This document shows, in pieces, positions 1 through 64,000 of a DNA stretch of 64,000 nt. Positions within the stretch are counted from its first letter, which is position 1; each line of letters begins with the position of its first letter. The notes beneath the pieces were generated by a model, which searched no databases, was not told the origin of the DNA, and worked only from the letters and a program-made list of their open reading frames with translations. Made by a program: the position numbers and the translations under genes. Location: contig CAJFCJ010000022.1 in the NCBI GenBank assembly GCA_904063045.1, positions 1 through 64,000 of the forward strand, in the 5' to 3' direction. The DNA is from Dimorphilus gyrociliatus (lineage: Eukaryota > Animalia > Annelida).

Positions 1-219
1 AAAATAAGAATCTATAAAAGCCTATTGGAAAATATTCTTTTCCATTCAAAAAAATGGAAAAAAATATTTGACCTCCGTAAACGAGTAATTCCTGGGCAAC
101 GTTCAAGAATTTAATTTTTTAATGGATGTGTATATTCCGTATTTTGGGATTTAAAAATGCGAAAAAAACGAAGTGTTAAAAATTTCAACATACCAGCTTC
201 GAACAGGTCGGCAATAACG

Positions 220-460
220 CTTCCCCAATCAGTGACGTATATCTCCCAAACTTTTTCCTCCTTTCGGCGAATTATATAATTCATCTATAGTCAATGGTGA
301 AAATGAAGTCTCCGAAAAAGTTTTATCTCTAATCTCCATTCCTTCTTTCTTACGTTTCCGTGACTCGAGTGACGACGATTCCCTCTACGGTTCGAAGGGG
401 GCGCTGTCTAACTTTTTAGAGAGGAGGGGGTAAAAAGCGACCACCACGTGACTTGAACGC
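220..460. promoter_or_regulatory. GC-richer promoter-like motif cluster
   Basis: CCAAT (CCCCAATCAG), GTGACGTA CRE-like site, AAGGGGGCGCT CTCF-like core at 395-405 and CCACGTGAC E-box in a locally GC-richer stretch; target gene not visible in the window. Confidence 0.3.
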
Positions 461-1380
461 CGTATAGGAACAATGGTCTATTTGGTTGGGGAGCGCGACT
501 AATCGACCACAAAAAGGATTGTAATTGAGTTCTGCTGATGCGCAATGTTACTGTCTGTTTCCTTTCTATATTTTTAAAGATGATAAAAGAAAAGGAAGTT
601 TTCCCTTATCCGCTTCATAAATATGGGTGGAGTTTGATTTTTGGTTGATCTGTTCAAGAAAAGCTGCTAATTTCACCTCAGTGGGAGTTTAATAACAGTA
701 ATGGCGATTTGATGTATATATTAGGGGTCTAATTTTGTCTTGAGCATATTGCATGGGTATTACCTAAGGCATTTCCCCCACCCTTAGAAAATAAGAGTGA
801 ATTGCGTATCATAAATAATTATATACATTTTACTCCACAAGAATCACACTGCTTGACCAAACAGAACGCATCTCATTATATATCTTAGAGATTGAAACAT
901 TGTTGATAACAGATAGGAAAGTTTCACATTAAATAAATATTATATAGTCACTTCCTTGAACGTCTCTGTTGTTTAATAAATAAAACACTTTATTATCTGT
1001 TCTTATGTAATAGTGTATACTTTCTTATCAGTTGTATTCTGTTGAATAGAAAGTAAGTGACAGAGACCTACTCTATCTAGTCTATAATTTAGATTGTATT
1101 ATTAAGAAGTAAAAAACTTTTGGAAGAGAGCAGAAAGAGAGTAGAGAGACTTTTACTCTTTAACTCTCCTTCTCCTCCTTATCCGATATTCTTTCTTTCT
1201 CTTAAAACTTCAATATCAAAACATAAACAAAAAACAACTTTTAAAAAGACAAATAACATATTTTATTTTACTCTATTTGCTCTCTTGAGGATGATAATAT
1301 CGGTTAAAAGTTTACTATCAGAGGTTTCGTTCAACTTTTCATTAGGTCATACGACCCCAACAGGACAAGGTTGCAAAGTA

Positions 1381-1570
1381 TAGATGGCGCTAATTACCAC
1401 TTAGTGGACATCTATTGGTTGAATATGAATTAATAGCATTAACGAAAGGGATTATCATTGAAAACACAAATGACGATAGTAATATTGAAAATTAATTAAT
1501 TGACCCATAAGTAATAGATATAATAAAGGAGGCAAAAAAAATACCCCGTTATTGAAATCTAGGTGGCGCT
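1381..1570 (+). promoter_or_regulatory. Two CTCF-like cores
   Basis: TAGATGGCGCT at 1381-1391 and TAGGTGGCGCT at 1560-1570 match the YAGRKGGCRS core of the CTCF motif; the 5' flanks match poorly. Confidence 0.35.
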
Positions 1571-2117
1571 CTAGTAGATATTTTTGAAATTTTGAAAAGA
1601 TTGTACTTGGTAATAGTTTATTAAAGAAAGATCAGATATATAATTAAAGTTATTTAAAAATTAGCACTTGGAAAAAATATGCAATTAAAATTGTTCTAGT
1701 TTTGTATTTTTCATATTTTGAAATATTAATATTCATATAATTTATATTTTTTACCGTTAAAAAAATCAACTAAATACTGCGAGGCACGTGCCCCGCATAA
1801 AAAATAACCCTGAGGTGAAACAATACGCGCTATGGGCCTCACGTAATAAATTAGTCCCAAATTTTCATCATTAAATACTTATGAATTATTTATTTATTTG
1901 TTGATTAGATGACTTAAGAAGGGAAATTTGAAATGTAAACGGAGGAAAAAACATTATCTAATGTTAAATAGCGCCTTAAGGATGATTTTAAGAAATTAAT
2001 TCATTAGCGTAGGCCTATTATGTAAGACGCTTGTTTTTTTGGCGGGTAAAACGGGCCTATTTTTTATTTTTTTTAACGTCTGTTATCATTAGTACGCATA
2101 TTGTTTTCCTGGACAAA

Positions 2118-2515
2118 ATGGAGATGAGACCATCGAACTACCGTGCTTTTAATTTGTGGGAGAATTCGTGGCCACTAGATCTTTGGCCAGAAGTGGTTGA
2201 GAAAACTAAAGGAGCAGTGGTGGAACCAATCCAACGGTTTAGTAAAACTTTTATTCCAATGGCTAATACATCATACCACCCTATAATCAATCAGAAGCCA
2301 TTTGTCATATTTGCATTCTTAATTAACTTTCCCTTTCATTTTTCTCTTTCAGCCGACCAACTATTATTTGCACATTCTGCAATGGTCCAAACCATACTAG
2401 GAAGAGCTGCTATGTCCTGAAGCAGACACTCTGTCCTATTTGTCTGAAAAATGGTCACACACTCAGACATTGTAATTTTTATAAAATCCGGAGCGTCTTC
2501 GTCAAATGGTCTTAA
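2118..2515 (+). CDS. Small Nanos-like double-CCHC zinc-finger protein (~93 aa, 2 exons: 2118-2236, 2353-2515)
   Basis: After the acceptor TTTCTCTTTCAG (2352) the frame reads RPTIICTFCNGPNHTRKSCYVLKQTLCPICLKNGHTLRHCNFYKIRSVFVKWS*, i.e. two CX2CX4HX4C fingers. That frame is closed upstream (TAA 2324), so splicing is required. The phase-2 donor CG|GTTTAG at 2237 joins it to ATG 2118; GTTTAG is also used as a donor in the IR gene at 28-31 kb. Confidence 0.6.
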
Positions 2516-3294
2516 GCTACTGGGCATCTCTACCAGTGTCTGTTCAGATGTCTCTATCACAAAGGGCACTTGACGCCGGCGTCTACGACGTATTTCCGAT
2601 AACTTTTAACGAGACACTTTTAAACATGGCTCGAGACCCGAAGTTTGCGGTTATAGCGTCGCATCGGCCGTTCGCCATACTTACAGCGAAAGTAAGTATT
2701 TTTCAATAGAAACTATCATTTTCTAATGTTAAGTCTTTGAAGTTGAGCAATATTTGCTCTGCTACCAACAGATTATTATTTGGCGCTCTACCATTAGAAG
2801 GCAGACATTTACAACTTCATTCAGATATCCGCCATTTTATAAGTAAGCATAACTTAGTATAACGTAGTGTTTAGTTTACAAACTTGCATAAACTTTCTAT
2901 TTCGCCTGATATTGTTATATTGTTTAAAGACAAACAGCTTCTTTAGTTTTCTATAACTCATATATATCTTTATCTTTCCGTTTAGTGCTTCTCATCTTTT
3001 TCATTCATATATTGTGCCTGCTTGCTTATATGAATAAAATACATCTTTGCTTTAGTTTTTCACATATTCCTACATTAAGCAAGTTTATTAAATATTTTTT
3101 TTTTAAAAAAAACGACACGTATAAACACAGCAAAAAAAAAAACCCAGATAATATGATTAATGTTTGTTTATATGACATCAAACAACTTTCTTTTTTTTAA
3201 AAAGCGTCTAAAAATTCTAATTATAATTATTTTTAAAAAAAAACATATTATACTTTGTTTGACAACGATATTTTCACTTTTCTGTCGGTATATT

Positions 3295-6200
3295 TTAAGT
3301 TAATCTTGAACTTCGGCGTCTAGAAGGTAAGATTGAATCAAGTCTGTGGTAGTTTGTTAATCTCCTTCCATTTAGTACCCTCTTCACTATTTGGAATAAT
3401 TAGTTCATATTGTAAAGGCATTGTGTAAATTGTAAATGATAAGAGATAAAATAATTACTAGAAATCTTCTTTCTTCTTCTCTCTCTCCTCCAACATTCAA
3501 CACCTCTGCAGGCTTTAAGACTTTCTAACGATTCAATTAGTTGTTGAAGACGAGACGGTGTTAAATTTCGAATAGCGTTCACCAACTGTAAATAAACATT
3601 GAGATAGTACTAATTAATTAGACCATAGGCCTTTTAATTAGCTAAAAGTATAAAACTAATTTATTGCTTGTGTATCATTTATGCAAATAAAGGTAGATAA
3701 ACACTTTAGTAGGAAATGGCTGTTTTGCGTACGTGATAGTATTCAAAATATGTAACATTTGATAAAAAACGGAATTATAGAAATATTATGCAATAAAGTT
3801 ATTTTTAATTCGATGTGTATATGCTTGCAAAATGCAAGGATCCACGAGAATCCGTTTAAGATTTATCGGTGAACGAACTGTCGATGACCTGAAGTATGAA
3901 GTCATTGAACTTCTACGCTAGGTCGTACAAATGTTTCGGTGTCTTGGGAGAACCTACCGCCCCTATATGTAATAATAAATTAACCTCGTCCATAATAAAA
4001 AAATATTTATATCAAGGTCAACGGACTATTTAGAGAGTTACTACAGATATGGAGTACTACATTCAATTAATTCATGAACCAGGCTAAAAAAGAATAAAAT
4101 ATTAAAGTGAAAAGATCAACGACTCTGCTGTCGAATGAATAATGATTTTAGTACGATTGAATAAAATTGAGTGTTTTTCTATTCTTAAAAAAATTAGTAA
4201 TGATAGAATGATATAAAGTATTTTAAATAGGCTTCTATTTTTATACCTGATGCGGATCCTTTTGAAAGTCATAATAACTGTAGAACCCAGTGATAAACTC
4301 GCAAAATAGGAAATTATGAGTGTCATTTACGGTCCTCAGACACCAATATGTATTGTTATTAGCATTCGAACAAAAACATATTGGATCCACTGAAATTGAA
4401 GAAAAAGGAGGCAAATTGTTAATGTATTTGATAGATGATTTAAAAATTTTTCAATATTCTATTTAACGCTAGAACTAATTACGATTCCAAAATGGTGCCG
4501 TGGTCCAATGCTTATTATCCATATAATGACATTCAACACCGGTTACTGTACAAGAAGGATGTTGCCGTCTAGGTAGTTTTCTCTTTCTTTTCCTATGTTG
4601 GCGAATCCTTGAGCTTCGTCTGGTTCTAACTAGATTAAAATACCAAGTCTTGCGTCAATACTACAAATGATGAGATTCAAATAAAAATTGCTTTTTTTTA
4701 ATTTTCTCGGAATCATCTATTGTTTTTATGATAGTTTAATTATTATATATAAATAAATAGTCGCTCCATCTGTCGCTCTTTTCCATTTCGCCAATCCAAT
4801 AATATTCAAAAGTCATTGGGTAAAGCTTAAAACTCATCTTACAGTCATATACACTTATAGCAATCGTCTACACACCTCTAAATTTACTTAATAAAGGCGT
4901 AATATGTATAATTTGATCATTTAATTTCAAAAACCTCTGTTATTTTAACAGCAAAGTTCAACAGTGTAAAAAGAAAAGAAAGGAATAGAATTTATAAAAT
5001 AAGAGTAATAAGATTAACAAAATAATTCACTTACTTTTCCATAAAGGTTCGGTTTTCCAATGCTCTCTGTCATGTTCAAAACATTTCATCCCTTTTTCGT
5101 CGCATTCTATTCTTCTCTTTGGTCTGATCGATCGTGTTTTTCTTCTTTTTCGATTACAATTACAAGTTTTTGCCATTGCCATCAGCTTCTTTTGAAATTT
5201 CTCCTGATTCTCCTTAAAAGCTTGACTATTTGTCTCATTAACAATCCGCTTAAAATCTCTTACATTTGTTCTTATAATTCGTAAAAGTCTCTTATTGATT
5301 AATTTATGCTTTTTACATTTTCTCAATAAACAATTAGATATTTCTGAGAAATTTGGGCAACGTTCTACTGTTAATTCGCCAAACTGATCCTTGACGCAAC
5401 GAAAGCCTCTATTAGTTGTACAGGGACCGTTATATTCTAATCTCTTGCAGACAACCTTTTTGCGTTCTTTTTTGCTAAGATAAAGATTTTTTTTTGCCTC
5501 TAATTTATCCCTTAGGCCTCTGTTTTTATCCGTTAGCTTTCTGTAAGTTAAGTAAAAATAGTTTGAAATCTAATTGGATTACAGTAATAATTAAAGCACA
5601 TATGAAACAGAGAACAAACCCTCTTTCAATTAGAATAGTGTGTCTCCACCCATTTTTTCTCTTAACAGCATTTCTGCCATCCTTTTTGATATAATTTGCC
5701 TTTGCCTTCGCCTTCGCGAACAAATGCAATATTGATCTACCATCCATACCGCTTGGGGTTTCAACTCCCCCAATGTCCAAAAGTGTGGGAGCTATATCCT
5801 CGTTAACAATTATATCTTCAAAAATTGAATTTGTAGGAACACCGGGACCCCTGATATAAAACGGTACTCGAATATCGAATTCATATGGCATTGCTTTGCC
5901 CTAAAAGTACTTCGTAAGTTAGAATATACAACTAATTAATTATAAATACAATACGATCTTATGAATAATGTAATTAAAGTGCCTTGATTTTAACGACTTG
6001 ATTCTGACTTACGACGTACTTTTAAAAGACCAAATTGACCCAAATGATATCCATGATCGGACGTGTAGATAATATATGTTTCGTCTAATATATTAAGCTG
6101 CACCAGGGTGTCGTAAATCTCTTTCACTAGCTCGTCTACACTCTGTAGAGTTTGTAGACGCTTACGCTGTAGAGTATTTGTGAAGCTTTTTTGTATAGGT

Positions 6201-6755
6201 TTCATCTTGCCTACATATTGCAAAATCCATTGTTTATCTGGATTAGGAGCATAATTCCAAGCTGCTGTATGATGATCCGTATTATTTGCGAACATATGTC
6301 TATGTCGTTCGGCAGCGTCTTCCGGACCATGTGGAGCTGGAACTGCTGCTACAGCCAAAAAAGGCTGCTTATTAGAATTTCTGACACTATCTTTAATAAA
6401 ACTAATTGTTTCTCTCTTAATAACATCTGTAAAATAATCACTTTCTTCACTACCATAATGAACCAATGAGCCGTTTCGTCGAACTTTATAATTATAAAAT
6501 TTTGAATTTTTATATAATCCCATCCAATTATCCCATCCAGGAGGAGTATAATTGCCTAAATATTTATTTAAATACTTTCCAATGTAGGACGTTCTATAAT
6601 TAGCAACATCCTGTAAATAAGTTGCAAACGTTTTCTTTTCATGAATCTGTTTTAGAGAGTAAAAAAGAAAATTTATTAAATTATAAGCAATCCCTTATCA
6701 GTACGATTAAATTATATTCTTAAAATAGTTATATCATACATATAAGTATATATAC

Positions 6756-6815
<60 letters not shown>

Positions 6816-7445
6816 CAAGTATATAATACTGTCAATTTTCTGTATTGTTCAAGTAAAGTTTTTAATAAGGAAACTATTTTGAGAAAGTTATATTAATTCA
6901 ATTGTACTTTTTGCACTGAGAGCCTATTCTTTGTTTAGAAAACAACTACGGTATTCTGTAATTATCTTAACTAACTTGTTTAAATTCTCTCTATATATTA
7001 GAAATATACATACATACATACATACATCTTTAATATATACTGTATATTAAGTACTTGTATAAATTTACGTATAACAAAATAGAATTGTTAAAATTCTAGA
7101 CGCGCTAACTTTGCAATTATAAAAGGGCTTTGATAGTAATTAATTTGAAACCTGTCTCCATTCTGTGCCAGTACAGTTATCATTGTTTGTGTAGACATTG
7201 TGATTATGCACGTACATTCCAGTTAGAAATGATGAACGAGAAGGGCAACACATCGGAGTTGAAACGTAAGCGTGTGAAAATTCAGACCCTTCCTTCATTA
7301 TCTGTCGAGTTCGATGCATAGTTTTCATTGATCCTAATTCTGCATCCTGATCGTCAGTCACGATGAGAACTATATTGGGTCGATTAGCAAGTACTTGTTG
7401 CAAAAGAAGAAAAATCACGACGTATGCAATTATTCCAAACATCAT
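3295..7445 (-). CDS. Sulf1: Extracellular heparan-sulfate 6-O-endosulfatase (Sulf1/2 family)
   Basis: Signal peptide; [11 protein letters not shown] formylglycine motif; [34 protein letters not shown]; basic hydrophilic domain; [11 protein letters not shown]-terminus. Exons 7445-7152, 6646-6020, 5900-5620, 5540-5035, 4389-4247, 3585-3459, 3386-3295 join in frame with GT-AG ends. The last intron is less certain; without it the stop is at 3400. Confidence 0.93.
4483..4629 (-). CDS. Duplicated/alternative Sulf exon (147 nt, phase 1-1)
   Basis: Encodes [48 protein letters not shown], homologous to the end of the preceding exon ([38 protein letters not shown]); flanked by TTTTAATCTAG acceptor and GTAATT donor. 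Confidence 0.8.
6762..6812. repeat. (TA)n microsatellite in Sulf intron 1
   Basis: About 25 uninterrupted TA units; a (TACA)n run is nearby at ~7006-7026. Confidence 0.95.
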
Positions 7446-7733
7446 TAGCCTTAAATGCAAAATTTCTCACTGTTCTTATTGAACCTGCATCCTTCATTTA
7501 AATGGAAAAAATTTGTAAAGTAAACATCGTTGATTACTAACAGATGCACTTTTCCATGGGTATTCGTACTTTAAGCGAATAGGATTACCAATCCGCCATT
7601 TTGATTTTACGGTTTTATCTTTTGTACGACATCTACCGGAAGTGGAAATAGATGTATTTACCTCTACCTTGGTTCGCAAGCGTTTCATTTAAACAGCGTA
7701 TAATTTTAGAGATATTCACGTAACTACGGTAAA
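7446..7733. promoter_or_regulatory. Bidirectional promoter between Sulf1 and SUDS3
   Basis: Head-to-head start codons 288 nt apart; YY1-like CGCCATTTTG (~7595) and ETS-type ACCGGAAGT (~7636). Confidence 0.55.
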
Positions 7734-9253
7734 ATGGAAAGAGACGATGATACTTCAAGTAGTGATATAGGTGAGCATTATTCTTCGAGTACTATTAAAG
7801 ATTATTTGGTTTCAATCTTCATCAAATTTAAGAATTGATAGCAGTGACCAATGCCATTAGATGATAAATTCTGATGATTCTATTGCAATTTCATTTATAA
7901 ATTAAGCAATATTTTGTAGATCATAAGCACAAACAAATCCAGTAATGGAAAATGGTCAAAGAAATGCCGTAAATTAGTTTATGCTTAAGTTATATTTGAC
8001 GTCTCTTTTTTGACATTGGCCGTCGTACTCAAGCCATGAATTCGATCGAAACAAGTCGTCTCTGCACTAAAGAGAATTATTAAAAGCTTTTCCGATGTTT
8101 AACTTTATCGAGGTAGAAAGATTTTATAAAAATAATGGTTTATCCAAAACCTCTTATAATAATCAATAAAAAAATTATAAATCAAACTCTTTCTGGAAGG
8201 AATTACTAGCAACATAATAATGAGAAACTAATGAAAAGCTTAGATTTTTCAGGATCGAAAATATAATTAATATTTTATAAAAATTATCTCTCGATACAGA
8301 AAGTAGCGGCTGGCAAGACGACGCCTCAGAGCAAGTGTCTAATGGTGAAGACACCGAGGACGCAAGTGAAACTGAAGATCCGAAAGTAGAATATGAATTC
8401 ACTGAGATGAAAGAGCAAATGTATCAGCAAAAATTAGCCATGCTCAAGAGACAATTGCAGCAATTGGAAGAGGGCACTTTGCCAGAATATGTTAGAAAAC
8501 TCCGTAAAATCGACCAAGCTTATCAGGTGACCATCGCTGCTGTTAAATCTTTAATCGAGCATTAATTATTTTTTTTCACTCTAGGAGCGTTTAGAATTAA
8601 CGGAAGTCGCTAGAGAGTTGGAAATGGACCAGATAGAAGCAGAATATAGAATGGAAATGGACCGAGCTCAAACAGAATATGACGATGGCGTATTTCAATT
8701 ACGAGTTAACTTGCTACATGAATGGGAGGAGAAGAAAAAGAACCTTGAAATGGAAAAGCAATCTCTGGAACTATTGTCCGATAACGTCGAAATTAAACCC
8801 ATCGCCACAAGAAAGTTAAGGAGGAGACCCAACGATCCAGTTCCCCAAAATTCCGATAAGCGAAAGAAAATTACACCTGGCCAGGTCAACACTTTACTTG
8901 AAGAGAAACAAATTGCCGAAGATTTAAAACTTCTGAATAAACTATCTGGAAACTATAATAAAACAAAACCTCATCAGTACTCCCAACTGAGCAGCAATGC
9001 TGGCTTCTCAGACCACGGTCACATTTTCGACGCAAGAATAGACGAAGGAAAGCTCTACTACGATAAAAAATGCTTTCAAAGGGCCCAAAGCGTATTTGTT
9101 GAGACAAAAGAAGGAGGTAGAGTTCCAGGTGTTATAACAGCAATATCAAATCAAGATGTATGGGTGAAAAAACAAACTGAACAGAATAAAATGCGAATTA
9201 ATATCGTTCACTTGCAGAAAGGTAAGTACATTTTAAGAAAGAGATCACCTTAA
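7734..9253 (+). CDS. SUDS3: Sin3 histone deacetylase corepressor complex component SDS3
   Basis: [48 protein letters not shown] and [14 protein letters not shown] match SUDS3; exons 7734-7770, 8300-8526, 8585-9253 join in frame. Confidence 0.92.
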
Positions 9254-10041
9254 GTGCTCATTACGTCTGCAAATAGACAAGAAACGTAAAAAATAGTTCT
9301 CTTCATACATCTTGTAAAATATGGTTGGGAATCGGGAGAGAATGGGACAGGGAGGGATCTTTTTCGTTTGTTAATATTTTACCTGTGCTTGTTTTTATTA
9401 TAACTTAATAACTTCCTTTTGTTTTATTTTATTGTCGAATAAATACAATTTTTTATTCTTATAAATAGTTATACTCTGTTTGCCGATTTTGTATAAGTCT
9501 GAAAATACAAAAAATATCACTATTTCCCCCCTTTTTTTTCATTTATTTACTTTTTATCTAGTTTTTTTCTTCTATATTTTTTTTAAATAATAATTCTTTT
9601 TCTACAGTTGTAAGTATATTTTTATGTAAATTTTGAATTCAATTTTCATTTTGTAATAAATTTCATTTTAAATGAACTTATTATGCAATGATATAATCAA
9701 TTTCGCCGATTCTTTTATTAGTCCCTTGAATGACTCAACTGTAGTGTTAGGAAATTCCGTATTTTCCGAAATCGCAATTCTCTGCTTAGATTGTAGCTTC
9801 GAGCGGATCCTAGAATCCGTATACCTTTATTGCACAACATTAACAAAGGTTTTATGAAACCTCTATATATTCTAAATAACTTAAAGATTCGCAATTCGAT
9901 CACCGGGATATCTCCCGGTCACACTTTGGATAAGTAGAGTAATTAAAGTAAGTAATCGTTTTCGGGTAGTTTATATGTGCAATTTATAATCACGTGGCCA
10001 TCATTAGCAAAAGATTCTACTGAAAGATATCCAAAATATAC

Positions 10042-12409
10042 ATGGAGTCTACAGAGAATATTCAGAGCCCACCTGCAAAAGGCTGGGGTGCAGTTCCAAA
10101 AGCCCCAAATTGTTCATTTAAGGAGGTCATGAGCGAAGAGTTGGCGTTAGAATTGGAAAAAACTGCTATTAATTCTGCAACGTATGTATTAGTTTAAAAA
10201 AAACGAACAAACTAACAATAGCAGCAACAAAATTTCAATCATCAACATATGTTTTAATCTTTACTGTAGGAAAACTAAAATATGAATAATAATGAGTATT
10301 CAATTAAAGAAATCACTCTGGCGCACAATTATTTGCTATTTCCGTTTCCTTGGTTATTCCTCTCGAAAATTTTCTTCTAATTAGTACTACTCTGTAGGTT
10401 TTCTAAAAAATTTCCACGTTGCTGACTGACCAAATGGTATTTTACACATATATGCCAATAACAGTTAGTCACAGGATTTGTTAAATAAAAAAAACTCTGG
10501 CTGCCTAAAAACTCTAATACAAATCATTTTATTTAATCATTATTAACAAAGTGTTTTATTATATAAAGAAAAATTTGTGTGTTTACAATTTATTTTCATT
10601 TTAAAGGAATGAAAAGGACGACCTAGTTTGGATAGATTCGGAAAATAACGATACTACTAGTGATGAATTACTCGCAAGGCTTTTACAAAAGCAATTTGAC
10701 GATGAACAAAACGATATAATTTCGCGTCTGGACAACAAATATAATGGTCAAAGTAAAAGTAAGACTTGATAATAAACATTATCTAATTGATAAAATTGTC
10801 GCGAGCTATACTCTTATGCTAACAAATAAGATTGCGAAATTTAAGCTTCTTAACTGTTAATATCAATTTGAAAATAGCAAAGCTGAAATCGTGTATAAAA
10901 ATTTAATTATTTTCCGTAATTTTTAGTTACTATATCTCACGACAAATATAAAGTCAAAGTTGATGAATTAGATGATAGTTCTGATGACTATGAGGATTTT
11001 CCCTTGTGGCATGAAAAAGACAAAGTAGAACGGACTCCCCAATTTAATAAATCAGGAGTTAGCGGAAAGGGCACCAATATGATAACAAAACACGATGCTG
11101 ATTTGTGTGCAACGAAAAACGCAGCAAAGATGGATCATTTTCCCCCGGGAATGGGCATAGGAGACAGGACCGGAGTTAAATTACCAAATCACGTGTTTAA
11201 TAGCCTGAAAGTTCATTCAATGAGTGAAAATAAAAAAGCGAATCGATTACATGAGAAGAAAGAGCATTCGACAGCTGAAATGGCTGTAGATGAAAGAACT
11301 AGGCTTATTCTCTTTAAATTAGTCAATGCAGGGTGGCTGGAAGAGCTCCGCGGTTTGCTTAGCACTGGTAAAGAATCTGTTGTTTTACATGCTATTGGTG
11401 GCAAAATCGAGGAAACTGTAATACCATCCCAATGTGCTGTTAAGGTTTTCAAAACAACTTTAAGCGATTTTAAAAATAGAGCCATTTATGTCAAAGGCGA
11501 TGTTCGCTTTTTCAAAGATGAATTTAAAAAGCAAAACCCTAGAAAGATTCTTAAAATATGGGCAGATAAGGAAGCCGCTAATCTTAAGAGACTGGCACAT
11601 AACAACATTCCCTGTCCTTCATTTGTTACTTTGAAGAAACATGTACTAGTCATGTCTTTCATTGGTTCAGACGAAGGAGTTCCAGCTCCAACGCTTAAAG
11701 ATGCAAAATTAACGGGTTCCGATGCCGATTTGGCTTGGGAACAAGTTAGCAAATATTTAGAAATCATGTATCGCAATTGTAAAATAGTCCACGCCGATTT
11801 AAGTTCTTATAATTTACTTTGGAAAGACAAAACTGTCTTTGTCATTGACGTAGGCCAAGCCGTTGAAATTCTACATCCACTAGCCCATCAGTTCTTACTT
11901 AGAGATTGTCAGAATGTTATTAAGGTGAAAGCTGTTTACTTAGTCTTAAAGCTAATTTAAAGTGTTTCTTTTGTTAACAGTTTTTTAAAGGTTTAGGAGT
12001 AGACGATCTTCCGTCCCCTTATGAATTATTCAATGCAGTAACCGAATTAGATTTGAAAGGCGAAGGGGAAGAATTCCTTCAGCAAGTAAGTAATTTTGTG
12101 ACTTGTAATTGCTAGTATTTGCCAAAGTGTTACTTGTTTTTATCTTATTTGCATAATATCTTTTTGATATCGAGATAAGTGTAAGGGAAACAATTTTATC
12201 TACGGATTATATAAGATCTTAGCAGTCTAACTATATAGAAACATCTTTGAGTACTTCGACTTTTACAGTCTCTTCGTTTGATTGTCTTAAGTTTTCAATT
12301 ATGTTAACAGATTCAAGAGTATGAGAAGAGTGAAGAAAATCTACGATTAGGAGTTAGCAACAAAAATTTTGCCTTCGATTTCTTCTTCGATAAAGAAAAC
12401 AAATCATAA
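10042..12409 (+). CDS. RIOK3: Serine/threonine kinase RIO3
   Basis: RIO kinase domain (STGKESVV, AVKVFKT, IVHADLSSYNLL, VIDVGQAVE) plus the RIOK3-type N-terminus (CSFKEVMSEELA; DTTSDELLARLLQ). Exons 10042-10181, 10607-10758, 10927-11924, 11981-12085, 12311-12409. Confidence 0.92.
10345..10476 (+). ncRNA. Candidate intronic H/ACA snoRNA
   Basis: 3' hairpin with lower stem GACTGAC/GTTAGTC, internal pocket, upper stem TGGTAT/ATGCCA, then ACA + 3 nt (10471-10476); an A6 H-box-compatible run at ~10405. The 5' hairpin is poorly defined. Confidence 0.45.
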
Positions 12410-13209
12410 TTCATTAAGGCTTGTTTTTCATGTATAATGTAAAAAAATTATGTGTATTCTACGCTCTTTTAGTTATTAAACTACTCAAGTTTCATTAATA
12501 ATCTTAATCTATACTTGTTCTAATTAAAATATTTAAATTTTTGTTCGCCTAATCAATCAAAAGAAAAAAAGTGTTTTTGTTTTTTTTCTTGATTAAGTGT
12601 ATAATTAAAGAAATAAATAAGGGAGGAGCGTAAATAATTGATTGAATCAGTGTACTATTTAAAAGGTAATTAGCTGTTTATTTTTTACTACTTGGTTAAT
12701 GTATTGTTACGAATTCAATAATTTAATTAGGAGAGTTAATCGAATTTCATAAGACTTTTATAAGTGAAACCGTTTTATAATTGAAATTTATTATTTGCAT
12801 TCGAAATACAAAATACGTGAACACGGAATACTTTATTGCTATTTAATTACCATTTGATTAAAAATCAACATTATGAAAGGGCACATAATGAGAGAAAGAC
12901 TAGTTTGTTCACCCCGAATCCGACCTAGTACTTTTCAGTTCTAAAAAATTCGAAATTAGTTTCCATATTTCCTTCTAAGAGATTTGCTGTTATCATTCGG
13001 CCCAACATCAGAAAACTGGGCAAACCCATAGTTTGACCAACACCTTAAGAATCATAAACATTCAGTAAGTGCAAGCGCCTAACGTGAACATCAACAAATT
13101 ATACAATTCGATCAAAATTAATAAAATTGAAAGAAAGACAAAACAAAGGCATAGTTTACTTTAAGCAATTATAAAATTACACTAGTGAAAACTACACGAA
13201 TGCCATAAA

Positions 13210-13965
13210 TTACAAGTCCACAACATTCTTGGCTCCTCTTAAAACATCAAATCCCAAGTATTTAGTCAATACCGCAAAATGCTGTCTGATATGCTCATGC
13301 ATCTTGTGCACGTTTGGCATAGATGTCCTGCAAAGGGGACATTCATACCGTTTGTTTAACATGTGTAAACGACGTACATGAACATGAACACTTTTATTCC
13401 GGTCCGAAGAGAAATCACACACTGTACATCTGTATTTCTTTCCGGTTTCATAGTGCCGTATATAAGCCTTGCAGTTAGATCCGATATTATCAAAATGGCG
13501 GTCGTAAAGATGATGCTGCATAGCTTGAGCGTTCAAAGACAAATTACAGATTTTACAGTCAACTTGCTCATTGGGACCAAATTTTTGAACATCCACTGAC
13601 GATGTCATGTTCCGACGTTTCTTTTTTTTCGCCACGTCCCTTTCAACACCATCATATTCCGCATTTAAATCCACAGAAACATACTGTTCTCCATTATAGA
13701 TTTTAACGAGCCCGCATAGTTTTCCACGGCGATCACCAACGTAATGTTTACGAATAAAATCACCAACATTCGATTTAAGACAACCTGACGTTCTTGGCGG
13801 GATTTCACTTGTTCTGGCGTAGTCGGCATTCAGTTCGAAACATTTTTCATTCTCCATATCAAATCTAATACATAGGCTACCTTCTATTCGCTCAAATGGA
13901 GCACCGAAAGATTTCAATTGGTTTATGACAAATTCATTAAGCTTCTCGGTAAAGTAATCATCCAT
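13210..13965 (-). CDS. C2H2 zinc-finger protein (3 fingers, 251 aa, single exon)
   Basis: CKIC..HLYDRH, CTVC..HVRRLH and CPLC..HIRQH fingers preceded by a basic KKKRR cluster; the N-terminal half is unrecognised. Confidence 0.8.
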   Translation of the reverse strand: MDDYFTEKLNEFVINQLKSFGAPFERIEGSLCIRFDMENEKCFELNADYARTSEIPPRTSGCLKSNVGDFIRKHYVGDRRGKLCGLVKIYNGEQYVSVDLNAEYDGVERDVAKKKKRRNMTSSVDVQKFGPNEQVDCKICNLSLNAQAMQHHLYDRHFDNIGSNCKAYIRHYETGKKYRCTVCDFSSDRNKSVHVHVRRLHMLNKRYECPLCRTSMPNVHKMHEHIRQHFAVLTKYLGFDVLRGAKNVVDL

Positions 13966-14175
13966 CGCGAAGATTTATGGAAGAAAATAGGAAGAACCTT
14001 CAGTGCCTGTTCTTGGTAGCAGACGCGAAATACACTCTACGTTGATTGCTCGACTATTGTTGTATTACACCCTTTGATTGGTTGACAACTTTGAATTAAT
14101 TATTTGTTATAGAAGCGCCGATTGGATGACATAGTATTAATATTTACACATAACTTTGAGATTTATTTCGTAACT

Positions 14176-14840
14176 TTATTTGAATAATTTAAGTCCTTTA
14201 AAATTTTTTTCAATTAAAGATTTCGGATAAGGTTTCGTAACTAGACTAGTGGGTATATTTTCAGGTTGTTCAATCCACAATTTGTGATCCACTTCGGCTT
14301 CGGTTAGTCGGCTAGCTAATTCGTGAAGAGATTTTTCATCTTTAATCTGTTTGAAAATTAAAGGAATCAAAAGTAGTAGATAAGAGTTAATTTTATGAAT
14401 GTAATATTTATATAATTAAATTTAGAGTTTTAGTACGTGTATCTTTTCTTTTAAATATCGATCAGATGCAGTAATTAAATATTTTGACTGTTTTTATTAT
14501 TTTAAAATAGTCTTAATTTTTTTGTTGAGTGAAAATAAATAAAAAGAGAAATTTTAACAAATAAATATTTTTTGTGCTGATATTGAGCTTTTTCTCAAAA
14601 TATACTGTTTTTTTACGAAAATTCTTGAGAAAATATCGGTAAAAAACTTACTTCCAAAACGACTTTATGCATTCTATCCAAGTCAGCCAAGTAATTCTTT
14701 GTATGTTCATCGCTATAAAATGTATGAATTACTGCCGAACAAGCATGACAAGCTTGAGCAATCACGGCACCAATTGGCCACTTTAAAGAGGATATTAAGT
14801 CTTTTCTAACGACGACGTATTGAACTATGGGGGCAGCCAT
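14176..14840 (-). CDS. PTRHD1: Putative peptidyl-tRNA hydrolase PTRHD1 (PTH2 family)
   Basis: VQYVVVRKDL..WPIGAVIAQACHA..MHKVVLE | IKDE..HKLWIEQPENIPT..KPYPK; exons 14840-14652 and 14346-14176 with GTAAGT donor. Confidence 0.93.
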
Positions 14841-14900
14841 GTTAAGTAGCAGCGCAATACTTCTTTTCGTCTAAGACAACAGTTTTAGAGTATTTTAAAA

Positions 14901-15931
14901 ATGGCAAAGTAATACTCAAAAAAAAGCCGTCATTTTGAAATTTTTAATTTAGCAGATTCTGAAAAAGCCAATCTTAGCAGAAGAAATGAGGATAAACTGA
15001 AAACATAATTTATTTGTATGATAACTTATATCATTCAAATTTAAATATTGTAAACTTTATTGAATAACCAGGTTGGTGGTTTATTTTGTCAGTTGTCTGG
15101 ATAATATACAAATAAAAATCCATTTTATTACGCAATTCTGATTTACATTTCTAATTAATCAACTTACGAAATAGCGTGGATATACAAGAAGAAACAGGAG
15201 AGGGGGGATTACCCTGTCGAATGAGAACGTTATCACTTGAAGAGGAAGAAGACTTTTCGATGAGACGTTCGACAAAGAGAGAGCAATCCGAAGTGGAAGA
15301 AACCTCTGCAAAAAAAGCAAGAGTTGATGTTATGGATCGATGGAGTTCAAAACGATGTTCCGACTGGTTTGAGAGCCAATCAAATTACAAGGACATTATG
15401 GAACCTGAGGATGTTCTGCAGCTCTGTGTTGACTTGAAAGTTGAACCGGAAAATGTTGTCATGTTGGTGCTCTCCTGGAAGCTGGCGGCTGAAAAATGCG
15501 GCTTCTTTACAAAAGATCAATGGATGAAAGGGATGAAGAGTTTAGAGTGTGATTCTATTGAAAAACTGCGAAAAATTCTTCCATCGCTTGAGCGATATCT
15601 TACAAATTATGCCACGTTCAAACAGATTTACAGATACGCATTCGACTGGAGTAAAGAGTCAGCTGAAAGATACTTAGATTTGGAAACAACAAAAGGATTG
15701 CTTCGGATTCTTTTGGGGCCCTCATGGCGTTTGACAGGAACGTTTTGCTTATTCTTAGAAAGAATGGCTGAGACAGATCGTTACAGATCAATTAATCGAG
15801 ACCAATGGTATAGCATTTTAGAAATGGCAAAAACTGTAGGTTCAGATTTAGATACATATGATATAAATGGAGCATGGCCAGTACTGTTGGATGAATTTGT
15901 GTTGTGGTTTAGAGAAAACTATTCATGTTAA
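14901..15931 (+). CDS. DCUN1D4/5: DCN1-like protein, DCUN1D4/5 group (cullin neddylation)
   Basis: VEPENVVMLVLSWKL, FTKDQWMKGM, YRYAFD and WPVLLDEFV motifs. The ORF begins at an acceptor (15174); a likely 8-nt first coding exon ATGGCAAA|GTAATA at 14901-14908 restores the frame (start less certain). Confidence 0.88.
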
Positions 15932-16010
15932 GAGAAAACGCAAAGACAGCAAAACTAGAAAAAAGAAATGTATATGTGTATACATGTATAAATGTGTTGT
16001 TGAATTGAAA

Positions 16011-16013
<3 letters not shown>

Positions 16014-16049
<36 letters not shown>
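16014..16049. repeat. (TA)n microsatellite
   Basis: About 18 TA units downstream of the DCUN1D stop. Confidence 0.95.
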
Positions 16050-16052
<3 letters not shown>

Positions 16053-16590
16053 TAACTATATAATCCATTAAATTTTCACACAATACCTTTCCAGTATCGA
16101 AAAAAAAGCAAAGAAACAAAGAAACAAACATAAACAATTTCTTTTTAAAAAAGAAAAAGAGATGTCTCTTCATCTTCTTTTAATTTCAAGAATGTTACTT
16201 ACACATGCATTTTCTTTCAGTTAAATGCATAATTTTGTCTGTTACATTGTTTTTCTTTTTGTAAATTATAAATATTTATAATTATAATGTTTATTATATT
16301 TCTGTATAAATAAGGACAAACGGAAAGAGAATTAATATAAATTATTGAAAGTTTCGATAAACATTTAATGTTGCTATAAAGACCTTTCTCCAATAAAATT
16401 TGCTCATTCTAACTTTGAGCTGAAACTTTTTTGTTGAGAGATAACTGGTATTTATTTTACTACAAGGAAATCAATTGCGTGAGTAATATTCCGCTTTTGA
16501 AATATTGTGAAATATTGTCCAGTTGACTTATATACATAATCGTTGAATTATCTTACGAACAGATCGTCAAAAGACGAACGAACTACCATT

Positions 16591-17451
16591 ATGGATAAAC
16601 AAACTGAGCTAGATTCCTTAACGCCACATCCCTTATCTAATGATATTAAGACGGCTTGGAGGGAATTTCAAAAAACCAAGAAATGTATAAAGCTTGATAA
16701 AAAGGAAGTTTTTGACATCAAGCATATTCGAAGGTACAATAAATTACGTGTAGTTTGTATTTCTGATACTCATAGTCAACATCACAAAATGAAAATACCG
16801 GATGGAGATGTTCTTATTCATGCTGGAGATTTTACAAGACAAGGAGGAATTCAGGAAGTGCAGGATTTTAATGAATTTTTAGGCAAATTACCTCATAAAC
16901 ATAAGATTGTTATACCTGGAAATCATGAATTGTCCTTCGACCCACCGATTGATCGCCTAGGAGAAAACAAAACCAATAGCGATTTAAAAAGATTAAATAT
17001 TAGCCATCCTCGAGAACTTATTACTAATGGAACTTGTCTAATTGATGAGGAAGTTGTTATCAATGGAGTCAAAATTTATGGATCACCCTGGCAGCCAGAA
17101 TTTTGCTCTTGGGCCTATAATCTGGATAGAGGTGAACCTCTTTTAAATAAATGGAAAAAGATACCTGTTGATACTGATATCCTAATTACTCATGGACCTC
17201 CAATGGGGCACGGTGATAAAATTCAATATAATTTTCATGTTGGCTGTGTTGATCTACTATCGGTCATAGAATGTATAAGACCCCGCTTTCATATATTTGG
17301 TCATATTCACGAAGACTATGGTATTACAACAGATGAGAATACTATTTTTATCAACGCGTCGTCCTGTAATCTTCGATATAAACCTATAAACCCTGCGATT
17401 ATATTCGAAATAGAGAAGAAAAAGAGAGAAGAACTCGAGGTGGACGATTAG
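16591..17451 (+). CDS. MPPED1/2: Metallophosphoesterase domain-containing protein (MPPED1/2 family)
   Basis: ISDTH, HAGDFT, PGNHE, THGPP and GHIHE metal motifs intact, plus GSPWQPEF; single exon, first ATG at 16591. Confidence 0.9.
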   Translation: MDKQTELDSLTPHPLSNDIKTAWREFQKTKKCIKLDKKEVFDIKHIRRYNKLRVVCISDTHSQHHKMKIPDGDVLIHAGDFTRQGGIQEVQDFNEFLGKLPHKHKIVIPGNHELSFDPPIDRLGENKTNSDLKRLNISHPRELITNGTCLIDEEVVINGVKIYGSPWQPEFCSWAYNLDRGEPLLNKWKKIPVDTDILITHGPPMGHGDKIQYNFHVGCVDLLSVIECIRPRFHIFGHIHEDYGITTDENTIFINASSCNLRYKPINPAIIFEIEKKKREELEVDD

Positions 17452-17695
17452 AATATTTTTTATTTTGCCCATCCCAGAATTAAATTCTGGCAGTATTGTA
17501 TGTCCTACTGATAATTTTTATGTTGTCAGATGATTAGTTCAAGAGATCGAGTTTTCATTTTTACAATGGAAACAGATCAGATGTTTTTACTAATAGAATG
17601 AGTACAAAATTATAAATTTATCATATTGTATCGATATAAAGGCATATAACACAGAAAAACAAACAAGATTTCGTAATGATTTCTTCATATTAAAT

Positions 17696-18182
17696 TTACT
17701 TTTTCTTTTTTCCCTTCAATTGTTTCTTTTTCATCTTTCTCTCTACCCTATTCCTATTTTTTCTTAAACGTTTAATCTTCCTTTGGTTCATCCATACAGG
17801 ATATTGTCCATTTTCATCCATATTTGGTTTCTTTTCTTTACCCGATGTATCTATTTGCATGACTTCTTCATCGCTGGACTCCTCAACGTCTTTCATTTCT
17901 ACAACCTAAAAACAGAATATATTTATATCATTACAGTATTATTAAAATATGCTTGCTTTTTATTAATATAGACAACTAAATGATTTTCTCAAATTATTTT
18001 CTTCAGATAATTTTATTGACTTCTACGTCTTAAGTTACCTTAGTAGACTGTTGCTTGATTAGATTCTCCTCTCCTCTTTTTACAGCTTCCAAAAGTCTCT
18101 TTTTATGAACCTTATCATTCCATCGTTCACGTTTTACAGCTCTATGCTTTCGTTTAATTTTGCTTCTCATAGATTTTGCCAT
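17696..18182 (-). CDS. LLPH: Protein LLP homolog
   Basis: MAKSMRSKIKRKHRAVKR N-terminus and GQYPVWMNQR motif with Lys-rich tail; exons 18182-18039 and 17905-17696. Confidence 0.92.
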
Positions 18183-19035
18183 TTTCTCTACACGCGGTTT
18201 TCAATTATTATAGCCTTTATTATCGCTCGCGAAAAGGCTGGATCAGCAACTCCATCTCTTGGCTATATTTCATAAACAAGTTTTTACAAATGGCATATCT
18301 TTTAGAGTTTGTCAATATACTAATGTTATAATATTAGTAAATTTTCGTAAATAATTATTCATTATATTCAGCACGAGTTCAGTTGATTTTTTTAAAGGTA
18401 ATGTTATTTATTCTTTATTTTATTTGAGCGATATTGAGAAGACTGAGGATATTACATAAACATTAAGCCTTTTTTCGATTTATGTATATAAAGGCATAAG
18501 AGGAACCGATGTAATCTAGAAGTATTTTAATGGGTATAAGATTTTGTAAAGAAAATCATTTAATCAAAGTATAATGACTTGAAAGAAGCGATAAATAAGT
18601 CACTTGACTGCCATTTTGATAAAGTAACGCCACCTACATTTATGATCGAAGTGATTATTTCGCCAAAATTAAATAAAATTCCAAAAAGAAACCTTCTAAA
18701 TAATATATTAGAAACTAAGATTAGTTCAAGACAAATAATAAAATAATCTGCACTCGATCATACTGGTCAAGCAGCAAGAAATCTTACGCTTTTGGATTAT
18801 TATATAGAAAACCATTTCAGGTGGGGATTATGATTTTATCAAAAATAAAAACACTAATATTTATTGATGTTAAATGAAGGTAATTCCAAGTTCGAAGGTT
18901 TTTGTGGAGTAACGGTGTCGGAAAGATTGTAAGTGAATGAAAAACGATCAGAAATTTTTTATTTAAACCAAAAAATTTTACAATTAAACATTGCAATTTT
19001 TATTTTGTACAGCACAGAACAGTAAATAGAATAAG

Positions 19036-19734
19036 ATGAACGTCAAAGGTGATAAACAAAAGGTAAAGAAAGGAGGTGGATATGCCTTTTTTTACAGAAC
19101 ATGCACAGAGGATTATAAAAAGAAGAACCCTCACGAATCTGTTGTGTTTGCTGAATTTTCCAAGAAATGTACTGAGAAATGGAAGGTTAGAAAATTTTTC
19201 TCTATGCTTACTTATAATTTAATTAATAAATAAAAATTTACAACTTATATAGGGCATAAGTCAACAACAGAAGTATCTATTTGACGAGATGGCCCAAAAA
19301 AATCATAGGACTGATAGAGAGGAATCACCAACTAAGATGGATGACGCTGGAAAGGGAAAGCGAAAGAAAAAAGCTAAAGATCCGAATGCCCCTAAGCGTT
19401 ACATGTCAGCATTTTTGTGTTTTTGTGCCGAGAAGAAGGATTCCATACGTAGCCAATTTCCTAACATAACCCCAATGGAGATAGCAAAAGAGCTTTCAGT
19501 TAAATGGGAGGCCTGTGATGACTTGTCACACTATGAAGAAATGTCTAGAAAGGATAAAGAACGTTACGAAAAGGTAATCAAATAGCAATTTTCAATCTAT
19601 GTTTTCATCTAATCATGTAAATTTCCTTGTAGGAGATGGCTGCCTATAAACTAGGACAGAGTACTGAGGCTGAAGGGCAACCAAGGAAAAAATTAAAGAT
19701 CGACCCTCTAGATTCTCTTCTTAGTAGTAATTGA
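19036..19734 (+). CDS. Two-box HMGB/DSP1-like protein without acidic tail
   Basis: Box [24 protein letters not shown] and box [28 protein letters not shown]; exons 19036-19185, 19253-19573, 19633-19734. Confidence 0.88.
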
Positions 19735-20092
19735 TAAAAAAATTCAAAGAATAAAATTATCTTTCTAGCACTGGGCTTTTATCTTTTTTCTCAAGAGAAA
19801 CAGGAAGAATAAAGAACTAAAGATTAAAGAAAAAAAAATCTAAATGCTATTAAAGAACTTGTTACAATGCCATGTGTTAACGAAGAATTTTACCCAAAGA
19901 AGGATTTGTCCGATAAAAGAATTGATAGAAAAAATGGTTTTCTTTGATTTTTGAACTTGTGGCCTTAAACGTTTAACCTTTTTTTATTGAGTTGTCATAC
20001 GAAGATTTATATACAATTTATAAATTGATGATTTTTTAGTTATTTTCTTACTACTAGATAACTTAGACTAAGGGAAAGAATATTTTATAAAG

Positions 20093-20276
20093 CTATCGCC
20101 ATCTATAGGCAAGAATAATGCATGCAATACTGCTAGTGTACACCAGCAGAATGGCCTGGTAAATGCTGCATATAACTAGAAAGATCTGCGCTGTTTTCGG
20201 GGATTGTCCGATGGCGTAATGAAAAATCAGCCAATACGAAATAGATGAGTTAAACCAGTTCGCCTGAGGACGTCCC
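20093..20276 (-). other. Possible terminal coding exon of an unidentified membrane protein
   Basis: GC-richer island whose minus frame is open (GRPQANWFNSSISYWLIFHYAIGQSPKTAQIFLVICSIYQAILLVYTSSIACIILAYRWR*) with hydrophobic helices; upstream exons could not be joined. Confidence 0.3.
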
Positions 20277-22380
20277 CTTTTACAATACAATTTTTAAAAA
20301 ACTGAATTACGTATACTTTTTTTTATTACATAACCATATATTTAAATGTAAAAATGTCTTATTATACATTAATAGAAGAAATATTCTTCTCTTCTCCAAC
20401 TAGAGACATCTAGTTGTAGGTCAAATAGTCCAGTATTGGATCTTAAACGAAGCACTAAATTGGTTCTATGGCAAGGAAAGAAAAATTAGATAAATTTTGT
20501 AGATAATTAGATTTATCAGCTACTCTTTTTGTTACCATAATGCGACTTTTATTAAAGAAATTTACTTTCCAACAATTCAATACATTGTTCCTCTCCTCTT
20601 GTAAATAAATTCATTAGGTTACTATTATTCATTCAAGCATTCTATTTCACTTTTCCTCCTCCTAACCAATAATCTTTATGTTACTCGCACATTATAGTGA
20701 AATGATGATATCTTGTATCAACTACTACTCCTTTCTATTTCTGTACCTTGATCAAGGCATTTGTTGCTGATCAAACAATTTTTAGTACAAACACTTTTCG
20801 CAAAACAGGATGTATTAATGACTTATAAATAATAATATATAAAGTTCTACAATAGAATGTTTGCGTAAGAGATGGATATTCCATTGGAAACAACCTCTAT
20901 TTGTCTAAGAAACGAGACGATAATGGCGTTCGTGTCTGATAATAGTATGACATTTTTTTCCCTAACTATAAATCCTTCCTTATTTGTTTACGTACGATAA
21001 AAATCGAAATATTAAAAAGTCTTCAGGGCTGTCAATAGCTTCATCGATAAATTATAACGTGGATAGACTTCATCTGATATTCGATTCCTCGAGTTTAGTC
21101 ATGCCTGAATATTAGCTGTTGCAATTTGTATTTGCTCGAGCAGCTAGTCAAATAGACAGGGAAAAGGATAGAAAGGGAAAATCTTCTATTTAGTGCATGG
21201 GAATGTTTGACACAATAATTAAATGTGAAGATATTTTTTCTTTATAGACACTAAAAAACAGAGTAATCTTTAGTCGTGTCAAAGGTGTATTGAGTCGTTA
21301 AGGGTAATGCAAAAATATAAATTGATTCCTTGTCTGAGCAACGACACTTTCCATAAATCCATCCTTTTCTCCCTCCCTCTCTCTCTCTTTCTTTCTTTTA
21401 ATTGAAACTATTGAATAATAATAATAGAACAGGAACAAAATTAATATACTATACTATCTTATCAGTTCGAGAGTCGCAGTTGTAAGTAGAATGTCGTCTC
21501 ATTTCCGAAACCAGCGTGGAATGCATTCTTTCTATCAATCATCTTGATAATTAGCACTGGCACAGTATGGAAGCCAATTGATAATTAGGGAGAAAATTAC
21601 TCTAAACCTACTCAATCAACTCTCTGGTTGCGCTTATTGAAATTCCGCCCGAGATGACGTTATTACTTCAGGACATCATGATTTTCGCAATAAATTAATA
21701 TAAAAGTCAAAGAGAATTTACAATTTTATACATTAAACGATTTGGAGACTTTTATCTTCTCAGGCGAGTCACCTTGACCGAATGGGGTCAAGACAATAAG
21801 CGACTAAATTTTATTTGTCCAATTAGTATGCATACCGTTTATGTTATCATATCACATTAAATATGTTAGGAGTAAAAAAAAACACATTTGGTATTTTTGA
21901 TAGAAATTAGCCTTATTTTATTTATTTTCGTTTTTTTTAACATTAAAAACAGGTTATATAAATTAATTATTTATACTGTTGAATATTCATCATATTGTTT
22001 CTTTTATGAGATTGAAAAATGTATAGGTTATAGCTGTAATAGTCTGTACTCTTCCTAACGAAGGGTACATTAATAATGAAGCATAACAACTGTCGAACGT
22101 CTTCTTATAACTGAATTATAAACCAATCGAGGGAAAGCTTTAACAGAACACGTAGAAGTCTAATTTAAATGAAAACTATTGAGAGGAAAAAATATTACTA
22201 ACTATACAAAAACGATCGAAAAACAGTAGATTTTTTTCTTTTTCCAGTAAAAACTAAATGACCAATAGAACATGCACTACAACGTGATCTGGGTATAAAA
22301 AAAGCAATATAGTTGGATTGAGAATAAATGAGTGGCGCACTACTGCAGTTTTACTTTTTGTGCAGAGAGTGAGAGCCACG

Positions 22381-22418
<38 letters not shown>

Positions 22419-22530
22419 AGGAAAGAAAAAAGAGAGAGAAAAAAGAAAAGAACAGAGAGGGAGACAGACAGAGTGAATGAGTGAAAGATTTAGATAGATA
22501 GAGAAAGAGTTAGAGGAAAGAGAAAGTGAG
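22381..22530. repeat. (GA)n-rich low-complexity tract
   Basis: Long GAGAGA runs mixed with GAAA/GACA units; explains spurious ORF 22254-22535. Confidence 0.9.
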
Positions 22531-22693
22531 CACATTGCAGTTGCAATGTAATTTTCAAACGCAGCAACGCCTTTAATTCTTTAAATCATAAGGAACTCAA
22601 AGAATATATTGACTATTGGAACTGACATTTCATATCGCAATCTTCCAGTTTATCCTTGTTTTGTATTTTTATTTTCTCGAATAGAATACTGCA

Positions 22694-23662
22694 ATGAAAC
22701 GTAAAATTGCAAAAACTGTTGTTTTTTGTGGATTAGTATGGATAATACTCGTTTTCTTAGTAACAAATTATGAAGATGGGAAAGTTACAAACATTTTTAT
22801 ATGGTCGACAAATGAAATAACGAATAATGAAGTTATGAGGGACTGTATCTTAACTCAGGATATAGAGAGAGCTCAGGTGATTGTTACCAACTTAAAGGAT
22901 CTTAATTCATTCATAAACTCTGCAAAGAACATTAAAGATAAGGAAAAATTTCTCTATTCGGATTTTCCACCTAATAAATCTCTTGATCGTGAGCTAATCG
23001 ATAATCACTTTGATTGGCTAATATCCTATGTCAAAGAATCGGATATTGTTATTAAACAGTTTAAAAGAACTTTTTTTATACATAGCAATGAAGCTGATGA
23101 AAGAGCCTTCGATAGTGAGTTTGCCTCAAGAACAAGGTTAATATTTTGGATGAAAGAAGATTGCCATCAGTCATTGACAACAGAAAGAATTGAAAATTAC
23201 ATAGAATTGCTCAGTCGGTTTATTCCCGTTGATATTTTATCGAAATGCGATAATTCGCTATTTCCTGATGCCGAGAAACTATATAAATATCAATTTATCC
23301 CCTCTAATTCCAATTGTAGAGGATACGCGAATCCAACCGTGATAAAAGCACTTAGTAACGGCCTAATTCCTGTTGTATATGGAGTAGAACAATCTAAATC
23401 AAACATCTTACCGGAAAATTCGACTTTGTTCATTCCCCAATCGACGTCACCTGCTTTCCTAGGACGGCATTTGAAGACCTTAGTAGCTGATAAAAATTCC
23501 TACTTCCGCCTGAAAAATTGGATTTTTAGCGGAGGATTAGTGGAAAATAAGCGAATCGAACTGGGAGAATTATGTCAGTTTATAAGAGGGCAAAGGAGAT
23601 TTCGAAAAAGGAGGATTTCTAAGTGGTGGAATGTTGACACGCAATGTTCCATTAATCAATAA
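22694..23662 (+). CDS. Divergent GT10 (alpha-1,3-fucosyltransferase-like) type II membrane protein
   Basis: N-terminal signal anchor; LSRFIPVDILSKC and YKYQFIPSNSNCRGYANPTVIKALSNGLIPVVYG resemble the GT10 C-terminal motif; single exon, 322 aa. Confidence 0.7.
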   Translation: MKRKIAKTVVFCGLVWIILVFLVTNYEDGKVTNIFIWSTNEITNNEVMRDCILTQDIERAQVIVTNLKDLNSFINSAKNIKDKEKFLYSDFPPNKSLDRELIDNHFDWLISYVKESDIVIKQFKRTFFIHSNEADERAFDSEFASRTRLIFWMKEDCHQSLTTERIENYIELLSRFIPVDILSKCDNSLFPDAEKLYKYQFIPSNSNCRGYANPTVIKALSNGLIPVVYGVEQSKSNILPENSTLFIPQSTSPAFLGRHLKTLVADKNSYFRLKNWIFSGGLVENKRIELGELCQFIRGQRRFRKRRISKWWNVDTQCSINQ

Positions 23663-25549
23663 TACAGAGCTTTTATCATCATAACGCTGTTTCCATTACT
23701 CTAAGTGATAAAGTTGGCTTGACTTTGTATATTTTTTTAACAATGCCCTTTTTTTTCCATTAATATATATTTTAATGCTAGATATTTAAATATAATATAT
23801 AAGTCTTAATCCCTTTCTTTCTTTTCTCAATAAACTAGGCCTATATGAAAAAATTCTTACAACAATTACATTTAATGGTAATAATTAATTAGGTGAGGAG
23901 AGTTATTTAATTAGTAATACTTCTTTTGAAGTGAATAAATAACATTTGAAGTAGAGAAGAATTTTAAGTAGATTAGTAAAGGGATCATTTGTTAACTCTT
24001 GTAAGAGAAGTTTAGGAGGTCGCTTCCTTCTAATTTTTTCTTCTTCATATGCTCTGTTTCCTTTCCTTTTTCTCCTTAACATTATGCTTTTTTGATATAA
24101 TAGCATCTCCATAGTAATGAAAGTGAATAATTTCGTCATAAAATATTCAATTATTAATGGATAAAAGTCCCCAACTGTATTATAAAGCCTATATTTACTC
24201 CCTTTGCAATCCAGTATTTTCTTCAAAGTTCCTATTATCTTGTATTTTGTTGTGGAACGCGCAACTCGACTCATTCAATTTTTCATTAATGTCCATATCA
24301 TTTATAGCTTTTACTGCTTTTATAATTCTACTACTGATTTTTTTCCATATCTCACTAATCGGTAATGATTAATTTATAACTAATACGTTTTAAGAGAAAA
24401 AACTATATGACATAAAAAGACATTGTCATCGTACTTCTGTGTTTTTATATGGGTCGTTTATTCGTTATTTTATTCATTTTGGCGTGGGATTGTTCTAATA
24501 CGAAAGTTATTTGTCAAAGGGAGAAGAATATATATTGTTTTTTAAGAACAATTACATTAATATTTCTCTGTTTGTTCCAATCACTTGCTCGTTGTTTCTA
24601 TTTCTGTTTCTGTCTCTCTCTCTCTCTCTCCCACTCTTATCCTCCCTTATCTCAAAACTATGCTCTTTCGCATCACACCACTTCCTTCCATTTCCCACTA
24701 CATCCTGAAGGTGGCGTTTTCTATGTATGTTTATCAAATAGAATTATTAAGTCTGATGGTTTGATATTAGGTAGGGAATGTGGGTAGAATTGTGGAAGGG
24801 TGTGAGTTGGTGGGCGATAAGAGGCAAAGATTTGGTTTGTTTGTTACGACTATTTTGAGTTAGATACAGTATAAGTATATACAGTATAATATAGTAATAT
24901 ATACTTGTATATATACTCTATATATAAATTATAGTAGTATACTGTATTAATTTAGATAAACATGAATATATATAGAGATAGAGAGCTGATAGTTAGGTTA
25001 TATTAAAGTAAGAATATACAGATTTCATATATTACGGCAACAGTAATAAAACATAATAACTAAACCTAATCCTTAGATAAGGATTTATGGAAAAAAAAAT
25101 TGGAAATTTAAGCCTTATTAGAATAATAAGGGGGATAAATAACAAAGGAAAGGAAAAAGATTGATAGAGACGCTAATTTAGAGTCTTTTTAATGAAATCC
25201 TCAAAGTATTCAACTTTCACCTCATCAAACTGGGAATTTATCGTAGAATTTTCAATGAATTTTTGCTGCAACTACTTCAAAAATAATGCGAAACTTTCCT
25301 TCCTTCAATGCCAAATGCACTCGATGCAGAGGGGAAAAAGATCAACAATAATACGAATAAACGCTTAATGTTTATAATCAAGTTAGGTTGTTAAAACAAC
25401 TATTCTAATTTTAGCATATAACACAACTACATTTGTATGTGAATAAACAGATTTTAAAGGAATTTTTTACATAAATACCGTTAATTTTTTTAATTTATTA
25501 TTTATCAAAATAACAAAAGCATAACAATAAAAGAGGAAGTTGTTTAACA

Positions 25550-27452
25550 ATGTCTATAAGATATTTTTTACTCTTGGTATTTGCCATCTCTCTTTGTGGA
25601 GAATGTCGAAAATCTTATAAAAAGTAACAGATATTTTATATAAAATAAGCTGTTGATGTTTCTTATTTTGTCGCTCGTCTTTACTTTAGTTACAAGATTG
25701 TGGGGGTTACACCCAACTCTGAAAAAGAGATGCAATTGCTTAAACATCTCCAGAGATATAGCGACGTGAGTTAAAAGCTTAAATCAATTAAACGTCAGAA
25801 GATAATCACGAGTCAATTATTTCAGATTGATTTCTTGGTAGAACCAACAAGAATTATTGGGAAGGAAGCTGTAATGTTGGTGGATCCTGACCAACTTATA
25901 CTAATCGACTCTAAATTTCCGATATCTACTGGAAAAGCCAGAATTCTCAATGGCAACGTTGAAAAGTATATTTACTTATCTCACGATAGAAATTTAATTC
26001 TTTAATTATCATTTCCAAAAATAATAGAGATCTTGAAGATATGTGGAAGAGATTAGATCAGAAGAAGGTTTTCAACATAAATGATTACAACACACTTGAA
26101 GATATAAATTCTGAATTGGATAGATACGCTGCAAACTGCAAGGAAGGTGTTACCTGCGAAATTGAGGAATTTGGTAATTCAGTCGAGGGCAGACCCCTTC
26201 GCATGTTAAAGGTAATAAATACAAAAAACAGAGAATATATATCGCAAGTCTCTCTCTCTTAAATATGAAAAATAACAATAATAGATAACCAAGCCAGGCC
26301 CCGATAGAAAAGTTTTAGTCTTCGACTCAACAATTCATTCAAGAGAATGGTTAGCTCCTGCAACGCTGCTGAAAGTTCTGGACTTGGTAAAATAATCTGT
26401 CAATACGATAGTTGTTGATGATTTGTTTAGAATATAATTGCTTAAAAAATTGCTATTTTCTCCATCATTTTGCAGATTCACAAACAAGAAGAAAATGATG
26501 CAATTGAACTACTTAATAAATACGATTTCTATTTTTCTATCATATTGAATCCAGACGGTTACGTTTATACCTGGGAGACTGAAGTAAGTAAATTGGATAG
26601 TATACTATAAAAAGGGGATCTTATAAGAACAGATGATATCTGTGCTTTATTCTTCATTCATCTCCTATACTAGAGATTTTGGCGTAAGACTAGAAGTATT
26701 AATCCGAATTCGATCTGTAATGGAGTTGATTTAGATAGGAATTTCGATATCAAATGGGGAAGTTTGTTTCTTTCATTCTAAATATTTATAACTGTTCTTA
26801 TCTGTTCTTATTATTTTTATTGAATAAAAATTAGCTGTTGGTGCTTCGACTAATCCTTGCACAGACGAATTTTGCGGAAGTGCAAAGGCTTCCGAACCAG
26901 AAACTAAAGCTATTCAAGATTTGTCTTTAAGAATTGGACATAAGGTTTTGGCCTGGAATACGATGCACACGGCAGCTCAAACGATTCTTTTTGCATGGAG
27001 TGTTTTAGAAGATGGTGTTTGTAAGATGGCTGATGATCATGATGACTTGGTAAAATATAAACAAATATAAAAACGAAAACTGTTTTCTTTCTTTTAACAG
27101 TCAAGGGTTGCCGACGCTTACGCCGATGCAATCGAAAATACCTATGGAACTGTTTGGAGGAGAGGAAACTCTTGTTTATTAACTTGTAAATATGCTCTGT
27201 TTCTAGATAGGAAAAAACTTTAAGAGATAATCCTCTAGTTCTCACAAATTTCTTTCTTTTACTTCAACAGATCCAACATCTGGCACTCAGAATGACTACT
27301 TAAGGGCACAGGCAGGTATAAAGTGGGTTTATACACCTGGATTAAGAGGACCTGGATTTAATCCTGGTTCTAATGCGATAGAACCAAGCTTTCGAGAATA
27401 TTGGAACGGAGTTAAAGCAATGATAAAAGCAATAGAAGATACGAAACAGTAA
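25550..27452 (+). CDS. M14A carboxypeptidase A/B-like preproprotein
   Basis: Signal peptide, prodomain, TIHSREWL (H69/E72), [24 protein letters not shown] and TMHTAAQ (H196); about ten in-frame exons. The catalytic Glu position reads YTPGLRG. Confidence 0.9.
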
Positions 27453-28376
27453 TCAATACATAGAAATATTTACAAGTTAAATTTAGCCTTAACAATAAAA
27501 TATAAGACATAATATAGTATTATATATAAACAAGAGATGCTAACAATTGAATGTTTCCTTTTATATAGTATTAAGAACAAAATTATGTAATACTATTCTA
27601 TTAGTCTATTAATAGTTCTTTCGATTAGAGTTTATCAATTCTATTAATTTTTCTTCTGACGAATGAAACGATTGTATATGAATAAAGAATTTATAATTGA
27701 GTATATTGCAAGCTGTGTAAATTATGATGTTTTCAGTTAGCTTTTCAGTCTCTAAGTGATAAATTTATGTTCATCAGCTGGAAAAAACTGTGTTTATGAA
27801 AGATTTATTCAACTGGTGTAAAATTAGACCAAGTAATTCTATTTTCAGGGCTTTTCTGCTTTTTATTTCTTTATTTACTATTTCGGTCTATCTGCCTCAC
27901 TCTCTCTCTCTCTCTTTCTCCTCTCCAATTATCTATGACTCTCTTAATTTCTTTTGATTTATATTTTTTTTATAAGCCAAATATATAATTATAAACTGAT
28001 GATTTATGCAAGCATTACTTTCCGAAAATCAGTCGAGTAATGAAGTTTATAATGAGATTGGAAAACGTATAAAAGGAAAAAAATAAAGAAAGACAATAAG
28101 AACAAAGGAAAAATTGTAGTTGATATAATTAACATAGGTATTGAAGATATTATCTTTATTATTTTTCCAAATTATCTATAATTTAAAAGTCTTTAGTCAA
28201 TTTAGGCCTTTAATCAATAAACAGTATACTTCTTACATTTATATGTAAATATAGCTTATTAAGGTTATGAAACTACTAATGTATTATCATGCATTAGCTA
28301 TTTGTCATATTTGTATACATGAAATGATAATTTCTTCCCAGTTGTGCTACTAACACGTGACCTAGCGCAGGAAAAG

Positions 28377-30908
28377 ATGAATATTCGCAAAATTTTATTT
28401 TGTTTGCTCTACTTTGGATCAGTTGGACATTTCGAAAAATTTCATTTGGAACAAATTTCTTGGCAATCTTTTCAGCGAGTTCTCCTGTTTTCTGCAGGAG
28501 CTTTAAGTAAGTCTTTTTTTATAAATACAGTTGATCATAAAACAGAATACTTAATATATAGAGAAATAAGATGATTAATATACATATATCAATTAGAATG
28601 TTGTGACTAAAACTACACACCAAAAATGTTTAAATTTACTTGTTGTTATGACTTTATTAGATTCCAATAATAGCAAAATTGACAGAATATTTGAACTCGA
28701 TAATGTTAATAATGTTGTGACTGTTGAAGAAAACTCTATTGAACGGGTAATTGAAGATAATAAACTACAGACAGATTGTATTGTTCTAGATGGAGATACG
28801 AAGGAAATTAGTAGATGGTTTTCTATCGTAAATATTCTAAAATGTTCATTATTTATTCATATTGAGTACCATAGTGAAATACTATAATACCAACAGATAT
28901 ATAATTCTGCCCATTATAGCTTTATCCTTTTAAAATTTCATTGGATTATAATAGTAAACGATAATTCATCTTTGGATCATCTTCATAAATATTTCCATAA
29001 GATTATTAATATTGTCATTATTTATCAGGTAAATTAATTTTTGGTTCTTTTCAATTAGTATTACGCTTACGTAATACTCATTCTATTTTCAGTACGAATC
29101 GTATTACAAGATACAAACATATCTATTCCAAAAATATAATACAATACCAATAAGGAATATTAAGTCTAACGGTTTTGATAAAACTATACTCTTTCCATAT
29201 TCAAAAAAAGGATTTAATGGCTTGAAATTGAGAATCTTTACAAATATTGTTTAGTATTCTCCATTTCTATTAGAATGAATAAGAGATATAAATAAAAATT
29301 ATTTCAATCTACAGTGGCCATATTTTACTCATCTGGATGAATACAAAAATTATGTAGGAATTGCTATGGATCTATTACATTTCGTTTCCTCTGATCTCAA
29401 TTTCACGTAAAATGCGATTTTTTTACTTGAACAAGTGGGAACTTTATGATTTCTATTCTTAAAAACAGATTTGACCTGTTCCTGCCACCTGATGGGAAAT
29501 GGGGTGGAATTGTAAACGGCCGTTGGGATGGTATGGTTAGAGAATTGATAGAGGATGTATAAAAAGAAATATTTAAATAAGTCTATTTCTTAGTAGTGTT
29601 AACTTCCTTTTATTGTTTGTCTTTATTAGAGAGGTGATGCAATTTTTGGCGCTTTTTCTCATACTGCTGAAAGACAAGAGGTCATTGACTACTCATCGCC
29701 ATTTAACTACGTCAGACCTTCTTTAATATTTAAAAATCATCTAAACGACGTATTGAAGCCAAAGAGCTTTTTATTTTTGAAACCATTTTCATCTGCTGTG
29801 TGGATTATTTTAGGTTTAAAGTTAGAAAATAATAAAGATTAGAAAATTAACTATAACTTCTTCTCTTTAGCAATCACCATTGTCAGTATGGGCTTTATGC
29901 TATATCTGAATAGGGAATCGAATGAAAATTTCCTATATACTACTGAACATCTATTCTTTTTCGGATCTATTGTAAATCAAGGTGGCAGCTATAAACTTTC
30001 GAAAAGTTCAAACTACTTTTTAGTATCCGCTTGGTGGCTCTTTTCAATAACAGTTGTCGCTATATTTTCCGGCAACATTATAGCTGATTTAGCAACGGAA
30101 AAATTAAAAATTCCATTCAATTCGTTAGAAGAATTATACTCGAGCAAAGATTATCAGTTGATCATTCTTTCTGGTGGTGCTTATGAGCAAGTCTTAAGAG
30201 TAATTAATATTAATTTTTACATTAATAATCTTTACTAACATCAATCTAAGAAAATGTTCCTTTCTCTCGTAGAATAGTAAAAATAGTGTTTATAGGAAAC
30301 TGTATGATAGTGTTATTGAAGCCAGTAAAAATGAACCTGACATACTAATACCGGATGTTAATTCGGTTATAAAATTTGTTTTGGAAGTAAATTAACATTA
30401 ATAAATAAACTAGTTGGAATAATAAAAGTGAAAACCTAAAAACAGGGAGGTTACGCCTACCTAACAACAGGAGCCGAAAGTCTTAAAGTAAAATATCCGC
30501 ATCTGTCAACGATCGAGGTAGGTTTTGAAGTTTCGGTAAATTCGGTTGGTGTTCAGAAAGGATCTTACTATAAAGAAGTAATTTCTACATCGTAATATAT
30601 TATTTTTTTCAATGGTAACCTAATCTAATCCAATTATTTGATATTTATCTTTTGTCTATAGAATTCTTAAAGCATTCGAAAGTGGTTTAATTGATAAATG
30701 GAGAAAGAAATGGTTAAAACTCGGCACGTCCAATTTGACAACGTCAACGAAACTTAATCGTAACGTTAGAATGATTGAATTAAGAGATATAGCCGATGTA
30801 TTCTATGTATTATTTGGTGGTATTTTTGTATCTATTGTCCTTTTAACTGTTGAACTAAGTTTCTATTACTTAAGAAAGAAATATCCTTTCTTCATTGGTC
30901 GCAGGTAA
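28377..30908 (+). CDS. Divergent ionotropic receptor (variant iGluR) #1
   Basis: About 11 in-frame exons: LFP..GFNG, GKWGG..WDGMVREL, ERQEVIDYSSPF, LKPFS..VW, FGSIVNQGG, WWLFSITVVAIFSGNIIADL, PFNSLEEL, ESGLIDKW, then M4. Confidence 0.88.
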
Positions 30909-31256
30909 TCTTTTCTAGTTGACAGTATATGCTGTTTCATTTATAAATAAAAGCTGAATTAAAGTGTTAATCTTCTTCGTTGAACTGTTCTAATTCCTAA
31001 TTGATTTTGATAAGCTAATTACTATATCCATTTACTAAGCCTACATTGTCATAAATTATGTAGTAACACTATTTTTGTGATGAAAAGTTTGCATTATTAA
31101 AAATGCATAAATATACCTTTTTTATTTATTTAGGCATTATATAGTTTGCTAATGTCTAACAGAATCAGACGCTTATGCTTCACTTCAGTGTTAAATGGGG
31201 ATTTAAGTTTAAAGTCTCCTGTAATTAGATGATTCTCTGTATGACCTCGTTTAAAA

Positions 31257-33666
31257 ATGAAGATATTGAATAAAGGAAATATTGTTTTTATATTAATATC
31301 CTATTCTACGACCGTTCAAGCGATTATGAAATTATTGAATTATTCTATAATTTGGAATTCATTTCAATCTGTTTTATACTACACCGAAGACGAAGGTAGG
31401 TTATATTTTACAATAGTCTAATTAAATGCTTATCCAGTTGCTTTTGTTCAGTATTTCCAGATTCTCTTTACAATAGTAGCATTAATAACAATAATCATAT
31501 TGAGCGTATAGTTACCTCTGATAAAGAATTCTTATCAGAGATGTTCAATCGCAAACGCCAATTAGATTGTATTGCCATTTATTATAGTAAAAATACGTTG
31601 GAACTACTATTTTCTCAGGTAAAAGTAACAAATTGGTTTCTCTTTGTTAGTTTCCACTTTAATTAAAAATTTAAATATCTAATTGGGTTAAACTAGATTG
31701 CGGATAAGATTCATGAAAGTTATATTAATATCAATTTTCATTGGATTATTTTTACTAATCTACACTTAGACTATATTCAAAATATAAAGGCTTTTCAACA
31801 AATAATTAATATAGCCCTTATCAATACGGTAATTTATATGAAATTTATAGATATTTATGGTAATATCTATGTTATCAACAGACGGAATATTCTGGATATA
31901 CTCATTGTTTTCACAATGGACCATATAAAAGACATTGGCAAAAGATAGGCGTTACTAAAGATCATTTCCTGACAAAGCATCACCTATTTCCGTTTTCAAA
32001 GTATGGTTTTAATGGGAAAAAAATGAGAGTTGGATCAAATTACGTAAGAACTTATACTATAAGCAGATATGTTAATATACAAAAAACATATTCTCTCTTT
32101 TAGTGGACATCCTATTTAGACCTTAATCCATCGAACGGAAAATACTCTGGATTAATAATTGATTTAACTAATTACATAGCTGGAGATCTTAATTTCACGT
32201 TTGAAAATTTGTTTTCTATTTGTTTATCGGCGAAATAGTCATTCTATTTTTTTAATACATCTTTCTTGTTACCTAACTGTTTAGGTATGAAATTGTTCTT
32301 CCAAAAGACATGTCGTGGGGTACGCTAAAGAATGGAACTTGGAATGGTCTTGTAAAACAGATATTAGATAAGGTTCATTTTTTACATCTCTCGCATTCCA
32401 AATCAAAAACGCTCGAATATCTTCAGGATATTGATTTTATTATTGCACCTTTAGTGAATTCTCGGAGTAGATCAACCGTTATTGACTTTACAATAAATTT
32501 CAAATACGAAAGAAGAGTTCTTTACTTTGTAAATCATTTACGACATCAAAACTCTTCTAGAAAATCATTATTCATTAAACCATTAAGCTCAACTGTTTGG
32601 TTGTATTTAGGCAAGTTTAACGTTTATATCAATAATCACTGTAATAAAAATGATATTACATTGATCAACTATCCTAAAAAATAGGATTAACTACCGCGTT
32701 GGTTAGTTTCATCATTAGTATAATTGATGTTATGGATAAGAAACGTTTTAGTCCATCCAAAAATATCTTATTTGTTTTCGGATCTGTCTTCAATCAAGGT
32801 GGTTGTCTAACATCAGATCATAGAATATCAAAAAGGATCGTTATATCTATTTGGTGGCTATTTGCTATAACTCTAGTTGCTACGTATTGCGGTAACATAA
32901 TCGCTTATTTGGCGATAAACTCAGTGAAATTACCATTTAATTCTGCTGAAGATCTCATTGATAATAATGATTATAAATTCCTTCTTTTGCCTGGTTCATC
33001 CGACTACGATTTATTTCGAGTATCTTTTTCATTTCTTTTAACTTTTCTATATCTGTATATATAGTATTTACATATTCAAACGCTATTAGAACAGCACAAA
33101 GAGGCCCTATAAACCACTCTGGACAAAATTTCAGAATCTTATTTCTAAAGAGCCTGATCTATTAACAACGGACTTTAACTATATCTTTAACAAAGTTTTA
33201 CAAGGAGGTTACGCTTTAATTACAACAAGATTGTACAGTTTGGAAGAAAAGTATCCTCACCTAAGTCGAACATCGTCTAATTTAGAATTAAATTTCTACG
33301 CATGCGCAGCTGGAAAAGAAAGTTCCTATACTTCGTCTCTTTCGCAATCGTTAGTTTTTCTCTATTTATTGAACAGAATTGTTTGTTCACCTTATGAATT
33401 TCTGGTTTAATTATAGAATATCAAGAACTGTCGAATTTGGTATTATAAAGAAATGGGAAAATAAATGGTTTGAAACTCAAAAAAGACAACTTTCAAGTGA
33501 CAAATCAAACTTTCACGCAGTTGTCAAAAGTATACTTTTATCGGATGTCATTGGAGTGTACATTATGTTGGCAATTGGTCTATCAGGTGCTTTTATTTCG
33601 TTGCTTTTAGAAAAGTACATCAAAGCTATGGAGTCGAGGGAGAAATTGCTTATGAAGTCGAAATGA
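31257..33666 (+). CDS. Divergent ionotropic receptor #2 (tandem paralogue)
   Basis: Same exon layout as IR #1: WNGLVKQI, IAPL..RSTVIDFT, IKPLSSTVW, FGSVFNQGG, WWLFAITLVATYCGNIIAYL, PFNSAEDL, EFGIIKKW, M4. Confidence 0.88.
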
Positions 33667-33947
33667 AATAATCGTCAATGGATGAAGGGCTTTGAAAGAG
33701 TAAACGATAAGACTGTTAATCCGTGTCATCCTTTTCGCAAAAATCTTAGTTCCGATCAATTGAAAACACTTGATTTATAATTTGAAATATATATATATAT
33801 GTATTTATATGACCAATTCACCTGTTAATTACCAATATTCTAAATTTGTTAACAATTCCTAACACATTTGCAGAATAACATATTGCAAATTCGATGAATG
33901 GAAAGTTCCACAAAAAAAAAATTTCGTATTTGATGAACCGTCACCTT

Positions 33948-36900
33948 TTAAACATTAACTTTATCATCCTCGCAATCGCTGATCAGTATATGGCAGTTTT
34001 TGCCTGTAAATCCAGCATCGCAAGTACAGAGGTATCCGTCTTTAAGTTGAGTACAAACTCCATTATTCAGACAGGGATTAGGAATACAGCTCTTTACTTC
34101 AGTTTCACAGTCTTTTCCGGTGAAACCTGCCTCGCAGGTACATTCGTATCCAGTTGGCTTGTTAATGCAAGTTGCTCCATTCAAACAAGGACACGATTCA
34201 CAGTAATCGATGATTTCATCACAGTTCTTGCCAGTATAGCCGTCGTCACAAATACATTGGTAGTTGTTAACTTCATTTATACATGTTGCACCGTTCATGC
34301 ACGGATCCGATTTACAGTTGTTAATAATGATGCAGCAATCTTTACCAGTATATCCAGGTTTGCATTGACATGCGAAATCATCAATCAAATTTTCACAAGT
34401 ACCGCCATGTAAACAAGGTTGTGATTCGCAGTTGTCAATAATTTGAGAACAATCCTTTCCTGTATATCCAGCTTTGCAAATACAATGATAGTCGTTAACC
34501 AAGTTCATACAGGTTCCATCATTTAGGCAGGGAGCAACATCACAGTTATCAATAATATCACAACAATCTTTTCCGGTGTATCCAGGTAGGCATGTGCATG
34601 TAAAGTCGTTTAATTTGTTACTACAAGTTCCTCCATGTTTGCATGGATTAGGTTGACAATTGTCAGTCATTTCTTCGCAATTTTTACCTTCGTAGCCGGC
34701 TGGACAATTGCATTCGTAAGCATTTTCGAGGTCATAACAAGTTCCTCCGTTTATGCAGGGATTCGAAGCGCATTCGTCAATGTCTAGTAAAGTATAAACA
34801 TTAATACAAATAATTATATATACAATTATCTTGCTTACCTTCACCGCAGTTTGTTCCTGTCCATCCTGGTTTACATCTACAGATGTAACCATCTACTCTG
34901 TCTTCACAGGTACCGCCGTTCTTACACGGGTTAGAAGCGCATTCGTCAATTTCCTGGTCACAATTCTTTCCAGTCCATCCAGAGTTACAACAGCATTCAT
35001 AATCATTAAGTAGATCTTTGCATGTTGCTCCGTTTCTGCATGGGTTCTCTGCACAATCGTCAATGTTATCGCCGCAATCCTTTCCAGTCCATCCAGCAAC
35101 ACAGGTACATTTGAAGTCATGAACAAGATCAGTACAAGTTCCTCCATTCAAACATGGTTTTGATAGACAATCGTCAATATTTTCATCGCAGTTTTTGTTC
35201 GTCCACCCTGGTGCGCATATGCACTGGTAGTCGTCTACTAAGTCTTTACAAGTTGCTCCATTCTTACAGGGTTTCGCTTTACAGTCATTAATATTATCGC
35301 CGCAATCTTTTCCGTTCCATCCAGGTGTACAGTCGCATTTGAAGTCGTCAATTAGGTCTGTACAACTACCACCGTTTAAGCATGGGTTTGATGCGCATTC
35401 GTTTATGTTAGTTTCGCAATTTCTTCCAGTATATCCAGGTTTGCAGAAACATTGGTAATCATCAACAAGATCCTTACAAGTGCCTCCGTTTACACACGGT
35501 TTGCCCTTGCAGTTATTGATATTTTCGCAGCAATCTTTACCAGTCCATCCAGGTAAGCAGGTACATTTGAAGTCGTGAACAAGATCAGTGCAAGTTCCAC
35601 CATTCAAACATGGCTTAGATTCACAATCGTCAATGTTTGTTTCGCAGTTGCGACCGGTATAGCCAGGTACACAGATACATTGATAGTCATTTACAAGATC
35701 TTTGCATGTTGCTCCATTCTTGCATGGATTTTCTAAACAGTTGTCAATATTAGTATGACAGTTCTTTCCAGTCCATCCTGGTTTACAGTCGCATTTGTAG
35801 TCGTCAAGAAGGTCTGTGCAAGTACCGCCATTCTCACAGGGATTTGAAGCACATTCATTGATATTAATTTGACAGTTAGGTCCAGTATAACCTGGCTCAC
35901 AGCAACATTCATAGCCGTTGAGAAGATCTTTGCAAGTGCCTCCATTATGACATGGATTTGATGCACAATCATCGATATTTTCTTTGCAATTCTTTCCAGT
36001 CCATCCGGAGGGGCATGTGCATCTGTAACCGTTAACAAGATCTCTGCAGGTTCCTCCATTTTCACATGGTCCGGATGCGCAATCGTCGATGTTATTTTCG
36101 CAATTTTTACCAGTCCATCCAGGTTCAACAACGCAGAAACATCTGTAATTGTTAACAAGATCCATACAAATACCACTGTGTTGACAAGGATTGGATTTAC
36201 AATCATCAATGTTTTCTCCACAATCTTTATCCGTCCATCCAGGTTTGCAGTTGCAGTTGTAGTCATCAATAAGATCAGTGCAAGCTCCGCCGTTCTTACA
36301 TGGATTAGAAGCACATTCATTGATGTTAGTCTCACAGTTCTTGCCAGTATATCCTGATTGACAACAGCACTCGTATCCCATGTGAAGATCTTTGCAGGTA
36401 CCTCCATTTTTGCAGGGGCCAGATGCACAATCATCAATATTATCTCCGCAGTCCTTACCAGTCCATCCCTGGGGACAAGTACACTTAAAGTCGCGATGGA
36501 GATCTTCGCATATGCCTCCATTCAAACAAGGCAAAGATGCACAGTCATCGATATTTTCTTCGCAATTTTCTCCAGTCCATCCTGGTCTACAAACACACTG
36601 ATAGTCATTCACTTTGTCGAGGCAAGTACCACCATTTCGGCACGGATTTTCAACACAATCATCAACGTTGTCACAACAGTCCTTGCCAGTCCATCCAGGA
36701 GTGCAAACACATCTGAAGTCATCGATTAAATCAGTACAACTGCCTCCATTCAAACAGGGGTTGGGTTGGCATTCGTTTATATTTGTTTCACAGTTAGTGC
36801 CAGTGAATCCAGGTTTACAGAAGCACTGATAACCGTTGACAAGATCTTTGCATGTTCCACCATTAATACATGGTAAACCTTTACAATCATTGATGTTCTC

Positions 36901-39900
36901 CTCACAGTTCTTTCCAGTGTATCCAACTTTGCAGTTACAATCATAATCATTGATTTTATCAGTACAAGTACCACCGTGCTTACAAGGATTTGAGATGCAT
37001 TCGTTGATGTTTTCATTACACAAGCGACCTGTCCAACCATGTTCACAAACACATTCATAGTTGTTTATATGGTCGACACAAGCAGCAGCATTAATGCAAG
37101 GCTTAGACGCACATTCGTCGATATCGTCACAGCAATCCTTTCCAGTCCAGCCAGGAGCACATGTGCATCTGAAATCATTAACTAGATCATGGCAAATTCC
37201 ATTGTGTTGACATGGGTTTGGTTTGCAATCATCAATGTTTTCATCGCAATGTTCACCAGTCCAGCCAGCGGCACAAATACATTGGTAATCATTCACAAGA
37301 TCTCTACATGTAGCTCCATTCTTGCACGGATTTGGTTTACACTCGTTTACATTCTCTTCACAAATTCTGCCCATCCAACCATGTTGACAAACACATTCAA
37401 ATCTGTTGACCTTGTCTACACAGGTTCCACCATTCTTACACGGGGATGAATCGCACTCATTGATATTATTTCCGCATGTCTTTCCAGTCCATCCAGGAGC
37501 GCAATTACAATCGAAATCATTGACTAAGTCATAGCAACTACCACCATTTTGACAAGGGTTTTCCATACAATCATCGACATTATCGCAACAGTCTTTTCCA
37601 GTCCATCCCGACGTACAGACACACTTGAAATCGTTCACAAGATCAGTACAACTACCACCATTCAAACATGGGTTTGGTTTACAGTCATCGATATTTATAT
37701 CACATATTGTTCCAGTATAACCTGGTACGCAAATACATTGATAGTTGTTCACCAAATCTTTGCAGGTAGCTCCATTTTTACACGGGTTTTCTATGCAATC
37801 ATCTATATTTATTTCACACATTTTTCCAGTGTATCCAGGGGGACACAAACAACTATAACCATTGATCTCATCAAAGCAAGTTCCGCCATGTCTGCAAGGC
37901 GTGGACAAACATTCGTTAATGTTGATTTCGCAATTCTTTCCAGTCCATCCTGGTTTACATACACATTGATAATCATTTACTTTGTCAAGACAAAGTGCAG
38001 CGTTATGACACGGATTTTCAGCACAATCATCGATGTTATCACAACAATCTTTTCCAGTCCAACCAGGTGTACAAGCACACTGGAAGTCATCAACAAGATC
38101 AGTACAGGTTCCACCGTTCAAACATGGTTTTGGTATACAGTCATCAATATTTTCGTCGCAATGACGACCAGTGTATCCAGACGAACAGATACATTGATAA
38201 TCATTCACCAAGTCTTTACATGTAGCTCCGTTCTTGCAAGGAGACTCAACGCAATCGTCAATATTGATTTCACAATTCTTTCCAGTATATCCAGGATTGC
38301 AAGTACATTTGTAATCGTTAATGAGATCTTGGCAAGTACCACCATGTCTGCACGGATTCGAAGAACATTCAATGATGTTTACACCACAGTTCTTTCCGGT
38401 CCAACCCGGTGGACAACCGCATTCATAACCATTTGGAAGATCGTAGCAAGTACCACCGTTTTTACATGGGTTTTCTAGACATTCGTTGACATCTTCACAG
38501 CAGTCTTTTCCAGTCCATCCAGGATTACAAATACATCTAAAGTCATTAACCTTATCTTGGCAAGTACCACCGTTTAAGCAGGGATTGGATGCGCAATCGT
38601 CAATGTTTTCACCGCAATCTTGGCCAGTCCAACCAGCAGCACAAATACACTGGTAGTCGTTTACAAGATCTTTACATGTAGCTCCGTTCTTACATGGGTT
38701 TTCTGCGCATTCGTTAACATTATCTTCACAGATTCTGCCAGCCCAGCCATGTGGACAAGTACATTCAAAACCATTCACTTTATCAAAACAAGTTCCACCG
38801 TGTTTGCAAGGATTAGATGCGCATTCGTCAATATTGATATCACAATTCTTTCCTATCCAACCAGCTTTACAAACGCATTTATAATCATTTACTTTATCTA
38901 GACATTCTGCTTCATTCTTGCATGGATTTTCAGCACAATCGTCGATATTTTCACAACAATCTTTTCCAGTCCAACCAGCTGTGCAGGTACAACTGAAGTC
39001 ATCAACCAAGTCTTGGCAAGTTCCACCGTTTTGACATGGGTTGGGTTTGCAGTCATCGATATCGATTTCGCATTTTGTACCTGTGTATCCCGATGCACAG
39101 ATACATTTATAATCGTCAATAAGATCTTTACAAGTAGCCCCATTTTTACAAGGGTTTTCAGCACATTCATCAATATTGATTTCGCAACTCTTGCCTGTAT
39201 AACCTGGAGCGCAATTGCACGAGTAATCGTTACTTCCATCGACGCAGGTACCGCTATGACGACATGGTTGAGATGCACATTCGTTAATATTTGTTTCACA
39301 GTCTTTTCCAGTCCATCCAGGAACGCAAGTACAACTATAATCATTAACCAAATCGAAGCATGTACCACCATTTTTACATGGATTTTCAACACAATCGTCA
39401 ACATTTTCACAACAATCTTTGCCAGTCCAGCCAGGTCGACAAATACATCTAAAGTCATCAATAAGATCTTGACAAGTACCGCCATTCAAACATGGGTTTG
39501 GTTTACAATCATTTATATCAATGTCACATATTTCACCAGTGTATCCGGATGCGCAAATACATTTATATCCATTCACAAGATCTTTGCATGTAGCTCCGTT
39601 CTTGCAAGGATTTTCTGCACAATCGTCAATATTGATTTCACAATTCTTTCCAGTATATCCAGGATTACAAGTACATTTGTAATCGTTAATGAGATCTTGG
39701 CAAGTACCACCATGTCTGCACGGATTCGAAGAACATTCGTTGATTTCTTGGCCGCAGTTCTTTCCAGTCCAACCAGGCATACAACCACAATAGTATCCAT
39801 TCTCTTGATCGTAGCAAGTACCACCGTTTTTACATGGGTTTTCTAGACATTCGTTGATATCTTCACAACAGTCTTTGCCAGTCCATCCAGCTGTACAAGC

Positions 39901-42900
39901 ACATTCAAAGTCATTGACAAGGTCTTTGCAAGTACCACCATTAAGGCAAGGTTGAGGGAAGCAATCGTCAATGTTTTCACCGCAATCTTGTCCAGTCCAA
40001 CCAGCGGCACAAATACATTGGTAGTCGTTTACAAGATCTCTGCATGTAGCTCCGTTTTTACATGGGTTTTCTGCGCATTCGTTAACATTTTCTTCACAGA
40101 TTCTACCAGCCCAGCCTTTGGGACACGTACAATCGTAACCGTTTACTCTGTCGATACAGGTTCCGCCGTGTTTACATGGGATGGAAGCACATTCGTCAAT
40201 ATTGATATCACAATTCTTTCCAGTCCATCCTGGTTTGCAGATGCATTGGTAATCGTTTACCTTATCAAGACATTCACCTTGATTTCTGCATGGATTTTCA
40301 GCACAGTCATCGATGTTATCACAACAATCTTTTCCAGTCCAACCAGGCAAACATTGACAACTGAAGTCATCAACGAGATCTGTACATGTTCCGCCATTCA
40401 AACATGGGTTGGGTTTGCAGTCATCGATATCGATTTCACAATTTCGGCCAGTGTAACCAGAATCGCAAATACATTGATAATCATTTACCAAATCTTTGCA
40501 AGTAGCTCCATTCTTACAAGGGTTTTCTTTGCAATCATTGATATTCCAGCCACATCTTTTTCCTGAAAATCCTGGTGGGCATGTGCAAGAATAATCATTT
40601 AGTTTGTCGGTACAACTACCGCCATTAAGGCATGGCTTCGATGCACATTCATCAATATCAATTTCGCAGTTTCGGCCTGTATAACCAGGTATACATGTGC
40701 AGACGTAGTCATTTATCAAATCGTAGCAGGTGGCGCCATTTATGCACGGGTTTTCAGCGCAATCGTTTATGTTATCACAACAATCTTTTCCTGTCCATCC
40801 AGCTACACAAGAACATTGGAAATCATTAACCAGATCGGTACAGGTTCCACCATTCAAACAAGGACTGGATTCACATTCATTGATGTCAGTTTGGCAATTT
40901 GTTCCAGTATAACCAGGAGCACAAATGCATTGGTAACCATTTACTAAATCTTTGCAAGTAGCACCATTTTTGCATGGATTTTCGGCGCAGTCGTCTATAT
41001 TTTTTTCGCAAAGTGGTCCAGTATAGCCAGGTTGACATGTACAGACAAAGCCATTTATTTGATCCCGACAAGTTCCGCCATTTCTGCACGGATCTGAAAC
41101 ACATTCATCAATTGGAACATCACAATTTTCTCCCATCCAACCAGGAGCACAATCACAATAATATCCATTGACCTTATCATAACATGTTCCTCCATTCTTG
41201 CAAGGATTTTCAATACATTCATCGATGTCGTCACAACAGTCCTTACCAGTCCATCCTGGTGGACAATTACATAGGAAGTCGTTTACAAGGTCTTTGCATG
41301 TACCACCATTTAAGCATGGATTCGGTGCACAATCATCAATGTTTTCACCACAATCTTCACCAGTCCAACCGGCAGCACAAATACATTGGTAGTCGTTTAC
41401 AAGATCTTTACACGTAGCTCCATTCTTACACGGGTTTTCTGCGCATTCGTTAACATTATCTTCACAGATTCTACCAGCCCAGCCATGTACACAGGTACAC
41501 TCATAACCATTGACCTTATCAAGACAAGTTCCACCATGTTTACAAGGATTAGACGCACATTCATCGATATCGATATCGCAATTCTTTCCAGTCCAACCAG
41601 CTTTACAAACGCATTGGTAATCATTAATTTTGTCGAGGCATACAGCACCGTTCTTGCATGGGTTTTCAGCACAGTCATCAATGTTGTCGCAGCAATCTTT
41701 TCCAGTCCAGCCAGGTCGACAAATACATCTGAAATCATCAACTAAATCTTGACAAGTTCCACCATTATCACAGGGATTAGGTGAACAATCATCAACATCA
41801 ATGTCACAAATTCTTCCCACATATCCAGCTGCACAAATACACTGGAAATCATTTACAAGATCTTTACATGTTGCGCCATTCTTGCAAGGATTTTCAATGC
41901 AATCGTCAATATCAATTTCACAGCTCTTTCCAGTGAACCCTTCACGACAGTCGCATAAATAGTCATTTACTCTGTCTCTGCAAGTACCGCCATTTCGACA
42001 AGGGGAAGAGGCACATTCGTTAATGTTGGTTTCACAATCCTTTCCAGTCCATCCTGGAACACAGGTGCAAGCATAGTTGTTGATCAAATCGTAACAAGTT
42101 GCACCGTTTTTACATGGACCATTAGCGCAGTCATCGATGTTATCACAGCAATCTTTACCGGTCCAACCAGGGGTACATGCACACTGGAAGTCATCAACAA
42201 GATCAGTACAGGTTCCACCATTCAAACATGGGTTTGGTTTACAGTCATCAATATTTTCGTCGCAATGACGACCAGTGTATCCAGACGAACAGATACATTG
42301 ATAATCATTCACCAAGTCTTTACATGTAGCTCCGTTCTTGCAAGGAGACTCAACGCAATCGTCAATATTGATTTCACAATTCTTTCCAGTATATCCAGGA
42401 TTGCAAGTACATTTGTAATCGTTAATGAGATCTTGGCAAGTACCACCATGTCTGCACGGATTCGAAGAACATTCAATGATGTTTACACCACAGTTCTTTC
42501 CGGTCCAACCCGGTGGACAACCGCATTCATAACCATTTAGAAGATCGTAGCAAGTACCACCGTTTTTACATGGGTTTTCTAGACATTCGTTGACATCTTC
42601 ACAACAATCTTTGCCAGTCCATCCAGGATTACATATACATCTAAAGTCATTAACCTTATCTTGGCAAGTACCACCGTTTAAGCAGGGATTGGATGCGCAA
42701 TCGTCAATGTTTTCACCGCAATCTTGGCCAGTCCAACCAGCAGCACAAATACATTGATAATCGTTTACAAGATCTCTGCATGTAGCCCCATTCTTACATG
42801 GGTTTCCTGCGCATTCGTTAACATTATCTTCGCAAATTCTACCAGCCCAGCCTTTGGGACAAGTACAATCGTAACCGTTTACTCTGTCGATACAGGTTCC

Positions 42901-45900
42901 GCCGTGTTTGCATGGGTTGGAAGCACATTCATCAATATTGATATCACAGTTCTTTCCAGTCCATCCTGCTTCGCAGACACATTGGTAATCGTTTACCTTA
43001 TCAAGACATTCACCTTGATTTCTGCATGGATTTTCAGCACAGTCATCGATGTTATCACAACAATCTTTTCCAGTCCAACCAGGCAAACATTGACAACTGA
43101 AGTCATCAACGAGATCTGTACATGTTCCGCCATTCAAACATGGGTTGGGTTTGCAGTCATCGATATCGATTTCACAATTTCGACCTGTGTAACCAGAATC
43201 GCAAATACATTGATAATCGTTTACCAAATCTTTGCAAGTTCCTCCATTTTTACAAGGGTTTTCAGCGCACTCATCAATATTGATTTCGCAACTCTTGCCT
43301 GTATAACCTGGAGCGCAATTGCACGAGTAATCGTTTTCGCCATCTGTGCAAGTACCGCTATGACGGCATGGTTGAGATGAACATTCATTAATGTTTGTTT
43401 CACAGTCTTTTCCAGTCCATCCGGGAAGACATTTACAAGTATAATCATTAACCAAATCGAAGCATGTACCACCATTTTTACATGGATTTTCAACACAATC
43501 GTCAACATTGTCACAACAATCTTTGCCAGTCCAGCCAGGTCGACAAATACATCTAAAGTCATCAATAAGATCTTGACAAGTTCCACCATTCAAACATGGG
43601 TTTGGTTTACAATCATCAATATTTTCGTCGCAATGACGACCAGTGTATCCAGAGGAACAGATACATTGATAATCATTAACCAAGTCTTTACATGTTCCTC
43701 CGTTGTTACAAGGATTTTCAGCACATTCGTCAATATTGATTTCACAATTCTTTCCAGTATATCCAGGATTACAAGTACATTTGTAATCGTTTATAAGATC
43801 TTGGCAAGTACCACCATGTCTGCACGGATTCGAGGAACATTCGTTGATTTCTTGACCGCAGTTCTTTCCAGTCCAACCAGGCATACAACCACAATAGTAT
43901 CCATTCTCTTGATCGTAGCAAGTACCACCGTTTTTACATGGGTTTTCTAGACATTCGTTGATATCGTCACAACAGTCTTTGCCAGTCCATCCAGCTGTAC
44001 AGGCACACTCAAAGTCATCGACAAGGTCTTTGCAAGTACCACCATTAAGGCAAGGTTGAGAGAAGCAATCGTCAATGTTTTCACCGCAATCTTCACCAGT
44101 CCAACCAGCAGCACAAATACATTGGTAGTCGTTTATAAGGTCTTTGCATGTAGCTCCGTTCTTACATGGGTTTTCTGCGCATTCGTTAACATTATCTTCA
44201 CAGATTCTACCAGCCCAGCCTTTATGACATGTACAATCGTAACCATTTACTCTGTCAATACAAGTTCCGCCGTGTTTGCATGGGTTGGAAGCACATTCGT
44301 CAATATTGATATCACAATTCTTTCCAGTCCATCCTGGTTTGCAGACGCATTCGTAATCGTTAACCAAGTCTAAACATTTGCCTTGATTCTTACATGGATT
44401 TTCAGCACAGTCATCGATGTTATCACAACAATCTTTTCCAGTCCAACCAGGCAAACATTGACAACTGAAGTCATCAACGAGATCTGTACATGTTCCGCCA
44501 TTCAAACATGGGTTGGGTTTGCAGTCATCGATATCGATTTCACAATTGCGACCGGTGTAGCCGTAATCGCAAATACATTGATAATCATTTACCAAATCTT
44601 TGCAAGTTCCTCCATTTTTACAAGGGTTTTCAGCACATTCATCAATATTGATTTCGCAACTCTTGCCTGTATAACCTGGAGCGCAATTGCACGAGTAATC
44701 GTTTTCGCCATCTGTGCAGGTACCGCTATGACGGCATGGTTGAGATGAACATTCATTAATGTTTGTTTCACAGTCTTTTCCAGTCCATCCGGGAAGACAT
44801 TTACAAGTATAGTCATTAACCAAATCGAAACATGTACCACCATTTTTACATGGATTTTCAACACAATCGTCAACATTATCACAACAATCTTTGCCAGTCC
44901 AGCCAGGTCGACAAATACATCTAAAGTCATCAATAAGATCTTGACAAGTTCCACCATTCAAACATGGGTTTGGCTTGCAGTCATCTATGTCAGTTTGACA
45001 ATTTCGACCAGTATACCCGGATGGACAAATACATTGATAATCATTAACCAAGTCTTTACAGGTTCCTCCGTTCTTACAAGGATTTTCAGCACAGTCGTCA
45101 ATATTAAATTCACAATTCTTTCCAGTATATCCAGGATTACAAGTACATTTGTAATCGTTTATGAGATCTTGGCAAGTACCACCATGTCTGCACGGATTCG
45201 AGGAACATTCGTTGATTTCTTGACCGCAGTTCTTTCCAGTCCAACCAGGCATACAACCACAATAGTATCCATTCTCTTGATCGTAGCAAGTACCACCGTT
45301 TTTACATGGGTTTTCTAGACATTCGTTGATATCGTCACAACAGTCTTTGCCAGTCCATCCAGCTGTACAAGCACACTCAAAGTCATCGACAAGGTCTTTG
45401 CAAGTACCACCATTAAGGCAAGGTTGAGAGAAGCAATCGTCAATGTTTTCACCGCAATCTTCACCAGTCCAACCGGCAGCACAAATACATTGGTAGTCGT
45501 TTACAAGATCTTTGCAAGTAGCTCCGTTTTTACAAGGGTTTTCTGCGCATTCGTTAACATTATCTTCACAGATTCTACCAGCCCAACCTTTGGGACACGT
45601 ACAATCGTAACCGTTTACTCTATCAATACAGGTTCCGCCGTGTTTGCATGGGTTGGAAGCACATTCATCAATATTGATATCACAGTTCTTTCCAGTCCAT
45701 CCTGGTTTGCAGATGCATTGGTAATCGTTTACCTTATCAAGACATTCACCTTGATTTCTGCATGGATTTTCAGCACAGTCATCGATGTTATCACAACAAT
45801 CTTTTCCAGTCCAACCAGGCAAACATTGACAACTGAAGTCATCAACGAGATCTGTACAAGTTCCGCCATTCAAACATGGGTTGGGTTTGCAGTCATCGAT

Positions 45901-48900
45901 ATCGATTTCACAATTTCGACCTGTGTAGCCGTAATCGCAAATACATTGATAATCATTTACCAAATCTTTGCAAGTTCCTCCATTTTTACAAGGGTTTTCA
46001 GCGCACTCATCAATATTGATTTCGCAACTCTTGCCTGTATAACCAGGAGCGCAAATGCACGAGTAATCGTTTACGCCATCTGTGCAGGTACCGCTATGAC
46101 GGCATGGTTGAGATGAACATTCATTAATGTTTGTTTCACAGTCTTTTCCAGTCCATCCGGGAAGACATTTACAAGTATAGTCATTAACCAAATCGAAGCA
46201 TGTACCACCATTTTTACATGGATTTTCAACACAATCGTTAACATTATCACAACAATCTTTGCCAGTCCAGCCAGGTCGACAAATACATCTAAAGTCATCA
46301 ATAAGATCTTGACAAGTTCCACCATTCAAACACGGGTTTGGTTTACAATCATCAATATTTTCGTCGCAATGACGACCAGTGTATCCAGACAAACAGATAC
46401 ATTGATAATCATTCACCAAGTCTTTGCATGTTCCTCCATTGTTGCATGGATTTTCAGCACATTCATCAATATTGATTTCACAATTCTTTCCAGTATATCC
46501 AGGATTACAAGTACATTTGTAATCGTTTATGAGATCTTGGCAAGTACCACCATGTCTGCACGGATTCGAGGAACATTCGTTGATTTCTTGACCGCAGTTC
46601 TTTCCAGTCCAACCAGGCATACAACCACAATAGTATCCATTCTCTTGATCGTAGCAAGTACCACCGTTTTTACATGGGTTTTCTAGACATTCGTTGATAT
46701 CGTCACAACAGTCTTTGCCAGTCCATCCAGCTGTACAGGCACACTCAAAGTCATCGACAAGGTCTTTGCAAGTACCACCATTAAGGCAAGGTTGAGAGAA
46801 GCAGTCGTCAATGTTTTCACCACAATCTTCACCAGTCCAACCGGCAGCACAAATACATTGGTAGTCGTTTATAAGGTCTTTGCATGTAGCTCCGTTCTTA
46901 CATGGGTTTTCTGCGCATTCGTTAACATTATCTTCACAAATTCTACCAGCCCAGCCATGTACACAGGTACACTCATAGCCATTGACCTTATCAAGACAAG
47001 TTCCACCGTGTTTACAAGGATTTGACGCACATTCATCAACATTGATATCACAGTTCTTTCCAGTCCATCCTGGTTTGCAGACGCATTCGTAATCGTTAAC
47101 CAAGTCTAAACATTTGCCTTGATTCTTACATGGATTTTCAGCACAGTCATCGATGTTATCACAACAATCTTTTCCAGTCCAACCAGGCAAACATTGACAA
47201 CTGAAGTCATCAACGAGATCTGTACATGTTCCGCCATTCAAACATGGGTTGGGTTTGCAGTCATCGATATCGATTTCACAATTGCGACCGGTGTAGCCGT
47301 AATCGCAAATACATTGATAATCATTTACCAAATCTTTGCAAGTTCCTCCATTTTTACAAGGGTTTTCAGCGCACTCATCAATATTGATTTCGCAACTCTT
47401 GCCTGTATAACCTGGAGCGCAATTGCACGAGTAATCGTTTACGCCATCTATGCAGATACCGCTATGACGGCATGGTTGAGATGAACATTCATTAATGTTT
47501 GTTTCACAGTCTTTTCCAGTCCATCCGGGAAGACATTTACAAGTATAATCATTAACCAAATCGAAGCATGTACCACCATTTTTACATGGATTTTCAACAC
47601 AATCGTCAACATTATCACAACAATCTTTGCCAGTCCAGCCAGGTCGACAAATACATCTAAAGTCATCAATAAGATCTTGACAAGTTCCACCATTCAAACA
47701 TGGGTTTGGTTTACAATCATCAATATTTTCATCGCAATGACGACCAGTGTATCCAGAGGAACAGATACATTGATAATCATTCACCAAGTCTTTACATGTT
47801 CCTCCATTGTTGCATGGATTTTCAGCACATTCGTCAATATTGATTTCACAATTCTCACCAGTATATCCAGGATTACAAGTACATTTGTAAGCATTAATGA
47901 GATCTTGGCAAGTACCACCATGTCTGCACGGATTCGAAGAACATTCGTTGATTTCTTGACCACAGTTTTTTCCAGTCCAGCCAGGTGGACAACCGCAATC
48001 ATAACCGTTTGGAAGATCGTAGCAAGTACCACCGTTTTTACATGGGTTTTCTAGACATTCGTTGATATCGTCACAACAGTCTTTGCCAGTCCATCCAGCT
48101 GTACAGGCACACTCAAAGTCATCGACAAGGTCTTTGCAAGTACCACCATTAAGGCAAGGTTGAGAGAAGCAGTCGTCAATGTTTTCACCGCAATCTTCAC
48201 CAGTCCAACCGGCAGCACAAATACATTGGTAGTCGTTTATAAGGTCTTTGCATGTAGCTCCGTTCTTACATGGGTTTTCTGCGCATTCGTTAACATTATC
48301 TTCACAAATTCTACCAGCCCAGCCATGTACACAGGTACACTCATAGCCATTGACCTTATCAAGACAAGTTCCACCGTGTTTACAAGGATTTGACGCACAT
48401 TCATCAACATTGATATCACAGTTCTTTCCAGTCCATCCTGGTTTGCAGACGCATTCGTAATCGTTAACCAAGTCTAAACATTTGCCTTGATTCTTACATG
48501 GATTTTCAGCACAGTCATCGATGTTATCACAACAATCTTTTCCAGTCCAACCAGGCAAACATTGACAACTGAAGTCATCAACGAGATCTGTACAAGTTCC
48601 GCCATTCAAACATGGGTTGGGTTTGCAGTCATCGATATCGATTTCACAATTGCGACCGGTGTAGCCGTAATCGCAAATACATTGATAATCGTTTACCAAA
48701 TCTTTGCAAGTAGCTCCATTTTTACAAGGGTTTTCAGCACATTCATCAATATTGATTTCACACATTTTACCGGTGTAGCCAGGGGCGCAGTTACAATCAT
48801 AATCAGCTATTTTATCGGAACAGGTGCCAGCGTGTCGACAAGGGTTAGGAGAACAGTCGTTTATGTTTATTTCACAGTTTGTTCCTGTATATCCCATGGG

Positions 48901-51830
48901 GCAATCGCAAGCGTAGCTATTTGGTAAATCATAGCACACGCCTCCATTTTTGCAAGGATTTGCCTGACATTCATCAATGTCAATGCAACAGTCCTTTCCG
49001 GTCCATCCAGGTAAGCAGGTGCATTCAAAATCATTGATACGGTCAGTACACGTTCCACCGTTCAAGCAAGGGCTTGACTGGCAGTCGTCAATATCTATCG
49101 AACATAAAGGTCCAGTCCATCCAGGTGTGCAGATACATTGGAAGGAGTTGATGAGATCTTTGCAAGTGGCTCCATTCTGGCATGGTGCTTCAATGCATTC
49201 GTTGATATTTATTTCACAGCTTTTTCCAGTGTAGCCTTGTTGACATTCACATGTATAGTCATTAACTTGATCTGTGCAAGTACCACCATGTCGGCATGGA
49301 TTTGAAAGGCATTCATTTATGTTTATTTGACAATTTTGTCCAGAATAACCAGGAGCACATTCACAAGCGTAGCCGTTTTCTTTGTCATGACAAGTTGCTC
49401 CATTCAGGCATGGGTTTTTATCGCATTCATTAATGTTGTCACAACAATCTTTTCCAGCCCAACCAGCTGTACAGAAACAACTGAAGTCATCAACAAGATC
49501 ATTACAACTTCCACCATTTAAACATGGGTTTGGTTTGCAATCATCAATGTTTTCACCGCAATCCGACCCAGTCCAGCCAGCGGCACAAATGCACTGATAA
49601 GCGTTTACGAGATCTTTACATGTAGCTCCGTTTTTACATGGGTTTTCTGCGCATTCGTTAACATTATCTTCACAGATTCTTCCAGCCCAACCTTGAGGAC
49701 AGGTGCATTCAAAACCATTTATTCTGTCGTGGCACGAACCACCATTTTTACAAGGTGAAGATTGACACTCGTCGATGTTTTCCATACAATTTCGTCCAGT
49801 GTAGCCTGGTTTGCAAGCGCACTTGTAATCGTTGACCAAATCATAACAGGTTCCGCCATTTCCGCATGGGTTTTCAGCACACTCGTTGATATTTTCGCAA
49901 CAATCTTTACCTCTCCATCCATCTAAACAGAAACACTGGAAATCATTCACACGGCCTTCACAAGTGCCACCATTCAAGCATGGATTGGGTTCACACATGT
50001 TGATTACTTCTCCGCAGTCAATACCTGTATATCCAGCGGCGCATTCGCAGATATATCCATTTATTTTATCATGGCAAGTGGCGCCGTTTTTGCAAGGCTG
50101 TGATAAACATTCGTCGATTTCTTTTTCGCAACGAACTCCAGTGTATCCTGGCTCACACGAGCATGTGAAAGAATTTGGACTGCTGGTACAGGTACCATGA
50201 AAACATGGATCAGGTTTACAGTTATTGATCAGAGTTTCACAATTCGTTCCAGTATATCCTTCAGGGCATTCGCAGTCGTATCTATTCTTTCCATTCTTAC
50301 AAGTTCCACCATTTTGACAAGGATTAGATTCACATTCATTAATGTCGACGTCACAGTTTTTACCAGTATATCCTGGCTTGCAAATACATTGGTAGGTTGT
50401 TGGTGTAGACACGCAGCCGAGGGAGTGTACACAAGGGTCAGGGTTACAATGGTCAATTGGTGTTTCACAATGAAGTCCAGTGAAACCGGCAGGACACACA
50501 CATTCATAACCAATTCTTAAATCTTTACATGTACCACCATTGAAGCAAGGATTCGGATCGCAACGATTGACTTCAGTTTCACAGTTGATACCAGTGAAAT
50601 CGATAGGACATATACATTTGTACGAAGAAAGACGATTCTCACATGTTCCGCCGTTGGTACAAGGATTCGATTTACAAGGATTTTTTTCAGTTTCACAATG
50701 TACCCCAGTATATTCCGATGGACAGACGCATTTATATCCATTGACTTCAGGGATGCATGTAGCTCCATTTTGACATGGGTTCGAATTACAATAGTTGATC
50801 ATTGTTTCACAATTTTTACCCGTGAATCCAACGGGGCATTGACATTCATAATCATTTGTAAATTCTATGCATGTTGCACCATTCTTGCATGGATCCGGTG
50901 AGCATGTACGTTTATCTGAAACACAAACATATATTACACCATTGATTTAAAAAAGAATCTATACACATACTTGTTGCCTTGCAAGTGTCCTCCAAGATTA
51001 TGTTCTTGAATTTTTCAATGTCGTTAAAGTTAGCAATTCTTATAATTTTCGATAAGTCGGATGCGATGGCTTGGATTTCGTTTTCATTTACGGAGCCAAC
51101 AGGAATAGCGAATACAGTAACATTAAGAGATGTATGGACTTTTAATTGTTCGGCTGTAGGTATGGTTAAATGCGGATTTTCATTTGAGGCACCATCAGTG
51201 AGAACTAGAGCGATATTCGGGACATCTAATCTGTCACCTCCGCTGGGTGTGAAAACTTCATCCATTGCCTTTTGCAATCCACCTGCAGTGTTTGTTCGAC
51301 CAGAATCATAACCTATATTTTCAATGGCAGTCAAAATTGATTGACGGTCGGAAAGGTCATCCAAGTCGAAAATAAGTGTACAATCTGTAGCAAAAGTGAT
51401 TGCCGCTACTCTCGTATGAACGAGTGAAATGTCGAACGCTGCAGTAACATCACGAATGAATTTCTTCTGTATGGCAAAATTTGCTTGACCAATAGATCCA
51501 CTGGCATCGATGATCCAGCATATATCGACTGGGCTGCACACTGAAAAACGATGCAAACATAGTATAAAAATGACTGTAAATAGATATTCACTTACCTATT
51601 TCACACTTTTTTCCAACGTAGCCGAGTTTACATTCGCATTCAAAGTCATTTTCGTGATTAATACATTTTACTTTTCCTTCATCAAGACATGGATTAGATG
51701 CACAGTGATCAGTAGCCAGGGACACGAGTCGTTCATCACAATTTTCACCTGCACATTTCAGTTTTCTTTCGTGCACAGGTGAAGTGGTGATTTGTCCCAC
51801 AAGAAGACAAACCAAAATTACCCTATACAT
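33948..51830 (-). CDS. Giant secreted SP-EGF-vWA-(EGF)~148 protein, ~5,905 aa (gene A)
   Basis: Exons 51830-51596, 51540-50971 (vWA with intact MIDAS DASGS/T/TDG), 50915-34839 (16,077 nt) and 34783-33948 sum to 17,718 nt in one frame. Mostly Ca-binding-type EGFs; no TM, LNR, ANK, CUB or avidin domain. Confidence 0.9.
34839..50915 (-). repeat. Hierarchical coding tandem repeat (114/456/1368 nt)
   Basis: EGF unit 114 nt; KDCC motif every 4 EGFs; shadow ORFs recur at 43573/44941/46309/47677 and 44056/45424/46792/48160, exactly 1368 nt apart. Confidence 0.92.
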
Positions 51831-52021
51831 TCTGTAGCAAAAGAAGAGAAATTAGAAAAGTTTTTGTTCATAGAAATTCTTACATTGTATTTGGTAGCGG
51901 TTTTTTCTTCTCCTCCTAGTTTCTTTAACTTTTAGAACCTGTGCATAAGAAAGAAATTATTGAAAAATGATGATATCTATCTGTCTATTTAATTAGTTAG
52001 TTAGTATTTGAAGCTACTTAC

Positions 52022-52234
52022 GACTTTTACCTTCGGAGATGCTGCCTCCTAATGACGAATCTACTGAAAATGCCCAATTTATACACCTTGGCCAGACGCC
52101 ACGTATAGCGTTTAAACTACTCTACTGTCTGAAACTCATTTTTTTCTATATAGCTTTCTTAAGGAAATGCGACGTGGAACATGAGTTTTTTAGCCAACTT
52201 TAAAAAAAAGACAAAAAAACTTTTGGTGACGTAG
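52022..52234 (-). promoter_or_regulatory. TATA promoter and 5'UTR exon of gene A
   Basis: TATAAA on the minus strand at 52078-52083; short UTR exon ending at a GTAAGT donor (52021); acceptor just before ATG 51830; ACGT-core motifs at 52098, 52170 and 52227. Confidence 0.55.
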
Positions 52235-53470
52235 CTCTAAGATTTGCTCAAAAATTATCGGATGATTGAAATATAGGCCTCAGTGTTCACAAAAAAAATC
52301 AATTTTTTAACTTTTTTTTTAAAGAAAATATGAAAAATTAAAGAAAATATGGTAATCTTTTAAAGAAAAGTCAGTCTTAAAAGTATTAAGATTCTAGACT
52401 AGTCGTAAATTATCATTTCAAAATAGTATAGACATTTTTAATTTTTCGCGAATGGAATAATATCTTATCTTATCTTTTTGAGAATAGGGAATTTATTATT
52501 TATTGTACATGCATTATGATAGTTATGGATGTTTAAGTTGATTAACAATGATATATCAGATAATTGAATTAGTTTAAAGTCTCTTCCAGAAGTAATATAA
52601 GATTGTTATAGATTAATTAAGTGAACTTTCATTCCCTCTGTCAGTTTTTTTCCCATCTATTCACGAATAACTTATTAAGTGAAGAGTATATTAACTCCCA
52701 TTCCAAGATATCTTCAAAGTGAATGTTAATAAACTACACTAAATTTGTATATATGTACGTGTAAATGATCTTATAATCAGTTATTAAGGTTTTTGGAGGA
52801 AGAAGAACTTGTGGAAAGTTTAACAGACAAGATAAATTCACTAAATAGAGTATAATATATAAATGATAATAACAAAACAATAATCATGATTTATTAAAAC
52901 TTTATTAAAATCATATAGAAAAATCATTATTCGTAGTATATAGATGTTTTTTATTGAAATTGTTATATAAAACGTTACAGTTTTTTGGGTAATTACGTGT
53001 CAGCGTTCATTTTTTACGGACAGACAGATTTTTTTTAAAGCTACATGTCGAGCAATGTCATGTTGTTTTTGTCCCCAAAAAGAGAAGAGAGCATTTGCCA
53101 CGTTGAAACTTCAAAAAAAACTGTTTTTGAGCAATGAAAACACAGGTGTATAACGAAATTTTCTTGTCCGCCCCCATACGAGGACAGTCGGAGACAAGAG
53201 TTCATAGCGTCAATTGCTGTAAGTTATTTTAAGTATAATTTTTCATTATTCTACTGATAAAACTATAAAATAAAACTTAATATTTCATTGATACGGTTGA
53301 TAATAATGTATTTTTTTCATATTTTTATATAAACAAATAGGACAAGCAGTATTCACCAAAGTTTTGCGGAAACAAAAGTCTCACTTTGGGAAGGTAAACA
53401 TCTATTTAAATAAAATTTGTATATGAATAAATTTTAAAATGCGTTTTTCATCCATAGAGTAAACTCTTTG

Positions 53471-53968
53471 ATGATGCTTACGATTGTTGTATTGTGTATA
53501 GTTGGACAAGCAATTTCGGCTCCCTTCGGTAATCGTAGATTAATTATAGATGAGGAGGAGGTAGCCGGAAGATTTTCAGAAATGATAATGAAACCATGCG
53601 ATTCCAGTCCATGCTTTAATGGTGGGACCTGCGAAAATTTGAACGACGGTAGCAATTTTGAATGTAGGTGTTTGCCAACTTATTTAGGCACACAATGCAA
53701 CATCAAGGTGAACTTTTGTCTGTCGGAACCTTGCATGAATGGAGCAACCTGCAGCAATACCTCTACGGGACCTTTGTGTACTTGTGCCGCGGGATTCACC
53801 GGCACTGTATGTCAACATTTGACCAACAGTTGCAATTCTAATCCTTGTTTAAACAATGGAATTTGCATAGAATCAGAGAGTAGTTATGTTTGTTCGTGTA
53901 AAGCCTGTTTCTTTGGTAGAGACTGTGAGAGAATTGTAGTTGATTGTCAGTCTGATATTGTAATGTAA
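53471..53968 (+). CDS. Small secreted 3-EGF protein (gene C, inverted paralogue)
   Basis: Signal peptide LCIVGQAISAP resembles [11 protein letters not shown] (A) and CLLLGQVIVS (B); three EGFs; upstream TATATAAA (~53327) and a 5'UTR intron 53394-53456. Confidence 0.82.
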   Translation: MMLTIVVLCIVGQAISAPFGNRRLIIDEEEVAGRFSEMIMKPCDSSPCFNGGTCENLNDGSNFECRCLPTYLGTQCNIKVNFCLSEPCMNGATCSNTSTGPLCTCAAGFTGTVCQHLTNSCNSNPCLNNGICIESESSYVCSCKACFFGRDCERIVVDCQSDIVM

Positions 53969-54399
53969 ATTGAAGATACTGTTAAACTATAAAACTTTCT
54001 GGTTATTGTTTTGCATATGCTGAATTTGTAGAACGTTTCGAAAGTTTATGAATTCTTTAAATAAATTAAAATTTAAATATTTAGATTTTTTAGACTTTCA
54101 AAGATTTTTTTTGATGAATTCGTTAAGATGAATAACGAATAGGTTATGAGAAAACTGCTCTAGCACGACATATCCTTATAAGACCTTTGGTGAATAATTC
54201 ATTCGCACTTTTATCTGTTTATTTCTTTCATAAATGATGAACATAGGCAACGTAAAGAGTGAAGTCGTTTCAGTAGTTTCCACTTTGAATGTTACGTTTA
54301 TATTAGTTGTCATCATTTCCATAAACTTTGTCCTCTACATTTGAACAAACTGAAAAGGATATCGTCTACTTTCTATTTTGAACAAAAAGCTTTCTCTCA

Positions 54400-55260
54400 T
54401 ATTTTTGTCAAACAAAATTTGATAGGGATTTTGGTCACATTCGTCATCGATAATTCCGTAATCTTTTCCAGATAATCCAAGCAAACATTGACAGCTTTTT
54501 ATAACTATTTATTAAAATCTTGACGTGTACTCTCATTCTAAGATAGAATTTAAATTATAGGCATCAAATGCATCCCTGATTTTGCAAATATTTCTCACAG
54601 TTGCCCTGAAGAGCAATCAAACATTTAGCAAGTCAGCAAACTTTCTTTTCTGCAAAATGTGCTATACTACCCAGCGATTGCATAGTTCGTGCTATCAGTA
54701 CCATATGCTCAAGTTTTTGATCTTGAGATATGCCTAAAACTATCTTACCTGCAAAATGATAGTACTTAATTCCATGTTTACAAGTTCCACCATCTTAACA
54801 AAGAAGTGATTCACATTCATATTTATCTTTCACAAGACCTTTCAGCATTTAGGCAGAAAAGAGAGGCAGATTCATCAACATTTGTTATTATGGCAATAAC
54901 AAAATATAGGAATTTAAACAATTGTGACGTGCTCCATCATTAAGACCAAGATTTGAATAACAGTTATCATACAATACCAATCATTTCTTTTTCAGAAAAT
55001 TCGACTTTACACATACATTTATAATTGTTTGTAAGATCTCTATATGCGCTTTCGTTTCACAATGATTTAACTTGCTATTGTCACTTTTCATTTCGGAATT
55101 ATCTGCGAAGTATTCAGGTAGACAATTACATTTTTAGACGTACTCAAATAGTCAACAACTTCCACCACTCCTGTATGTAATTTGGTTGCCAAAGCTTCTT
55201 GAACATTTCTTTGCAGATGCAATCAATTATTGCTTTCTTGTAGTTTCACCAGAGCTAATG
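54400..55260 (-). pseudogene. Decayed EGF-repeat array
   Basis: The minus strand gives frameshifted, stop-ridden EGF fragments: RDLTNNYKCMCK, NVDESASLFCLNA, YECESLLC*DGGTCKHG, CQCLLGLSGKDYGIIDDEC. Confidence 0.65.
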
Positions 55261-55618
55261 GAAAAATTAATCAATTGCATTAATTTCAGATAGGTACCAA
55301 TACGGTATATATGGATTTTTTACGTAATATCCAAAGAAATATGGACAATAAACTACTTAGAATTTGGAAAAAATAGAAAAAGTTGAATTAAATGTAAAAA
55401 AAAGCAAAAAATTTGAATATAAAATTTTATTATAGAAATTTGAGCAAATTTTAATTAGAATTTAAAAAACAAAGTTCAAAAAAGGAAATAAATATAAAAT
55501 TTCAAAATGTAAAACAAAATAGTTCAAACTGAACTTTGACATGAGAACGCAATATTTTAAATATTACAATTTCTGTAATTGTATATCCTATTCTAGTATT
55601 GTTATTCAAGCATAAATA

Positions 55619-58600
55619 TTACTTTTGTTTTTGGCATCTCTTTCCTTTCCAAGGTTTCTTACATTTGCATTTGTAACCATATTTATAATTCTTACAAATG
55701 CCACCATTCAAACAGGGAGAACTACTGCAAGCATTCTTCGATTTTTCACAATATTTTCCTTTATATCCCTTCGGACACGAACATTTGAATCCACCTTTAT
55801 AATCTTTACACTTTCCACCATTTTTGCAGGGGTTAGGATTACAGGTACCCTTTTTGAGCTCGCAATGTTTTCCATAATATCCTTTCTTACAATAACACTT
55901 GTAAAAGAAGAAACCTATTGGCTTACATTTTCCACCATTTTTACAAGGCTTAGATTTGCATGGATACTTTGCAATAATAGGTTTTTCACAATATTTTCCA
56001 GTATATCCTTTCGGACACGAACATTTCACGCCACCTTTATATTGTGTACACTTTCCACCGTTTTTGCAGGGATTAGGTTTACAGGTATCCTTTTTGAGCT
56101 CGCAATGTTTTCCATAATATCCTTTTGGACAGTAACACTTGTAAAAGAAGAAACTTATTGGCTTACATTTTCCACCATTTTTACAAGGATTAGGTTTGCA
56201 TGGATACTTAATAGGCTTTTCACAATATTTTCCAATATATCCTTTCGGACACGAACATTTCACGCCACCTTTATATTGTGTACACTTTCCACCGTTTTTG
56301 CAGGGATTAGGTTTACAGGTATCCTTTTTGAGCTCGCAATGTTTTCCATAATATCCTTTTGGACAGTAACACTTGTAAAAGAAGAAACTTATTGGCTTAC
56401 ATTTTCCACCATTTTTACAAGGATTAGGTTTGCATGGATACTTAATAGGCTTTTCACAATATTTTCCAATATATCCCTTCGGACACGAACATTTGACTAT
56501 GCCTTTATAATCATTACACTTTCCACCATTTTTACAGGGGTTAGGTTTACAGATATCCTTTTTGTGCTGGCAATGTTTTCCATAATATTCTTGTTTACAT
56601 TTGCAAGAATATTTATTAGTTTGCTCTAGGCAAGTTCCACCATTTTGACAAGGACTCGAGTTACATTCCTTTATATCCTCATCGCAATTTATTCCGGTAT
56701 TTCCCGGACTACATTGACAAGTATAACCATTTACCCCATCTTTACAAGTTCCGCCATTCAAACACGGAGAAGAAGCGCATTCATTAATATTTATCTCGCA
56801 ATCGTCTCCGGAGAAACCAGGTAGACAGTTACATTTATAGCTATTTCCAAATGGTTGACAAACTCCACCATTCTGACAAAAATTTGGGTTACAAGGGTTT
56901 TTGAGCGTACATTTACAAATATCATGAGTTATTTTACTCTTATATTTTCCCAAATCATTGAAACTATCAATGTAAATGACTTTGCTGGCATCACTGGCAA
57001 TTCCTTCAATTTCGGATTTTTTAAAACGAGGCCCTACTGAAACAACAAATATTTTAACGCCAAGTTTTGTAAACATTTTCAATTGATTAGCTGTTGGAAC
57101 GGTCTTGGCCTTATTTTTGTTTGATGGTCCATCCGTGAAAAGAACAACAATATTTGGAATATTTTCTCTCTCTCCATTAGACACTTGAAAAACATGATCC
57201 ATTTCTAATTGAAGAGCATCCGCTGTATTTGTCAATCCACGGGAATATGGAATTGCATCAATTGCAGAAAGAATGCTAGCTCTATTGTTGTAATCATCAA
57301 AGTCGAACCTTAACACCGCTTTAGTTCCAAAAGTAATTGTTCCTATCCGTGTATGCGACGGAGAAATATCAAAAGCATCAGTCAGATCTCTAATGAAGCT
57401 TTTTTGTAAATTGAAGTTTAGATTTCCAAGAGAACCGCTTGTATCTATAATCCAGGAAAGATCCATCGGATTACACTCTAAAAAAAACATACAAATTAAC
57501 AATATCATTCATATTGGTAACATTTGACTTACCAAGGCTACATAACTTTCCAAAAAATCCAGACTTACATTCACAGTAAAAGCCATCTTTAACATTTTTA
57601 CATATACCGCCATTGTTACAAGGATTTGTCGGTTTACAAAAATCTTTAAGTTCGCAATTGCTTCCGGAATATCCAAAAGGACATTTGCATATATAACCAG
57701 ATAGCTGGTCAACACATGTACCACCATTCAAACATGGATTTTTCAAAAAACATTCGTTTTTATGCTCACACTTCTTTCCATAATAACCAGGAGGACATTT
57801 ACATGAATAGCCAAATTTATGACCAAAACATGTACCACCGTTAAAACAGGGATTATTTGGAAAACATAAGTTTTTGAATTCACACTTCTTTCCATAATAA
57901 CCAGGAGGACATTTACAAAAGTAGCCATTTGGTAAATCATTGCATATTCCGCCATTTAGACATGGATTTTTCGGTATACATTCGTTTTTCAGCTCACAAT
58001 GCTTTCCATAATATCCAGGGGGACACTTACAGAAATAACCAGCTTTTTGTTCAATGCATTTACCACCATTATAACATGGATTTTTTGGGAAACAGTTGTG
58101 TTTAAACTCACAATTCTTTCCGTAGAATCCAAGAGGACATTTACAAAAATAGCCATTTGGTAAATCATTGCATATTCCGCCATTTAGACACGGATTTTTC
58201 GGTACACATTCGTTTTTCAGCTCACAATGCTTTCCATAATATCCAGGGGGACACTTACAGAAATAACCAGCTTTTTGTTCAATGCATTTACCACCATTAT
58301 AACATGGATTTTTTGGGAAACAGTTGTATTTAAACTCACAATTTTTTCCATAGAATCCAAGAGGACATTTACAAAAGTAGCCATTTGGTAAATCATTGCA
58401 TATTCCGCCATTGAGACATGGATTTTTCGGTATACATTCGTCTTTCAGCTCGCAATGCTTTCCATAATATCCTAGGGGACACTTACAGATATAGCCAATT
58501 TTTTGATCAATGCATTTACCACCATTATAACATGGATTTGTTGGAAAACATGAGTTTTGTTCCTGACAAAGCTTTCCAAAATATCCAGGAGGACATTTGC

Positions 58601-61600
58601 AAAAAAAGCCATTTGGTAAATCATTGCATATTCCGCCATTGAGACATGGATTTTTAGGTACACATTCGTTTTTCAACTCACAATGCTTTCCATAATATCC
58701 TAAGGGACACTTACAGATATAGCCAAATTTTTGTTCAATGCATTTACCACCGTTATAACATGGATTTTTTGGGAAACAGTTGTATTTAAACTCACAATTC
58801 TTTCCGTAGAATCCAAGCGGACATGTACAAAAATAGCCATTTGGCAAATCATTGCATATTCCGCCATTTAGACAAGGATTTTTCGGTTTACAGTCGTTTT
58901 TGAATTCACAATTCGGTCCAAAATATCCTAGGGGACATGTACAAAAATATCCAATTGGTAGATCATTGCATGTTCCGCCATTTTTACAAGGATTTTTTGG
59001 TAAACAGCTATTTTTGATTTCACAATTCTTTCCAAAGTAACCCAGGGGACACTTGCATGAATAGCCAATTGGTAGATCGATGCATGTTGCGCCATTTTTA
59101 CATGGTTTTTTGGTTATACATTCGTTTTCAAGCTCACAATTTTTTCCACTAAATCCCTTGGGACACGAACATGAATATCCAACTGGTAGATCATTACATG
59201 TTCCGCCATTTTTACAAGGATTTTTTGGTAAACAGCTATTTTTGATTTCACAATTCTTTCCAAAGTAACCCAGGGGACACTTGCATGAATAGCCAATTGG
59301 TAGATCAATGCATGTTGCGCCATTTTTACATGGTTTTTTGGTTATACATTCGTTTTCAAGCTCACAATTTTTTCCGCTAAATCCCTTGGGACACGAACAT
59401 GAATAGCCAACTGGTAGATCATTGCATGTTCCGCCATTTTTACAAGGATTTTTTGGTAAACAGCTATTTTTGATTTCACAATTCTTTCCAAAGTAACCCA
59501 GGGGACACTTGCATGAATAGCCAATTGGTAGATCGATGCATGTTGCGCCATTTTTACATGGTTTTTTGGTTATACATTCGTTTTCAAGCTCACAATTTTT
59601 TCCACTAAATCCCTTGGGACACGAACATGAATAGCCAACTGGTAGATCATTACATGTCCCGCCATTTTTACAAGGATTTTTTGGTAAACAGCTATTTTTG
59701 ATTTCACAATTCTTTCCAAAGTAACCCAGGGGACACTTGCATGAATAGCCAATTGGTAGATCAATGCATGTTGCGCCATTTTTACATGGTTTTTTGGTTA
59801 TACATTCGTTTTCAAGCTCACAATTTTTTCCGCTAAATCCCTTGGGACACGAACATGAATAGCCAACTGGTAGATCATTGCATGTTCCGCCATTTTTACA
59901 AGGATTTTTTGGTAAACAGCTATTTTTGATTTCACAATTCTTTCCAAAGTAACCCAGGGGACACTTGCATGAATAGCCAATTGGTAGATCAATGCATGTT
60001 GCGCCATTTTTACATGGTTTTTTGGTTATACATTCGTTTTCAAGCTCACAATTTTTTCCGCTAAATCCCTTGGGACACGAACATGAATAGCCAACTGGTA
60101 GATCATTGCATGTTCCGCCATTTTTACAAGGATTTTTTGGTAAACAGCTATTTTTGATTTCACAATTCTTTCCAAAGTAACCCAGGGGACACTTGCATGA
60201 ATAGCCAATTGGTAGATCAATGCATGTTGCGCCATTTTTACATGGTTTTTTGGTTATACATTCGTTTTCAAGCTCACAATTTTTTCCACTAAATCCCTTG
60301 GGACACGAACATGAATATCCAACTGGTAGATCATTACATGTTCCGCCATTTTTACAAGGATTTTTTGGTAAACAGCTATTTTTGATTTCACAATTCTTTC
60401 CAAAGTAACCCAGGGGACACTTGCATGAATAGCCAATTGGTAGATCAATGCATGTTGCGCCATTTTTACATGGTTTTTTGGTTATACATTCGTTTTCAAG
60501 CTCACAATTTTTTCCGCTAAATCCCTTGGGACACGAACATGAATAGCCAACTGGTAGATCATTACATGTCCCGCCATTTTTACAAGGATTTTTTGGTAAA
60601 CAGCTATTTTTGATTTCACAATTCTTTCCAAAGTAACCCAGGGGACACTTGCATGAATAGCCAATTGGTAGATCAATGCATGTTGCGCCATTTTTACATG
60701 GTTTTTTGGTTATACATTCGTTTTCAAGCTCACAATTTTTTCCACTAAATCCCTTGGGACACGAACATGAATATCCAACTGGTAGATCATTACATGTCCC
60801 GCCATTTTTACAAGGATTTTTCGTTATACATTCGTTTTCAAGCTCACAATTTTTTCCGCTAAATCCCTTGGGACACGTACATGAATATCCAACTGGTAGA
60901 TCAATGCATGTTGCGCCATTTTTACATGGTTTTTTCGTTATACATTCGTTTTCAAGCTCACAATTTTTTCCACTAAATCCCTTGGGACACGAACATGAAT
61001 ATCCAACTGGTAGATCATTACATGTTCCGCCATTTTTACAAGGATTTTTCGTTATACATTCGTTTTCAAGCTCACAATTTTTTCCACTAAATCCCTTGGG
61101 GCACGAACATGAATATCCAACTGGTAGATCAATGCATGTTGCGCCATTTTTACATGGTTTTTTCGTTATACATTCGTTTTCAAGCTCACAATTTTTTCCG
61201 CTAAATCCCTTGGGACACGTACATGAATAGCCGATTGGCAGTTGCTTACAAGTTCCACCGTTTTGACACGGATTAGGGTTGCAATCGCTTGCTGTTGCCT
61301 TGCAGGTTTCATCCAGTATTATTGCTTTATATTTTTCCAAATCGTTGAAATTGTTTACTTTTATGATTTTTGACTTATCTGTTGCTATTGCTTCTATTTC
61401 ATTGTTATTTATGTTGCTTCCTACAGGAACAGCAAATACGGTTACGCCAAGATTAGTCGCTTTCTTCAATAAGTCAGCTTGTGTTTTAGTACCCCCTGGA
61501 TTAGCTGAGGCACCATCTGTGAAAACAAGTGCAATATTTTTTATCTTTATTCTATCTCCATGTATGGGAACAAAGATTCGTTCTCTTGCAAGTTTTAGTG

Positions 61601-62149
61601 CTAGGTCCGTTCGTGTACCTCCATTGGGAAAAGTGGTAGTTGCAAGCGCGTTTAGAATAAGTTGTTTGTTAGAGTTGAAATCATTCAGATCAAACCTTAC
61701 AATCGCGTTGTGGTCAAAAATAATTGCAGCTACTCGTGTTTTTGTAGGGCCTACATCGAATGAATCGGTAAGGCCTTTAATGAAATCCATTTGCTTTTTA
61801 AAATTGCTAGATCCAATTGACCCACTGCCATCTATAATCCAGCAAAGATCTACTGGAGCGCATTCTGAAACAATAATAAGTGTTTTTAAAGTTATAAAAT
61901 TGAGACGATTGACTTACCGAGCTCACATCGTTTTCCAGCAAAACCAGGTTTACATATGCATTCAAAATCGTTTTTAATATTATTACACTTCACGAACCTT
62001 CCTGCAAAGCAAGGATTTTTGGAACATAAATCAGTTGTCAGGGACACTCTTCCATTTTCAGCAGATGATTCATTCAATACTGAAGTCTCATCACCTAGTG
62101 AAACGATGACTTGCCCCAGAAGGAGACAAACCCATATAACCCGTAACAT
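55619..62149 (-). CDS. Secreted SP-EGF-vWA-(EGF)33-vWA-(EGF)11 protein, ~2,140 aa (gene B)
   Basis: Exons 62149-61918, 61864-57533 and 57477-55619 sum to 6,423 nt in frame with phase-1 GTAAGT/AG introns. Both vWAs have intact MIDAS (DGSGS, DTSGS); the C-terminal EGFs are very K/Y/F/P/G-rich. Confidence 0.9.
58980..60720 (-). repeat. 228-nt (2-EGF) tandem repeat, 7 full copies plus partial flanks
   Basis: Shadow ORFs at 59114, 59342, 59570, 59798, 60026, 60254, 60482, spaced 228 nt; the copies are protein-identical. Confidence 0.95.
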
Positions 62150-62212
62150 TCTAAAAAGACAAAATATTGTCAATAATAAATAAAAAATGCGAAGAAGTTG
62201 TTAAAATTCATA

Positions 62213-62301
62213 CTTACATAGTTTTAAGGCAGAGTCTTTTCTTCCTTAAGCGACGTTATGGCTACAACGCAACGATAAAGAAAAGTCATCGGCTTTTATA
62301 G
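62213..62301 (-). promoter_or_regulatory. TATA box and 5'UTR exon of gene B
   Basis: TATAAAA on the minus strand at ~62295-62301; the UTR exon ends at a GTAAGT donor (~62218); acceptor at 62151 immediately before the ATG, same layout as gene A. Confidence 0.55.
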
Positions 62302-63185
62302 CAAGAATATCGGAATTATCTAGATCACTTTTTTAGTGAGTTCGTCGCTTTGAACAGTTTTTTTAATTTATTTTCGGATGTTTTGCCACGCGATAGTATT
62401 TTTTATTGGAGAAAAAAAAGGAATCATTGGACTTGTTTAAGCTGAAAGACAAAAAAAGCATGCTACAAATTTTTTATAGCGATCAATTTGAACGGAAGCA
62501 TTTTTTTTAAGAACGATGGAGAATTGACGTCTGCAGCTGTCATTTTCTATTAGTTTATAATTTTCCAGTTATTGAAATGTTGATGAAGAAAGTTTTATCT
62601 TGAAAAAGAACTATTTCCGGAATGGTACTTTATACAAGAAGTACATTCATTCGAATAAAGCTAATTCTATTAAAGTTGCGAACATATAAGTTTATTCCAC
62701 AATTGATGGAATATTAATAATTATTATTATCAATTCAAAATAGATATCCAGTAATATCTTCATATCCAAAATTTAGAAAAAAAAATAATTTTTCCAGATG
62801 GTTTAAAACATATAGCCTATACTGTATATTTTTTAAATCTTTCGATAGCTTCTATCCTTTTGCCTCATTTCATAGATATTCAACGCAGATCTATTTTAAA
62901 GAAACGTGAAAATACAAACTAAAGAACTCTGAAGTGATGAAAAATAAAACTGGAATTACAGAATATTTGCTGGAAGTAAACATTTTACACTTACGAATGT
63001 GTATTCATAATGTTTTCTCAGCATTTAAGACTAAAGAGAATGTTCTGTATGAATATCATTTTTTAGTAATGATTGTTCTTCTTTCAGTAGACATATTAGA
63101 ATAAAAGTTGAAATGAAATATTCAGTATATTACTTTGCAACCTACAAACTGTTCATTCAGTAATGATAGACAAAAAGTTTAGGCG

Positions 63186-64000
63186 ATGCGTCTCAGCTTC
63201 TCGCTCTCCTTCTCATTCATGGTAAACTTTTTAGTGATAACAGCATTCGAAAATCGTATATTATGGAATTCATTTCAAAGAGTAGCTCTCCATGGTGGTA
63301 ATGAAGGTAAACATCTCTCTCCATCTCTTCTCTCTGTCTCTCTCTCTCTCTCGTTTCTTGTCTTCCTCTGTATTTGCACAGCGTATATTTTAACATAGAT
63401 CAAGATGTATTCAATTTAATATATAACTGACGAAATTATAACGGTAATAAAATTTAAAGAGTAAAACTTTCAGCCTTAAACATTCGCCCTAATTCTTCAA
63501 ACATTGACAATATAAGAAACCTCAGCGTATTTATCAAACATGTTGAATGGAAAAAAGATGAAATTGATTGCCTAGTTTTTATGGGAAATAGTGAGGATAT
63601 AAAGAAATGGTTTAAAGCAGTAAAATTATCATCATTTTTTGTTTCAATTATTTATTCTAATTCTGCTTCGAATAATTTTAGACAATTAAAAACATTCATT
63701 CAAGTTTTTCCTATTCCAAATTTCATTGGATGTTCATGATAAATGATAAAAATAATTCGACGAATTTGGATAATCTTGCTGATTATTTTCAAAATCTCAC
63801 TCACGCCGTCATTGCATATAAGGTTAATTACATATTTCTCTTATTTCCTATTTTATAGTATATGATTATATATTTTTTCATTTGCAGCGAATGGAAAACT
63901 GGAAACTTTCCACATTTCTGTTTGATCAGTTGAATCATAAATACTGGAAAGAGTTAAAAGATGGATATTTGAACAAGTGGAGTTTATTTCCAAATTCCAA
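63186..64000 (+). CDS. Divergent ionotropic receptor #3, 5' part (runs off window)
   Basis: Exons 63186-63310, 63474-63619, 63682-63821, 63888->end in frame. ILWNSFQRV, IDCLVFMG..KKWF, FHWMF and LFP match the equivalent exons of IR #1 and #2. Confidence 0.75.

What the first reader, a model, noticed from the sequence alone, without database searches (positions are those of the whole stretch)
33948..62301. Candidate undescribed secreted glue/matrix system: oppositely charged vWA-EGF paralogues plus a small Cys linker
Seen: three related secreted genes share a signal-peptide pattern, a TATA box and a 5'UTR intron, and a decayed fourth array lies among them. Gene A is strongly acidic (one 4-EGF unit counted: 27 D/E vs 12 K/R) with spare Cys. 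The gene B tail is strongly basic (one 2-EGF unit: 18 K vs 3 D/E, 8 Tyr) and its EGFs have no spare Cys. Gene C carries two spare Cys. None has a membrane anchor, and the architecture is not Notch, fibropellin or matrilin (no coiled coil). Established: sandcastle-worm cement uses oppositely charged proteins, mussel Mfp-2 is a K/Y-rich EGF array, and vWA domains occur in invertebrate adhesive and byssal proteins. Inference: the genes are co-expressed components of a coacervate-like adhesive, mucus, cocoon or cuticle fibre cross-linked by disulfides and Tyr/Lys chemistry.
Basis: partly seen in the sequence, partly recalled or inferred. Interest (0 to 1): 0.9.

Follow-up and report, generated by a model that had tools for sequence, protein, structure and literature searches.

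The report
Secreted vWA-EGF matrix gene cluster
A small marine worm has three neighbouring, heavily transcribed genes for secreted rod-like proteins (one giant and acidic with regularly spaced spare cysteines, one basic and rich in lysine and tyrosine, one tiny), which probably build a cross-linked extracellular material, but whether that material is a glue, mucus, cocoon or ordinary tissue matrix is untested.

Summary
The window matches GCA_904063045.1, which I take to be Dimorphilus gyrociliatus.

- **Gene A** (33948-52086, minus): SP-EGF-vWA-148 EGF, 5905 aa, pI 4.2, net charge -515.
- **Gene B** (55619-62302, minus): SP-EGF-vWA-33 EGF-vWA-11 EGF, 2140 aa, pI 8.8. Its tail is 20% Lys and 8% Tyr.
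- **Gene C** (53149-54070, plus): SP plus 3 EGF, 165 aa, two spare Cys.

Four public RNA assemblies confirm the splice joints, including the one that makes B a single two-vWA gene. All three mRNAs are abundant and rise and fall together across the four runs.

The strongest new fact is a seventh cysteine in gene A. It is invariant in 30 of 30 four-EGF units at exactly 152-aa spacing, although the units have diverged to as little as 38% identity. None of 229 other EGF-array proteins retrieved here shows this.

The glue/coacervate reading is only partly supported:
- The domain kit matches known marine adhesives. The best single-domain solved match for the vWA is mussel PTMP1, and the tail matches Pvfp-5.
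- Gene A's acidity follows largely from its calcium-binding EGF consensus.
- EGF arrays are folded rods, not disordered polyelectrolytes.
- No tissue or proteomic evidence exists.

Other scan notes cover parts of this same stretch, not other DNA. Verdict: real, and a good candidate for a structural secretion, but its function is unproven.

The parts
33948..52086 (-). Gene A: TATA box 52073-52086; 5'UTR introns 51939-52021 and 51832-51883; CDS exons 51830-51596 (signal peptide + EGF), 51540-50971 (vWA), 50915-34839 (16,077-nt exon, 141 EGF), 34783-33948 (7 EGF + stop). Product 5905 aa, pI 4.22.
   Evidence: Models. RNA joints, and a loose end that matches the start of exon 2. Pfam. Composition.
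35771..49438 (-). Approximate span of the 30 four-EGF units of gene A (protein residues 457-5016). Each ends in the motif KDCC; the second C is the seventh, spare cysteine, at strict 152-aa spacing.
   Evidence: positions 608 to 5016 in steps of 152. (invariant in 30/30 units; unit identity 38-100%; median pS 0.78; pN/pS 0.25). (33 of 145 EGFs in A, against at most 1 in each of 229 other EGF-array proteins).
53149..54070 (+). Gene C: TATA 53149-53153; 5'UTR introns 53219-53340 and 53394-53457; CDS 53471-53968; mRNA 3' end about 54070-54096. Product 165 aa: signal peptide + 3 EGF, pI 4.5, spare Cys at residues 146 and 159.
   Evidence: Joints and contig ends. Cys parse. Exact match to an annotated 165-aa product.
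55584..62302 (-). Gene B: TATA 62290-62302; predicted 5'UTR intron 62151-62217; CDS exons 62149-61918 (signal peptide + EGF), 61864-57533 (vWA1 + 33 EGF), 57477-55619 (vWA2 + 11 EGF); mRNA 3' end about 55584. Product 2140 aa, pI 8.78.
   Evidence: The intron 57478-57532 is spliced out in all 4 RNA runs. The annotated product is also 2140 aa.
55619..56911 (-). Lys/Tyr-rich basic EGF tail of gene B (residues 1711-2140): pI 9.28, 20% K, 1 Arg, 8% Y, 3.2 Tyr per EGF, with a 234-nt two-EGF repeat.
   Evidence: Pvfp-5 (7qab) match at E 1.9e-15.
54420..55230 (-). Relics of 3-4 EGF domains with stops and frameshifts, downstream of B's 3' end. Transcribed only weakly.
   Evidence: tblastn and blastn fragments plus three-frame translation. 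Low depth.
52098..52103 (-). CGTGGC hexamer just upstream of A's TATA box. The same hexamer lies upstream of C's TATA (53097-53102) and B's TATA (62385-62390). Candidate shared cis-element.
   Evidence: Only 9 occurrences in the 64 kb. It is the only G+C-containing hexamer shared by the three promoter regions.

Best explanation
The three genes are a tandem family of abundant secreted structural proteins that together build a covalently cross-linked extracellular fibre or gel. Most likely this is a material that post-embryonic females release to the outside: mucus, adhesive or cocoon jelly.

**Gene A.** It makes a very long rod of 149 EGF domains. Most carry the Ca-binding consensus, so seawater Ca2+ should stiffen the rod; I estimate a length of about 0.4 um from about 2.5-3 nm per EGF. 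It has a MIDAS-type vWA head. Every fourth EGF carries a conserved unpaired cysteine, so rods can be laddered in register by intermolecular disulfides.

**Gene C.** This small acidic 3-EGF protein has two spare cysteines. It could bridge or cap those thiols.

**Gene B.** It is a two-headed (two vWA) basic rod. Its Lys/Tyr-rich tail has no spare Cys and resembles mussel EGF-type foot proteins in composition. It would bind anionic partners or surfaces and could be cross-linked through Tyr/Lys chemistry.

**Shown:** gene structures, splicing, secretion signals, absence of an anchor, domain content, charge, periodic conserved Cys, high and covarying mRNA abundance.

**Inferred:** assembly, partners, site of secretion and function.
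For: - Clean gene models and domains.
- Splice joints in RNA assemblies, including B's vWA2 joint in all four runs.
- Contig word depths in runs X2/X4/X5/X6: A 1714/371/19/18; C about 12000/1300-3400/41/38; B about 15000/8000/62/597. The mRNAs are therefore very abundant and covary.
- A coral-tank metatranscriptome also holds the locus.
- There is no transmembrane segment.
- The MIDAS residues DxSxS, T and D are intact in all three vWA domains.
- The vWA's best single-domain solved match is byssal PTMP1, E 1.2e-23.
- The spare Cys is invariant in 30/30 diverged units, with pN/pS 0.25, and is unique among 229 EGF-array proteins.
- C has two spare Cys and B has none.
- Opposite charges.
- A shared CGTGGC promoter hexamer.
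- Females enclose their eggs in gelatinous cocoons and have several gland types (PMC5101659; bioRxiv 10.1101/491886).
- EGF arrays and vWA domains are recurrent in marine adhesives.
Against: - There is no spatial expression data and no proteomics of any secretion.
- The identity and stage of the four RNA runs is hidden, and depths are not normalised, so co-expression is shown only at whole-sample level.
- The same features (signal peptide, EGF rods, vWA heads, high expression after embryogenesis) fit tissue matrix or cuticle equally well.
- The spare Cys might pair within the molecule or serve redox buffering.
- TATA boxes are common in this genome.
- The CGTGGC motif was found post hoc.
Confidence: 0.45

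Rival explanations
1. Ordinary tissue extracellular matrix. A, B and C are matrilin-, AMACO- or fibrillin-like components of basement membrane, cuticle or apical matrix. Epidermal or mesodermal cells make them, and they link collagen or other matrix fibres through their vWA heads. They are not released as a glue or cocoon.
For: - B has the matrilin-like order vWA-EGF(n)-vWA.
- The vWA domains are nearest to collagen VI and matrilin-type A domains.
- Giant secreted EGF arrays are widespread in echinoderms, rotifers and amphioxus, and are usually annotated as fibrillin-, fibropellin- or eyes-shut-like matrix proteins.
- Expression that rises after embryogenesis would also fit growth of cuticle or matrix.
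Against: - There is no coiled coil, collagen triple helix, ZP, laminin-G or other matrix-anchoring domain.
- The Lys/Tyr-rich, nearly Arg-free tail and the periodic free Cys are not features of the matrix proteins retrieved here.
- The very high mRNA depth and the repeat arrays homogenised within each gene are more typical of bulk secretory products.
Confidence: 0.3
2. A and B are the polyanion and polycation of a complex coacervate, as in sandcastle-worm cement. They phase-separate on mixing and then cure through disulfides and Tyr/Lys chemistry.
For: - Net charge is -515 for A and +126 for B, with +64 in B's 430-aa tail.
- The mRNAs covary.
- Lys/Tyr pairs promote cohesion and coacervation in mussel foot proteins (PMC9314366).
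Against: - A's acidic residues sit largely in the Ca-binding consensus of 120 of 145 EGFs. Bound Ca2+ would cancel part of that charge, and seawater ionic strength screens the rest.
- Both proteins are disulfide-locked folded EGF rods, not flexible disordered polyelectrolytes.
- The charge density is modest: about 0.09 negative charges per residue in A and 0.06 positive charges per residue in B.
- No tyrosinase or peroxidase gene was seen in the cluster.
Confidence: 0.1
3. The genes are neighbouring paralogues with separate jobs, such as clotting or wound sealing, pathogen agglutination, or egg-envelope formation. Their opposite charges would then be incidental.
For: - vWA and EGF modules are used in clotting and immunity in many animals.
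- Tandem duplicates often diverge in function.
- The ratio of B to A depth varies between runs, from 3 to 34 fold.
Against: - The depths show the same ordering across the four runs.
- A and C lie head to head, about 1 kb apart, and the three promoters share a hexamer.
- The Cys features are complementary: A has many spare Cys, C has two and B has none.
Confidence: 0.15

Closest known systems
Matrilins (vertebrate vWA-EGF-vWA-coiled-coil matrix adaptors) and AMACO/VWA2
   Same: They are secreted. Gene B has the same domain order, vWA then EGF repeats then vWA. The A domains have an intact MIDAS and are related to collagen VI-type A domains.
   Different: There is no C-terminal coiled-coil oligomerisation domain. 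B instead ends in 11 basic EGFs, has 33 rather than 1-10 central EGFs, and starts with an extra EGF. A has a single vWA followed by 148 EGFs.
Mussel EGF-type foot proteins (Mfp-2; Pvfp-5beta, PDB 7QAB)
   Same: B's tail is an array of EGF domains with exposed Lys and Tyr: 20% K, 8% Y, basic pI. It aligns to the whole two-EGF Pvfp-5 chain at E 1.9e-15. In Pvfp-5beta the Lys and Tyr residues are solvent exposed on a rigid EGF scaffold (PMC9314366).
   Different: Notch and Delta EGFs score higher than Pvfp-5, so the match is generic EGF homology plus composition. The tail is fused to two vWA domains and 33 further EGFs. DOPA modification and presence in an adhesive are unknown. Mfp-2 itself could not be retrieved for comparison.
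Mussel byssal proximal thread matrix protein 1 (PTMP1, PDB 4CN8)
   Same: It is the best single-domain solved-structure match for A's vWA domain (E 1.2e-23). It is a secreted MIDAS-type A domain in an extracellular fibre.
   Different: PTMP1 consists of two vWA domains with no EGF array. Collagen binding has not been tested here.
Flatworm temporary-adhesion proteins Mlig-ap1 and Mlig-ap2 (PMC6410801)
   Same: They are giant secreted proteins co-expressed in adhesive glands. One combines a fibrillin-like run of 17 Ca-binding EGFs with strongly positive Lys/Arg regions. Charge interactions control attachment and release.
   Different: Those proteins carry vWD, TIL, lectin, LDLa and TSP1 domains and disordered KR-rich regions. 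The proteins here have vWA heads and only folded EGFs. No sequence relation was found.
Sea urchin fibropellins and the 'fibropellin-like' giant EGF arrays of other invertebrates
   Same: They are long secreted arrays of Notch-type EGFs. These are the names that automatic annotation gives to the best database hits.
   Different: There is no avidin-like C-terminal domain. A has a vWA head and a periodic seventh Cys, which is absent from all 229 retrieved arrays.

Membership tests
Matrilin | vWA domain(s) flanking a run of EGF domains | tested here: met
   Gene B has vWA1, then 33 EGF, then vWA2. RNA joints show one transcript.
Matrilin | C-terminal alpha-helical coiled-coil oligomerisation domain | tested here: not met
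   B ends in 11 EGFs directly followed by the stop codon. A and C also end a few residues after their last EGF. Pfam finds nothing other than EGF and VWA.
Fibropellin | EGF array followed by a C-terminal avidin-like domain | tested here: not met
   Pfam finds only EGF-type families across A. A ends 14 residues after its last EGF.
Notch / Delta / Jagged | Transmembrane segment plus LNR or DSL modules | tested here: not met
   There is no hydrophobic segment beyond the signal peptide and no LNR, DSL or ankyrin Pfam hits.
Mussel EGF-type foot proteins (Mfp-2 / Pvfp-5) | EGF repeats enriched in Lys and Tyr, basic pI | tested here: met
   B's tail has pI 9.28, 20% K, 8% Y and 3.2 Tyr per EGF.
Mussel EGF-type foot proteins (Mfp-2 / Pvfp-5) | Specific sequence kinship beyond generic EGF homology | tested here: inconclusive
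   Pvfp-5 matches at E 1.9e-15, but Delta and Notch EGFs score higher. Mfp-2 was not among the best 120 database hits and could not be fetched.
Mussel EGF-type foot proteins (Mfp-2 / Pvfp-5) | Tyr converted to DOPA, and presence in an adhesive plaque | not testable with these tools
   This needs protein chemistry and proteomics of secretions.
PTMP1-type byssal vWA matrix protein | MIDAS-containing vWA domain (DxSxS, T, D) | tested here: met
   A has DASGS, B1 has DGSGS and B2 has DTSGS, each with the conserved T and the TDG motif. PTMP1 is the best single-domain PDB match.
PTMP1-type byssal vWA matrix protein | Collagen binding within a fibre | not testable with these tools
   This needs a binding assay.
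Sandcastle-worm-type coacervate cement | Disordered polyanion (polyphosphoserine) paired with disordered polybasic proteins | tested here: not met
   Both proteins are wall-to-wall six-Cys EGF domains. A's charge comes from Asp/Glu, largely in the Ca-binding consensus of 120 of 145 EGFs.

The most novel reading that the evidence does not exclude
A, C and B form a previously undescribed annelid biomaterial. A is a Ca2+-stiffened acidic EGF rod, by my estimate about 0.4 um long, carrying one conserved free cysteine every four EGFs (152 aa). These rods are zipped in register into a disulfide ladder, either directly or through the bivalent mini-protein C. The Lys/Tyr-rich, two-headed protein B then condenses the fibre or sticks it to surfaces. 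This would be the cocoon jelly or the temporary adhesive of a meiofaunal worm, built on folded EGF rods rather than disordered polyelectrolytes.
Probability: 0.2. Interest if true: 0.75.

Novelty: new variant of a known kind. Interest (0 to 1): 0.45.

Why it matters
If these are the main proteins of a Dimorphilus secretion, they would be a molecular entry point into adhesion or cocoon formation in a meiofaunal annelid; I found no paper that describes one. The animal has a compact sequenced genome and is easy to culture.

The design rule is also unusual. A folded, calcium-stiffened EGF rod carries a strictly periodic cross-linking cysteine, and it is paired with a Lys/Tyr-rich EGF partner. This differs from the disordered-protein glues that dominate the field and could be copied in recombinant materials.

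If instead they turn out to be ordinary matrix proteins, the periodic seventh cysteine is still a distinctive and testable feature of a giant EGF protein.

Tried and rejected
1. **Searching for orthologues or a named family with this architecture.**
   - Three word-indexed searches were run: B's vWA1 within the whole exon, B's last exon, and A's first 700 array residues. They returned collagen VI-like multi-vWA proteins and generic 'fibropellin/Notch/Delta/eyes-shut-like' EGF arrays at 30-50% identity.
   - A few proteins mix vWA and EGF: octopus P0091, Argonauta P0274 with (vWA-EGF) x 8, a coral protein, Nematostella, and the JGI protein P0009. None has SP-EGF-vWA-EGF(n).
   - The exhaustive search with A's vWA was swamped by multi-vWA proteins. 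The only close single-vWA hit was a 245-aa fragment, P0376 (61% identity), from a 3-kb Logan contig of run ERR14224705. It has the same exon layout, but its DNA could not be fetched.

2. **An apparent 'back-joint' 54820 to 51596 in the read layout.** I rejected it as an artefact. The 27 letters 'between' lie in A's exon 3 at 50262-50288. The contig is therefore the normal e1-e2-e3 mRNA, and its off-stretch part aligned weakly to the EGF relics.

3. **Promoter alignment.** It showed no extended similarity; only the CGTGGC hexamer is shared. My recollection that this is an ACGTGG-core bZIP site (CrebA/CREB3L, XBP1, ATF6) could not be confirmed in the paper library.

4. **Literature.** I found no paper on these genes, on gland transcriptomes, or on secretion proteomes of Dimorphilus.

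5. **Normalised expression per stage.** This was not possible. There was one read-laying run, the run identities are coded, and contig depths are not normalised.

Full report
**What is there**

The 34-62 kb part of the window stands out from its 30% G+C surroundings at about 41% G+C. It holds three genes whose models translate cleanly.

- Gene A (minus strand) has four coding exons: 51830-51596 (signal peptide plus one EGF), 51540-50971 (vWA), 50915-34839 (a single 16,077-nt exon) and 34783-33948. The product is 5905 aa.
- Gene B (minus strand) has three coding exons: 62149-61918 (signal peptide plus EGF), 61864-57533 (vWA1 plus 33 EGF) and 57477-55619 (vWA2 plus 11 EGF). The product is 2140 aa.
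- Gene C (plus strand, head to head with A) has one coding exon, 53471-53968. The product is 165 aa, a signal peptide plus three EGFs.
- Every intron that precedes a vWA exon is phase 1.

The exact 165-aa product of C is annotated on NCBI record GCA_904063045.1 / CAJFCJ010000022.1. It is flanked there by products of 5889 and 2140 aa. The scan's notes name the genome as Dimorphilus gyrociliatus. I did not verify the species name independently beyond that accession and the genome's tiny introns.

**RNA evidence**

Four public assemblies hold the locus in spliced form, so they are RNA.

- Joints confirm both 5'UTR introns of A (51939-52021, 51832-51883) and both of C (53219-53340, 53394-53457).
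- In all four runs the 55-nt intron 57478-57532 is spliced out, which joins B's first array to its second vWA. B is therefore one gene, and the basic tail belongs to it.
- Loose ends at 51596 read straight into A's vWA exon.
- B's mRNA ends near 55584 and C's near 54070-54096.
- Word depths in runs X2/X4/X5/X6 are about 1714/371/19/18 for A, about 12000/1300-3400/41/38 for C and about 15000/8000/62/597 for B.
- The transcripts are therefore very abundant in two runs and low in two, with the same ordering for all three genes.
- These depths are not normalised and the run identities are coded. This shows covariation between whole samples, not co-expression in one cell type.
- A coral metatranscriptome also holds a quarter of the stretch.
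- An odd 'goes back' joint was an alignment artefact from A's exon 3.

**Domains and chemistry**

Pfam finds only EGF-type families and VWA. There is no avidin, LNR, DSL, ZP, collagen or coiled-coil region, and no hydrophobic segment after the signal peptides.

The three EGF-vWA modules are paralogues at 43-52% identity. All keep the MIDAS residues DxSxS, T and TDG. The signal peptides share a C(L)L(V)GQ core, including that of C.

| Part | pI | Net charge | Other |
|---|---|---|---|
| A, whole | 4.22 | -515 | 21-28 D/E against 7-13 K/R per 4-EGF unit |
| B, whole | 8.78 | +126 | first array has 156 Lys and no Arg |
| B tail, 430 aa | 9.28 | +64 | 20% Lys, one Arg, 8% Tyr, 3.2 Tyr per EGF |
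| C, whole | 4.5 | -7 | acidic |

Two cautions apply.
- 120 of 145 parsed EGFs in A carry the Ca-binding prefix, and 139 carry the Asx-hydroxylation consensus. Much of A's acidity is therefore the ordinary signature of calcium-binding EGFs, and bound Ca2+ would partly neutralise it.
- The lack of Arg in B's first array reflects recent amplification of one 228-nt unit (15 copies, 91% matches). It is not 33 independent events.

**The spare cysteines**

This is the most distinctive feature.

- From residue 608 to 5016 of A, a seventh Cys follows the sixth Cys of every fourth EGF (motif KDCC). The spacing is exactly 152 aa, 30 times.
- In the more diverged C-terminal part the spare Cys sits elsewhere (ECCC, CESCPC), at a similar density. 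The total is about 38.
- The 30 units are not fresh copies. Pairwise identity runs from 38% to 100% (median 67%), median synonymous difference is 0.78 and pN/pS is 0.25. The spare Cys is invariant in 30/30 units, like the structural cysteines.
- Among 229 other proteins with at least 10 EGFs retrieved by the searches, none has more than one EGF followed by an extra Cys. A has 33 of 145.
- C has two spare Cys (residues 146 and 159). B's EGFs have none.

A conserved, periodically exposed thiol on a long rod points to covalent in-register cross-linking. That step is inference.

**Relatives**

Database searches found no protein with the SP-EGF-vWA-EGF(n) layout.

- A's array hits giant EGF arrays from echinoderms, rotifers, amphioxus and bivalves at 35-50% identity. 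Their automatic names include fibrillin-, fibropellin- and eyes-shut-like.
- B's last exon hits generic Notch, Delta or fibropellin-like proteins.
- B's vWA1 hits collagen VI-like proteins.
- The exhaustive vWA search gave one close single-domain hit, a 245-aa fragment at 61% identity. It lies on a 3-kb contig of run ERR14224705, where a separate vWA exon is followed by a 739-aa ORF running off the contig. This is the same layout as gene A, so at least one other organism has an orthologue.
- Among solved structures, A's vWA matches collagen VI alpha-3 and then, as the best single-domain hit, mussel byssal PTMP1.
- B's tail aligns to the whole two-EGF mussel adhesive Pvfp-5 at E 1.9e-15, although Notch and Delta EGFs score higher.

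**Promoters**

All three genes have a TATA box at the distance from the first RNA-covered bases that one would expect. [quoted passage not shown]

The promoters do not align. They do share the hexamer CGTGGC 30-100 nt upstream of the TATA box. That hexamer occurs only nine times in the 64 kb, and it is the only G+C-containing hexamer common to the three regions. It resembles ACGTG-core bZIP sites of secretory-cell regulators. That resemblance is from my memory and could not be confirmed in the papers searched.

**The 'fourth array'**

Between C and B there are only 3-4 recognisable EGF relics with stops and frameshifts, at about 54420-55230 on the minus strand. They are transcribed at low depth.

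**Interpretation**

The literature supports the general frame.
- Tandem EGF domains recur in adhesives of mussels, limpets, sea urchins, sea anemones, sea stars and flatworms (PMC9382459; PMC7333891).
- Scallop byssus is dominated by EGF-domain proteins and includes vWA proteins with DxSxS and TDG motifs (PMC9168380).
- Flatworm glue combines Ca-binding EGFs with strongly positive regions, and charge controls attachment and release (PMC6410801).
- Dinophilid females wrap their eggs in a gelatinous cocoon and have several gland types (PMC5101659; bioRxiv 10.1101/491886).

The best-supported reading is therefore an abundant, secreted, disulfide-cross-linked structural material built from an acidic giant rod, a small bivalent Cys protein and a basic Lys/Tyr-rich two-headed rod.

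Where that material ends up cannot be told from sequence: outside the animal (glue, mucus or cocoon; my estimate 0.45) or in tissue matrix or cuticle (0.3).

The specific coacervate model is weak (0.1). The proteins are folded rods of modest charge density, and A's charge is tied to Ca2+ binding.

**Novelty and score**

The genes are in the public annotation but unnamed, and I found no paper on them. The domain kit is the known one for marine structural secretions. The particular architecture, the clustered acidic/basic pair and above all the conserved 152-aa cysteine period are new variants.

The interest is moderate. This is a well-defined, testable candidate, not a demonstrated new system.

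Noticed in passing
window 52098-52103, 53097-53102, 62385-62390: The hexamer CGTGGC occurs only 9 times in the 64 kb, yet three copies lie just upstream of the TATA boxes of A, C and B. It may be an ACGTG-core bZIP site shared by the three genes. That factor assignment is from my memory only.
   Followed up: partly
Logan contig of run ERR14224705 (protein P0376; DNA not retrievable): A 3-kb contig from another sample encodes a vWA exon 61% identical to A's, with the same flanking exon boundaries. A 739-aa ORF follows and runs off the contig. This is a probable orthologue of gene A in another organism.
   Followed up: partly
window 55619-56911 (gene B tail) compared with 34839-50915 (gene A): The O-fucose consensus (C2-x4-S/T-C3) is present in 125 of 145 EGFs of A and in 23 of 33 EGFs of B's first array, but in only 2 of 11 tail EGFs. 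In the tail the Thr is replaced by Lys (NGGKC). The tail has therefore shifted from Notch-like glycosylatable EGFs to Lys-coated ones.
   Followed up: no
window 55945-56654 (loose ends): Several abundant RNA contigs leave B's tail into EGF sequence that is not in this window (for example ...DVDECEDASI and ...EDDINECLS when translated). Other highly expressed EGF-array paralogues therefore exist elsewhere in the genome.
   Followed up: no
P0091 (Octopus bimaculoides) and P0274 (Argonauta hians): Cephalopods have secreted proteins that also mix basic EGF repeats with vWA domains. Octopus has an Arg/Tyr-rich EGF array, then vWA, EGF and vWD. Argonauta has eight vWA-EGF units. Their functions are unknown.
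   Followed up: no
window 32699-33666, plus strand: ORFs just upstream of gene A's 3' end look like exons of an ionotropic glutamate-receptor-type channel. They are unrelated to the cluster.
   Followed up: no
window 33948-51830: The public annotation gives gene A a 5889-aa product. My model gives 5905 aa and is supported by RNA at its 5' end. The 16-aa difference was not traced.
   Followed up: no
runs X1: A coral metatranscriptome holds 23-29% of the sampled words of this locus. The worm, or a very close relative, was living in that coral sample and expressing these genes strongly enough to be assembled.
   Followed up: no

What the first reader, a model, noticed from the sequence alone, without database searches (positions are those of the whole stretch)
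33948..50000. One spare cysteine every ~4 EGFs, preserved by two different sequence solutions
Seen: about 33 EGFs end in KDCC (a seventh Cys directly after C6), spaced 4 EGFs apart through most of the array. In the C-terminal region KDCC often becomes KDCG, and three EGFs instead carry YECCC, an extra Cys between C4 and C5 (36361-36369, 35899-35907, 34987-34995), so spacing stays at 3-5 domains. The last exon adds CESCPC and an orphan terminal Cys ([11 protein letters not shown]). Inference: selection maintains regularly spaced free thiols for inter-chain disulfide polymerisation or redox control.
Basis: partly seen in the sequence, partly recalled or inferred. Interest (0 to 1): 0.75.

Follow-up and report, generated by a model that had tools for sequence, protein, structure and literature searches.

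The report
Giant EGF rod with periodic spare cysteines
A tiny marine worm encodes a secreted protein of about 5,900 residues made of 149 EGF modules, in which every fourth module carries one conserved extra cysteine; it probably links the rods covalently, but no thiol chemistry was tested.

Summary
The gene lies on the minus strand and has four exons and three 55-nt phase-1 introns. It encodes a signal peptide, one EGF, a vWA domain, 141 EGFs in a single 16,077-nt exon, then 7 more EGFs.

- **Pattern.** 33 EGFs end in KDCC. Thirty of them fall on exactly every fourth EGF (EGF 9 to 125).
- **C-terminal change.** CESCPC and a tail cysteine are also real.
- **Selection.** The 4-EGF units form ten lineages whose synonymous sites are close to saturation (0.44 identity against 0.35 expected). 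The seventh cysteine is still invariant, while the same position varies freely in two of the other three EGF phases.
- **Rarity.** The motif occurs 5 times in 9,500 EGFs of 366 other proteins, never periodically. It is absent elsewhere in this 78-Mb genome and in three paralogous arrays.

Selection on the cysteine is therefore well supported. The mechanism is inferred from teneurin, fibrillin, scallop Sbp9 and NOTCH3 disease mutants: exposed thiols cross-linking calcium-stiffened rods. I could not test it, because model coordinates and orthologue DNA were not retrievable. Other first-stage notes of this scan cover the same exon but not the cysteines.

The parts
51596..51830 (-). Exon 1: signal peptide, a C-x4-C pair and one EGF. 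It ends in phase 1 at an AG|GTAAGT donor.
   Evidence: ORF translation [13 protein letters not shown]...; sequence read.
50971..51540 (-). Exon 2: von Willebrand factor type A domain with an intact MIDAS-type D-A-S-G-S motif.
   Evidence: Pfam VWA, E 3.3e-35; sequence. The MIDAS motif was judged by inspection.
34839..50915 (-). Exon 3: one uninterrupted 16,077-nt exon encoding 141 Notch-type, mostly calcium-binding EGF domains.
   Evidence: 122 of 141 meet the full cbEGF consensus; Pfam EGF, hEGF and EGF_CA.
36658..49995 (-). Core array: EGF 9 to 125, with 30 D-type EGFs ending G-W-x-G-K-D-C6-C7 at exactly every fourth EGF (456 nt). The units group into a 12-EGF super-repeat.
34942..36657 (-). 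Transition zone, EGF 126 to 140. D-like EGFs here occur about every second domain. Four read KDCG and one keeps KDCC. Three EGFs carry C4-C-C5.
36361..36369 (-). CCC triplet of EGF 128. It follows the KDCG EGF 127.
35899..35907 (-). CCC triplet of EGF 132. Its closest relative is EGF 128 (74% nt), so the two may share one origin.
34987..34995 (-). CCC triplet of EGF 140. It follows the KDCG EGF 139. Its closest relatives are A-type EGFs rather than EGF 128 or 132, so it is probably an independent gain.
33948..34783 (-). Exon 4: EGF 142 to 148, with KDCC at 143 and 145 and CESCPC at 147. The tail [14 protein letters not shown]-stop looks like the first Cys of a truncated further EGF.
   Evidence: Pfam EGF.

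Best explanation
This is an intact gene of the annelid that earlier notes of this scan name as Dimorphilus gyrociliatus. It encodes a secreted protein of about 5,905 residues: signal peptide, EGF, one vWA head, then 148 Notch-type and mostly calcium-binding EGF domains that should form a long stiff rod. The rod is built from an old 4-EGF unit. The fourth (D-type) EGF of each unit carries a 7th cysteine directly after C6, in the turn of the minor hairpin at the junction with the next EGF. Each unit therefore holds 25 cysteines and has no local partner for the extra one. I take these cysteines to be selected, solvent-exposed thiols that form disulfides between chains. They could also react with other thiol-reactive partners. 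Because every site is equivalent at a 4-EGF pitch, molecules could be cross-linked in register or staggered by any multiple of four EGFs, which would give covalent bundles, sheets or a gel. Shown here: the gene model, the pattern, its rarity, and purifying selection on the cysteine. Inferred: exposure of the thiols, the rod geometry over long range, inter-chain bonding, and the tissue role (matrix, adhesive or capsule material).
For: The gene model and pattern rest. Each 4-EGF unit has an odd cysteine count. C7 is invariant across 10 unit lineages with 4-fold-site identity 0.44, against 0.35 at saturation, and 65% amino-acid identity. The codon shows synonymous TGT/TGC variation, and the post-C6 residue is variable in the A and C phases. 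The motif is rare: 5 in 9,500 EGFs elsewhere, none elsewhere in the genome, none in 44 EGFs of the neighbouring paralogue or in a further paralogue. Loss of C7 is accompanied by a new Cys in the next EGF in 2 of 3 cases, with P about 0.003 for that adjacency and 0.0015 for gap preservation. 122 of 141 EGFs meet the full cbEGF consensus. In the AlphaFold model (pLDDT 85), 3-EGF stretches superpose on Notch1 EGF11-13 at 1.6-2.4 A, which argues for stiff junctions. DSSP of the model puts C6-C7 in the turn between the two short strands of the minor hairpin. Precedents from papers: teneurin dimerises through odd-cysteine EGFs 2 and 5 (PMC2185078); adding a cysteine to Notch-type EGFs makes NOTCH3 fragments ladder into disulfide-dependent multimers (PMC8991201); the conserved extra Cys204 of fibrillin is a free thiol and a candidate for intermolecular bonding (PMC3955488); free thiols in the scallop Sbp9 EGF-like array are proposed to give cohesion (PMC6244088).
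Against: No thiol state, exposure or oligomer was measured. Model coordinates could not be read, so accessibility and the azimuth of successive C7 around the rod are unknown. pTM is 0.32, and superposition over 5 EGFs is poor (rmsd 10-14 A), so long-range straightness is not shown. Only one species could be read. Expression and tissue are unknown. Thirty-eight free thiols would normally cause retention in the ER unless they are paired early. In the last exon the spacing drops to 2, and the first 8 EGFs have no spare Cys, so a strict 4-EGF rule is not universal along the protein.
Confidence: 0.45

Rival explanations
1. The thiols are functional but not mainly for homotypic disulfides. They would act as a redox buffer or as nucleophiles that capture quinones or metals from a partner protein, giving cysteinyl-DOPA-type cross-links. 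The neighbouring Lys/Tyr-rich EGF protein could be that partner, as proposed for mussel and scallop holdfast proteins.
For: Gene B lies 5 kb upstream and has the same EGF-vWA-EGF build. It ends in Lys/Tyr/Phe-rich EGFs and has no spare Cys in 44 EGFs. The scallop Sbp9 paper proposes both disulfide and cysteinyl-DOPA links from free thiols of an EGF-like array (PMC6244088). A mussel foot protein EGF structure (PVFP-5, 7qab) is among the sequence-level PDB hits.
Against: There is no evidence of co-expression, of DOPA formation or of a tyrosinase partner. Resemblance to mussel proteins is compositional only. Periodicity is not needed for a redox buffer.
Confidence: 0.2
2. The spare cysteines pair with each other inside one chain. 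The array would fold back, or coil with four EGFs per turn, so that C7 of neighbouring units or of antiparallel segments bond. This would staple a compact shape rather than link molecules.
For: The total number of spare cysteines in the EGF part is even. Long-range geometry of the model is uncertain (pTM 0.32).
Against: 122 of 141 EGFs have the calcium-binding consensus, and the model's 3-EGF stretches match the extended Notch1 EGF11-13 geometry at 1.6-2.4 A. That would place consecutive C7 four domains apart along the rod. The super-repeat is 12 EGFs, or three units, which does not fit pairwise stapling of adjacent units.
Confidence: 0.12
3. The 7th cysteine is a tolerated passenger. It arose once in a 4-EGF unit and was copied by tandem duplication and homogenisation, with no function of its own.
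For: The period equals the duplication unit. Several units are 94-100% identical, which points to recent copies. Four D-like EGFs have lost the cysteine. No paralogue or other species examined has it.
Against: Ten unit lineages have diverged to near-saturation at synonymous sites and all keep it, with synonymous codon changes. The equivalent position varies freely in the A and C phases. An unpaired Cys in Notch-type EGFs is harmful in NOTCH3 (PMC8991201), so neutrality is unlikely. Losses are confined to the C-terminal zone and come with new cysteines nearby.
Confidence: 0.08

Closest known systems
Teneurin (Ten-m/Odz) EGF repeats 2 and 5
   Same: EGF modules with an odd cysteine count, set a fixed number of modules apart in a rod, make covalent inter-chain disulfides (PMC2185078).
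   Different: Teneurin loses a cysteine (C3 replaced by Tyr or Phe, giving 5 Cys) in 2 of 8 EGFs of a type II membrane protein. Here a cysteine is gained (7 Cys) in about 37 of 149 EGFs of a secreted vWA-EGF protein, at a strict 4-EGF period.
NOTCH3 cysteine-altering (CADASIL) variants
   Same: Both have Notch-type EGFs with a 7th cysteine. Recombinant NOTCH3 mutants form disulfide-dependent multimer ladders and carry more free thiols (PMC8991201).
   Different: In NOTCH3 this is a pathogenic accident at one site. Here the state is conserved, periodic and apparently selected.
Scallop byssal protein Sbp9 (49 tandem EGF-like repeats)
   Same: It is a long secreted EGF-like array, with free thiols detected and proposed to cross-link a biomaterial (PMC6244088).
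   Different: Sbp9 repeats are tenascin-type with the canonical six-cysteine pattern and are fused to Calx-beta domains. No periodic extra cysteine is described. Here there is no Calx-beta domain, the head is a vWA domain, and the EGFs are Notch-type and calcium-binding.
Fibrillin-1 hybrid-1 domain Cys204
   Same: It is a conserved additional cysteine, present as a free thiol in a cbEGF-rich rod, and is a candidate for intermolecular disulfides during fibril assembly (PMC3955488).
   Different: It is a single site in a hybrid (TB-like) domain, not in an EGF and not periodic. The present protein has no TB or hybrid domains.
Matrilins and other vWA plus EGF matrix proteins
   Same: They combine a vWA domain and EGF modules in a secreted, network-forming protein (from general knowledge of the family).
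   Different: Matrilins have 1 to 10 EGFs and oligomerise through a C-terminal coiled coil. Here there are 149 EGFs and no coiled coil, and the C-terminus is EGF plus a short Cys-containing tail.

Membership tests
Notch-type calcium-binding EGF array | Six-cysteine EGF pattern with C1-C3, C2-C4, C5-C6 spacing | tested here: met
   141 + 7 + 1 EGFs were parsed by regular expression. Pfam EGF scores E 5e-139 on a 639-residue sample.
Notch-type calcium-binding EGF array | Calcium-binding consensus: [DN]-x-[DN]-[EQD]-C1 together with C3-x-[DN]-x4-[YF]-x-C4 | tested here: met
   122 of 141 EGFs in the giant exon meet it. Pfam EGF_CA scores E 2.4e-29.
Notch-type calcium-binding EGF array | Fold and junction geometry of solved Notch EGF tandems | tested here: met
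   AlphaFold model with pLDDT 85. Foldseek to Notch1 EGF11-13 gives TM 0.86 and rmsd 1.6-2.4 A over 115-123 columns.
Notch receptor | LNR repeats, transmembrane segment and ankyrin repeats after the EGFs | tested here: not met
   The protein ends 14 residues after the last EGF. No such domains appear in Pfam scans of the exons.
Teneurin | Five-cysteine EGFs (C3 lost) at positions 2 and 5 of an 8-EGF stalk in a type II membrane protein | tested here: not met
   The odd EGFs here have 7 Cys, not 5. The protein has a signal peptide and no membrane anchor. The Pfam EGF_TEN hit reflects generic EGF similarity.
Matrilin | C-terminal coiled-coil oligomerisation domain after vWA and EGF modules | tested here: not met
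   The C-terminus is EGF 148 followed by [14 protein letters not shown]-stop.
Scallop Sbp9 / EGFL-CBD family | Calx-beta (CBD) domains fused to a tenascin-type EGF-like array | tested here: not met
   The only non-EGF domain found is vWA. The Sbp9 architecture is taken from PMC6244088.
Covalently polymerising matrix protein (functional class) | Free or inter-chain-bonded cysteines demonstrated biochemically | not testable with these tools
   This needs thiol labelling, non-reducing gels or disulfide mapping.

The most novel reading that the evidence does not exclude
The 4-EGF pitch matches the helical repeat of a calcium-stiffened EGF rod, so all spare thiols face one side. This would make a covalent zipper that lets roughly 0.4-micrometre rods bond in register or at any 4-EGF stagger. 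It would be a previously undescribed assembly principle for an extracellular material, and a natural, constructive use of the same odd-cysteine state that is pathogenic in human NOTCH3.
Probability: 0.25. Interest if true: 0.75.

Novelty: new variant of a known kind. Interest (0 to 1): 0.55.

Why it matters
Odd-cysteine EGF modules are known as rare, isolated devices (teneurin dimerisation) or as disease lesions (NOTCH3 in CADASIL). Here the same state is repeated about 37 times at a fixed pitch and kept by selection in a protein of about 5,900 residues.

If the thiols are exposed, this gives three things:
- a natural model for how Notch-type EGFs tolerate and use a 7th cysteine;
- a candidate building principle for cross-linked biological materials;
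- a defined, easily expressed 4- or 5-EGF unit in which thiol reactivity of such modules can be studied.

If they turn out to be paired within the chain, it would show an unrecognised way of folding long EGF arrays.

Tried and rejected
**Orthologue test, attempted and not completed.**
- Word searches with the N-terminal 700 residues and with the C-terminal 797 residues of the giant exon found only generic EGF arrays at 53% identity or less.
- The whole-library search with the first 739 residues also gave no close relative.
- The vWA exon found one likely orthologue fragment, P0241, at 61% identity, from a Logan assembly of run ERR14224705. It is a reciprocal best match to this gene in the genome and only 43% identical to Gene B.
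- Its 3,091-nt contig carries a following 739-residue ORF that should be the start of the array.

**Other searches.**
- Two degenerate DNA patterns for (WxG)KDCC plus linker plus C1 found nothing in JGI metagenome contigs.
- Paper searches for 'seventh cysteine' with EGF, and for 'extra cysteine' with EGF-like repeats and multimer, found no description of a periodic 7th cysteine.

**Thiol exposure and rod azimuth.** Only confidence, DSSP and Foldseek matches could be used.

**Rejected readings.**
- Assembly artefact or pseudogene: rejected, because a 5,357-codon exon without a stop, with conserved module-specific residues, is not compatible with decay.
- Vicinal C6-C7 disulfide: not favoured, because it would leave C5 unpaired. 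It is not excluded.

**Method note.** The spliced protein was never joined for any search or fold.
Full report
**What is there**

The finding lies in one gene on the minus strand. Reading the splice sites directly gives four exons:
- exon 1, 51830-51596: signal peptide, a C-x4-C pair and one EGF;
- exon 2, 51540-50971: a vWA domain (Pfam E 3.3e-35) with a D-A-S-G-S metal-site motif;
- exon 3, 50915-34839: 16,077 nt without interruption;
- exon 4, 34783-33948.

All three introns are 55 nt and phase 1. The product is about 5,905 residues, with no membrane segment, and ends 14 residues after the last EGF. Earlier notes of this scan name the genome as the annelid Dimorphilus gyrociliatus. I did not test that. 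I handled every exon separately by reference and never joined the spliced protein for a search or a fold.

**Check of the observation**

A scripted parse finds 141 EGFs in the giant exon, 139 of them exactly 38 residues long. 34 of them have seven cysteines.
- KDCC, a cysteine directly after C6, sits at EGF 9, 13, ... 125 without a single exception (30 sites, 456 nt apart), and again at EGF 135.
- Exon 4 adds KDCC at EGF 143 and 145, CESCPC at EGF 147, and a tail [14 protein letters not shown]. The tail looks like the first cysteine of a truncated further EGF.
- Four D-like EGFs read KDCG (127, 129, 137, 139).

The spacing of '3-5' holds to EGF 143 and then becomes 2, 2. The cysteine count is 880 in exon 3, which equals 141 x 6 + 34, and 46 in exon 4.

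**Is it more than duplication?**

The period equals the duplication unit, so periodicity alone proves nothing. The units, however, are old.
- Pairwise nucleotide identity of the thirty 4-EGF units shows three families (a 12-EGF super-repeat) plus singletons. Identity between groups is only 62-75%.
- At a 78% identity threshold, the 29 equal-length units give ten lineages. Their mean amino-acid identity is 65%.
- Identity at 4-fold sites is 0.44, against 0.35 expected at full saturation for this base composition.
- The seventh cysteine is still invariant in all units, with synonymous variation of its codon (TGT 26, TGC 3).
- The residue after C6 in the A and C phases of the unit is a free mix of E, D, G, Q, M, N and S, so the position as such is tolerant.
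- The D-type EGF also keeps its own invariant signature, D-F ... G-W-x-G-K-D-C-C.

Together these indicate purifying selection on the cysteine rather than recent copying.

**Rarity**

- In 9,500 EGFs parsed from 366 other large EGF-array proteins returned by the searches, C6-C7 occurs five times and never more than once per protein. These proteins come from rotifers, echinoderms, molluscs, cnidarians, and vertebrate eyes-shut, crumbs and jagged. C4-C-C5 occurs 24 times among them.
- The DNA pattern for W-x-G-K-D-C-C matches 31 times in the 78-Mb genome, all inside this gene.
- The neighbouring paralogue (Gene B, 44 EGFs) and a further paralogue about 70 kb away have no odd-cysteine EGF.
- Two degenerate patterns found nothing in metagenome contigs.

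**The C-terminal switch**

From EGF 126 onward, D-like EGFs occur about every second domain and most have Gly in place of C7.
- Two of the three C4-C-C5 EGFs directly follow such a KDCG EGF (127 then 128; 139 then 140).
- EGF 128 and 132 are each other's closest relatives (74% nt), so they may share one origin.
- EGF 140 groups with A-type EGFs instead, so the new cysteine probably arose at least twice.
- EGF 139 (KDCG) is the closest relative of EGF 135 (KDCC) at 82%, so that loss is comparatively recent.
- Placing three extra cysteines at random keeps the largest gap at 5 or less in 0.15% of trials. It puts two or more of them right after a KDCG EGF in 0.3% of trials. Both tests were designed after seeing the data.

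In the model's DSSP ladder, C6-C7 lie in the turn of the minor hairpin. The x of C4-x-C5 in the next EGF pairs with the residue just before C3, which is bonded to C1. Both solutions therefore sit near the same EGF-EGF junction, perhaps 1-2 nm apart. This is an inference from topology, not a measured distance.

**Shape**

122 of 141 EGFs meet the complete calcium-binding consensus. Most also carry the O-fucose (123), EOGT (120) or O-glucose (52) consensus typical of Notch EGFs. A ten-EGF stretch was folded with its 27 in-register internal paralogues as the alignment. It gives mean pLDDT 85, and 3-EGF stretches superpose on Notch1 EGF11-13 at 1.6-2.4 A. Over five EGFs the fit is poor and pTM is 0.32, so long-range straightness is not established.

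**Mechanism**

Each 4-EGF unit has 25 cysteines and no local partner for the extra one. In stiff Notch-type junctions the next spare cysteine is four domains away.

The best-supported reading is that these are exposed thiols bonding between chains. Because all sites are equivalent at one pitch, the bonds could form in register or staggered, with the vWA head offering a second, metal-dependent contact. Four precedents support this by analogy:
- teneurin dimerises through its odd-cysteine EGFs 2 and 5 (PMC2185078);
- NOTCH3 fragments given a 7th cysteine ladder into disulfide-dependent multimers (PMC8991201);
- the extra Cys204 of fibrillin is a free thiol and a candidate for fibril assembly (PMC3955488);
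- free thiols in the scallop Sbp9 EGF-like array are proposed to give cohesion through disulfides or cysteinyl-DOPA (PMC6244088).

The rivals are thiol chemistry with a partner such as the adjacent Lys/Tyr-rich Gene B, intramolecular stapling of a folded-back array, and neutral hitch-hiking. I rate them at 0.20, 0.12 and 0.08, against 0.45 for inter-chain cross-linking.

**Orthologues**

This is the main gap. Searches with the array found only generic relatives at 53% identity or less. The vWA exon found one fragment, P0241, at 61% identity in a Logan assembly of run ERR14224705. It is the reciprocal best match of this gene in the genome and only 43% identical to Gene B. Its contig continues into a 739-residue ORF that should cover EGFs 1 to 19. 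Whether EGFs 9, 13 and 17 of that species end in CC is the most direct refutation test.

**Verdict**

- Selection on the cysteine is well supported from within the array.
- The proposed use, inter-chain disulfides or redox chemistry, is plausible and has good precedents, but it is untested.

I class this as a new variant of a known kind: odd-cysteine EGF modules used for covalent assembly, here by gain of a cysteine, at a fixed pitch and on an unprecedented scale. No paper found in the held library describes a periodic seventh cysteine in an EGF array.

Noticed in passing
window 51541-51595, 50916-50970, 34784-34838: All three introns of the gene are exactly 55 nt and phase 1, each falling at a module boundary.
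   Followed up: partly
window 55619-62100 (minus): Gene B appears to be one gene: signal peptide, EGF, vWA, 33 EGFs, a second vWA, then 11 EGFs with a Lys/Tyr/Phe-rich tail. The second vWA exon has no signal-peptide exon of its own. None of its 44 EGFs has a spare cysteine.
   Followed up: partly
window 53468-53968 (plus): A small secreted protein with 3 EGFs. EGF3 has an extra Cys in the C5-C6 loop (C-K-A-C-F-F-G-R-D-C). The C-terminal tail RIVVD-C-QSDIVM resembles the tail of the giant protein ([14 protein letters not shown]). The Cys-containing tail may therefore be a shared family feature, and here the two extra cysteines could pair with each other.
   Followed up: no
G000:C22:122400-127300 (locus L039 4415-9243, plus): A fourth family member (EGF, vWA at 47% identity to P0241, then EGFs). 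Its EGFs lie in separate small exons rather than one giant exon, and none has a spare cysteine.
   Followed up: partly
window 37500-49000 (minus): The 4-EGF units form a 12-EGF super-repeat. Some copies are 98-100% identical and others 62-70%, which indicates patchy recent duplication or conversion on top of an old array.
   Followed up: partly
window 34839-50915 (minus): Most EGFs carry Notch-type glycosylation consensus sites: O-fucose in 123 of 141, EOGT O-GlcNAc in 120 and O-glucose in 52. This predicts a heavily O-glycosylated rod.
   Followed up: no
P0241 (Logan run ERR14224705, contig of 3,091 nt): Likely orthologue of the vWA exon in another species (61% identity), followed after a gap of about 64 nt by an ORF of at least 739 residues. 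The vWA-then-giant-exon layout therefore seems conserved.
   Followed up: partly

What the first reader, a model, noticed from the sequence alone, without database searches (positions are those of the whole stretch)
34839..50915. 16,077-nt uninterrupted exon encoding ~141 EGF domains in a tiny-intron genome
Seen: one stop-free reading frame spans 16 kb, bounded by phase-1 splice sites, giving a ~5,900-aa secreted protein with ~149 EGFs (Notch has 36, fibrillin about 47). Inference: it forms a Ca-stiffened rod hundreds of nm long with an N-terminal vWA head.
Basis: seen in the sequence. Interest (0 to 1): 0.75.

Follow-up and report, generated by a model that had tools for sequence, protein, structure and literature searches.

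The report
Giant 150-EGF secreted rod protein gene
A tiny marine worm's compact genome really does carry a gene whose single 16-kb exon encodes 141 of the 150 calcium-binding EGF modules of a secreted 5,905-residue protein, probably a long cross-linkable extracellular rod. It is unusually large and regular, but it is not a new kind of protein.

Summary
Observation confirmed. On the minus strand, 50915-34839 is one 16,077-nt exon with no stop codons. It has GT..AG phase-1 introns of 55 nt on both sides and encodes 141 tandem EGF modules, 138 of them exactly 38 aa.

The four-exon model gives a 5,905-aa, 637-kDa, acidic (pI 4.2) protein:
- a signal peptide;
- one EGF;
- one VWA domain with an intact metal-binding motif;
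- 149 contiguous Notch-type calcium-binding EGFs;
- no membrane anchor.

The array is not an assembly stutter. Its ten 12-EGF super-repeats are 66-97% identical, and the closest pair differs at 38 sites. pN/pS is 0.15, and the genome holds no second copy.

The rod-with-VWA-head reading is well supported by sequence rules and a confident fold, but it is untested.

Two features are distinctive. The run of EGFs is unbroken, and one spare cysteine is invariant in every fourth EGF.

Expression, tissue and function remain unknown. The best guess is a disulfide-laddered matrix or secreted fibre.

The scan noted this same stretch three times and noted nothing like it on other DNA.

The parts
52077..52083 (-). 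TATAAAT, a possible TATA box about 250 nt upstream of the ATG. Two short GT..AG intervals lie between it and the ATG and may be 5'UTR introns.
   Evidence: Read directly. Inference only; no transcript data.
51596..51830 (-). Exon 1 (235 nt): ATG at 51830, signal-peptide-like N-terminus, EGF number 1. Ends in phase 1 before gtaagt.
   Evidence: Pfam EGF E 5.6e-07.
51541..51595 (-). Intron 1: 55 nt, GT..AG, phase 1.
50971..51540 (-). Exon 2 (570 nt): VWA domain with a DASGS...T...D metal-binding motif.
   Evidence: Pfam PF00092 E 3.3e-35. Nearest solved chains are collagen VI alpha3 VWA and mussel thread matrix protein PTMP1.
50916..50970 (-). Intron 2: 55 nt, GT..AG, phase 1.
34839..50915 (-). 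Exon 3 (16,077 nt): 141 tandem EGF modules, no stop codon. Periodicities of 114, 456 and 1,368 nt.
43174..48645 (-). The most homogenised core: four 1,368-nt (12-EGF) super-repeat copies, 92-97% identical to each other. This is the only part where copy number could plausibly be mis-assembled.
   Evidence: identity matrix; the closest pair differs at 38 nt. (longest exact repeat 404 nt).
34784..34838 (-). Intron 3: 55 nt, GT..AG, phase 1.
33948..34783 (-). Exon 4 (836 nt): 8 further EGFs. The protein ends 9 residues after the last cysteine, and the stop TAA is at 33950-33948. No anchor and no other domain.

Best explanation
This is a real, intact, protein-coding gene of an annelid, very probably Dimorphilus gyrociliatus. 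It encodes a secreted, very acidic 637-kDa protein made of a signal peptide, one EGF, one collagen-VI/matrilin-type VWA domain and 149 contiguous Notch-type calcium-binding EGF modules.

Shown here:
- the gene structure;
- the domain content;
- purifying selection on the repeats;
- the Notch-like fold of the modules.

Inferred:
- With Ca2+ bound, most EGF-EGF junctions are stiff, so the protein would be a thin rod a few hundred nm long, with possible hinges about every 12 modules.
- The VWA head docks the rod by metal-dependent binding, to collagen or to another matrix partner.
- One unpaired cysteine is invariant in every fourth module (152-aa spacing, 30 in a row). It cannot find a partner within a stiff rod, so it would disulfide-bond in register to neighbouring molecules and build a covalently laddered fibre or sheet.
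- The fibre or sheet would sit in an extracellular matrix or in a secreted material such as cuticle or apical matrix, mucus, adhesive or egg capsule.

The array grew by unequal crossing-over of intron-less 4- and 12-module units, which explains why 16 kb of coding sequence sits in one exon.
For: Gene integrity:
- No stops in 5,358 codons, against 59-686 stops in the other frames.
- Three canonical 55-nt phase-1 introns.
- 138 of 141 units are exactly 38 aa with all six cysteines.

Selection:
- pN/pS is 0.147 (pS 0.19) among super-repeat copies and 0.335 among diverged units.

Assembly:
- No N in the window.
- The longest exact repeat is 404 nt.
- The ten super-repeats are 66-97% identical and all distinguishable.
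- There is no second copy in the 77.9-Mb assembly.
- The assembly's size and contig number match a published PacBio long-read assembly (PMC7854359).

Domains:
- Pfam finds EGF, hEGF, EGF_CA and VWA.
- The nearest solved sequences are Notch1 EGF fragments and DLL1, and for the VWA domain collagen VI and PTMP1.

Rod:
- 122 of 149 interfaces meet the Ca-consensus plus packing-aromatic rules.
- The AF2 model of four EGFs has pLDDT 92.6.
- It matches Notch1 EGF20-24 (TM 0.71) and EGF11-13 (rmsd 2.6-3.2 A).

Spare cysteine:
- It is invariant in 30 of 30 four-EGF blocks.

Secretion:
- There is no hydrophobic run, and the protein ends 9 aa after the last EGF.

Family context:
- The same EGF | phase-1 intron | VWA-EGFn cassette recurs next door.
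- A VWA exon 61% identical, with the same exon limits, exists in another organism's assembly. It is closer to this gene than to any in-genome paralogue.

Precedent for tandem-EGF proteins as secreted fibres:
- Scallop byssal proteins have up to 49 EGFs (PMC9168380).
- Dumpy in fly apical matrix (PMC8520396).
Against: - I could reach no transcript, CAGE, proteomic or in situ evidence. Three word searches returned no protein from this locus, spliced or not, so expression and the splice pattern are inferred from sequence alone.
- Copy number within the 5.5-kb, 92-97% identical core rests on one PacBio CLR assembly that I could not check against reads.
- Rigidity, Ca binding, the free-thiol state and the VWA ligand are predictions.
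- About 27 interfaces depart from the rod consensus.
- The tissue and the material it belongs to are unknown. The basic Lys/Tyr-rich neighbour hints at a glue-like or secretory role rather than a classical matrix role.
Confidence: 0.6

Rival explanations
1. It is a component of a secreted glue, mucus or egg capsule rather than of a tissue matrix. The acidic, Ca-binding giant (pI 4.2) would be co-secreted with the basic, Lys/Tyr-rich VWA-EGF protein encoded 4 kb upstream. The two would condense by charge and Ca2+ and then cure through cysteine, and possibly tyrosine, cross-links, as in mussel, scallop or sandcastle-worm holdfasts.
For: - The neighbouring VWA-EGF gene has pI 8.6-9.2, 12-16% Lys and 4.6-6.2% Tyr.
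- The second-best solved match of the VWA domain is mussel thread matrix protein PTMP1.
- EGF-array proteins are main byssus components in scallop.
- There are no N-glycan sequons in any of the 149 rod EGFs, where about 55 would be expected.
- Periodic free cysteines suit curing.
Against: - No expression data link the two genes to a gland.
- The giant itself is not Tyr- or Lys-rich (3.1% and 5.4%).
- The PTMP1 match is generic VWA similarity, and collagen VI scores far higher.
- This rival overlaps with the best explanation: both describe a cross-linked extracellular fibre.
Confidence: 0.25
2. The size is inflated by mis-assembly of near-identical repeats, and the true gene has far fewer modules.
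For: - Four super-repeat copies (5.5 kb) are 92-97% identical.
- The assembly was made from error-prone PacBio CLR reads with PBcR.
- A mis-join in register would leave the frame and the 4- and 12-module registers intact.
Against: - Every copy carries private differences, at least 38 per 1,368 nt. These are mostly synonymous (pS 0.19 against pN 0.03), which is the signature of real divergence rather than consensus error.
- The longest exact repeat is 404 nt.
- There is no frameshift in 16 kb.
- There is no alternative copy elsewhere in the assembly.
- Even if the four similar copies collapsed to one, 114 EGFs would remain.
Confidence: 0.07
3. It is a soluble modulator or decoy of Notch-type signalling, or another EGF-binding pathway, rather than a structural protein.
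For: - The modules are 40-45% identical to Notch1 and DLL1 EGFs.
- They carry the O-fucose (125), O-glucose (54) and EOGT (122) acceptor motifs typical of Notch.
- The genome has members of the corresponding enzyme families.
Against: - There are no DSL, MNNL/C2, LNR, NOD or ANK domains and no transmembrane segment.
- 150 nearly uniform modules under concerted evolution fit a material, not a specific binding surface.
- The same glycosylation motifs occur in Dumpy (for EOGT: PMC8520396) and in fibrillin (per PMC8405936, title and abstract as listed).
Confidence: 0.05
4. It is a silent or decaying repeat array that merely happens to remain open.
For: No expression evidence was obtainable here.
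Against: - 5,358 codons without a stop or frameshift.
- pN/pS 0.15.
- All cysteines are kept in 138 of 141 units.
- The start codon, splice sites and VWA motif are intact.
Confidence: 0.03

Closest known systems
Drosophila Dumpy (apical extracellular matrix giant)
   Same: A huge extracellular protein built mainly of EGF modules. Very large exons encode many modules (my own knowledge, not checked here). Its EGFs carry EOGT-type acceptor motifs. It is a tension-bearing fibre (PMC8520396).
   Different: - Dumpy has more than 300 EGFs interleaved with 185 DPY modules and PIGSFEAST repeats, and it is membrane-anchored. It also has a ZP domain (my own knowledge).
- This protein has none of these. 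Pfam finds only EGF-type families and VWA, and there is no hydrophobic segment.
- This protein has a VWA head instead.
Fibrillins / LTBPs
   Same: Long arrays of Ca-binding EGFs whose Ca-dependent interfaces give rod-like segments. They are secreted and form disulfide-linked microfibrils. The EGFs are O-glucosylated (per PMC8405936; PMC4826273).
   Different: - Fibrillin-1 has 47 EGFs, interrupted by TB and hybrid domains (PMC2724076 abstract). No TB or hybrid domain is found here.
- The modules here are the Notch type by sequence and fold.
- The spare cysteines here are periodic, one per four EGFs.
Notch receptor EGF region (and DLL1)
   Same: The nearest solved sequences and structures: 40-45% identity, the same six-residue C6-to-C1 spacing, the same Ca consensus, and the same O-fucose, O-glucose and O-GlcNAc motifs.
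   Different: It has no LNR, NOD, ankyrin, DSL or membrane parts. It has four times as many modules. The modules are uniform and evolve in concert.
Matrilins / AMACO (VWA2) / collagen VI VWA domains
   Same: Secreted proteins that combine a collagen-VI-type VWA domain with EGF modules. The VWA domain here scores best against collagen VI alpha3.
   Different: Matrilins have 1-10 EGFs and a C-terminal coiled coil (my own knowledge). Here there are 150 EGFs, and the chain stops 9 residues after the last EGF, so no coiled coil can fit.
Uncharacterised giant EGF proteins in databases: Strongylocentrotus purpuratus LOC579853 (6,666 aa), Seison nebaliae SNEBB_005763 and SNEBB_000637, and an ENA metagenome or other assembly protein (5,645 aa)
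   Same: Comparable length, with about 92-132 EGF motifs. The sea-urchin protein also has a near-identical 38-aa EGF array.
   Different: - Only 30-38% identical, so no orthology is evident.
- All carry other parts that are lacking here: FA58C and SRCR domains in the sea-urchin protein, a large non-EGF C-terminal region in both Seison proteins (a membrane anchor is evident in one), and a membrane anchor in the ENA protein.
- None has the VWA head.
- Their longest uninterrupted EGF runs are 37-115, against 149 here.
Scallop byssal EGF proteins (Sbp9 and 'EC proteins') and mussel foot protein 2
   Same: Lophotrochozoan secreted materials built from tandem EGF modules, cross-linked after secretion (PMC9168380).
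   Different: - The scallop proteins have up to 49 EGFs with Calx-beta inserts.
- Mfp-2 is basic and rich in Tyr/DOPA (my own knowledge).
- This protein is acidic and poor in Tyr. Its basic neighbour resembles Mfp-2 more.

Membership tests
Calcium-binding EGF module (Pfam EGF / hEGF / EGF_CA; Notch type) | Six cysteines in the C1..C6 pattern with C4-x-C5. | tested here: met
   150 C4-x-C5..C6 motifs, of which 145 match a strict six-Cys regular expression. Pfam EGF gives 70 + 69 + 7 + 1 stretches.
Calcium-binding EGF module (Pfam EGF / hEGF / EGF_CA; Notch type) | Ca-binding consensus D/N-x-D/N-E/Q before C1, plus D/N..Y/F between C3 and C4. | tested here: met
   - 123 of 149 modules have D/N-x-D/N-(E/Q/D)-C1. 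59 of these have strict E/Q. Asp at that position still binds Ca in Notch1 EGF7 and EGF9 (PMC4826273).
- 141 of 149 have the D/N..Y/F element.
- Ca binding itself was not measured.
Calcium-binding EGF module (Pfam EGF / hEGF / EGF_CA; Notch type) | EGF fold, with elongated tandem packing. | tested here: met
   The AF2 model has pLDDT 92.6. Foldseek gives E 5e-19 and TM 0.71 to Notch1 EGF20-24, and rmsd 2.6-3.2 A to EGF11-13. This is a prediction, not an experiment.
Fibrillin / LTBP | TB (8-Cys) and hybrid domains interspersed among the cbEGFs. | tested here: not met
   Pfam scans of all four exons list only EGF-type families and VWA.
Notch receptor | LNR repeats, heterodimerisation domain, transmembrane segment, ankyrin repeats. 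| tested here: not met
   None appears in the Pfam output. There is no hydrophobic run of 15 or more residues.
Dumpy | DPY modules between EGFs, a ZP domain, and a membrane anchor. | tested here: not met
   149 EGFs follow one another at 38-aa spacing with nothing between them. There is no ZP domain and no anchor.
Matrilin | VWA domain(s) plus EGFs plus a C-terminal coiled-coil oligomerisation domain. | tested here: not met
   VWA and EGF are present, but the chain ends 9 residues after the last EGF, so there is no room for a coiled coil.
VWA domain with MIDAS | DxSxS ... T ... D metal-ion-dependent adhesion site. | tested here: met
   The sequence reads D-A-S-G-S, then T in GRTNT, then D in LTDGAS. 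Pfam VWA covers positions 1-171 of 174. Metal and ligand binding were not tested.
Fibropellin | EGF array followed by a C-terminal avidin-like domain (feature from my own knowledge). | tested here: not met
   There is no non-EGF domain at the C-terminus. 'Fibropellin-like' names among the hits are automatic labels.
Mussel foot protein-2-like adhesive EGF proteins | Basic, Tyr(DOPA)- and Lys-rich EGF repeats (feature from my own knowledge). | tested here: not met
   The giant has pI 4.2, 3.1% Tyr and 5.4% Lys. The neighbouring gene does meet the composition: pI 9.2, 6.2% Tyr, 16% Lys.

The most novel reading that the evidence does not exclude
The giant is one half of a two-component extracellular material that has not been described.

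An acidic, Ca-loaded rod about 0.4 um long carries one free thiol every four EGFs, roughly every 10-12 nm. It would zip in register into a disulfide 'ladder' fibre. It would be condensed or glued by the basic Lys/Tyr-rich VWA-EGF protein encoded immediately upstream.

This would be a new design principle for cbEGF fibres: periodic covalent rungs instead of terminal multimerisation. It might explain the adhesive, mucus or egg-capsule material of this miniature worm.
Probability: 0.2. Interest if true: 0.7.

Novelty: new variant of a known kind. Interest (0 to 1): 0.45.

Why it matters
- **Scale.** It would be among the longest uninterrupted arrays of calcium-binding EGF modules seen: 149 in a row, against a longest run of 115 among the 120 best-scoring long proteins I retrieved. 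It sits in one of the most compact animal genomes, where a single exon takes up 16 kb.
- **Natural test object.** Because the modules are so uniform, the protein could help answer open questions about cbEGF rods. How stiff is a very long Ca-loaded array? What do the Notch-type O-glycans do on a purely structural protein? What does a strictly periodic unpaired cysteine achieve?
- **Annotation.** It is also a caution for annotators. Arrays like this are easily masked as tandem repeats or split by gene predictors.
- **Limits.** It is not a new protein class, and its biology in the worm is still unknown.

Tried and rejected
Word searches:
1. The giant exon, candidates 2,950-9,400 aa. No protein from this locus and no close orthologue; the best hit was 38% identical.
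2. The VWA exon, candidates 105-330 aa. Only P0228 was found.
3. The last exon, hoping for a spliced transcript fragment across the exon 3/4 junction. Only generic EGF proteins at 50% identity or less. This search produced nothing useful.

Their blanks say nothing about expression, because proteins of this genome seem to be absent from the collection.

Other searches:
4. The large representative search with the VWA exon. The ranking is dominated by multi-VWA proteins; the only informative hit was P0228.
5. The look-up of encoding contigs for P0228, to see whether an EGF array follows its VWA exon.
6. The listing of cluster members for P0228. It returned only 'Logan, 3,091-nt contig', with no organism.
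7. A search for a second copy or haplotig of the super-repeat in the same assembly found none.
8. Literature searches for dinophilid glands, cocoon or cuticle proteins returned nothing usable.

Ideas rejected:
- Fibrillin, Notch, Dumpy, matrilin and fibropellin membership (see the membership tests).
- An internal unspliced intron. The 114-nt register is unbroken, so a 55-nt AT-rich intron has nowhere to hide.
- A real gene on the antisense strand. The open frames of 309-316 aa there come from the repeat's composition.

The joined four-exon protein was built only inside local scripts, to count length, composition and motifs.

Full report
**Observation**

The feature lies on the minus strand. 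The mechanical ORF list shows a 5,333-codon ORF at 34801-50802. Extended upstream to the previous stop, the open frame is 50946-34801, or 5,381 codons.

Within the claimed exon the coding frame has no stops. The other five frames have 59-686 stops, and 100 shuffles of the exon never produced an open frame longer than 174 codons.

The sequence around both ends shows ..tgtttcag|ATAAACG at 50915 and ..GGTGAAG|gtaagca after 34839. A script confirmed four exons: 51830-51596, 51540-50971, 50915-34839 and 34783-33948. All introns are 55 nt with GT..AG ends and phase 1. The joined reading frame is 17,718 nt with a single terminal stop.

**Content**

The exon holds 141 C4-x-C5...C6 motifs. 138 units are exactly 38 aa. 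Pfam finds EGF, hEGF, EGF_CA and related families throughout, and nothing else.

- Exon 1 gives a signal-peptide-like start and one EGF.
- Exon 2 is a complete VWA domain (E 3e-35).
- Exon 4 adds eight EGFs and stops nine residues after the last cysteine.

The model protein has 5,905 aa, 637 kDa, pI 4.2, 15.9% Cys and 150 EGFs, 149 of them contiguous. It has no hydrophobic run and no RGD or furin-type site.

The joined protein was used only inside local scripts.

**Is the array real?**

DNA self-identity peaks at 114 nt and more strongly at 456 and 1,368 nt. TRF reports a 456-nt period with 25.6 copies.

Units 20-77 and 93-113 have partners at lags of 12, 24 or 36 units, mostly with 90-100% identity. 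Both ends of the array are only 65-85% like anything else.

The ten in-register 1,368-nt super-repeats are 66-97% identical, and the closest pair still differs at 38 positions. Only four copies (48645-43174) are 92-97% alike. The longest exact repeat is 404 nt, and the window has no N.

Differences between copies are mostly synonymous: pS 0.19, pN 0.029, ratio 0.147. That is the signature of real, selected divergence rather than consensus noise.

No second copy of the super-repeat exists in the assembly.

The assembly has 77,897,245 bases in 349 contigs. This matches the published long-read (PacBio, PBcR) assembly of Dimorphilus gyrociliatus: about 78 Mb, about 350 scaffolds (PMC7854359). Earlier notes of this scan name the same species. 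I take the identification as very probable but indirect.

A mis-count could affect only the 5.5-kb core. Even if its four copies collapsed to one, 114 EGFs would remain.

**What kind of EGF?**

The unit consensus is [33 protein letters not shown]/Y-T-G-K-N-C. The nearest solved sequences are DLL1 and Notch1 EGF fragments (E 1e-64 to 1e-27).

A four-EGF block was folded using the 30 in-protein blocks as its alignment. It gave pLDDT 92.6. It matches Notch1 EGF20-24 (TM 0.71), EGF8-12 (TM 0.66) and EGF11-13 (rmsd 2.6-3.2 A).

Weisshuhn et al. (PMC4826273) give sequence rules for a rigid junction: the Ca consensus in the C-terminal domain, with Asp tolerated at the third position, plus an aromatic residue four positions after C5 of the preceding domain. 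By these rules 122 of 149 interfaces qualify. The exceptions lie in the first nine and last nine modules and roughly once per 12-module super-repeat ('GQEINEC').

A stiff rod with occasional hinges is therefore the best structural reading. At about 2.5-3 nm per module (my own knowledge) it would be roughly 0.4 um long. This is inference.

**Other regularities**

- One extra cysteine directly follows C6 ('GKDC-C') in every fourth module. Thirty occur in a row at exactly 152-aa spacing, and the residue is invariant in 30 of 30 four-module blocks. In a stiff rod these thiols are too far apart to pair with each other, so intermolecular, in-register disulfides are the natural expectation. This is inference.
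- Acceptor motifs for O-fucose (125 modules), O-glucose (54), EOGT O-GlcNAc (122) and Asx hydroxylation (139) are present (the motifs are from my own knowledge). The genome encodes members of the O-FucT, GT90, GT61 and Asp/Asn-hydroxylase families. This is family level only.
- The 149 rod modules contain no N-x-S/T sequon, although shuffling predicts about 55 for the protein. The only sequon is in the VWA domain.

**Context**

Immediately upstream on the same strand lie two long open frames with the same cassette. The first is 62150-57532: signal peptide, EGF, an intron, then VWA and 33 EGFs. The second is 57477-55619: VWA and 12 EGFs.

The first ends ..CSLG|gtaagt, and the second starts after ..ttttttttag| in phase 1 with no start region of its own. 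They are therefore probably one gene with two VWA-EGFn cassettes.

That protein is basic (pI 8.6-9.2) and rich in Lys and Tyr, the opposite of the giant.

A fourth VWA paralogue lies at C22:122.6 kb with few EGFs.

The 5,381-codon frame is by far the largest EGF-bearing open frame in the genome. The next largest are 2,639 and 2,334 codons.

**Relatives**

No close orthologue of the array was found; the best hit is 38% identical.

The whole-library search with the VWA exon found one single-domain hit, P0228. It is 245 aa, from a 3.1-kb Logan contig, and 61% identical. It is an ORF called across one exon with the same start and end as exon 2. It is clearly closer to this gene (61%) than to the in-genome paralogues (42-48%).

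An orthologous VWA exon therefore exists in another organism.

**Comparison with what is known**

This understates known maxima.

- Dumpy has over 300 EGFs in up to 23,000 aa (PMC8520396).
- Among the 120 best long hits, motif counts reach 132 (an ENA protein), 121 and 107 (Seison nebaliae) and 92 (sea urchin LOC579853). Their longest uninterrupted runs are 115, 52, 37 and 57, against 149 here.

The protein fails the defining features of fibrillin, Notch, Dumpy, matrilin and fibropellin (see the membership table). It is best described as a new architectural variant of the multi-EGF matrix proteins: a VWA head, a pure cbEGF rod and periodic spare cysteines.

**Function**

My preferred reading, at about 0.6, is a secreted, Ca-stiffened, disulfide-laddered fibre anchored or nucleated through its VWA domain.

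A close rival, at about 0.25, is that it belongs to a secreted glue, mucus or capsule material together with its basic neighbour. Scallop byssus offers a lophotrochozoan precedent for EGF-array fibres (PMC9168380).

Assembly inflation (0.07), a Notch-pathway decoy (0.05) and a silent array (0.03) are less likely, for the reasons given under the rivals.

No expression evidence could be obtained with the tools available. That is the main gap.

**Verdict**

The gene is real, striking in size and regularity, and probably unannotated or unremarked. It is a variant of a well-known kind with unknown biology. Interest is 0.45.

Noticed in passing
window 55619-62173, minus strand: The two open frames upstream are joined by a canonical phase-1 GT..AG intron (donor CSLG|gtaagt near 57531, acceptor near 57478), and the second has no start region of its own. 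They are probably one gene: signal peptide-EGF-VWA-EGF33-VWA-EGF12. The product is basic (pI 8.6-9.2) and rich in Lys and Tyr, the charge opposite of the acidic giant next door.
   Followed up: partly
window 33948-50915 (all rod EGFs): There is no N-x-S/T sequon in any of the 149 rod EGFs, although the protein is 10.4% Asn. Shuffles predict about 55 for the whole protein. The only sequon is in the VWA domain. This looks like strong avoidance of N-glycosylation on the rod.
   Followed up: partly
window 36448-50127, minus strand: The four positions of the 4-EGF super-repeat are distinct module types with type-specific invariant residues. For example, 'GWTGKDCC' always closes type b, and 'CRHGGTC' marks type d. 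The 12-EGF unit contains one module per copy whose Ca consensus starts with Glu ('GQEINEC'), which may be a regular hinge.
   Followed up: partly
window 53468-53968, plus strand: A small open frame on the opposite strand, between the two VWA-EGF genes, encodes a signal-peptide-like start followed by 3-4 EGFs (166 aa, pI 4.5). It may be a separate small secreted EGF protein.
   Followed up: no
G000:C22:122593-123165 (L001) and G000:C6:5416468-5419559: These are further VWA paralogues. The C22 copy is 49% identical and has only a few EGFs. The C6 copy is 39% identical and sits next to EGF repeats with 71-76% DNA similarity to the giant's super-repeat. The VWA-EGFn cassette is therefore a small gene family in this genome.
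   Followed up: partly
P0228 (Logan contig of 3,091 nt, organism not given): A single-exon ORF call containing a VWA exon with the same boundaries as exon 2. It is 61% identical to this gene and only 42-48% identical to the in-genome paralogues, so it is probably the orthologue in a related species.
   Followed up: partly
window 37549-38478 plus strand, and other antisense frames of the array: Open frames of 309-316 codons on the antisense strand of the array are a by-product of the repeat's composition. They should not be taken for genes.
   Followed up: yes
window 29888-33666, plus strand: Several exon-sized open frames resemble ionotropic-receptor transmembrane regions. They converge on the 3' end of the giant gene, and the space between the two genes is only a few hundred bases.
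   Followed up: no

Follow-up and report, generated by a model that had tools for sequence, protein, structure and literature searches.

An exceptionally lysine- and tyrosine-rich EGF tail in a predicted VWA-EGF protein of the annelid Dimorphilus gyrociliatus, possibly convergent with EGF-based mussel adhesives

Gene B of the annelid Dimorphilus gyrociliatus, which appears to be a three-exon gene on the minus strand, ends in eight EGF domains that are exceptionally rich in lysine and tyrosine. On balance, we lean towards a reading in which the Gene B product is a secreted matrix, glue or cocoon protein and this polycationic, aromatic tail, arrived at by convergence, is the end through which it is anchored or cross-linked. 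The tail seems to resemble mussel glue proteins in chemistry and not by descent, which would make it convergent with both Pvfp-5beta (Perna viridis foot protein 5beta) and Mfp-2.

The window, i.e. the whole stretch of DNA that was analysed, comprises 64,000 nucleotides and also encodes an MPPED-like protein, with database matches at 60% identity or less. The D. gyrociliatus protein DgyrCDS8533 has a coding locus of 100% identity in the same assembly, in agreement with the species assignment. Coordinates of the Gene B features are collected in Table 1. Exon 1 starts with an ATG at 62149, the hydrophobic N-terminus reads MLRVIWVCLLLGQVIVSLG in the sequence, and the exon ends with C-E-L-G before a GTAAGT donor. 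Joining across intron 1 restores the frame (...CEL-E-CAPVDLCWIIDGSGS). Joining across intron 2 would give ...CSL-E-CNPMDLSWIIDTSGS, in parallel to the exon 1/2 junction, and with respect to the VWA domain the two introns are placed alike. With all three exons joined and the domains counted, the predicted product is a secreted, modular protein of ~2,140 aa and 233 kDa that contains 45 EGF domains in all. The three-exon join was used for domain and charge counts only, and searches were run exon by exon.

After the signal peptide, exon-wise Pfam scans gave the domain order EGF, VWA + 33 EGF, VWA + 11 EGF, with strong scores both in exon 2 (VWA E 1.7e-33; EGF in 33 stretches, E 5.5e-288) and in exon 3 (VWA E 6.4e-35; EGF in 11 stretches, E 7.2e-74). 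Both VWA domains keep the MIDAS (DTSGS and DGSGS, T in G-x-T-N/R-T, D in F-T-D-G); for domain 2, the translation shows DTSGS together with the Thr of GLTNTADAL and the Asp of LFTDG. According to Tandem Repeats Finder, exon 2 contains 15 copies of a 228-nt two-EGF unit with 91% matches. The net charge of its EGFs is +1 to +4 per domain.

Table 1. Positions of Gene B features in the window.
Feature	Position	Strand	Description
Gene B exon 1	61918..62149	(-)	start codon, signal peptide, one EGF; Pfam EGF E 1.8e-6
Gene B intron 1	61865..61917	(-)	53 nt, phase 1; GTAAGT...TTTCAG
Gene B exon 2	57533..61864	(-)	VWA domain 1 + 33 mildly basic non-Ca-binding EGF
Gene B intron 2	57478..57532	(-)	55 nt, phase 1; G|GTAAGT donor, T8-AG acceptor; predicted from sequence
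Gene B exon 3	55619..57477	(-)	VWA domain 2 + 11 EGF + stop codon (55619-55621)
VWA domain 2	56945..57463	(-)	PF00092, residues 16-188 of the 629-aa ORF; all MIDAS residues
Three ordinary EGFs, numbers 35-37	56567..56893	(-)	net charge -1 to +2; Ca-binding consensus in one
Tail: eight Lys/Tyr-rich EGFs, numbers 38-45	55622..56566	(-)	315 aa, last residues of Gene B
Tandem array, 234-nt two-EGF unit	55743..56592	(-)	Tandem Repeats Finder: 3.6 copies, 92% matches, 0 indels, score 1373
FFFY loop copy 1, EGF 39	56375..56386	(-)	read from sequence
FFFY loop copy 2, EGF 41	56141..56152	(-)	read from sequence
FFFY loop copy 3, EGF 43	55901..55912	(-)	read from sequence

The original prediction had placed a Lys/Tyr/Phe-rich EGF tail at the end of Gene B, built from a 234-nt two-EGF unit and carrying an FFFY aromatic loop, and all of this was borne out. 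The tail is found where it was predicted, with 24.7% K (78 Lys), 9.5% Y (30 Tyr), 3.8% D+E and 0.3% Arg, which amounts to a net charge of +67 and a pI of 9.55 for the tail alone (35 kDa). Tandem Repeats Finder returned the 234-nt period with 3.6 copies, and three copies of the loop were located. The repeat with the FFFY loop followed by GYYGKHCELKK occurs twice verbatim, and a third copy differs by three substitutions. After EGF 45, the protein ends with QKQK and the stop codon, with no sequence beyond.

The six-cysteine EGF scaffold is complete in all eight tail EGFs, with all 48 cysteines and the Gly/Pro framework kept, and Pfam PF00008 was reported for eight stretches (E 4.3e-60, 199.9 bits versus a cut-off of 21.5). 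In three of the tail EGFs, an extra residue puts FFF(Y) at the tip of the major hairpin; an AlphaFold2 model (pLDDT 80.6) predicts that the I-S-F-F-F stretch is the turn between its two strands. The model has the EGF fold, and Foldseek gave matches to Notch and Del-1 EGFs.

The Ca-binding consensus D/N-x-D/N-E/Q before Cys1 was found in none of the eight tail EGFs and in only one of the 45 EGFs of the whole of Gene B, and the Pfam scan gave no report of PF07645 (EGF_CA) for the tail. The consensus had been described as lost from the tail repeats. Its absence is confirmed, but not its loss: since 44 of the 45 Gene B EGFs are without it, it was not lost in the tail, and is missing there only by comparison with the neighbouring Gene A. 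The O-fucose consensus is present in Gene B EGFs 2-22 and nowhere in the tail. All 30 tail tyrosines lie within two residues of a lysine. Direct Y-K adjacency was observed 18 times, versus 14.3 +/- 3.2 expected by shuffling (p = 0.16), which gives no indication that Tyr-Lys pairs were selected for over and above composition.

In order to place the tail among the EGFs of its own genome, we took 24 stretches of D. gyrociliatus DNA, which together hold 415 other EGF domains. These domains had a mean net charge of +0.23 (sd 1.77, maximum +5) and at most nine K+Y, compared to a net charge of +6 to +9 and 10-13 K+Y for each EGF of the tail. Among 240 database matches, the highest K content was 12.2%, about half of the 24.7% in the tail. 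No orthologue carrying the same tail was found. A search of the ESM Atlas returned generic EGF clusters only, and scans of metagenome data gave no match for a tail pattern of 12 protein letters and 12 matches for GYYGKHCE, none of which (0/12) was a Lys/Tyr-rich EGF array.

The distinctive motifs of the tail point back to Gene B itself. Its K-Y-x-C linker and GYYGKHCELK are also present in distal EGFs of exon 2, tail and distal exon-2 units share 52-57% identity, and the best own-genome matches outside the tail come from Gene B exon 2 (54-56% identity). We infer that a two-EGF unit descended from the distal exon-2 EGFs gave rise to the tail array through tandem duplication. The exon-2 EGFs have roughly half the lysine content of the tail on the shared scaffold.

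If the tail anchors a secreted material, a rigid, disulfide-locked EGF rod would display a dense surface of lysine and aromatic residues and serve as a polycationic sticky end, holding polyanionic partners through charge, cation-pi and hydrophobic contacts. Such partners might be wet surfaces of mineral or biofilm, acidic proteins, for example Gene A, or the sulfated or carboxylated glycans of mucus, cocoon or cuticle. The tail might also be a Lys/Tyr substrate for oxidative cross-linking, and the MIDAS-intact VWA domains would tie the Gene B protein into the matrix. The main ORF of Gene A (5,333 codons) has a net charge of -474 and a pI of 4.2. It is conceivable, if improbable, that Gene A and its tandem paralogue Gene B form a two-component secreted material made almost wholly of EGF domains, with Gene A as a polyanionic Ca-binding rod, Gene B as a polycationic rod and the Lys/Tyr/Phe tail (+67) as the docking or coacervating end. 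If true, this would be a DOPA-free annelid glue, mucus or cocoon matrix set by charge and Ca2+. Sandcastle worm cement, with its oppositely charged proteins, is analogous in principle, though Gene A and Gene B would use folded EGF modules.

The basic EGF tail could equally bind glycosaminoglycans of an internal basement membrane, and the Gene B protein may prove to be an ordinary matrix component. It would then be a matrilin- or fibropellin-like connector with the tail as its heparan-sulfate- or glycosaminoglycan-binding end, and would take no part in adhesion to the outside, in mucus or in the cocoon. We regard this as unlikely, but as an explanation to be taken seriously. The VWA-EGF-VWA order with intact MIDAS is matrilin-like, all database matches are generic EGF matrix or signalling proteins, and the D. 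gyrociliatus genome has many other VWA-EGF genes. However, a charge of +67 in 315 aa, contributed almost exclusively by Lys (Arg 0.3%) and combined with aromatic hairpin tips, is far beyond anything in the 415 other EGFs of the genome, and the tail also exceeds all 240 database matches (maximum K 12.2%).

Rather than a non-covalent adhesive, the tail might mainly be a substrate for oxidative cross-linking in a covalently hardened structural protein of the egg cocoon or fertilisation envelope, with dityrosine formed by secreted peroxidase and Lys-derived links by lysyl oxidase. At least four loci for animal peroxidase (PF03098) and one for lysyl oxidase (PF01186) were found in the D. gyrociliatus genome by the same search route that gave no tyrosinase candidate (see below), the rigid scaffold of the tail carries 78 Lys as well as 30 Tyr, the eggs of D. 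gyrociliatus are deposited in cocoons (PMC5101659), and octopus egg tethers are made of a non-Ca-binding protein with 29 EGFs (PMC10336842). Nevertheless, we consider a mainly cross-linking role rather improbable: neither the peroxidases nor the lysyl oxidase are linked to Gene B by position or expression, and the octopus protein, octovafibrin, assembles via terminal lectin domains and not via Lys/Tyr-rich EGFs.

Conversion of the tail tyrosines to DOPA, which had been suggested as one option for the tail, found no support in the genome searches. A profile search for tyrosinase (PF00264), run without a positive control, gave no candidates in the 77.9-Mb D. gyrociliatus assembly, and it is peroxidases and lysyl oxidase that were found. 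The chemistry of the tail is probably DOPA-independent.

The tail could also belong to a shorter protein if exon 3 were a separate gene. The minus-strand ORF 55619-57508 is open over 629 codons, and from its in-frame ATG at 57508, which is followed by a short hydrophobic stretch (MILLICMFFL), it would encode a VWA + 11-EGF protein of its own; without splicing, the exon-2 frame runs into a stop 20 codons past the donor. Several observations make two genes a poor prospect. The ATG at 57508 sits within the 55-nt segment that is flanked by the consensus GTAAGT and T8-AG, and the exon 2/3 junction repeats the intron 1 junction in phase and position. As separate genes, the exon-2 and exon-3 ORFs would overlap by 38 nt, which leaves no space for a promoter. 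Moreover, a protein database search with the 629-aa ORF did not return a self-match, so the public annotation differs from the 629-codon ORF.

The original prediction likened the tail to Mytilus Mfp-2. The comparison of Lys/Tyr/Gly/Pro-rich, non-Ca EGF chemistry stands (pI 9.55 versus 9.5), but no support was found for the shared ancestry it had allowed for. A true Mfp-2 relative would share ancestry with the Mytilus protein and carry Tyr hydroxylated to DOPA for metal-mediated cohesion or adhesion. Apart from the basic EGF array and the similar pI, such kinship would fit the occurrence of automatic names like 'adhesive plaque matrix protein 2' among the database matches, but the proteins so named are not Lys-rich and only 39-44% identical. 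Mytilus Mfp-2 itself is absent from the best 120 of 1,272 matches. CKPNPC, which had been taken for a trait of Mfp-2 (CKPNPCKN-type), is no such marker, as the neighbouring Gene A, strongly acidic and Ca-binding, contains 17 copies. In addition, the distinctive motifs of the tail are found again in Gene B exon 2, the architecture is unlike that of Mfp-2 (two VWA, 45 EGFs, 233 kDa), and no tyrosinase domain was found in the assembly, in a search in which control genomes were also silent. Together, these observations make a true Mfp-2 relative that works through DOPA very improbable.

PDB searches provided Pvfp-5beta (7QAB) as the mussel comparator. By sequence, it matched the tail with E 7e-16 and 63 bits per two-EGF unit, and its 55% identity over 75 columns was the highest among the PDB structural matches listed. 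Yet EGF units of an unrelated metagenome protein and the Gene B exon-2 units both have the same 52-59% identity to the tail. As unrelated EGFs equal the 7QAB identity, 52-59% represents a generic ceiling for this type of EGF. In a nearest-neighbour BLAST with 2,108 two-EGF units from the window, 23 other loci and the 240 database matches, unrelated EGFs and own exon-2 units were likewise both at 50-59% identity, so EGF-level similarity cannot decide between descent and convergence. Identity to 7QAB is no higher than to unrelated EGFs, and the likeness to Pvfp-5beta is thus best read as convergent.

The tail repeat units are under purifying selection (pairwise dN/dS 0.21-0.47, dS 0.07-0.76). 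GC3 was 0.288 in the tail, 0.259 in exon 2 and 0.262 in the VWA part; as the tail is not below the rest of Gene B, local AT drift does not explain its composition. Compositional drift without function, i.e. enrichment of Lys, Tyr, Phe, Asn and Ile from AT-rich codons in a relaxed repeat, is barely credible. In its favour, the codons for K, Y and F are rich in AT, as is the genome (31% GC). Against it, GC3 is not lower in the tail than in exon 2, dN/dS stays at 0.21-0.47 with dS up to 0.76, the scaffold retains 48 of 48 cysteines along with its Gly and Pro framework, and Asn is lower, not higher, in the tail (5.7% versus 10.8% in exon 2).

The need for DOPA in the adhesion of EGF-based mussel proteins is still debated. 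Gene B provides a natural folded EGF array whose hairpin tips are aromatic and whose lysine content reaches 25%, and no tyrosinase domain was detected in the genome. If adhesive, the tail would allow wet adhesion by Lys and aromatic residues, or assembly driven by charge, to be studied without DOPA, in a tiny, culturable marine annelid with a compact genome. An internal control is at hand in the exon-2 EGFs of the same gene, with a common scaffold and about half the lysine content.

Among known systems, matrilins are vertebrate VWA-EGF-VWA-coiled-coil matrix adaptors with 1-10 EGFs. Gene B shares with them the order of VWA, EGF array and VWA, the intact MIDAS and (by prediction) secretion, but it has 33 + 11 EGFs, no C-terminal coiled coil and a polycationic EGF tail after the second VWA. 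The best statistical matches in all searches are Notch/Delta/fibropellin-type hEGFs (DLL1 4XBM with E 3e-71, Notch1, Del-1), which share the C-x-P-N-P-C-x-N-G-G-x-C framework. The charge of these hEGFs is acidic or close to neutral, and many of them bind Ca and are O-glycosylated, whereas each tail domain carries +6 to +9 and the Ser/Thr for O-fucose has been lost.

EGF arrays recur in invertebrate holdfasts, in those of mussels as well as in octovafibrin, scallop Sbp9, sea-star sfp3/sfp4 and ascidian APAP-1 (PMC12817120); octovafibrin, the octopus egg tether, has 29 EGFs that do not bind Ca (PMC10336842). By analogy, the Gene B arrays might likewise serve as long, disulfide-locked, load-bearing or cohesive secreted material. 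However, none of these proteins is described with a Lys/Tyr-hyper-rich EGF sub-array, and the assembly domains of octovafibrin (C-type lectins) and Sbp9 (Calx-beta-type calcium-binding) are unlike those of Gene B.

Mfp-2, with a pI of 9.5 and 11 tandem EGFs (PMC9999432), is a cohesive matrix protein of the plaque core and not an interfacial glue (PMC9999432, PMC12817120). Mfp-2 / Mgfp-2 (UniProt Q25464) and the tail are both Cys-rich tandem EGF arrays with a pI of ~9.5, secreted in the one case and predicted to be so in the other. Mfp-2 is a 45-kDa protein of 11 EGFs without VWA and with 5 mol% DOPA, compared to 45 EGFs, two VWA and 233 kDa for Gene B, and its cohesion is triggered by Ca2+ and Fe3+, whereas the tail is without the Ca-binding consensus. 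Pvfp-5beta has two EGFs and a pI of 9.2 (PMC6709630), and DOPA is not required for it to adhere and coacervate (PMC9314366, PMC6709630). It is a free mussel primer of 82 residues and 9.4 kDa with 21 mol% Tyr and about 11 mol% DOPA; the eight EGFs of the tail terminate a VWA-EGF protein of 233 kDa and contain 24.7% Lys and 9.5% Tyr, the latter well below 21 mol%. What the two appear to have in common is a secreted, folded, non-Ca-binding tandem EGF array that is basic and decorated with Lys and Tyr, residues that the fold suggests to be surface-exposed in the tail.

The tail of Gene B, a three-exon gene on the minus strand whose last eight EGF domains (EGFs 38-45) make up the tail, is genuinely rich in lysine and tyrosine, far beyond chance. 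Its composition is 24.7% K, 9.5% Y, 13.0% G, 9.5% P, 15.2% C, 3.8% D plus E and 0.3% R, with a net charge of +67, a pI of 9.55 and a mass of 35 kDa. Individual tail EGFs contain 7-9 lysines and 3-4 tyrosines, never more than one acidic residue, and all have a pI above 9. For comparison, we took 415 EGF domains outside the tail, found in the window and in 23 other stretches of the D. gyrociliatus genome. Their net charge averaged +0.23 (sd 1.77, maximum +5), with maxima of 5 for K and 9 for K+Y, versus +6 to +9, 7-9 and 10-13, respectively, for the tail EGFs. The closest of the 415 were the distal EGFs of Gene B exon 2. Among 240 database matches to exon 3 or the tail, the lysine content reached at most 12.2%. 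The repeat motif quoted in the original prediction is found verbatim in the tail, and both the 234-nt two-EGF unit and the FFFY codons were recovered (see table). Two exact-motif scans of a metagenome collection returned 0 matches and 12 irrelevant matches, and an ESM Atlas search generic EGF clusters only.

Features of Gene B and its surroundings (positions in the window)
Feature	Position	Strand	Basis or detail
Gene A	51830 down to ~33948	minus	signal peptide and EGF exon, VWA exon, EGFs, as in Gene B
Gene B, exon 1	61918-62149	minus	ATG at 62149
Two-EGF unit in Gene B exon 2	57846-61274		228 nt, 15 copies, 91% identity
629-codon open frame	55619-57508	minus	VWA domain and 11 EGF stretches
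Tail, eight EGFs, 315 aa	55622-56566	minus	cysteine-framework split of the translation
Two-EGF unit in the tail	55743-56592		234 nt, 3.6 copies, 92% matches, no indels, score 1373 (Tandem Repeats Finder)
FFFY codons	56375-56386, 56141-56152, 55901-55912
Small EGF ORF between Genes A and B	53468-53968	plus
MPPED2-like gene	16591-17448	plus	intronless

The 629-codon open frame encodes a VWA domain (E 6.4e-35) and then 11 EGF stretches (E 7.2e-74) according to Pfam; the cysteine-framework split of its translation gave three ordinary EGFs, followed by the eight tail EGFs. Exon 1 codes for a single EGF preceded by a signal-peptide-like N-terminus; its last residues, C-E-L-G, lie before a GTAAGT donor. 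An AG acceptor 53 nt further on opens a new frame beginning E-C-A-P-V-D-L-C-W-I-I-D-G-S-G-S, which is VWA domain 1, with 33 EGFs next. The exon 2 frame, in which several adjacent copies of the 228-nt repeat are identical at the protein level, ends with C-S-L-G, again before GTAAGT, and 55 nt later a T8-AG acceptor leads into VWA domain 2 (E-C-N-P-M-D-L-S-W-I-I-D-T-S-G-S). Both introns are in phase 1 and at an equivalent position relative to the VWA domain, and the MIDAS residues of the VWA domains are complete. Joined, the exons form one frame of 2,140 codons; this model was built by script for domain counting, and the searches were run on single exons. Judged by these sequence features, the three exons very probably constitute one gene, the alternative being that the 629-codon ORF is translated independently and not spliced to exon 2. 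As a single gene, Gene B is predicted to encode a secreted VWA-EGF-VWA-EGF protein.

Gene B and the neighboring Gene A are tandem paralogues of opposite charge. The 5,333-codon main ORF of Gene A has the cbEGF consensus throughout, with a net charge of -474 and a pI of 4.2, versus +126 and 8.8 for Gene B. The small ORF between them starts with a signal-peptide-like N-terminus, after which come three or four EGF domains; it could be a single exon of a longer gene. More VWA-plus-EGF genes are found on contigs of the same assembly (C22:120000-127000, C1:559000-571000, C5:3105000-3109500 and C11:941513-944750), one of them only about 60 kb from the window on the same contig. The assembly (349 contigs) also encodes the public D. 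gyrociliatus protein DgyrCDS8533 with 100% identity. The window also contains an MPPED2-like metallophosphoesterase, with a best database relative only 60% identical; the database matches listed did not include a self-match, despite public annotation of D. gyrociliatus.

AT-biased drift does not account for the lysine and tyrosine load, because GC3 is not lower in the tail (0.288, versus 0.259 in exon 2 and 0.262 in the VWA part) and asparagine is decreased rather than increased. All scaffold cysteines are retained, and pairwise comparison of four tail units gave dS values of 0.07-0.76 and dN/dS ratios of 0.21-0.47. A search of the D. gyrociliatus genome placed the best non-tail matches in Gene B exon 2, with 54-56% identity, and in Gene A, with 43-46%. 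When 36 two-EGF units were aligned, the tail unit had 52-57% identity to the distal units of exon 2, versus 33-45% to those of Gene A. Tail and distal exon 2 units have in common the K-Y-x-C linker, N-G-G-K-C and G-Y-Y-G-K-H-C-E-L-K, and the FFFY loop corresponds to the exon 2 K-F-G-Y loop with one inserted residue. Net charge per EGF climbs along Gene B from +3/+4 to +7/+9. EGFs 2-22, 32-33 and 36-37 carry the O-fucose consensus C2-x4-S/T-C3, which EGFs 23-31 and 38-45 have lost; in the tail, Ile or Lys takes the place of Thr. Tyrosine content and net charge rise towards the C-terminus over the span of this loss. Together, the charge gradient, the O-fucose pattern and the motifs common with exon 2 argue for a local origin, the tail apparently being a derivative of Gene B's own repeats with added lysine enrichment.

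DOPA chemistry, originally suggested for the tail, is unsupported, since a six-frame profile search of the 77.9-Mb assembly for the tyrosinase domain PF00264 gave no candidate. With the control genomes silent too, this negative result is suggestive only. Tyrosinase loss is reported for Alvinella, also an annelid (PMC12403961). The same kind of search identified at least four animal peroxidase loci and one lysyl oxidase locus, and cross-linking through either enzyme is possible.

The tail EGFs are hyper-cationic, aromatic and folded, lack the consensus sites for Ca binding and O-fucosylation, and are under purifying selection. The tail is proposed to act as a polycationic sticky end that would use charge, cation-pi and hydrophobic contacts to bind wet surfaces or polyanionic partners. 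Alternatively, it could be a Lys/Tyr substrate of cross-linking. The VWA domains would link the protein to a matrix. Candidate settings are mucus, adhesive gland secretion, cocoon or an internal matrix; D. gyrociliatus is described as having cocoons, gland cells and, in dwarf males, adhesive glands (PMC9687449, PMC5101659).

Two mussel proteins are relevant for comparison. Mfp-2 (45 kDa, pI 9.5, 5 mol% DOPA) belongs to the matrix of the plaque core and consists of 11 tandem EGFs; it has a cohesive role, with Ca2+ and Fe3+ as triggers of cohesion (PMC9999432, PMC12817120, PMC6244088). Pvfp-5beta, a two-EGF protein with 82 residues and a pI of 9.2, contains Tyr at 21 mol% and DOPA at about 11 mol%; it is secreted before other proteins, and its recombinant form is adhesive without DOPA (PMC4640085, PMC6709630, PMC9314366). 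The tail matched Pvfp-5beta (7QAB) with an E-value of 7e-16, and per two-EGF stretch the score (63 bits) was about that of the best DLL1 stretch (65 bits). In an AlphaFold2 model, one tail unit adopted the EGF fold (pLDDT 80.6), and I-S-F-F-F formed the turn of the major hairpin. Foldseek ranked Del-1, Notch and DLL1 highest, and 7QAB had the highest identity among the matches listed (55% over 75 columns). This identity is no sign of kinship, because in a nearest-neighbor test with 2,108 two-EGF units, EGFs that are unrelated, such as those of the metagenome protein P0158, reached 50-57%, equal to Gene B exon 2. The acidic Gene A contains 17 copies of CKPNPC, the motif taken originally as a hallmark of Mfp-2. 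Matches whose automatic annotation reads 'adhesive plaque matrix protein 2' (in Patella, Dendronephthya and Stegodyphus) are not lysine-rich, and a recent review considers EGF similarity at the domain level insufficient for Mfp-2 identity (PMC13608469). The mussel analogy holds for the chemistry of a basic Lys/Tyr EGF array, and is not supported for descent or DOPA. The tail belongs with EGF-based secreted matrix or adhesive proteins. Its pI of 9.55 compares with 9.5 in the published description of Mfp-2, and its tyrosine content of 9.5% is below the 21 mol% of Pvfp-5beta.
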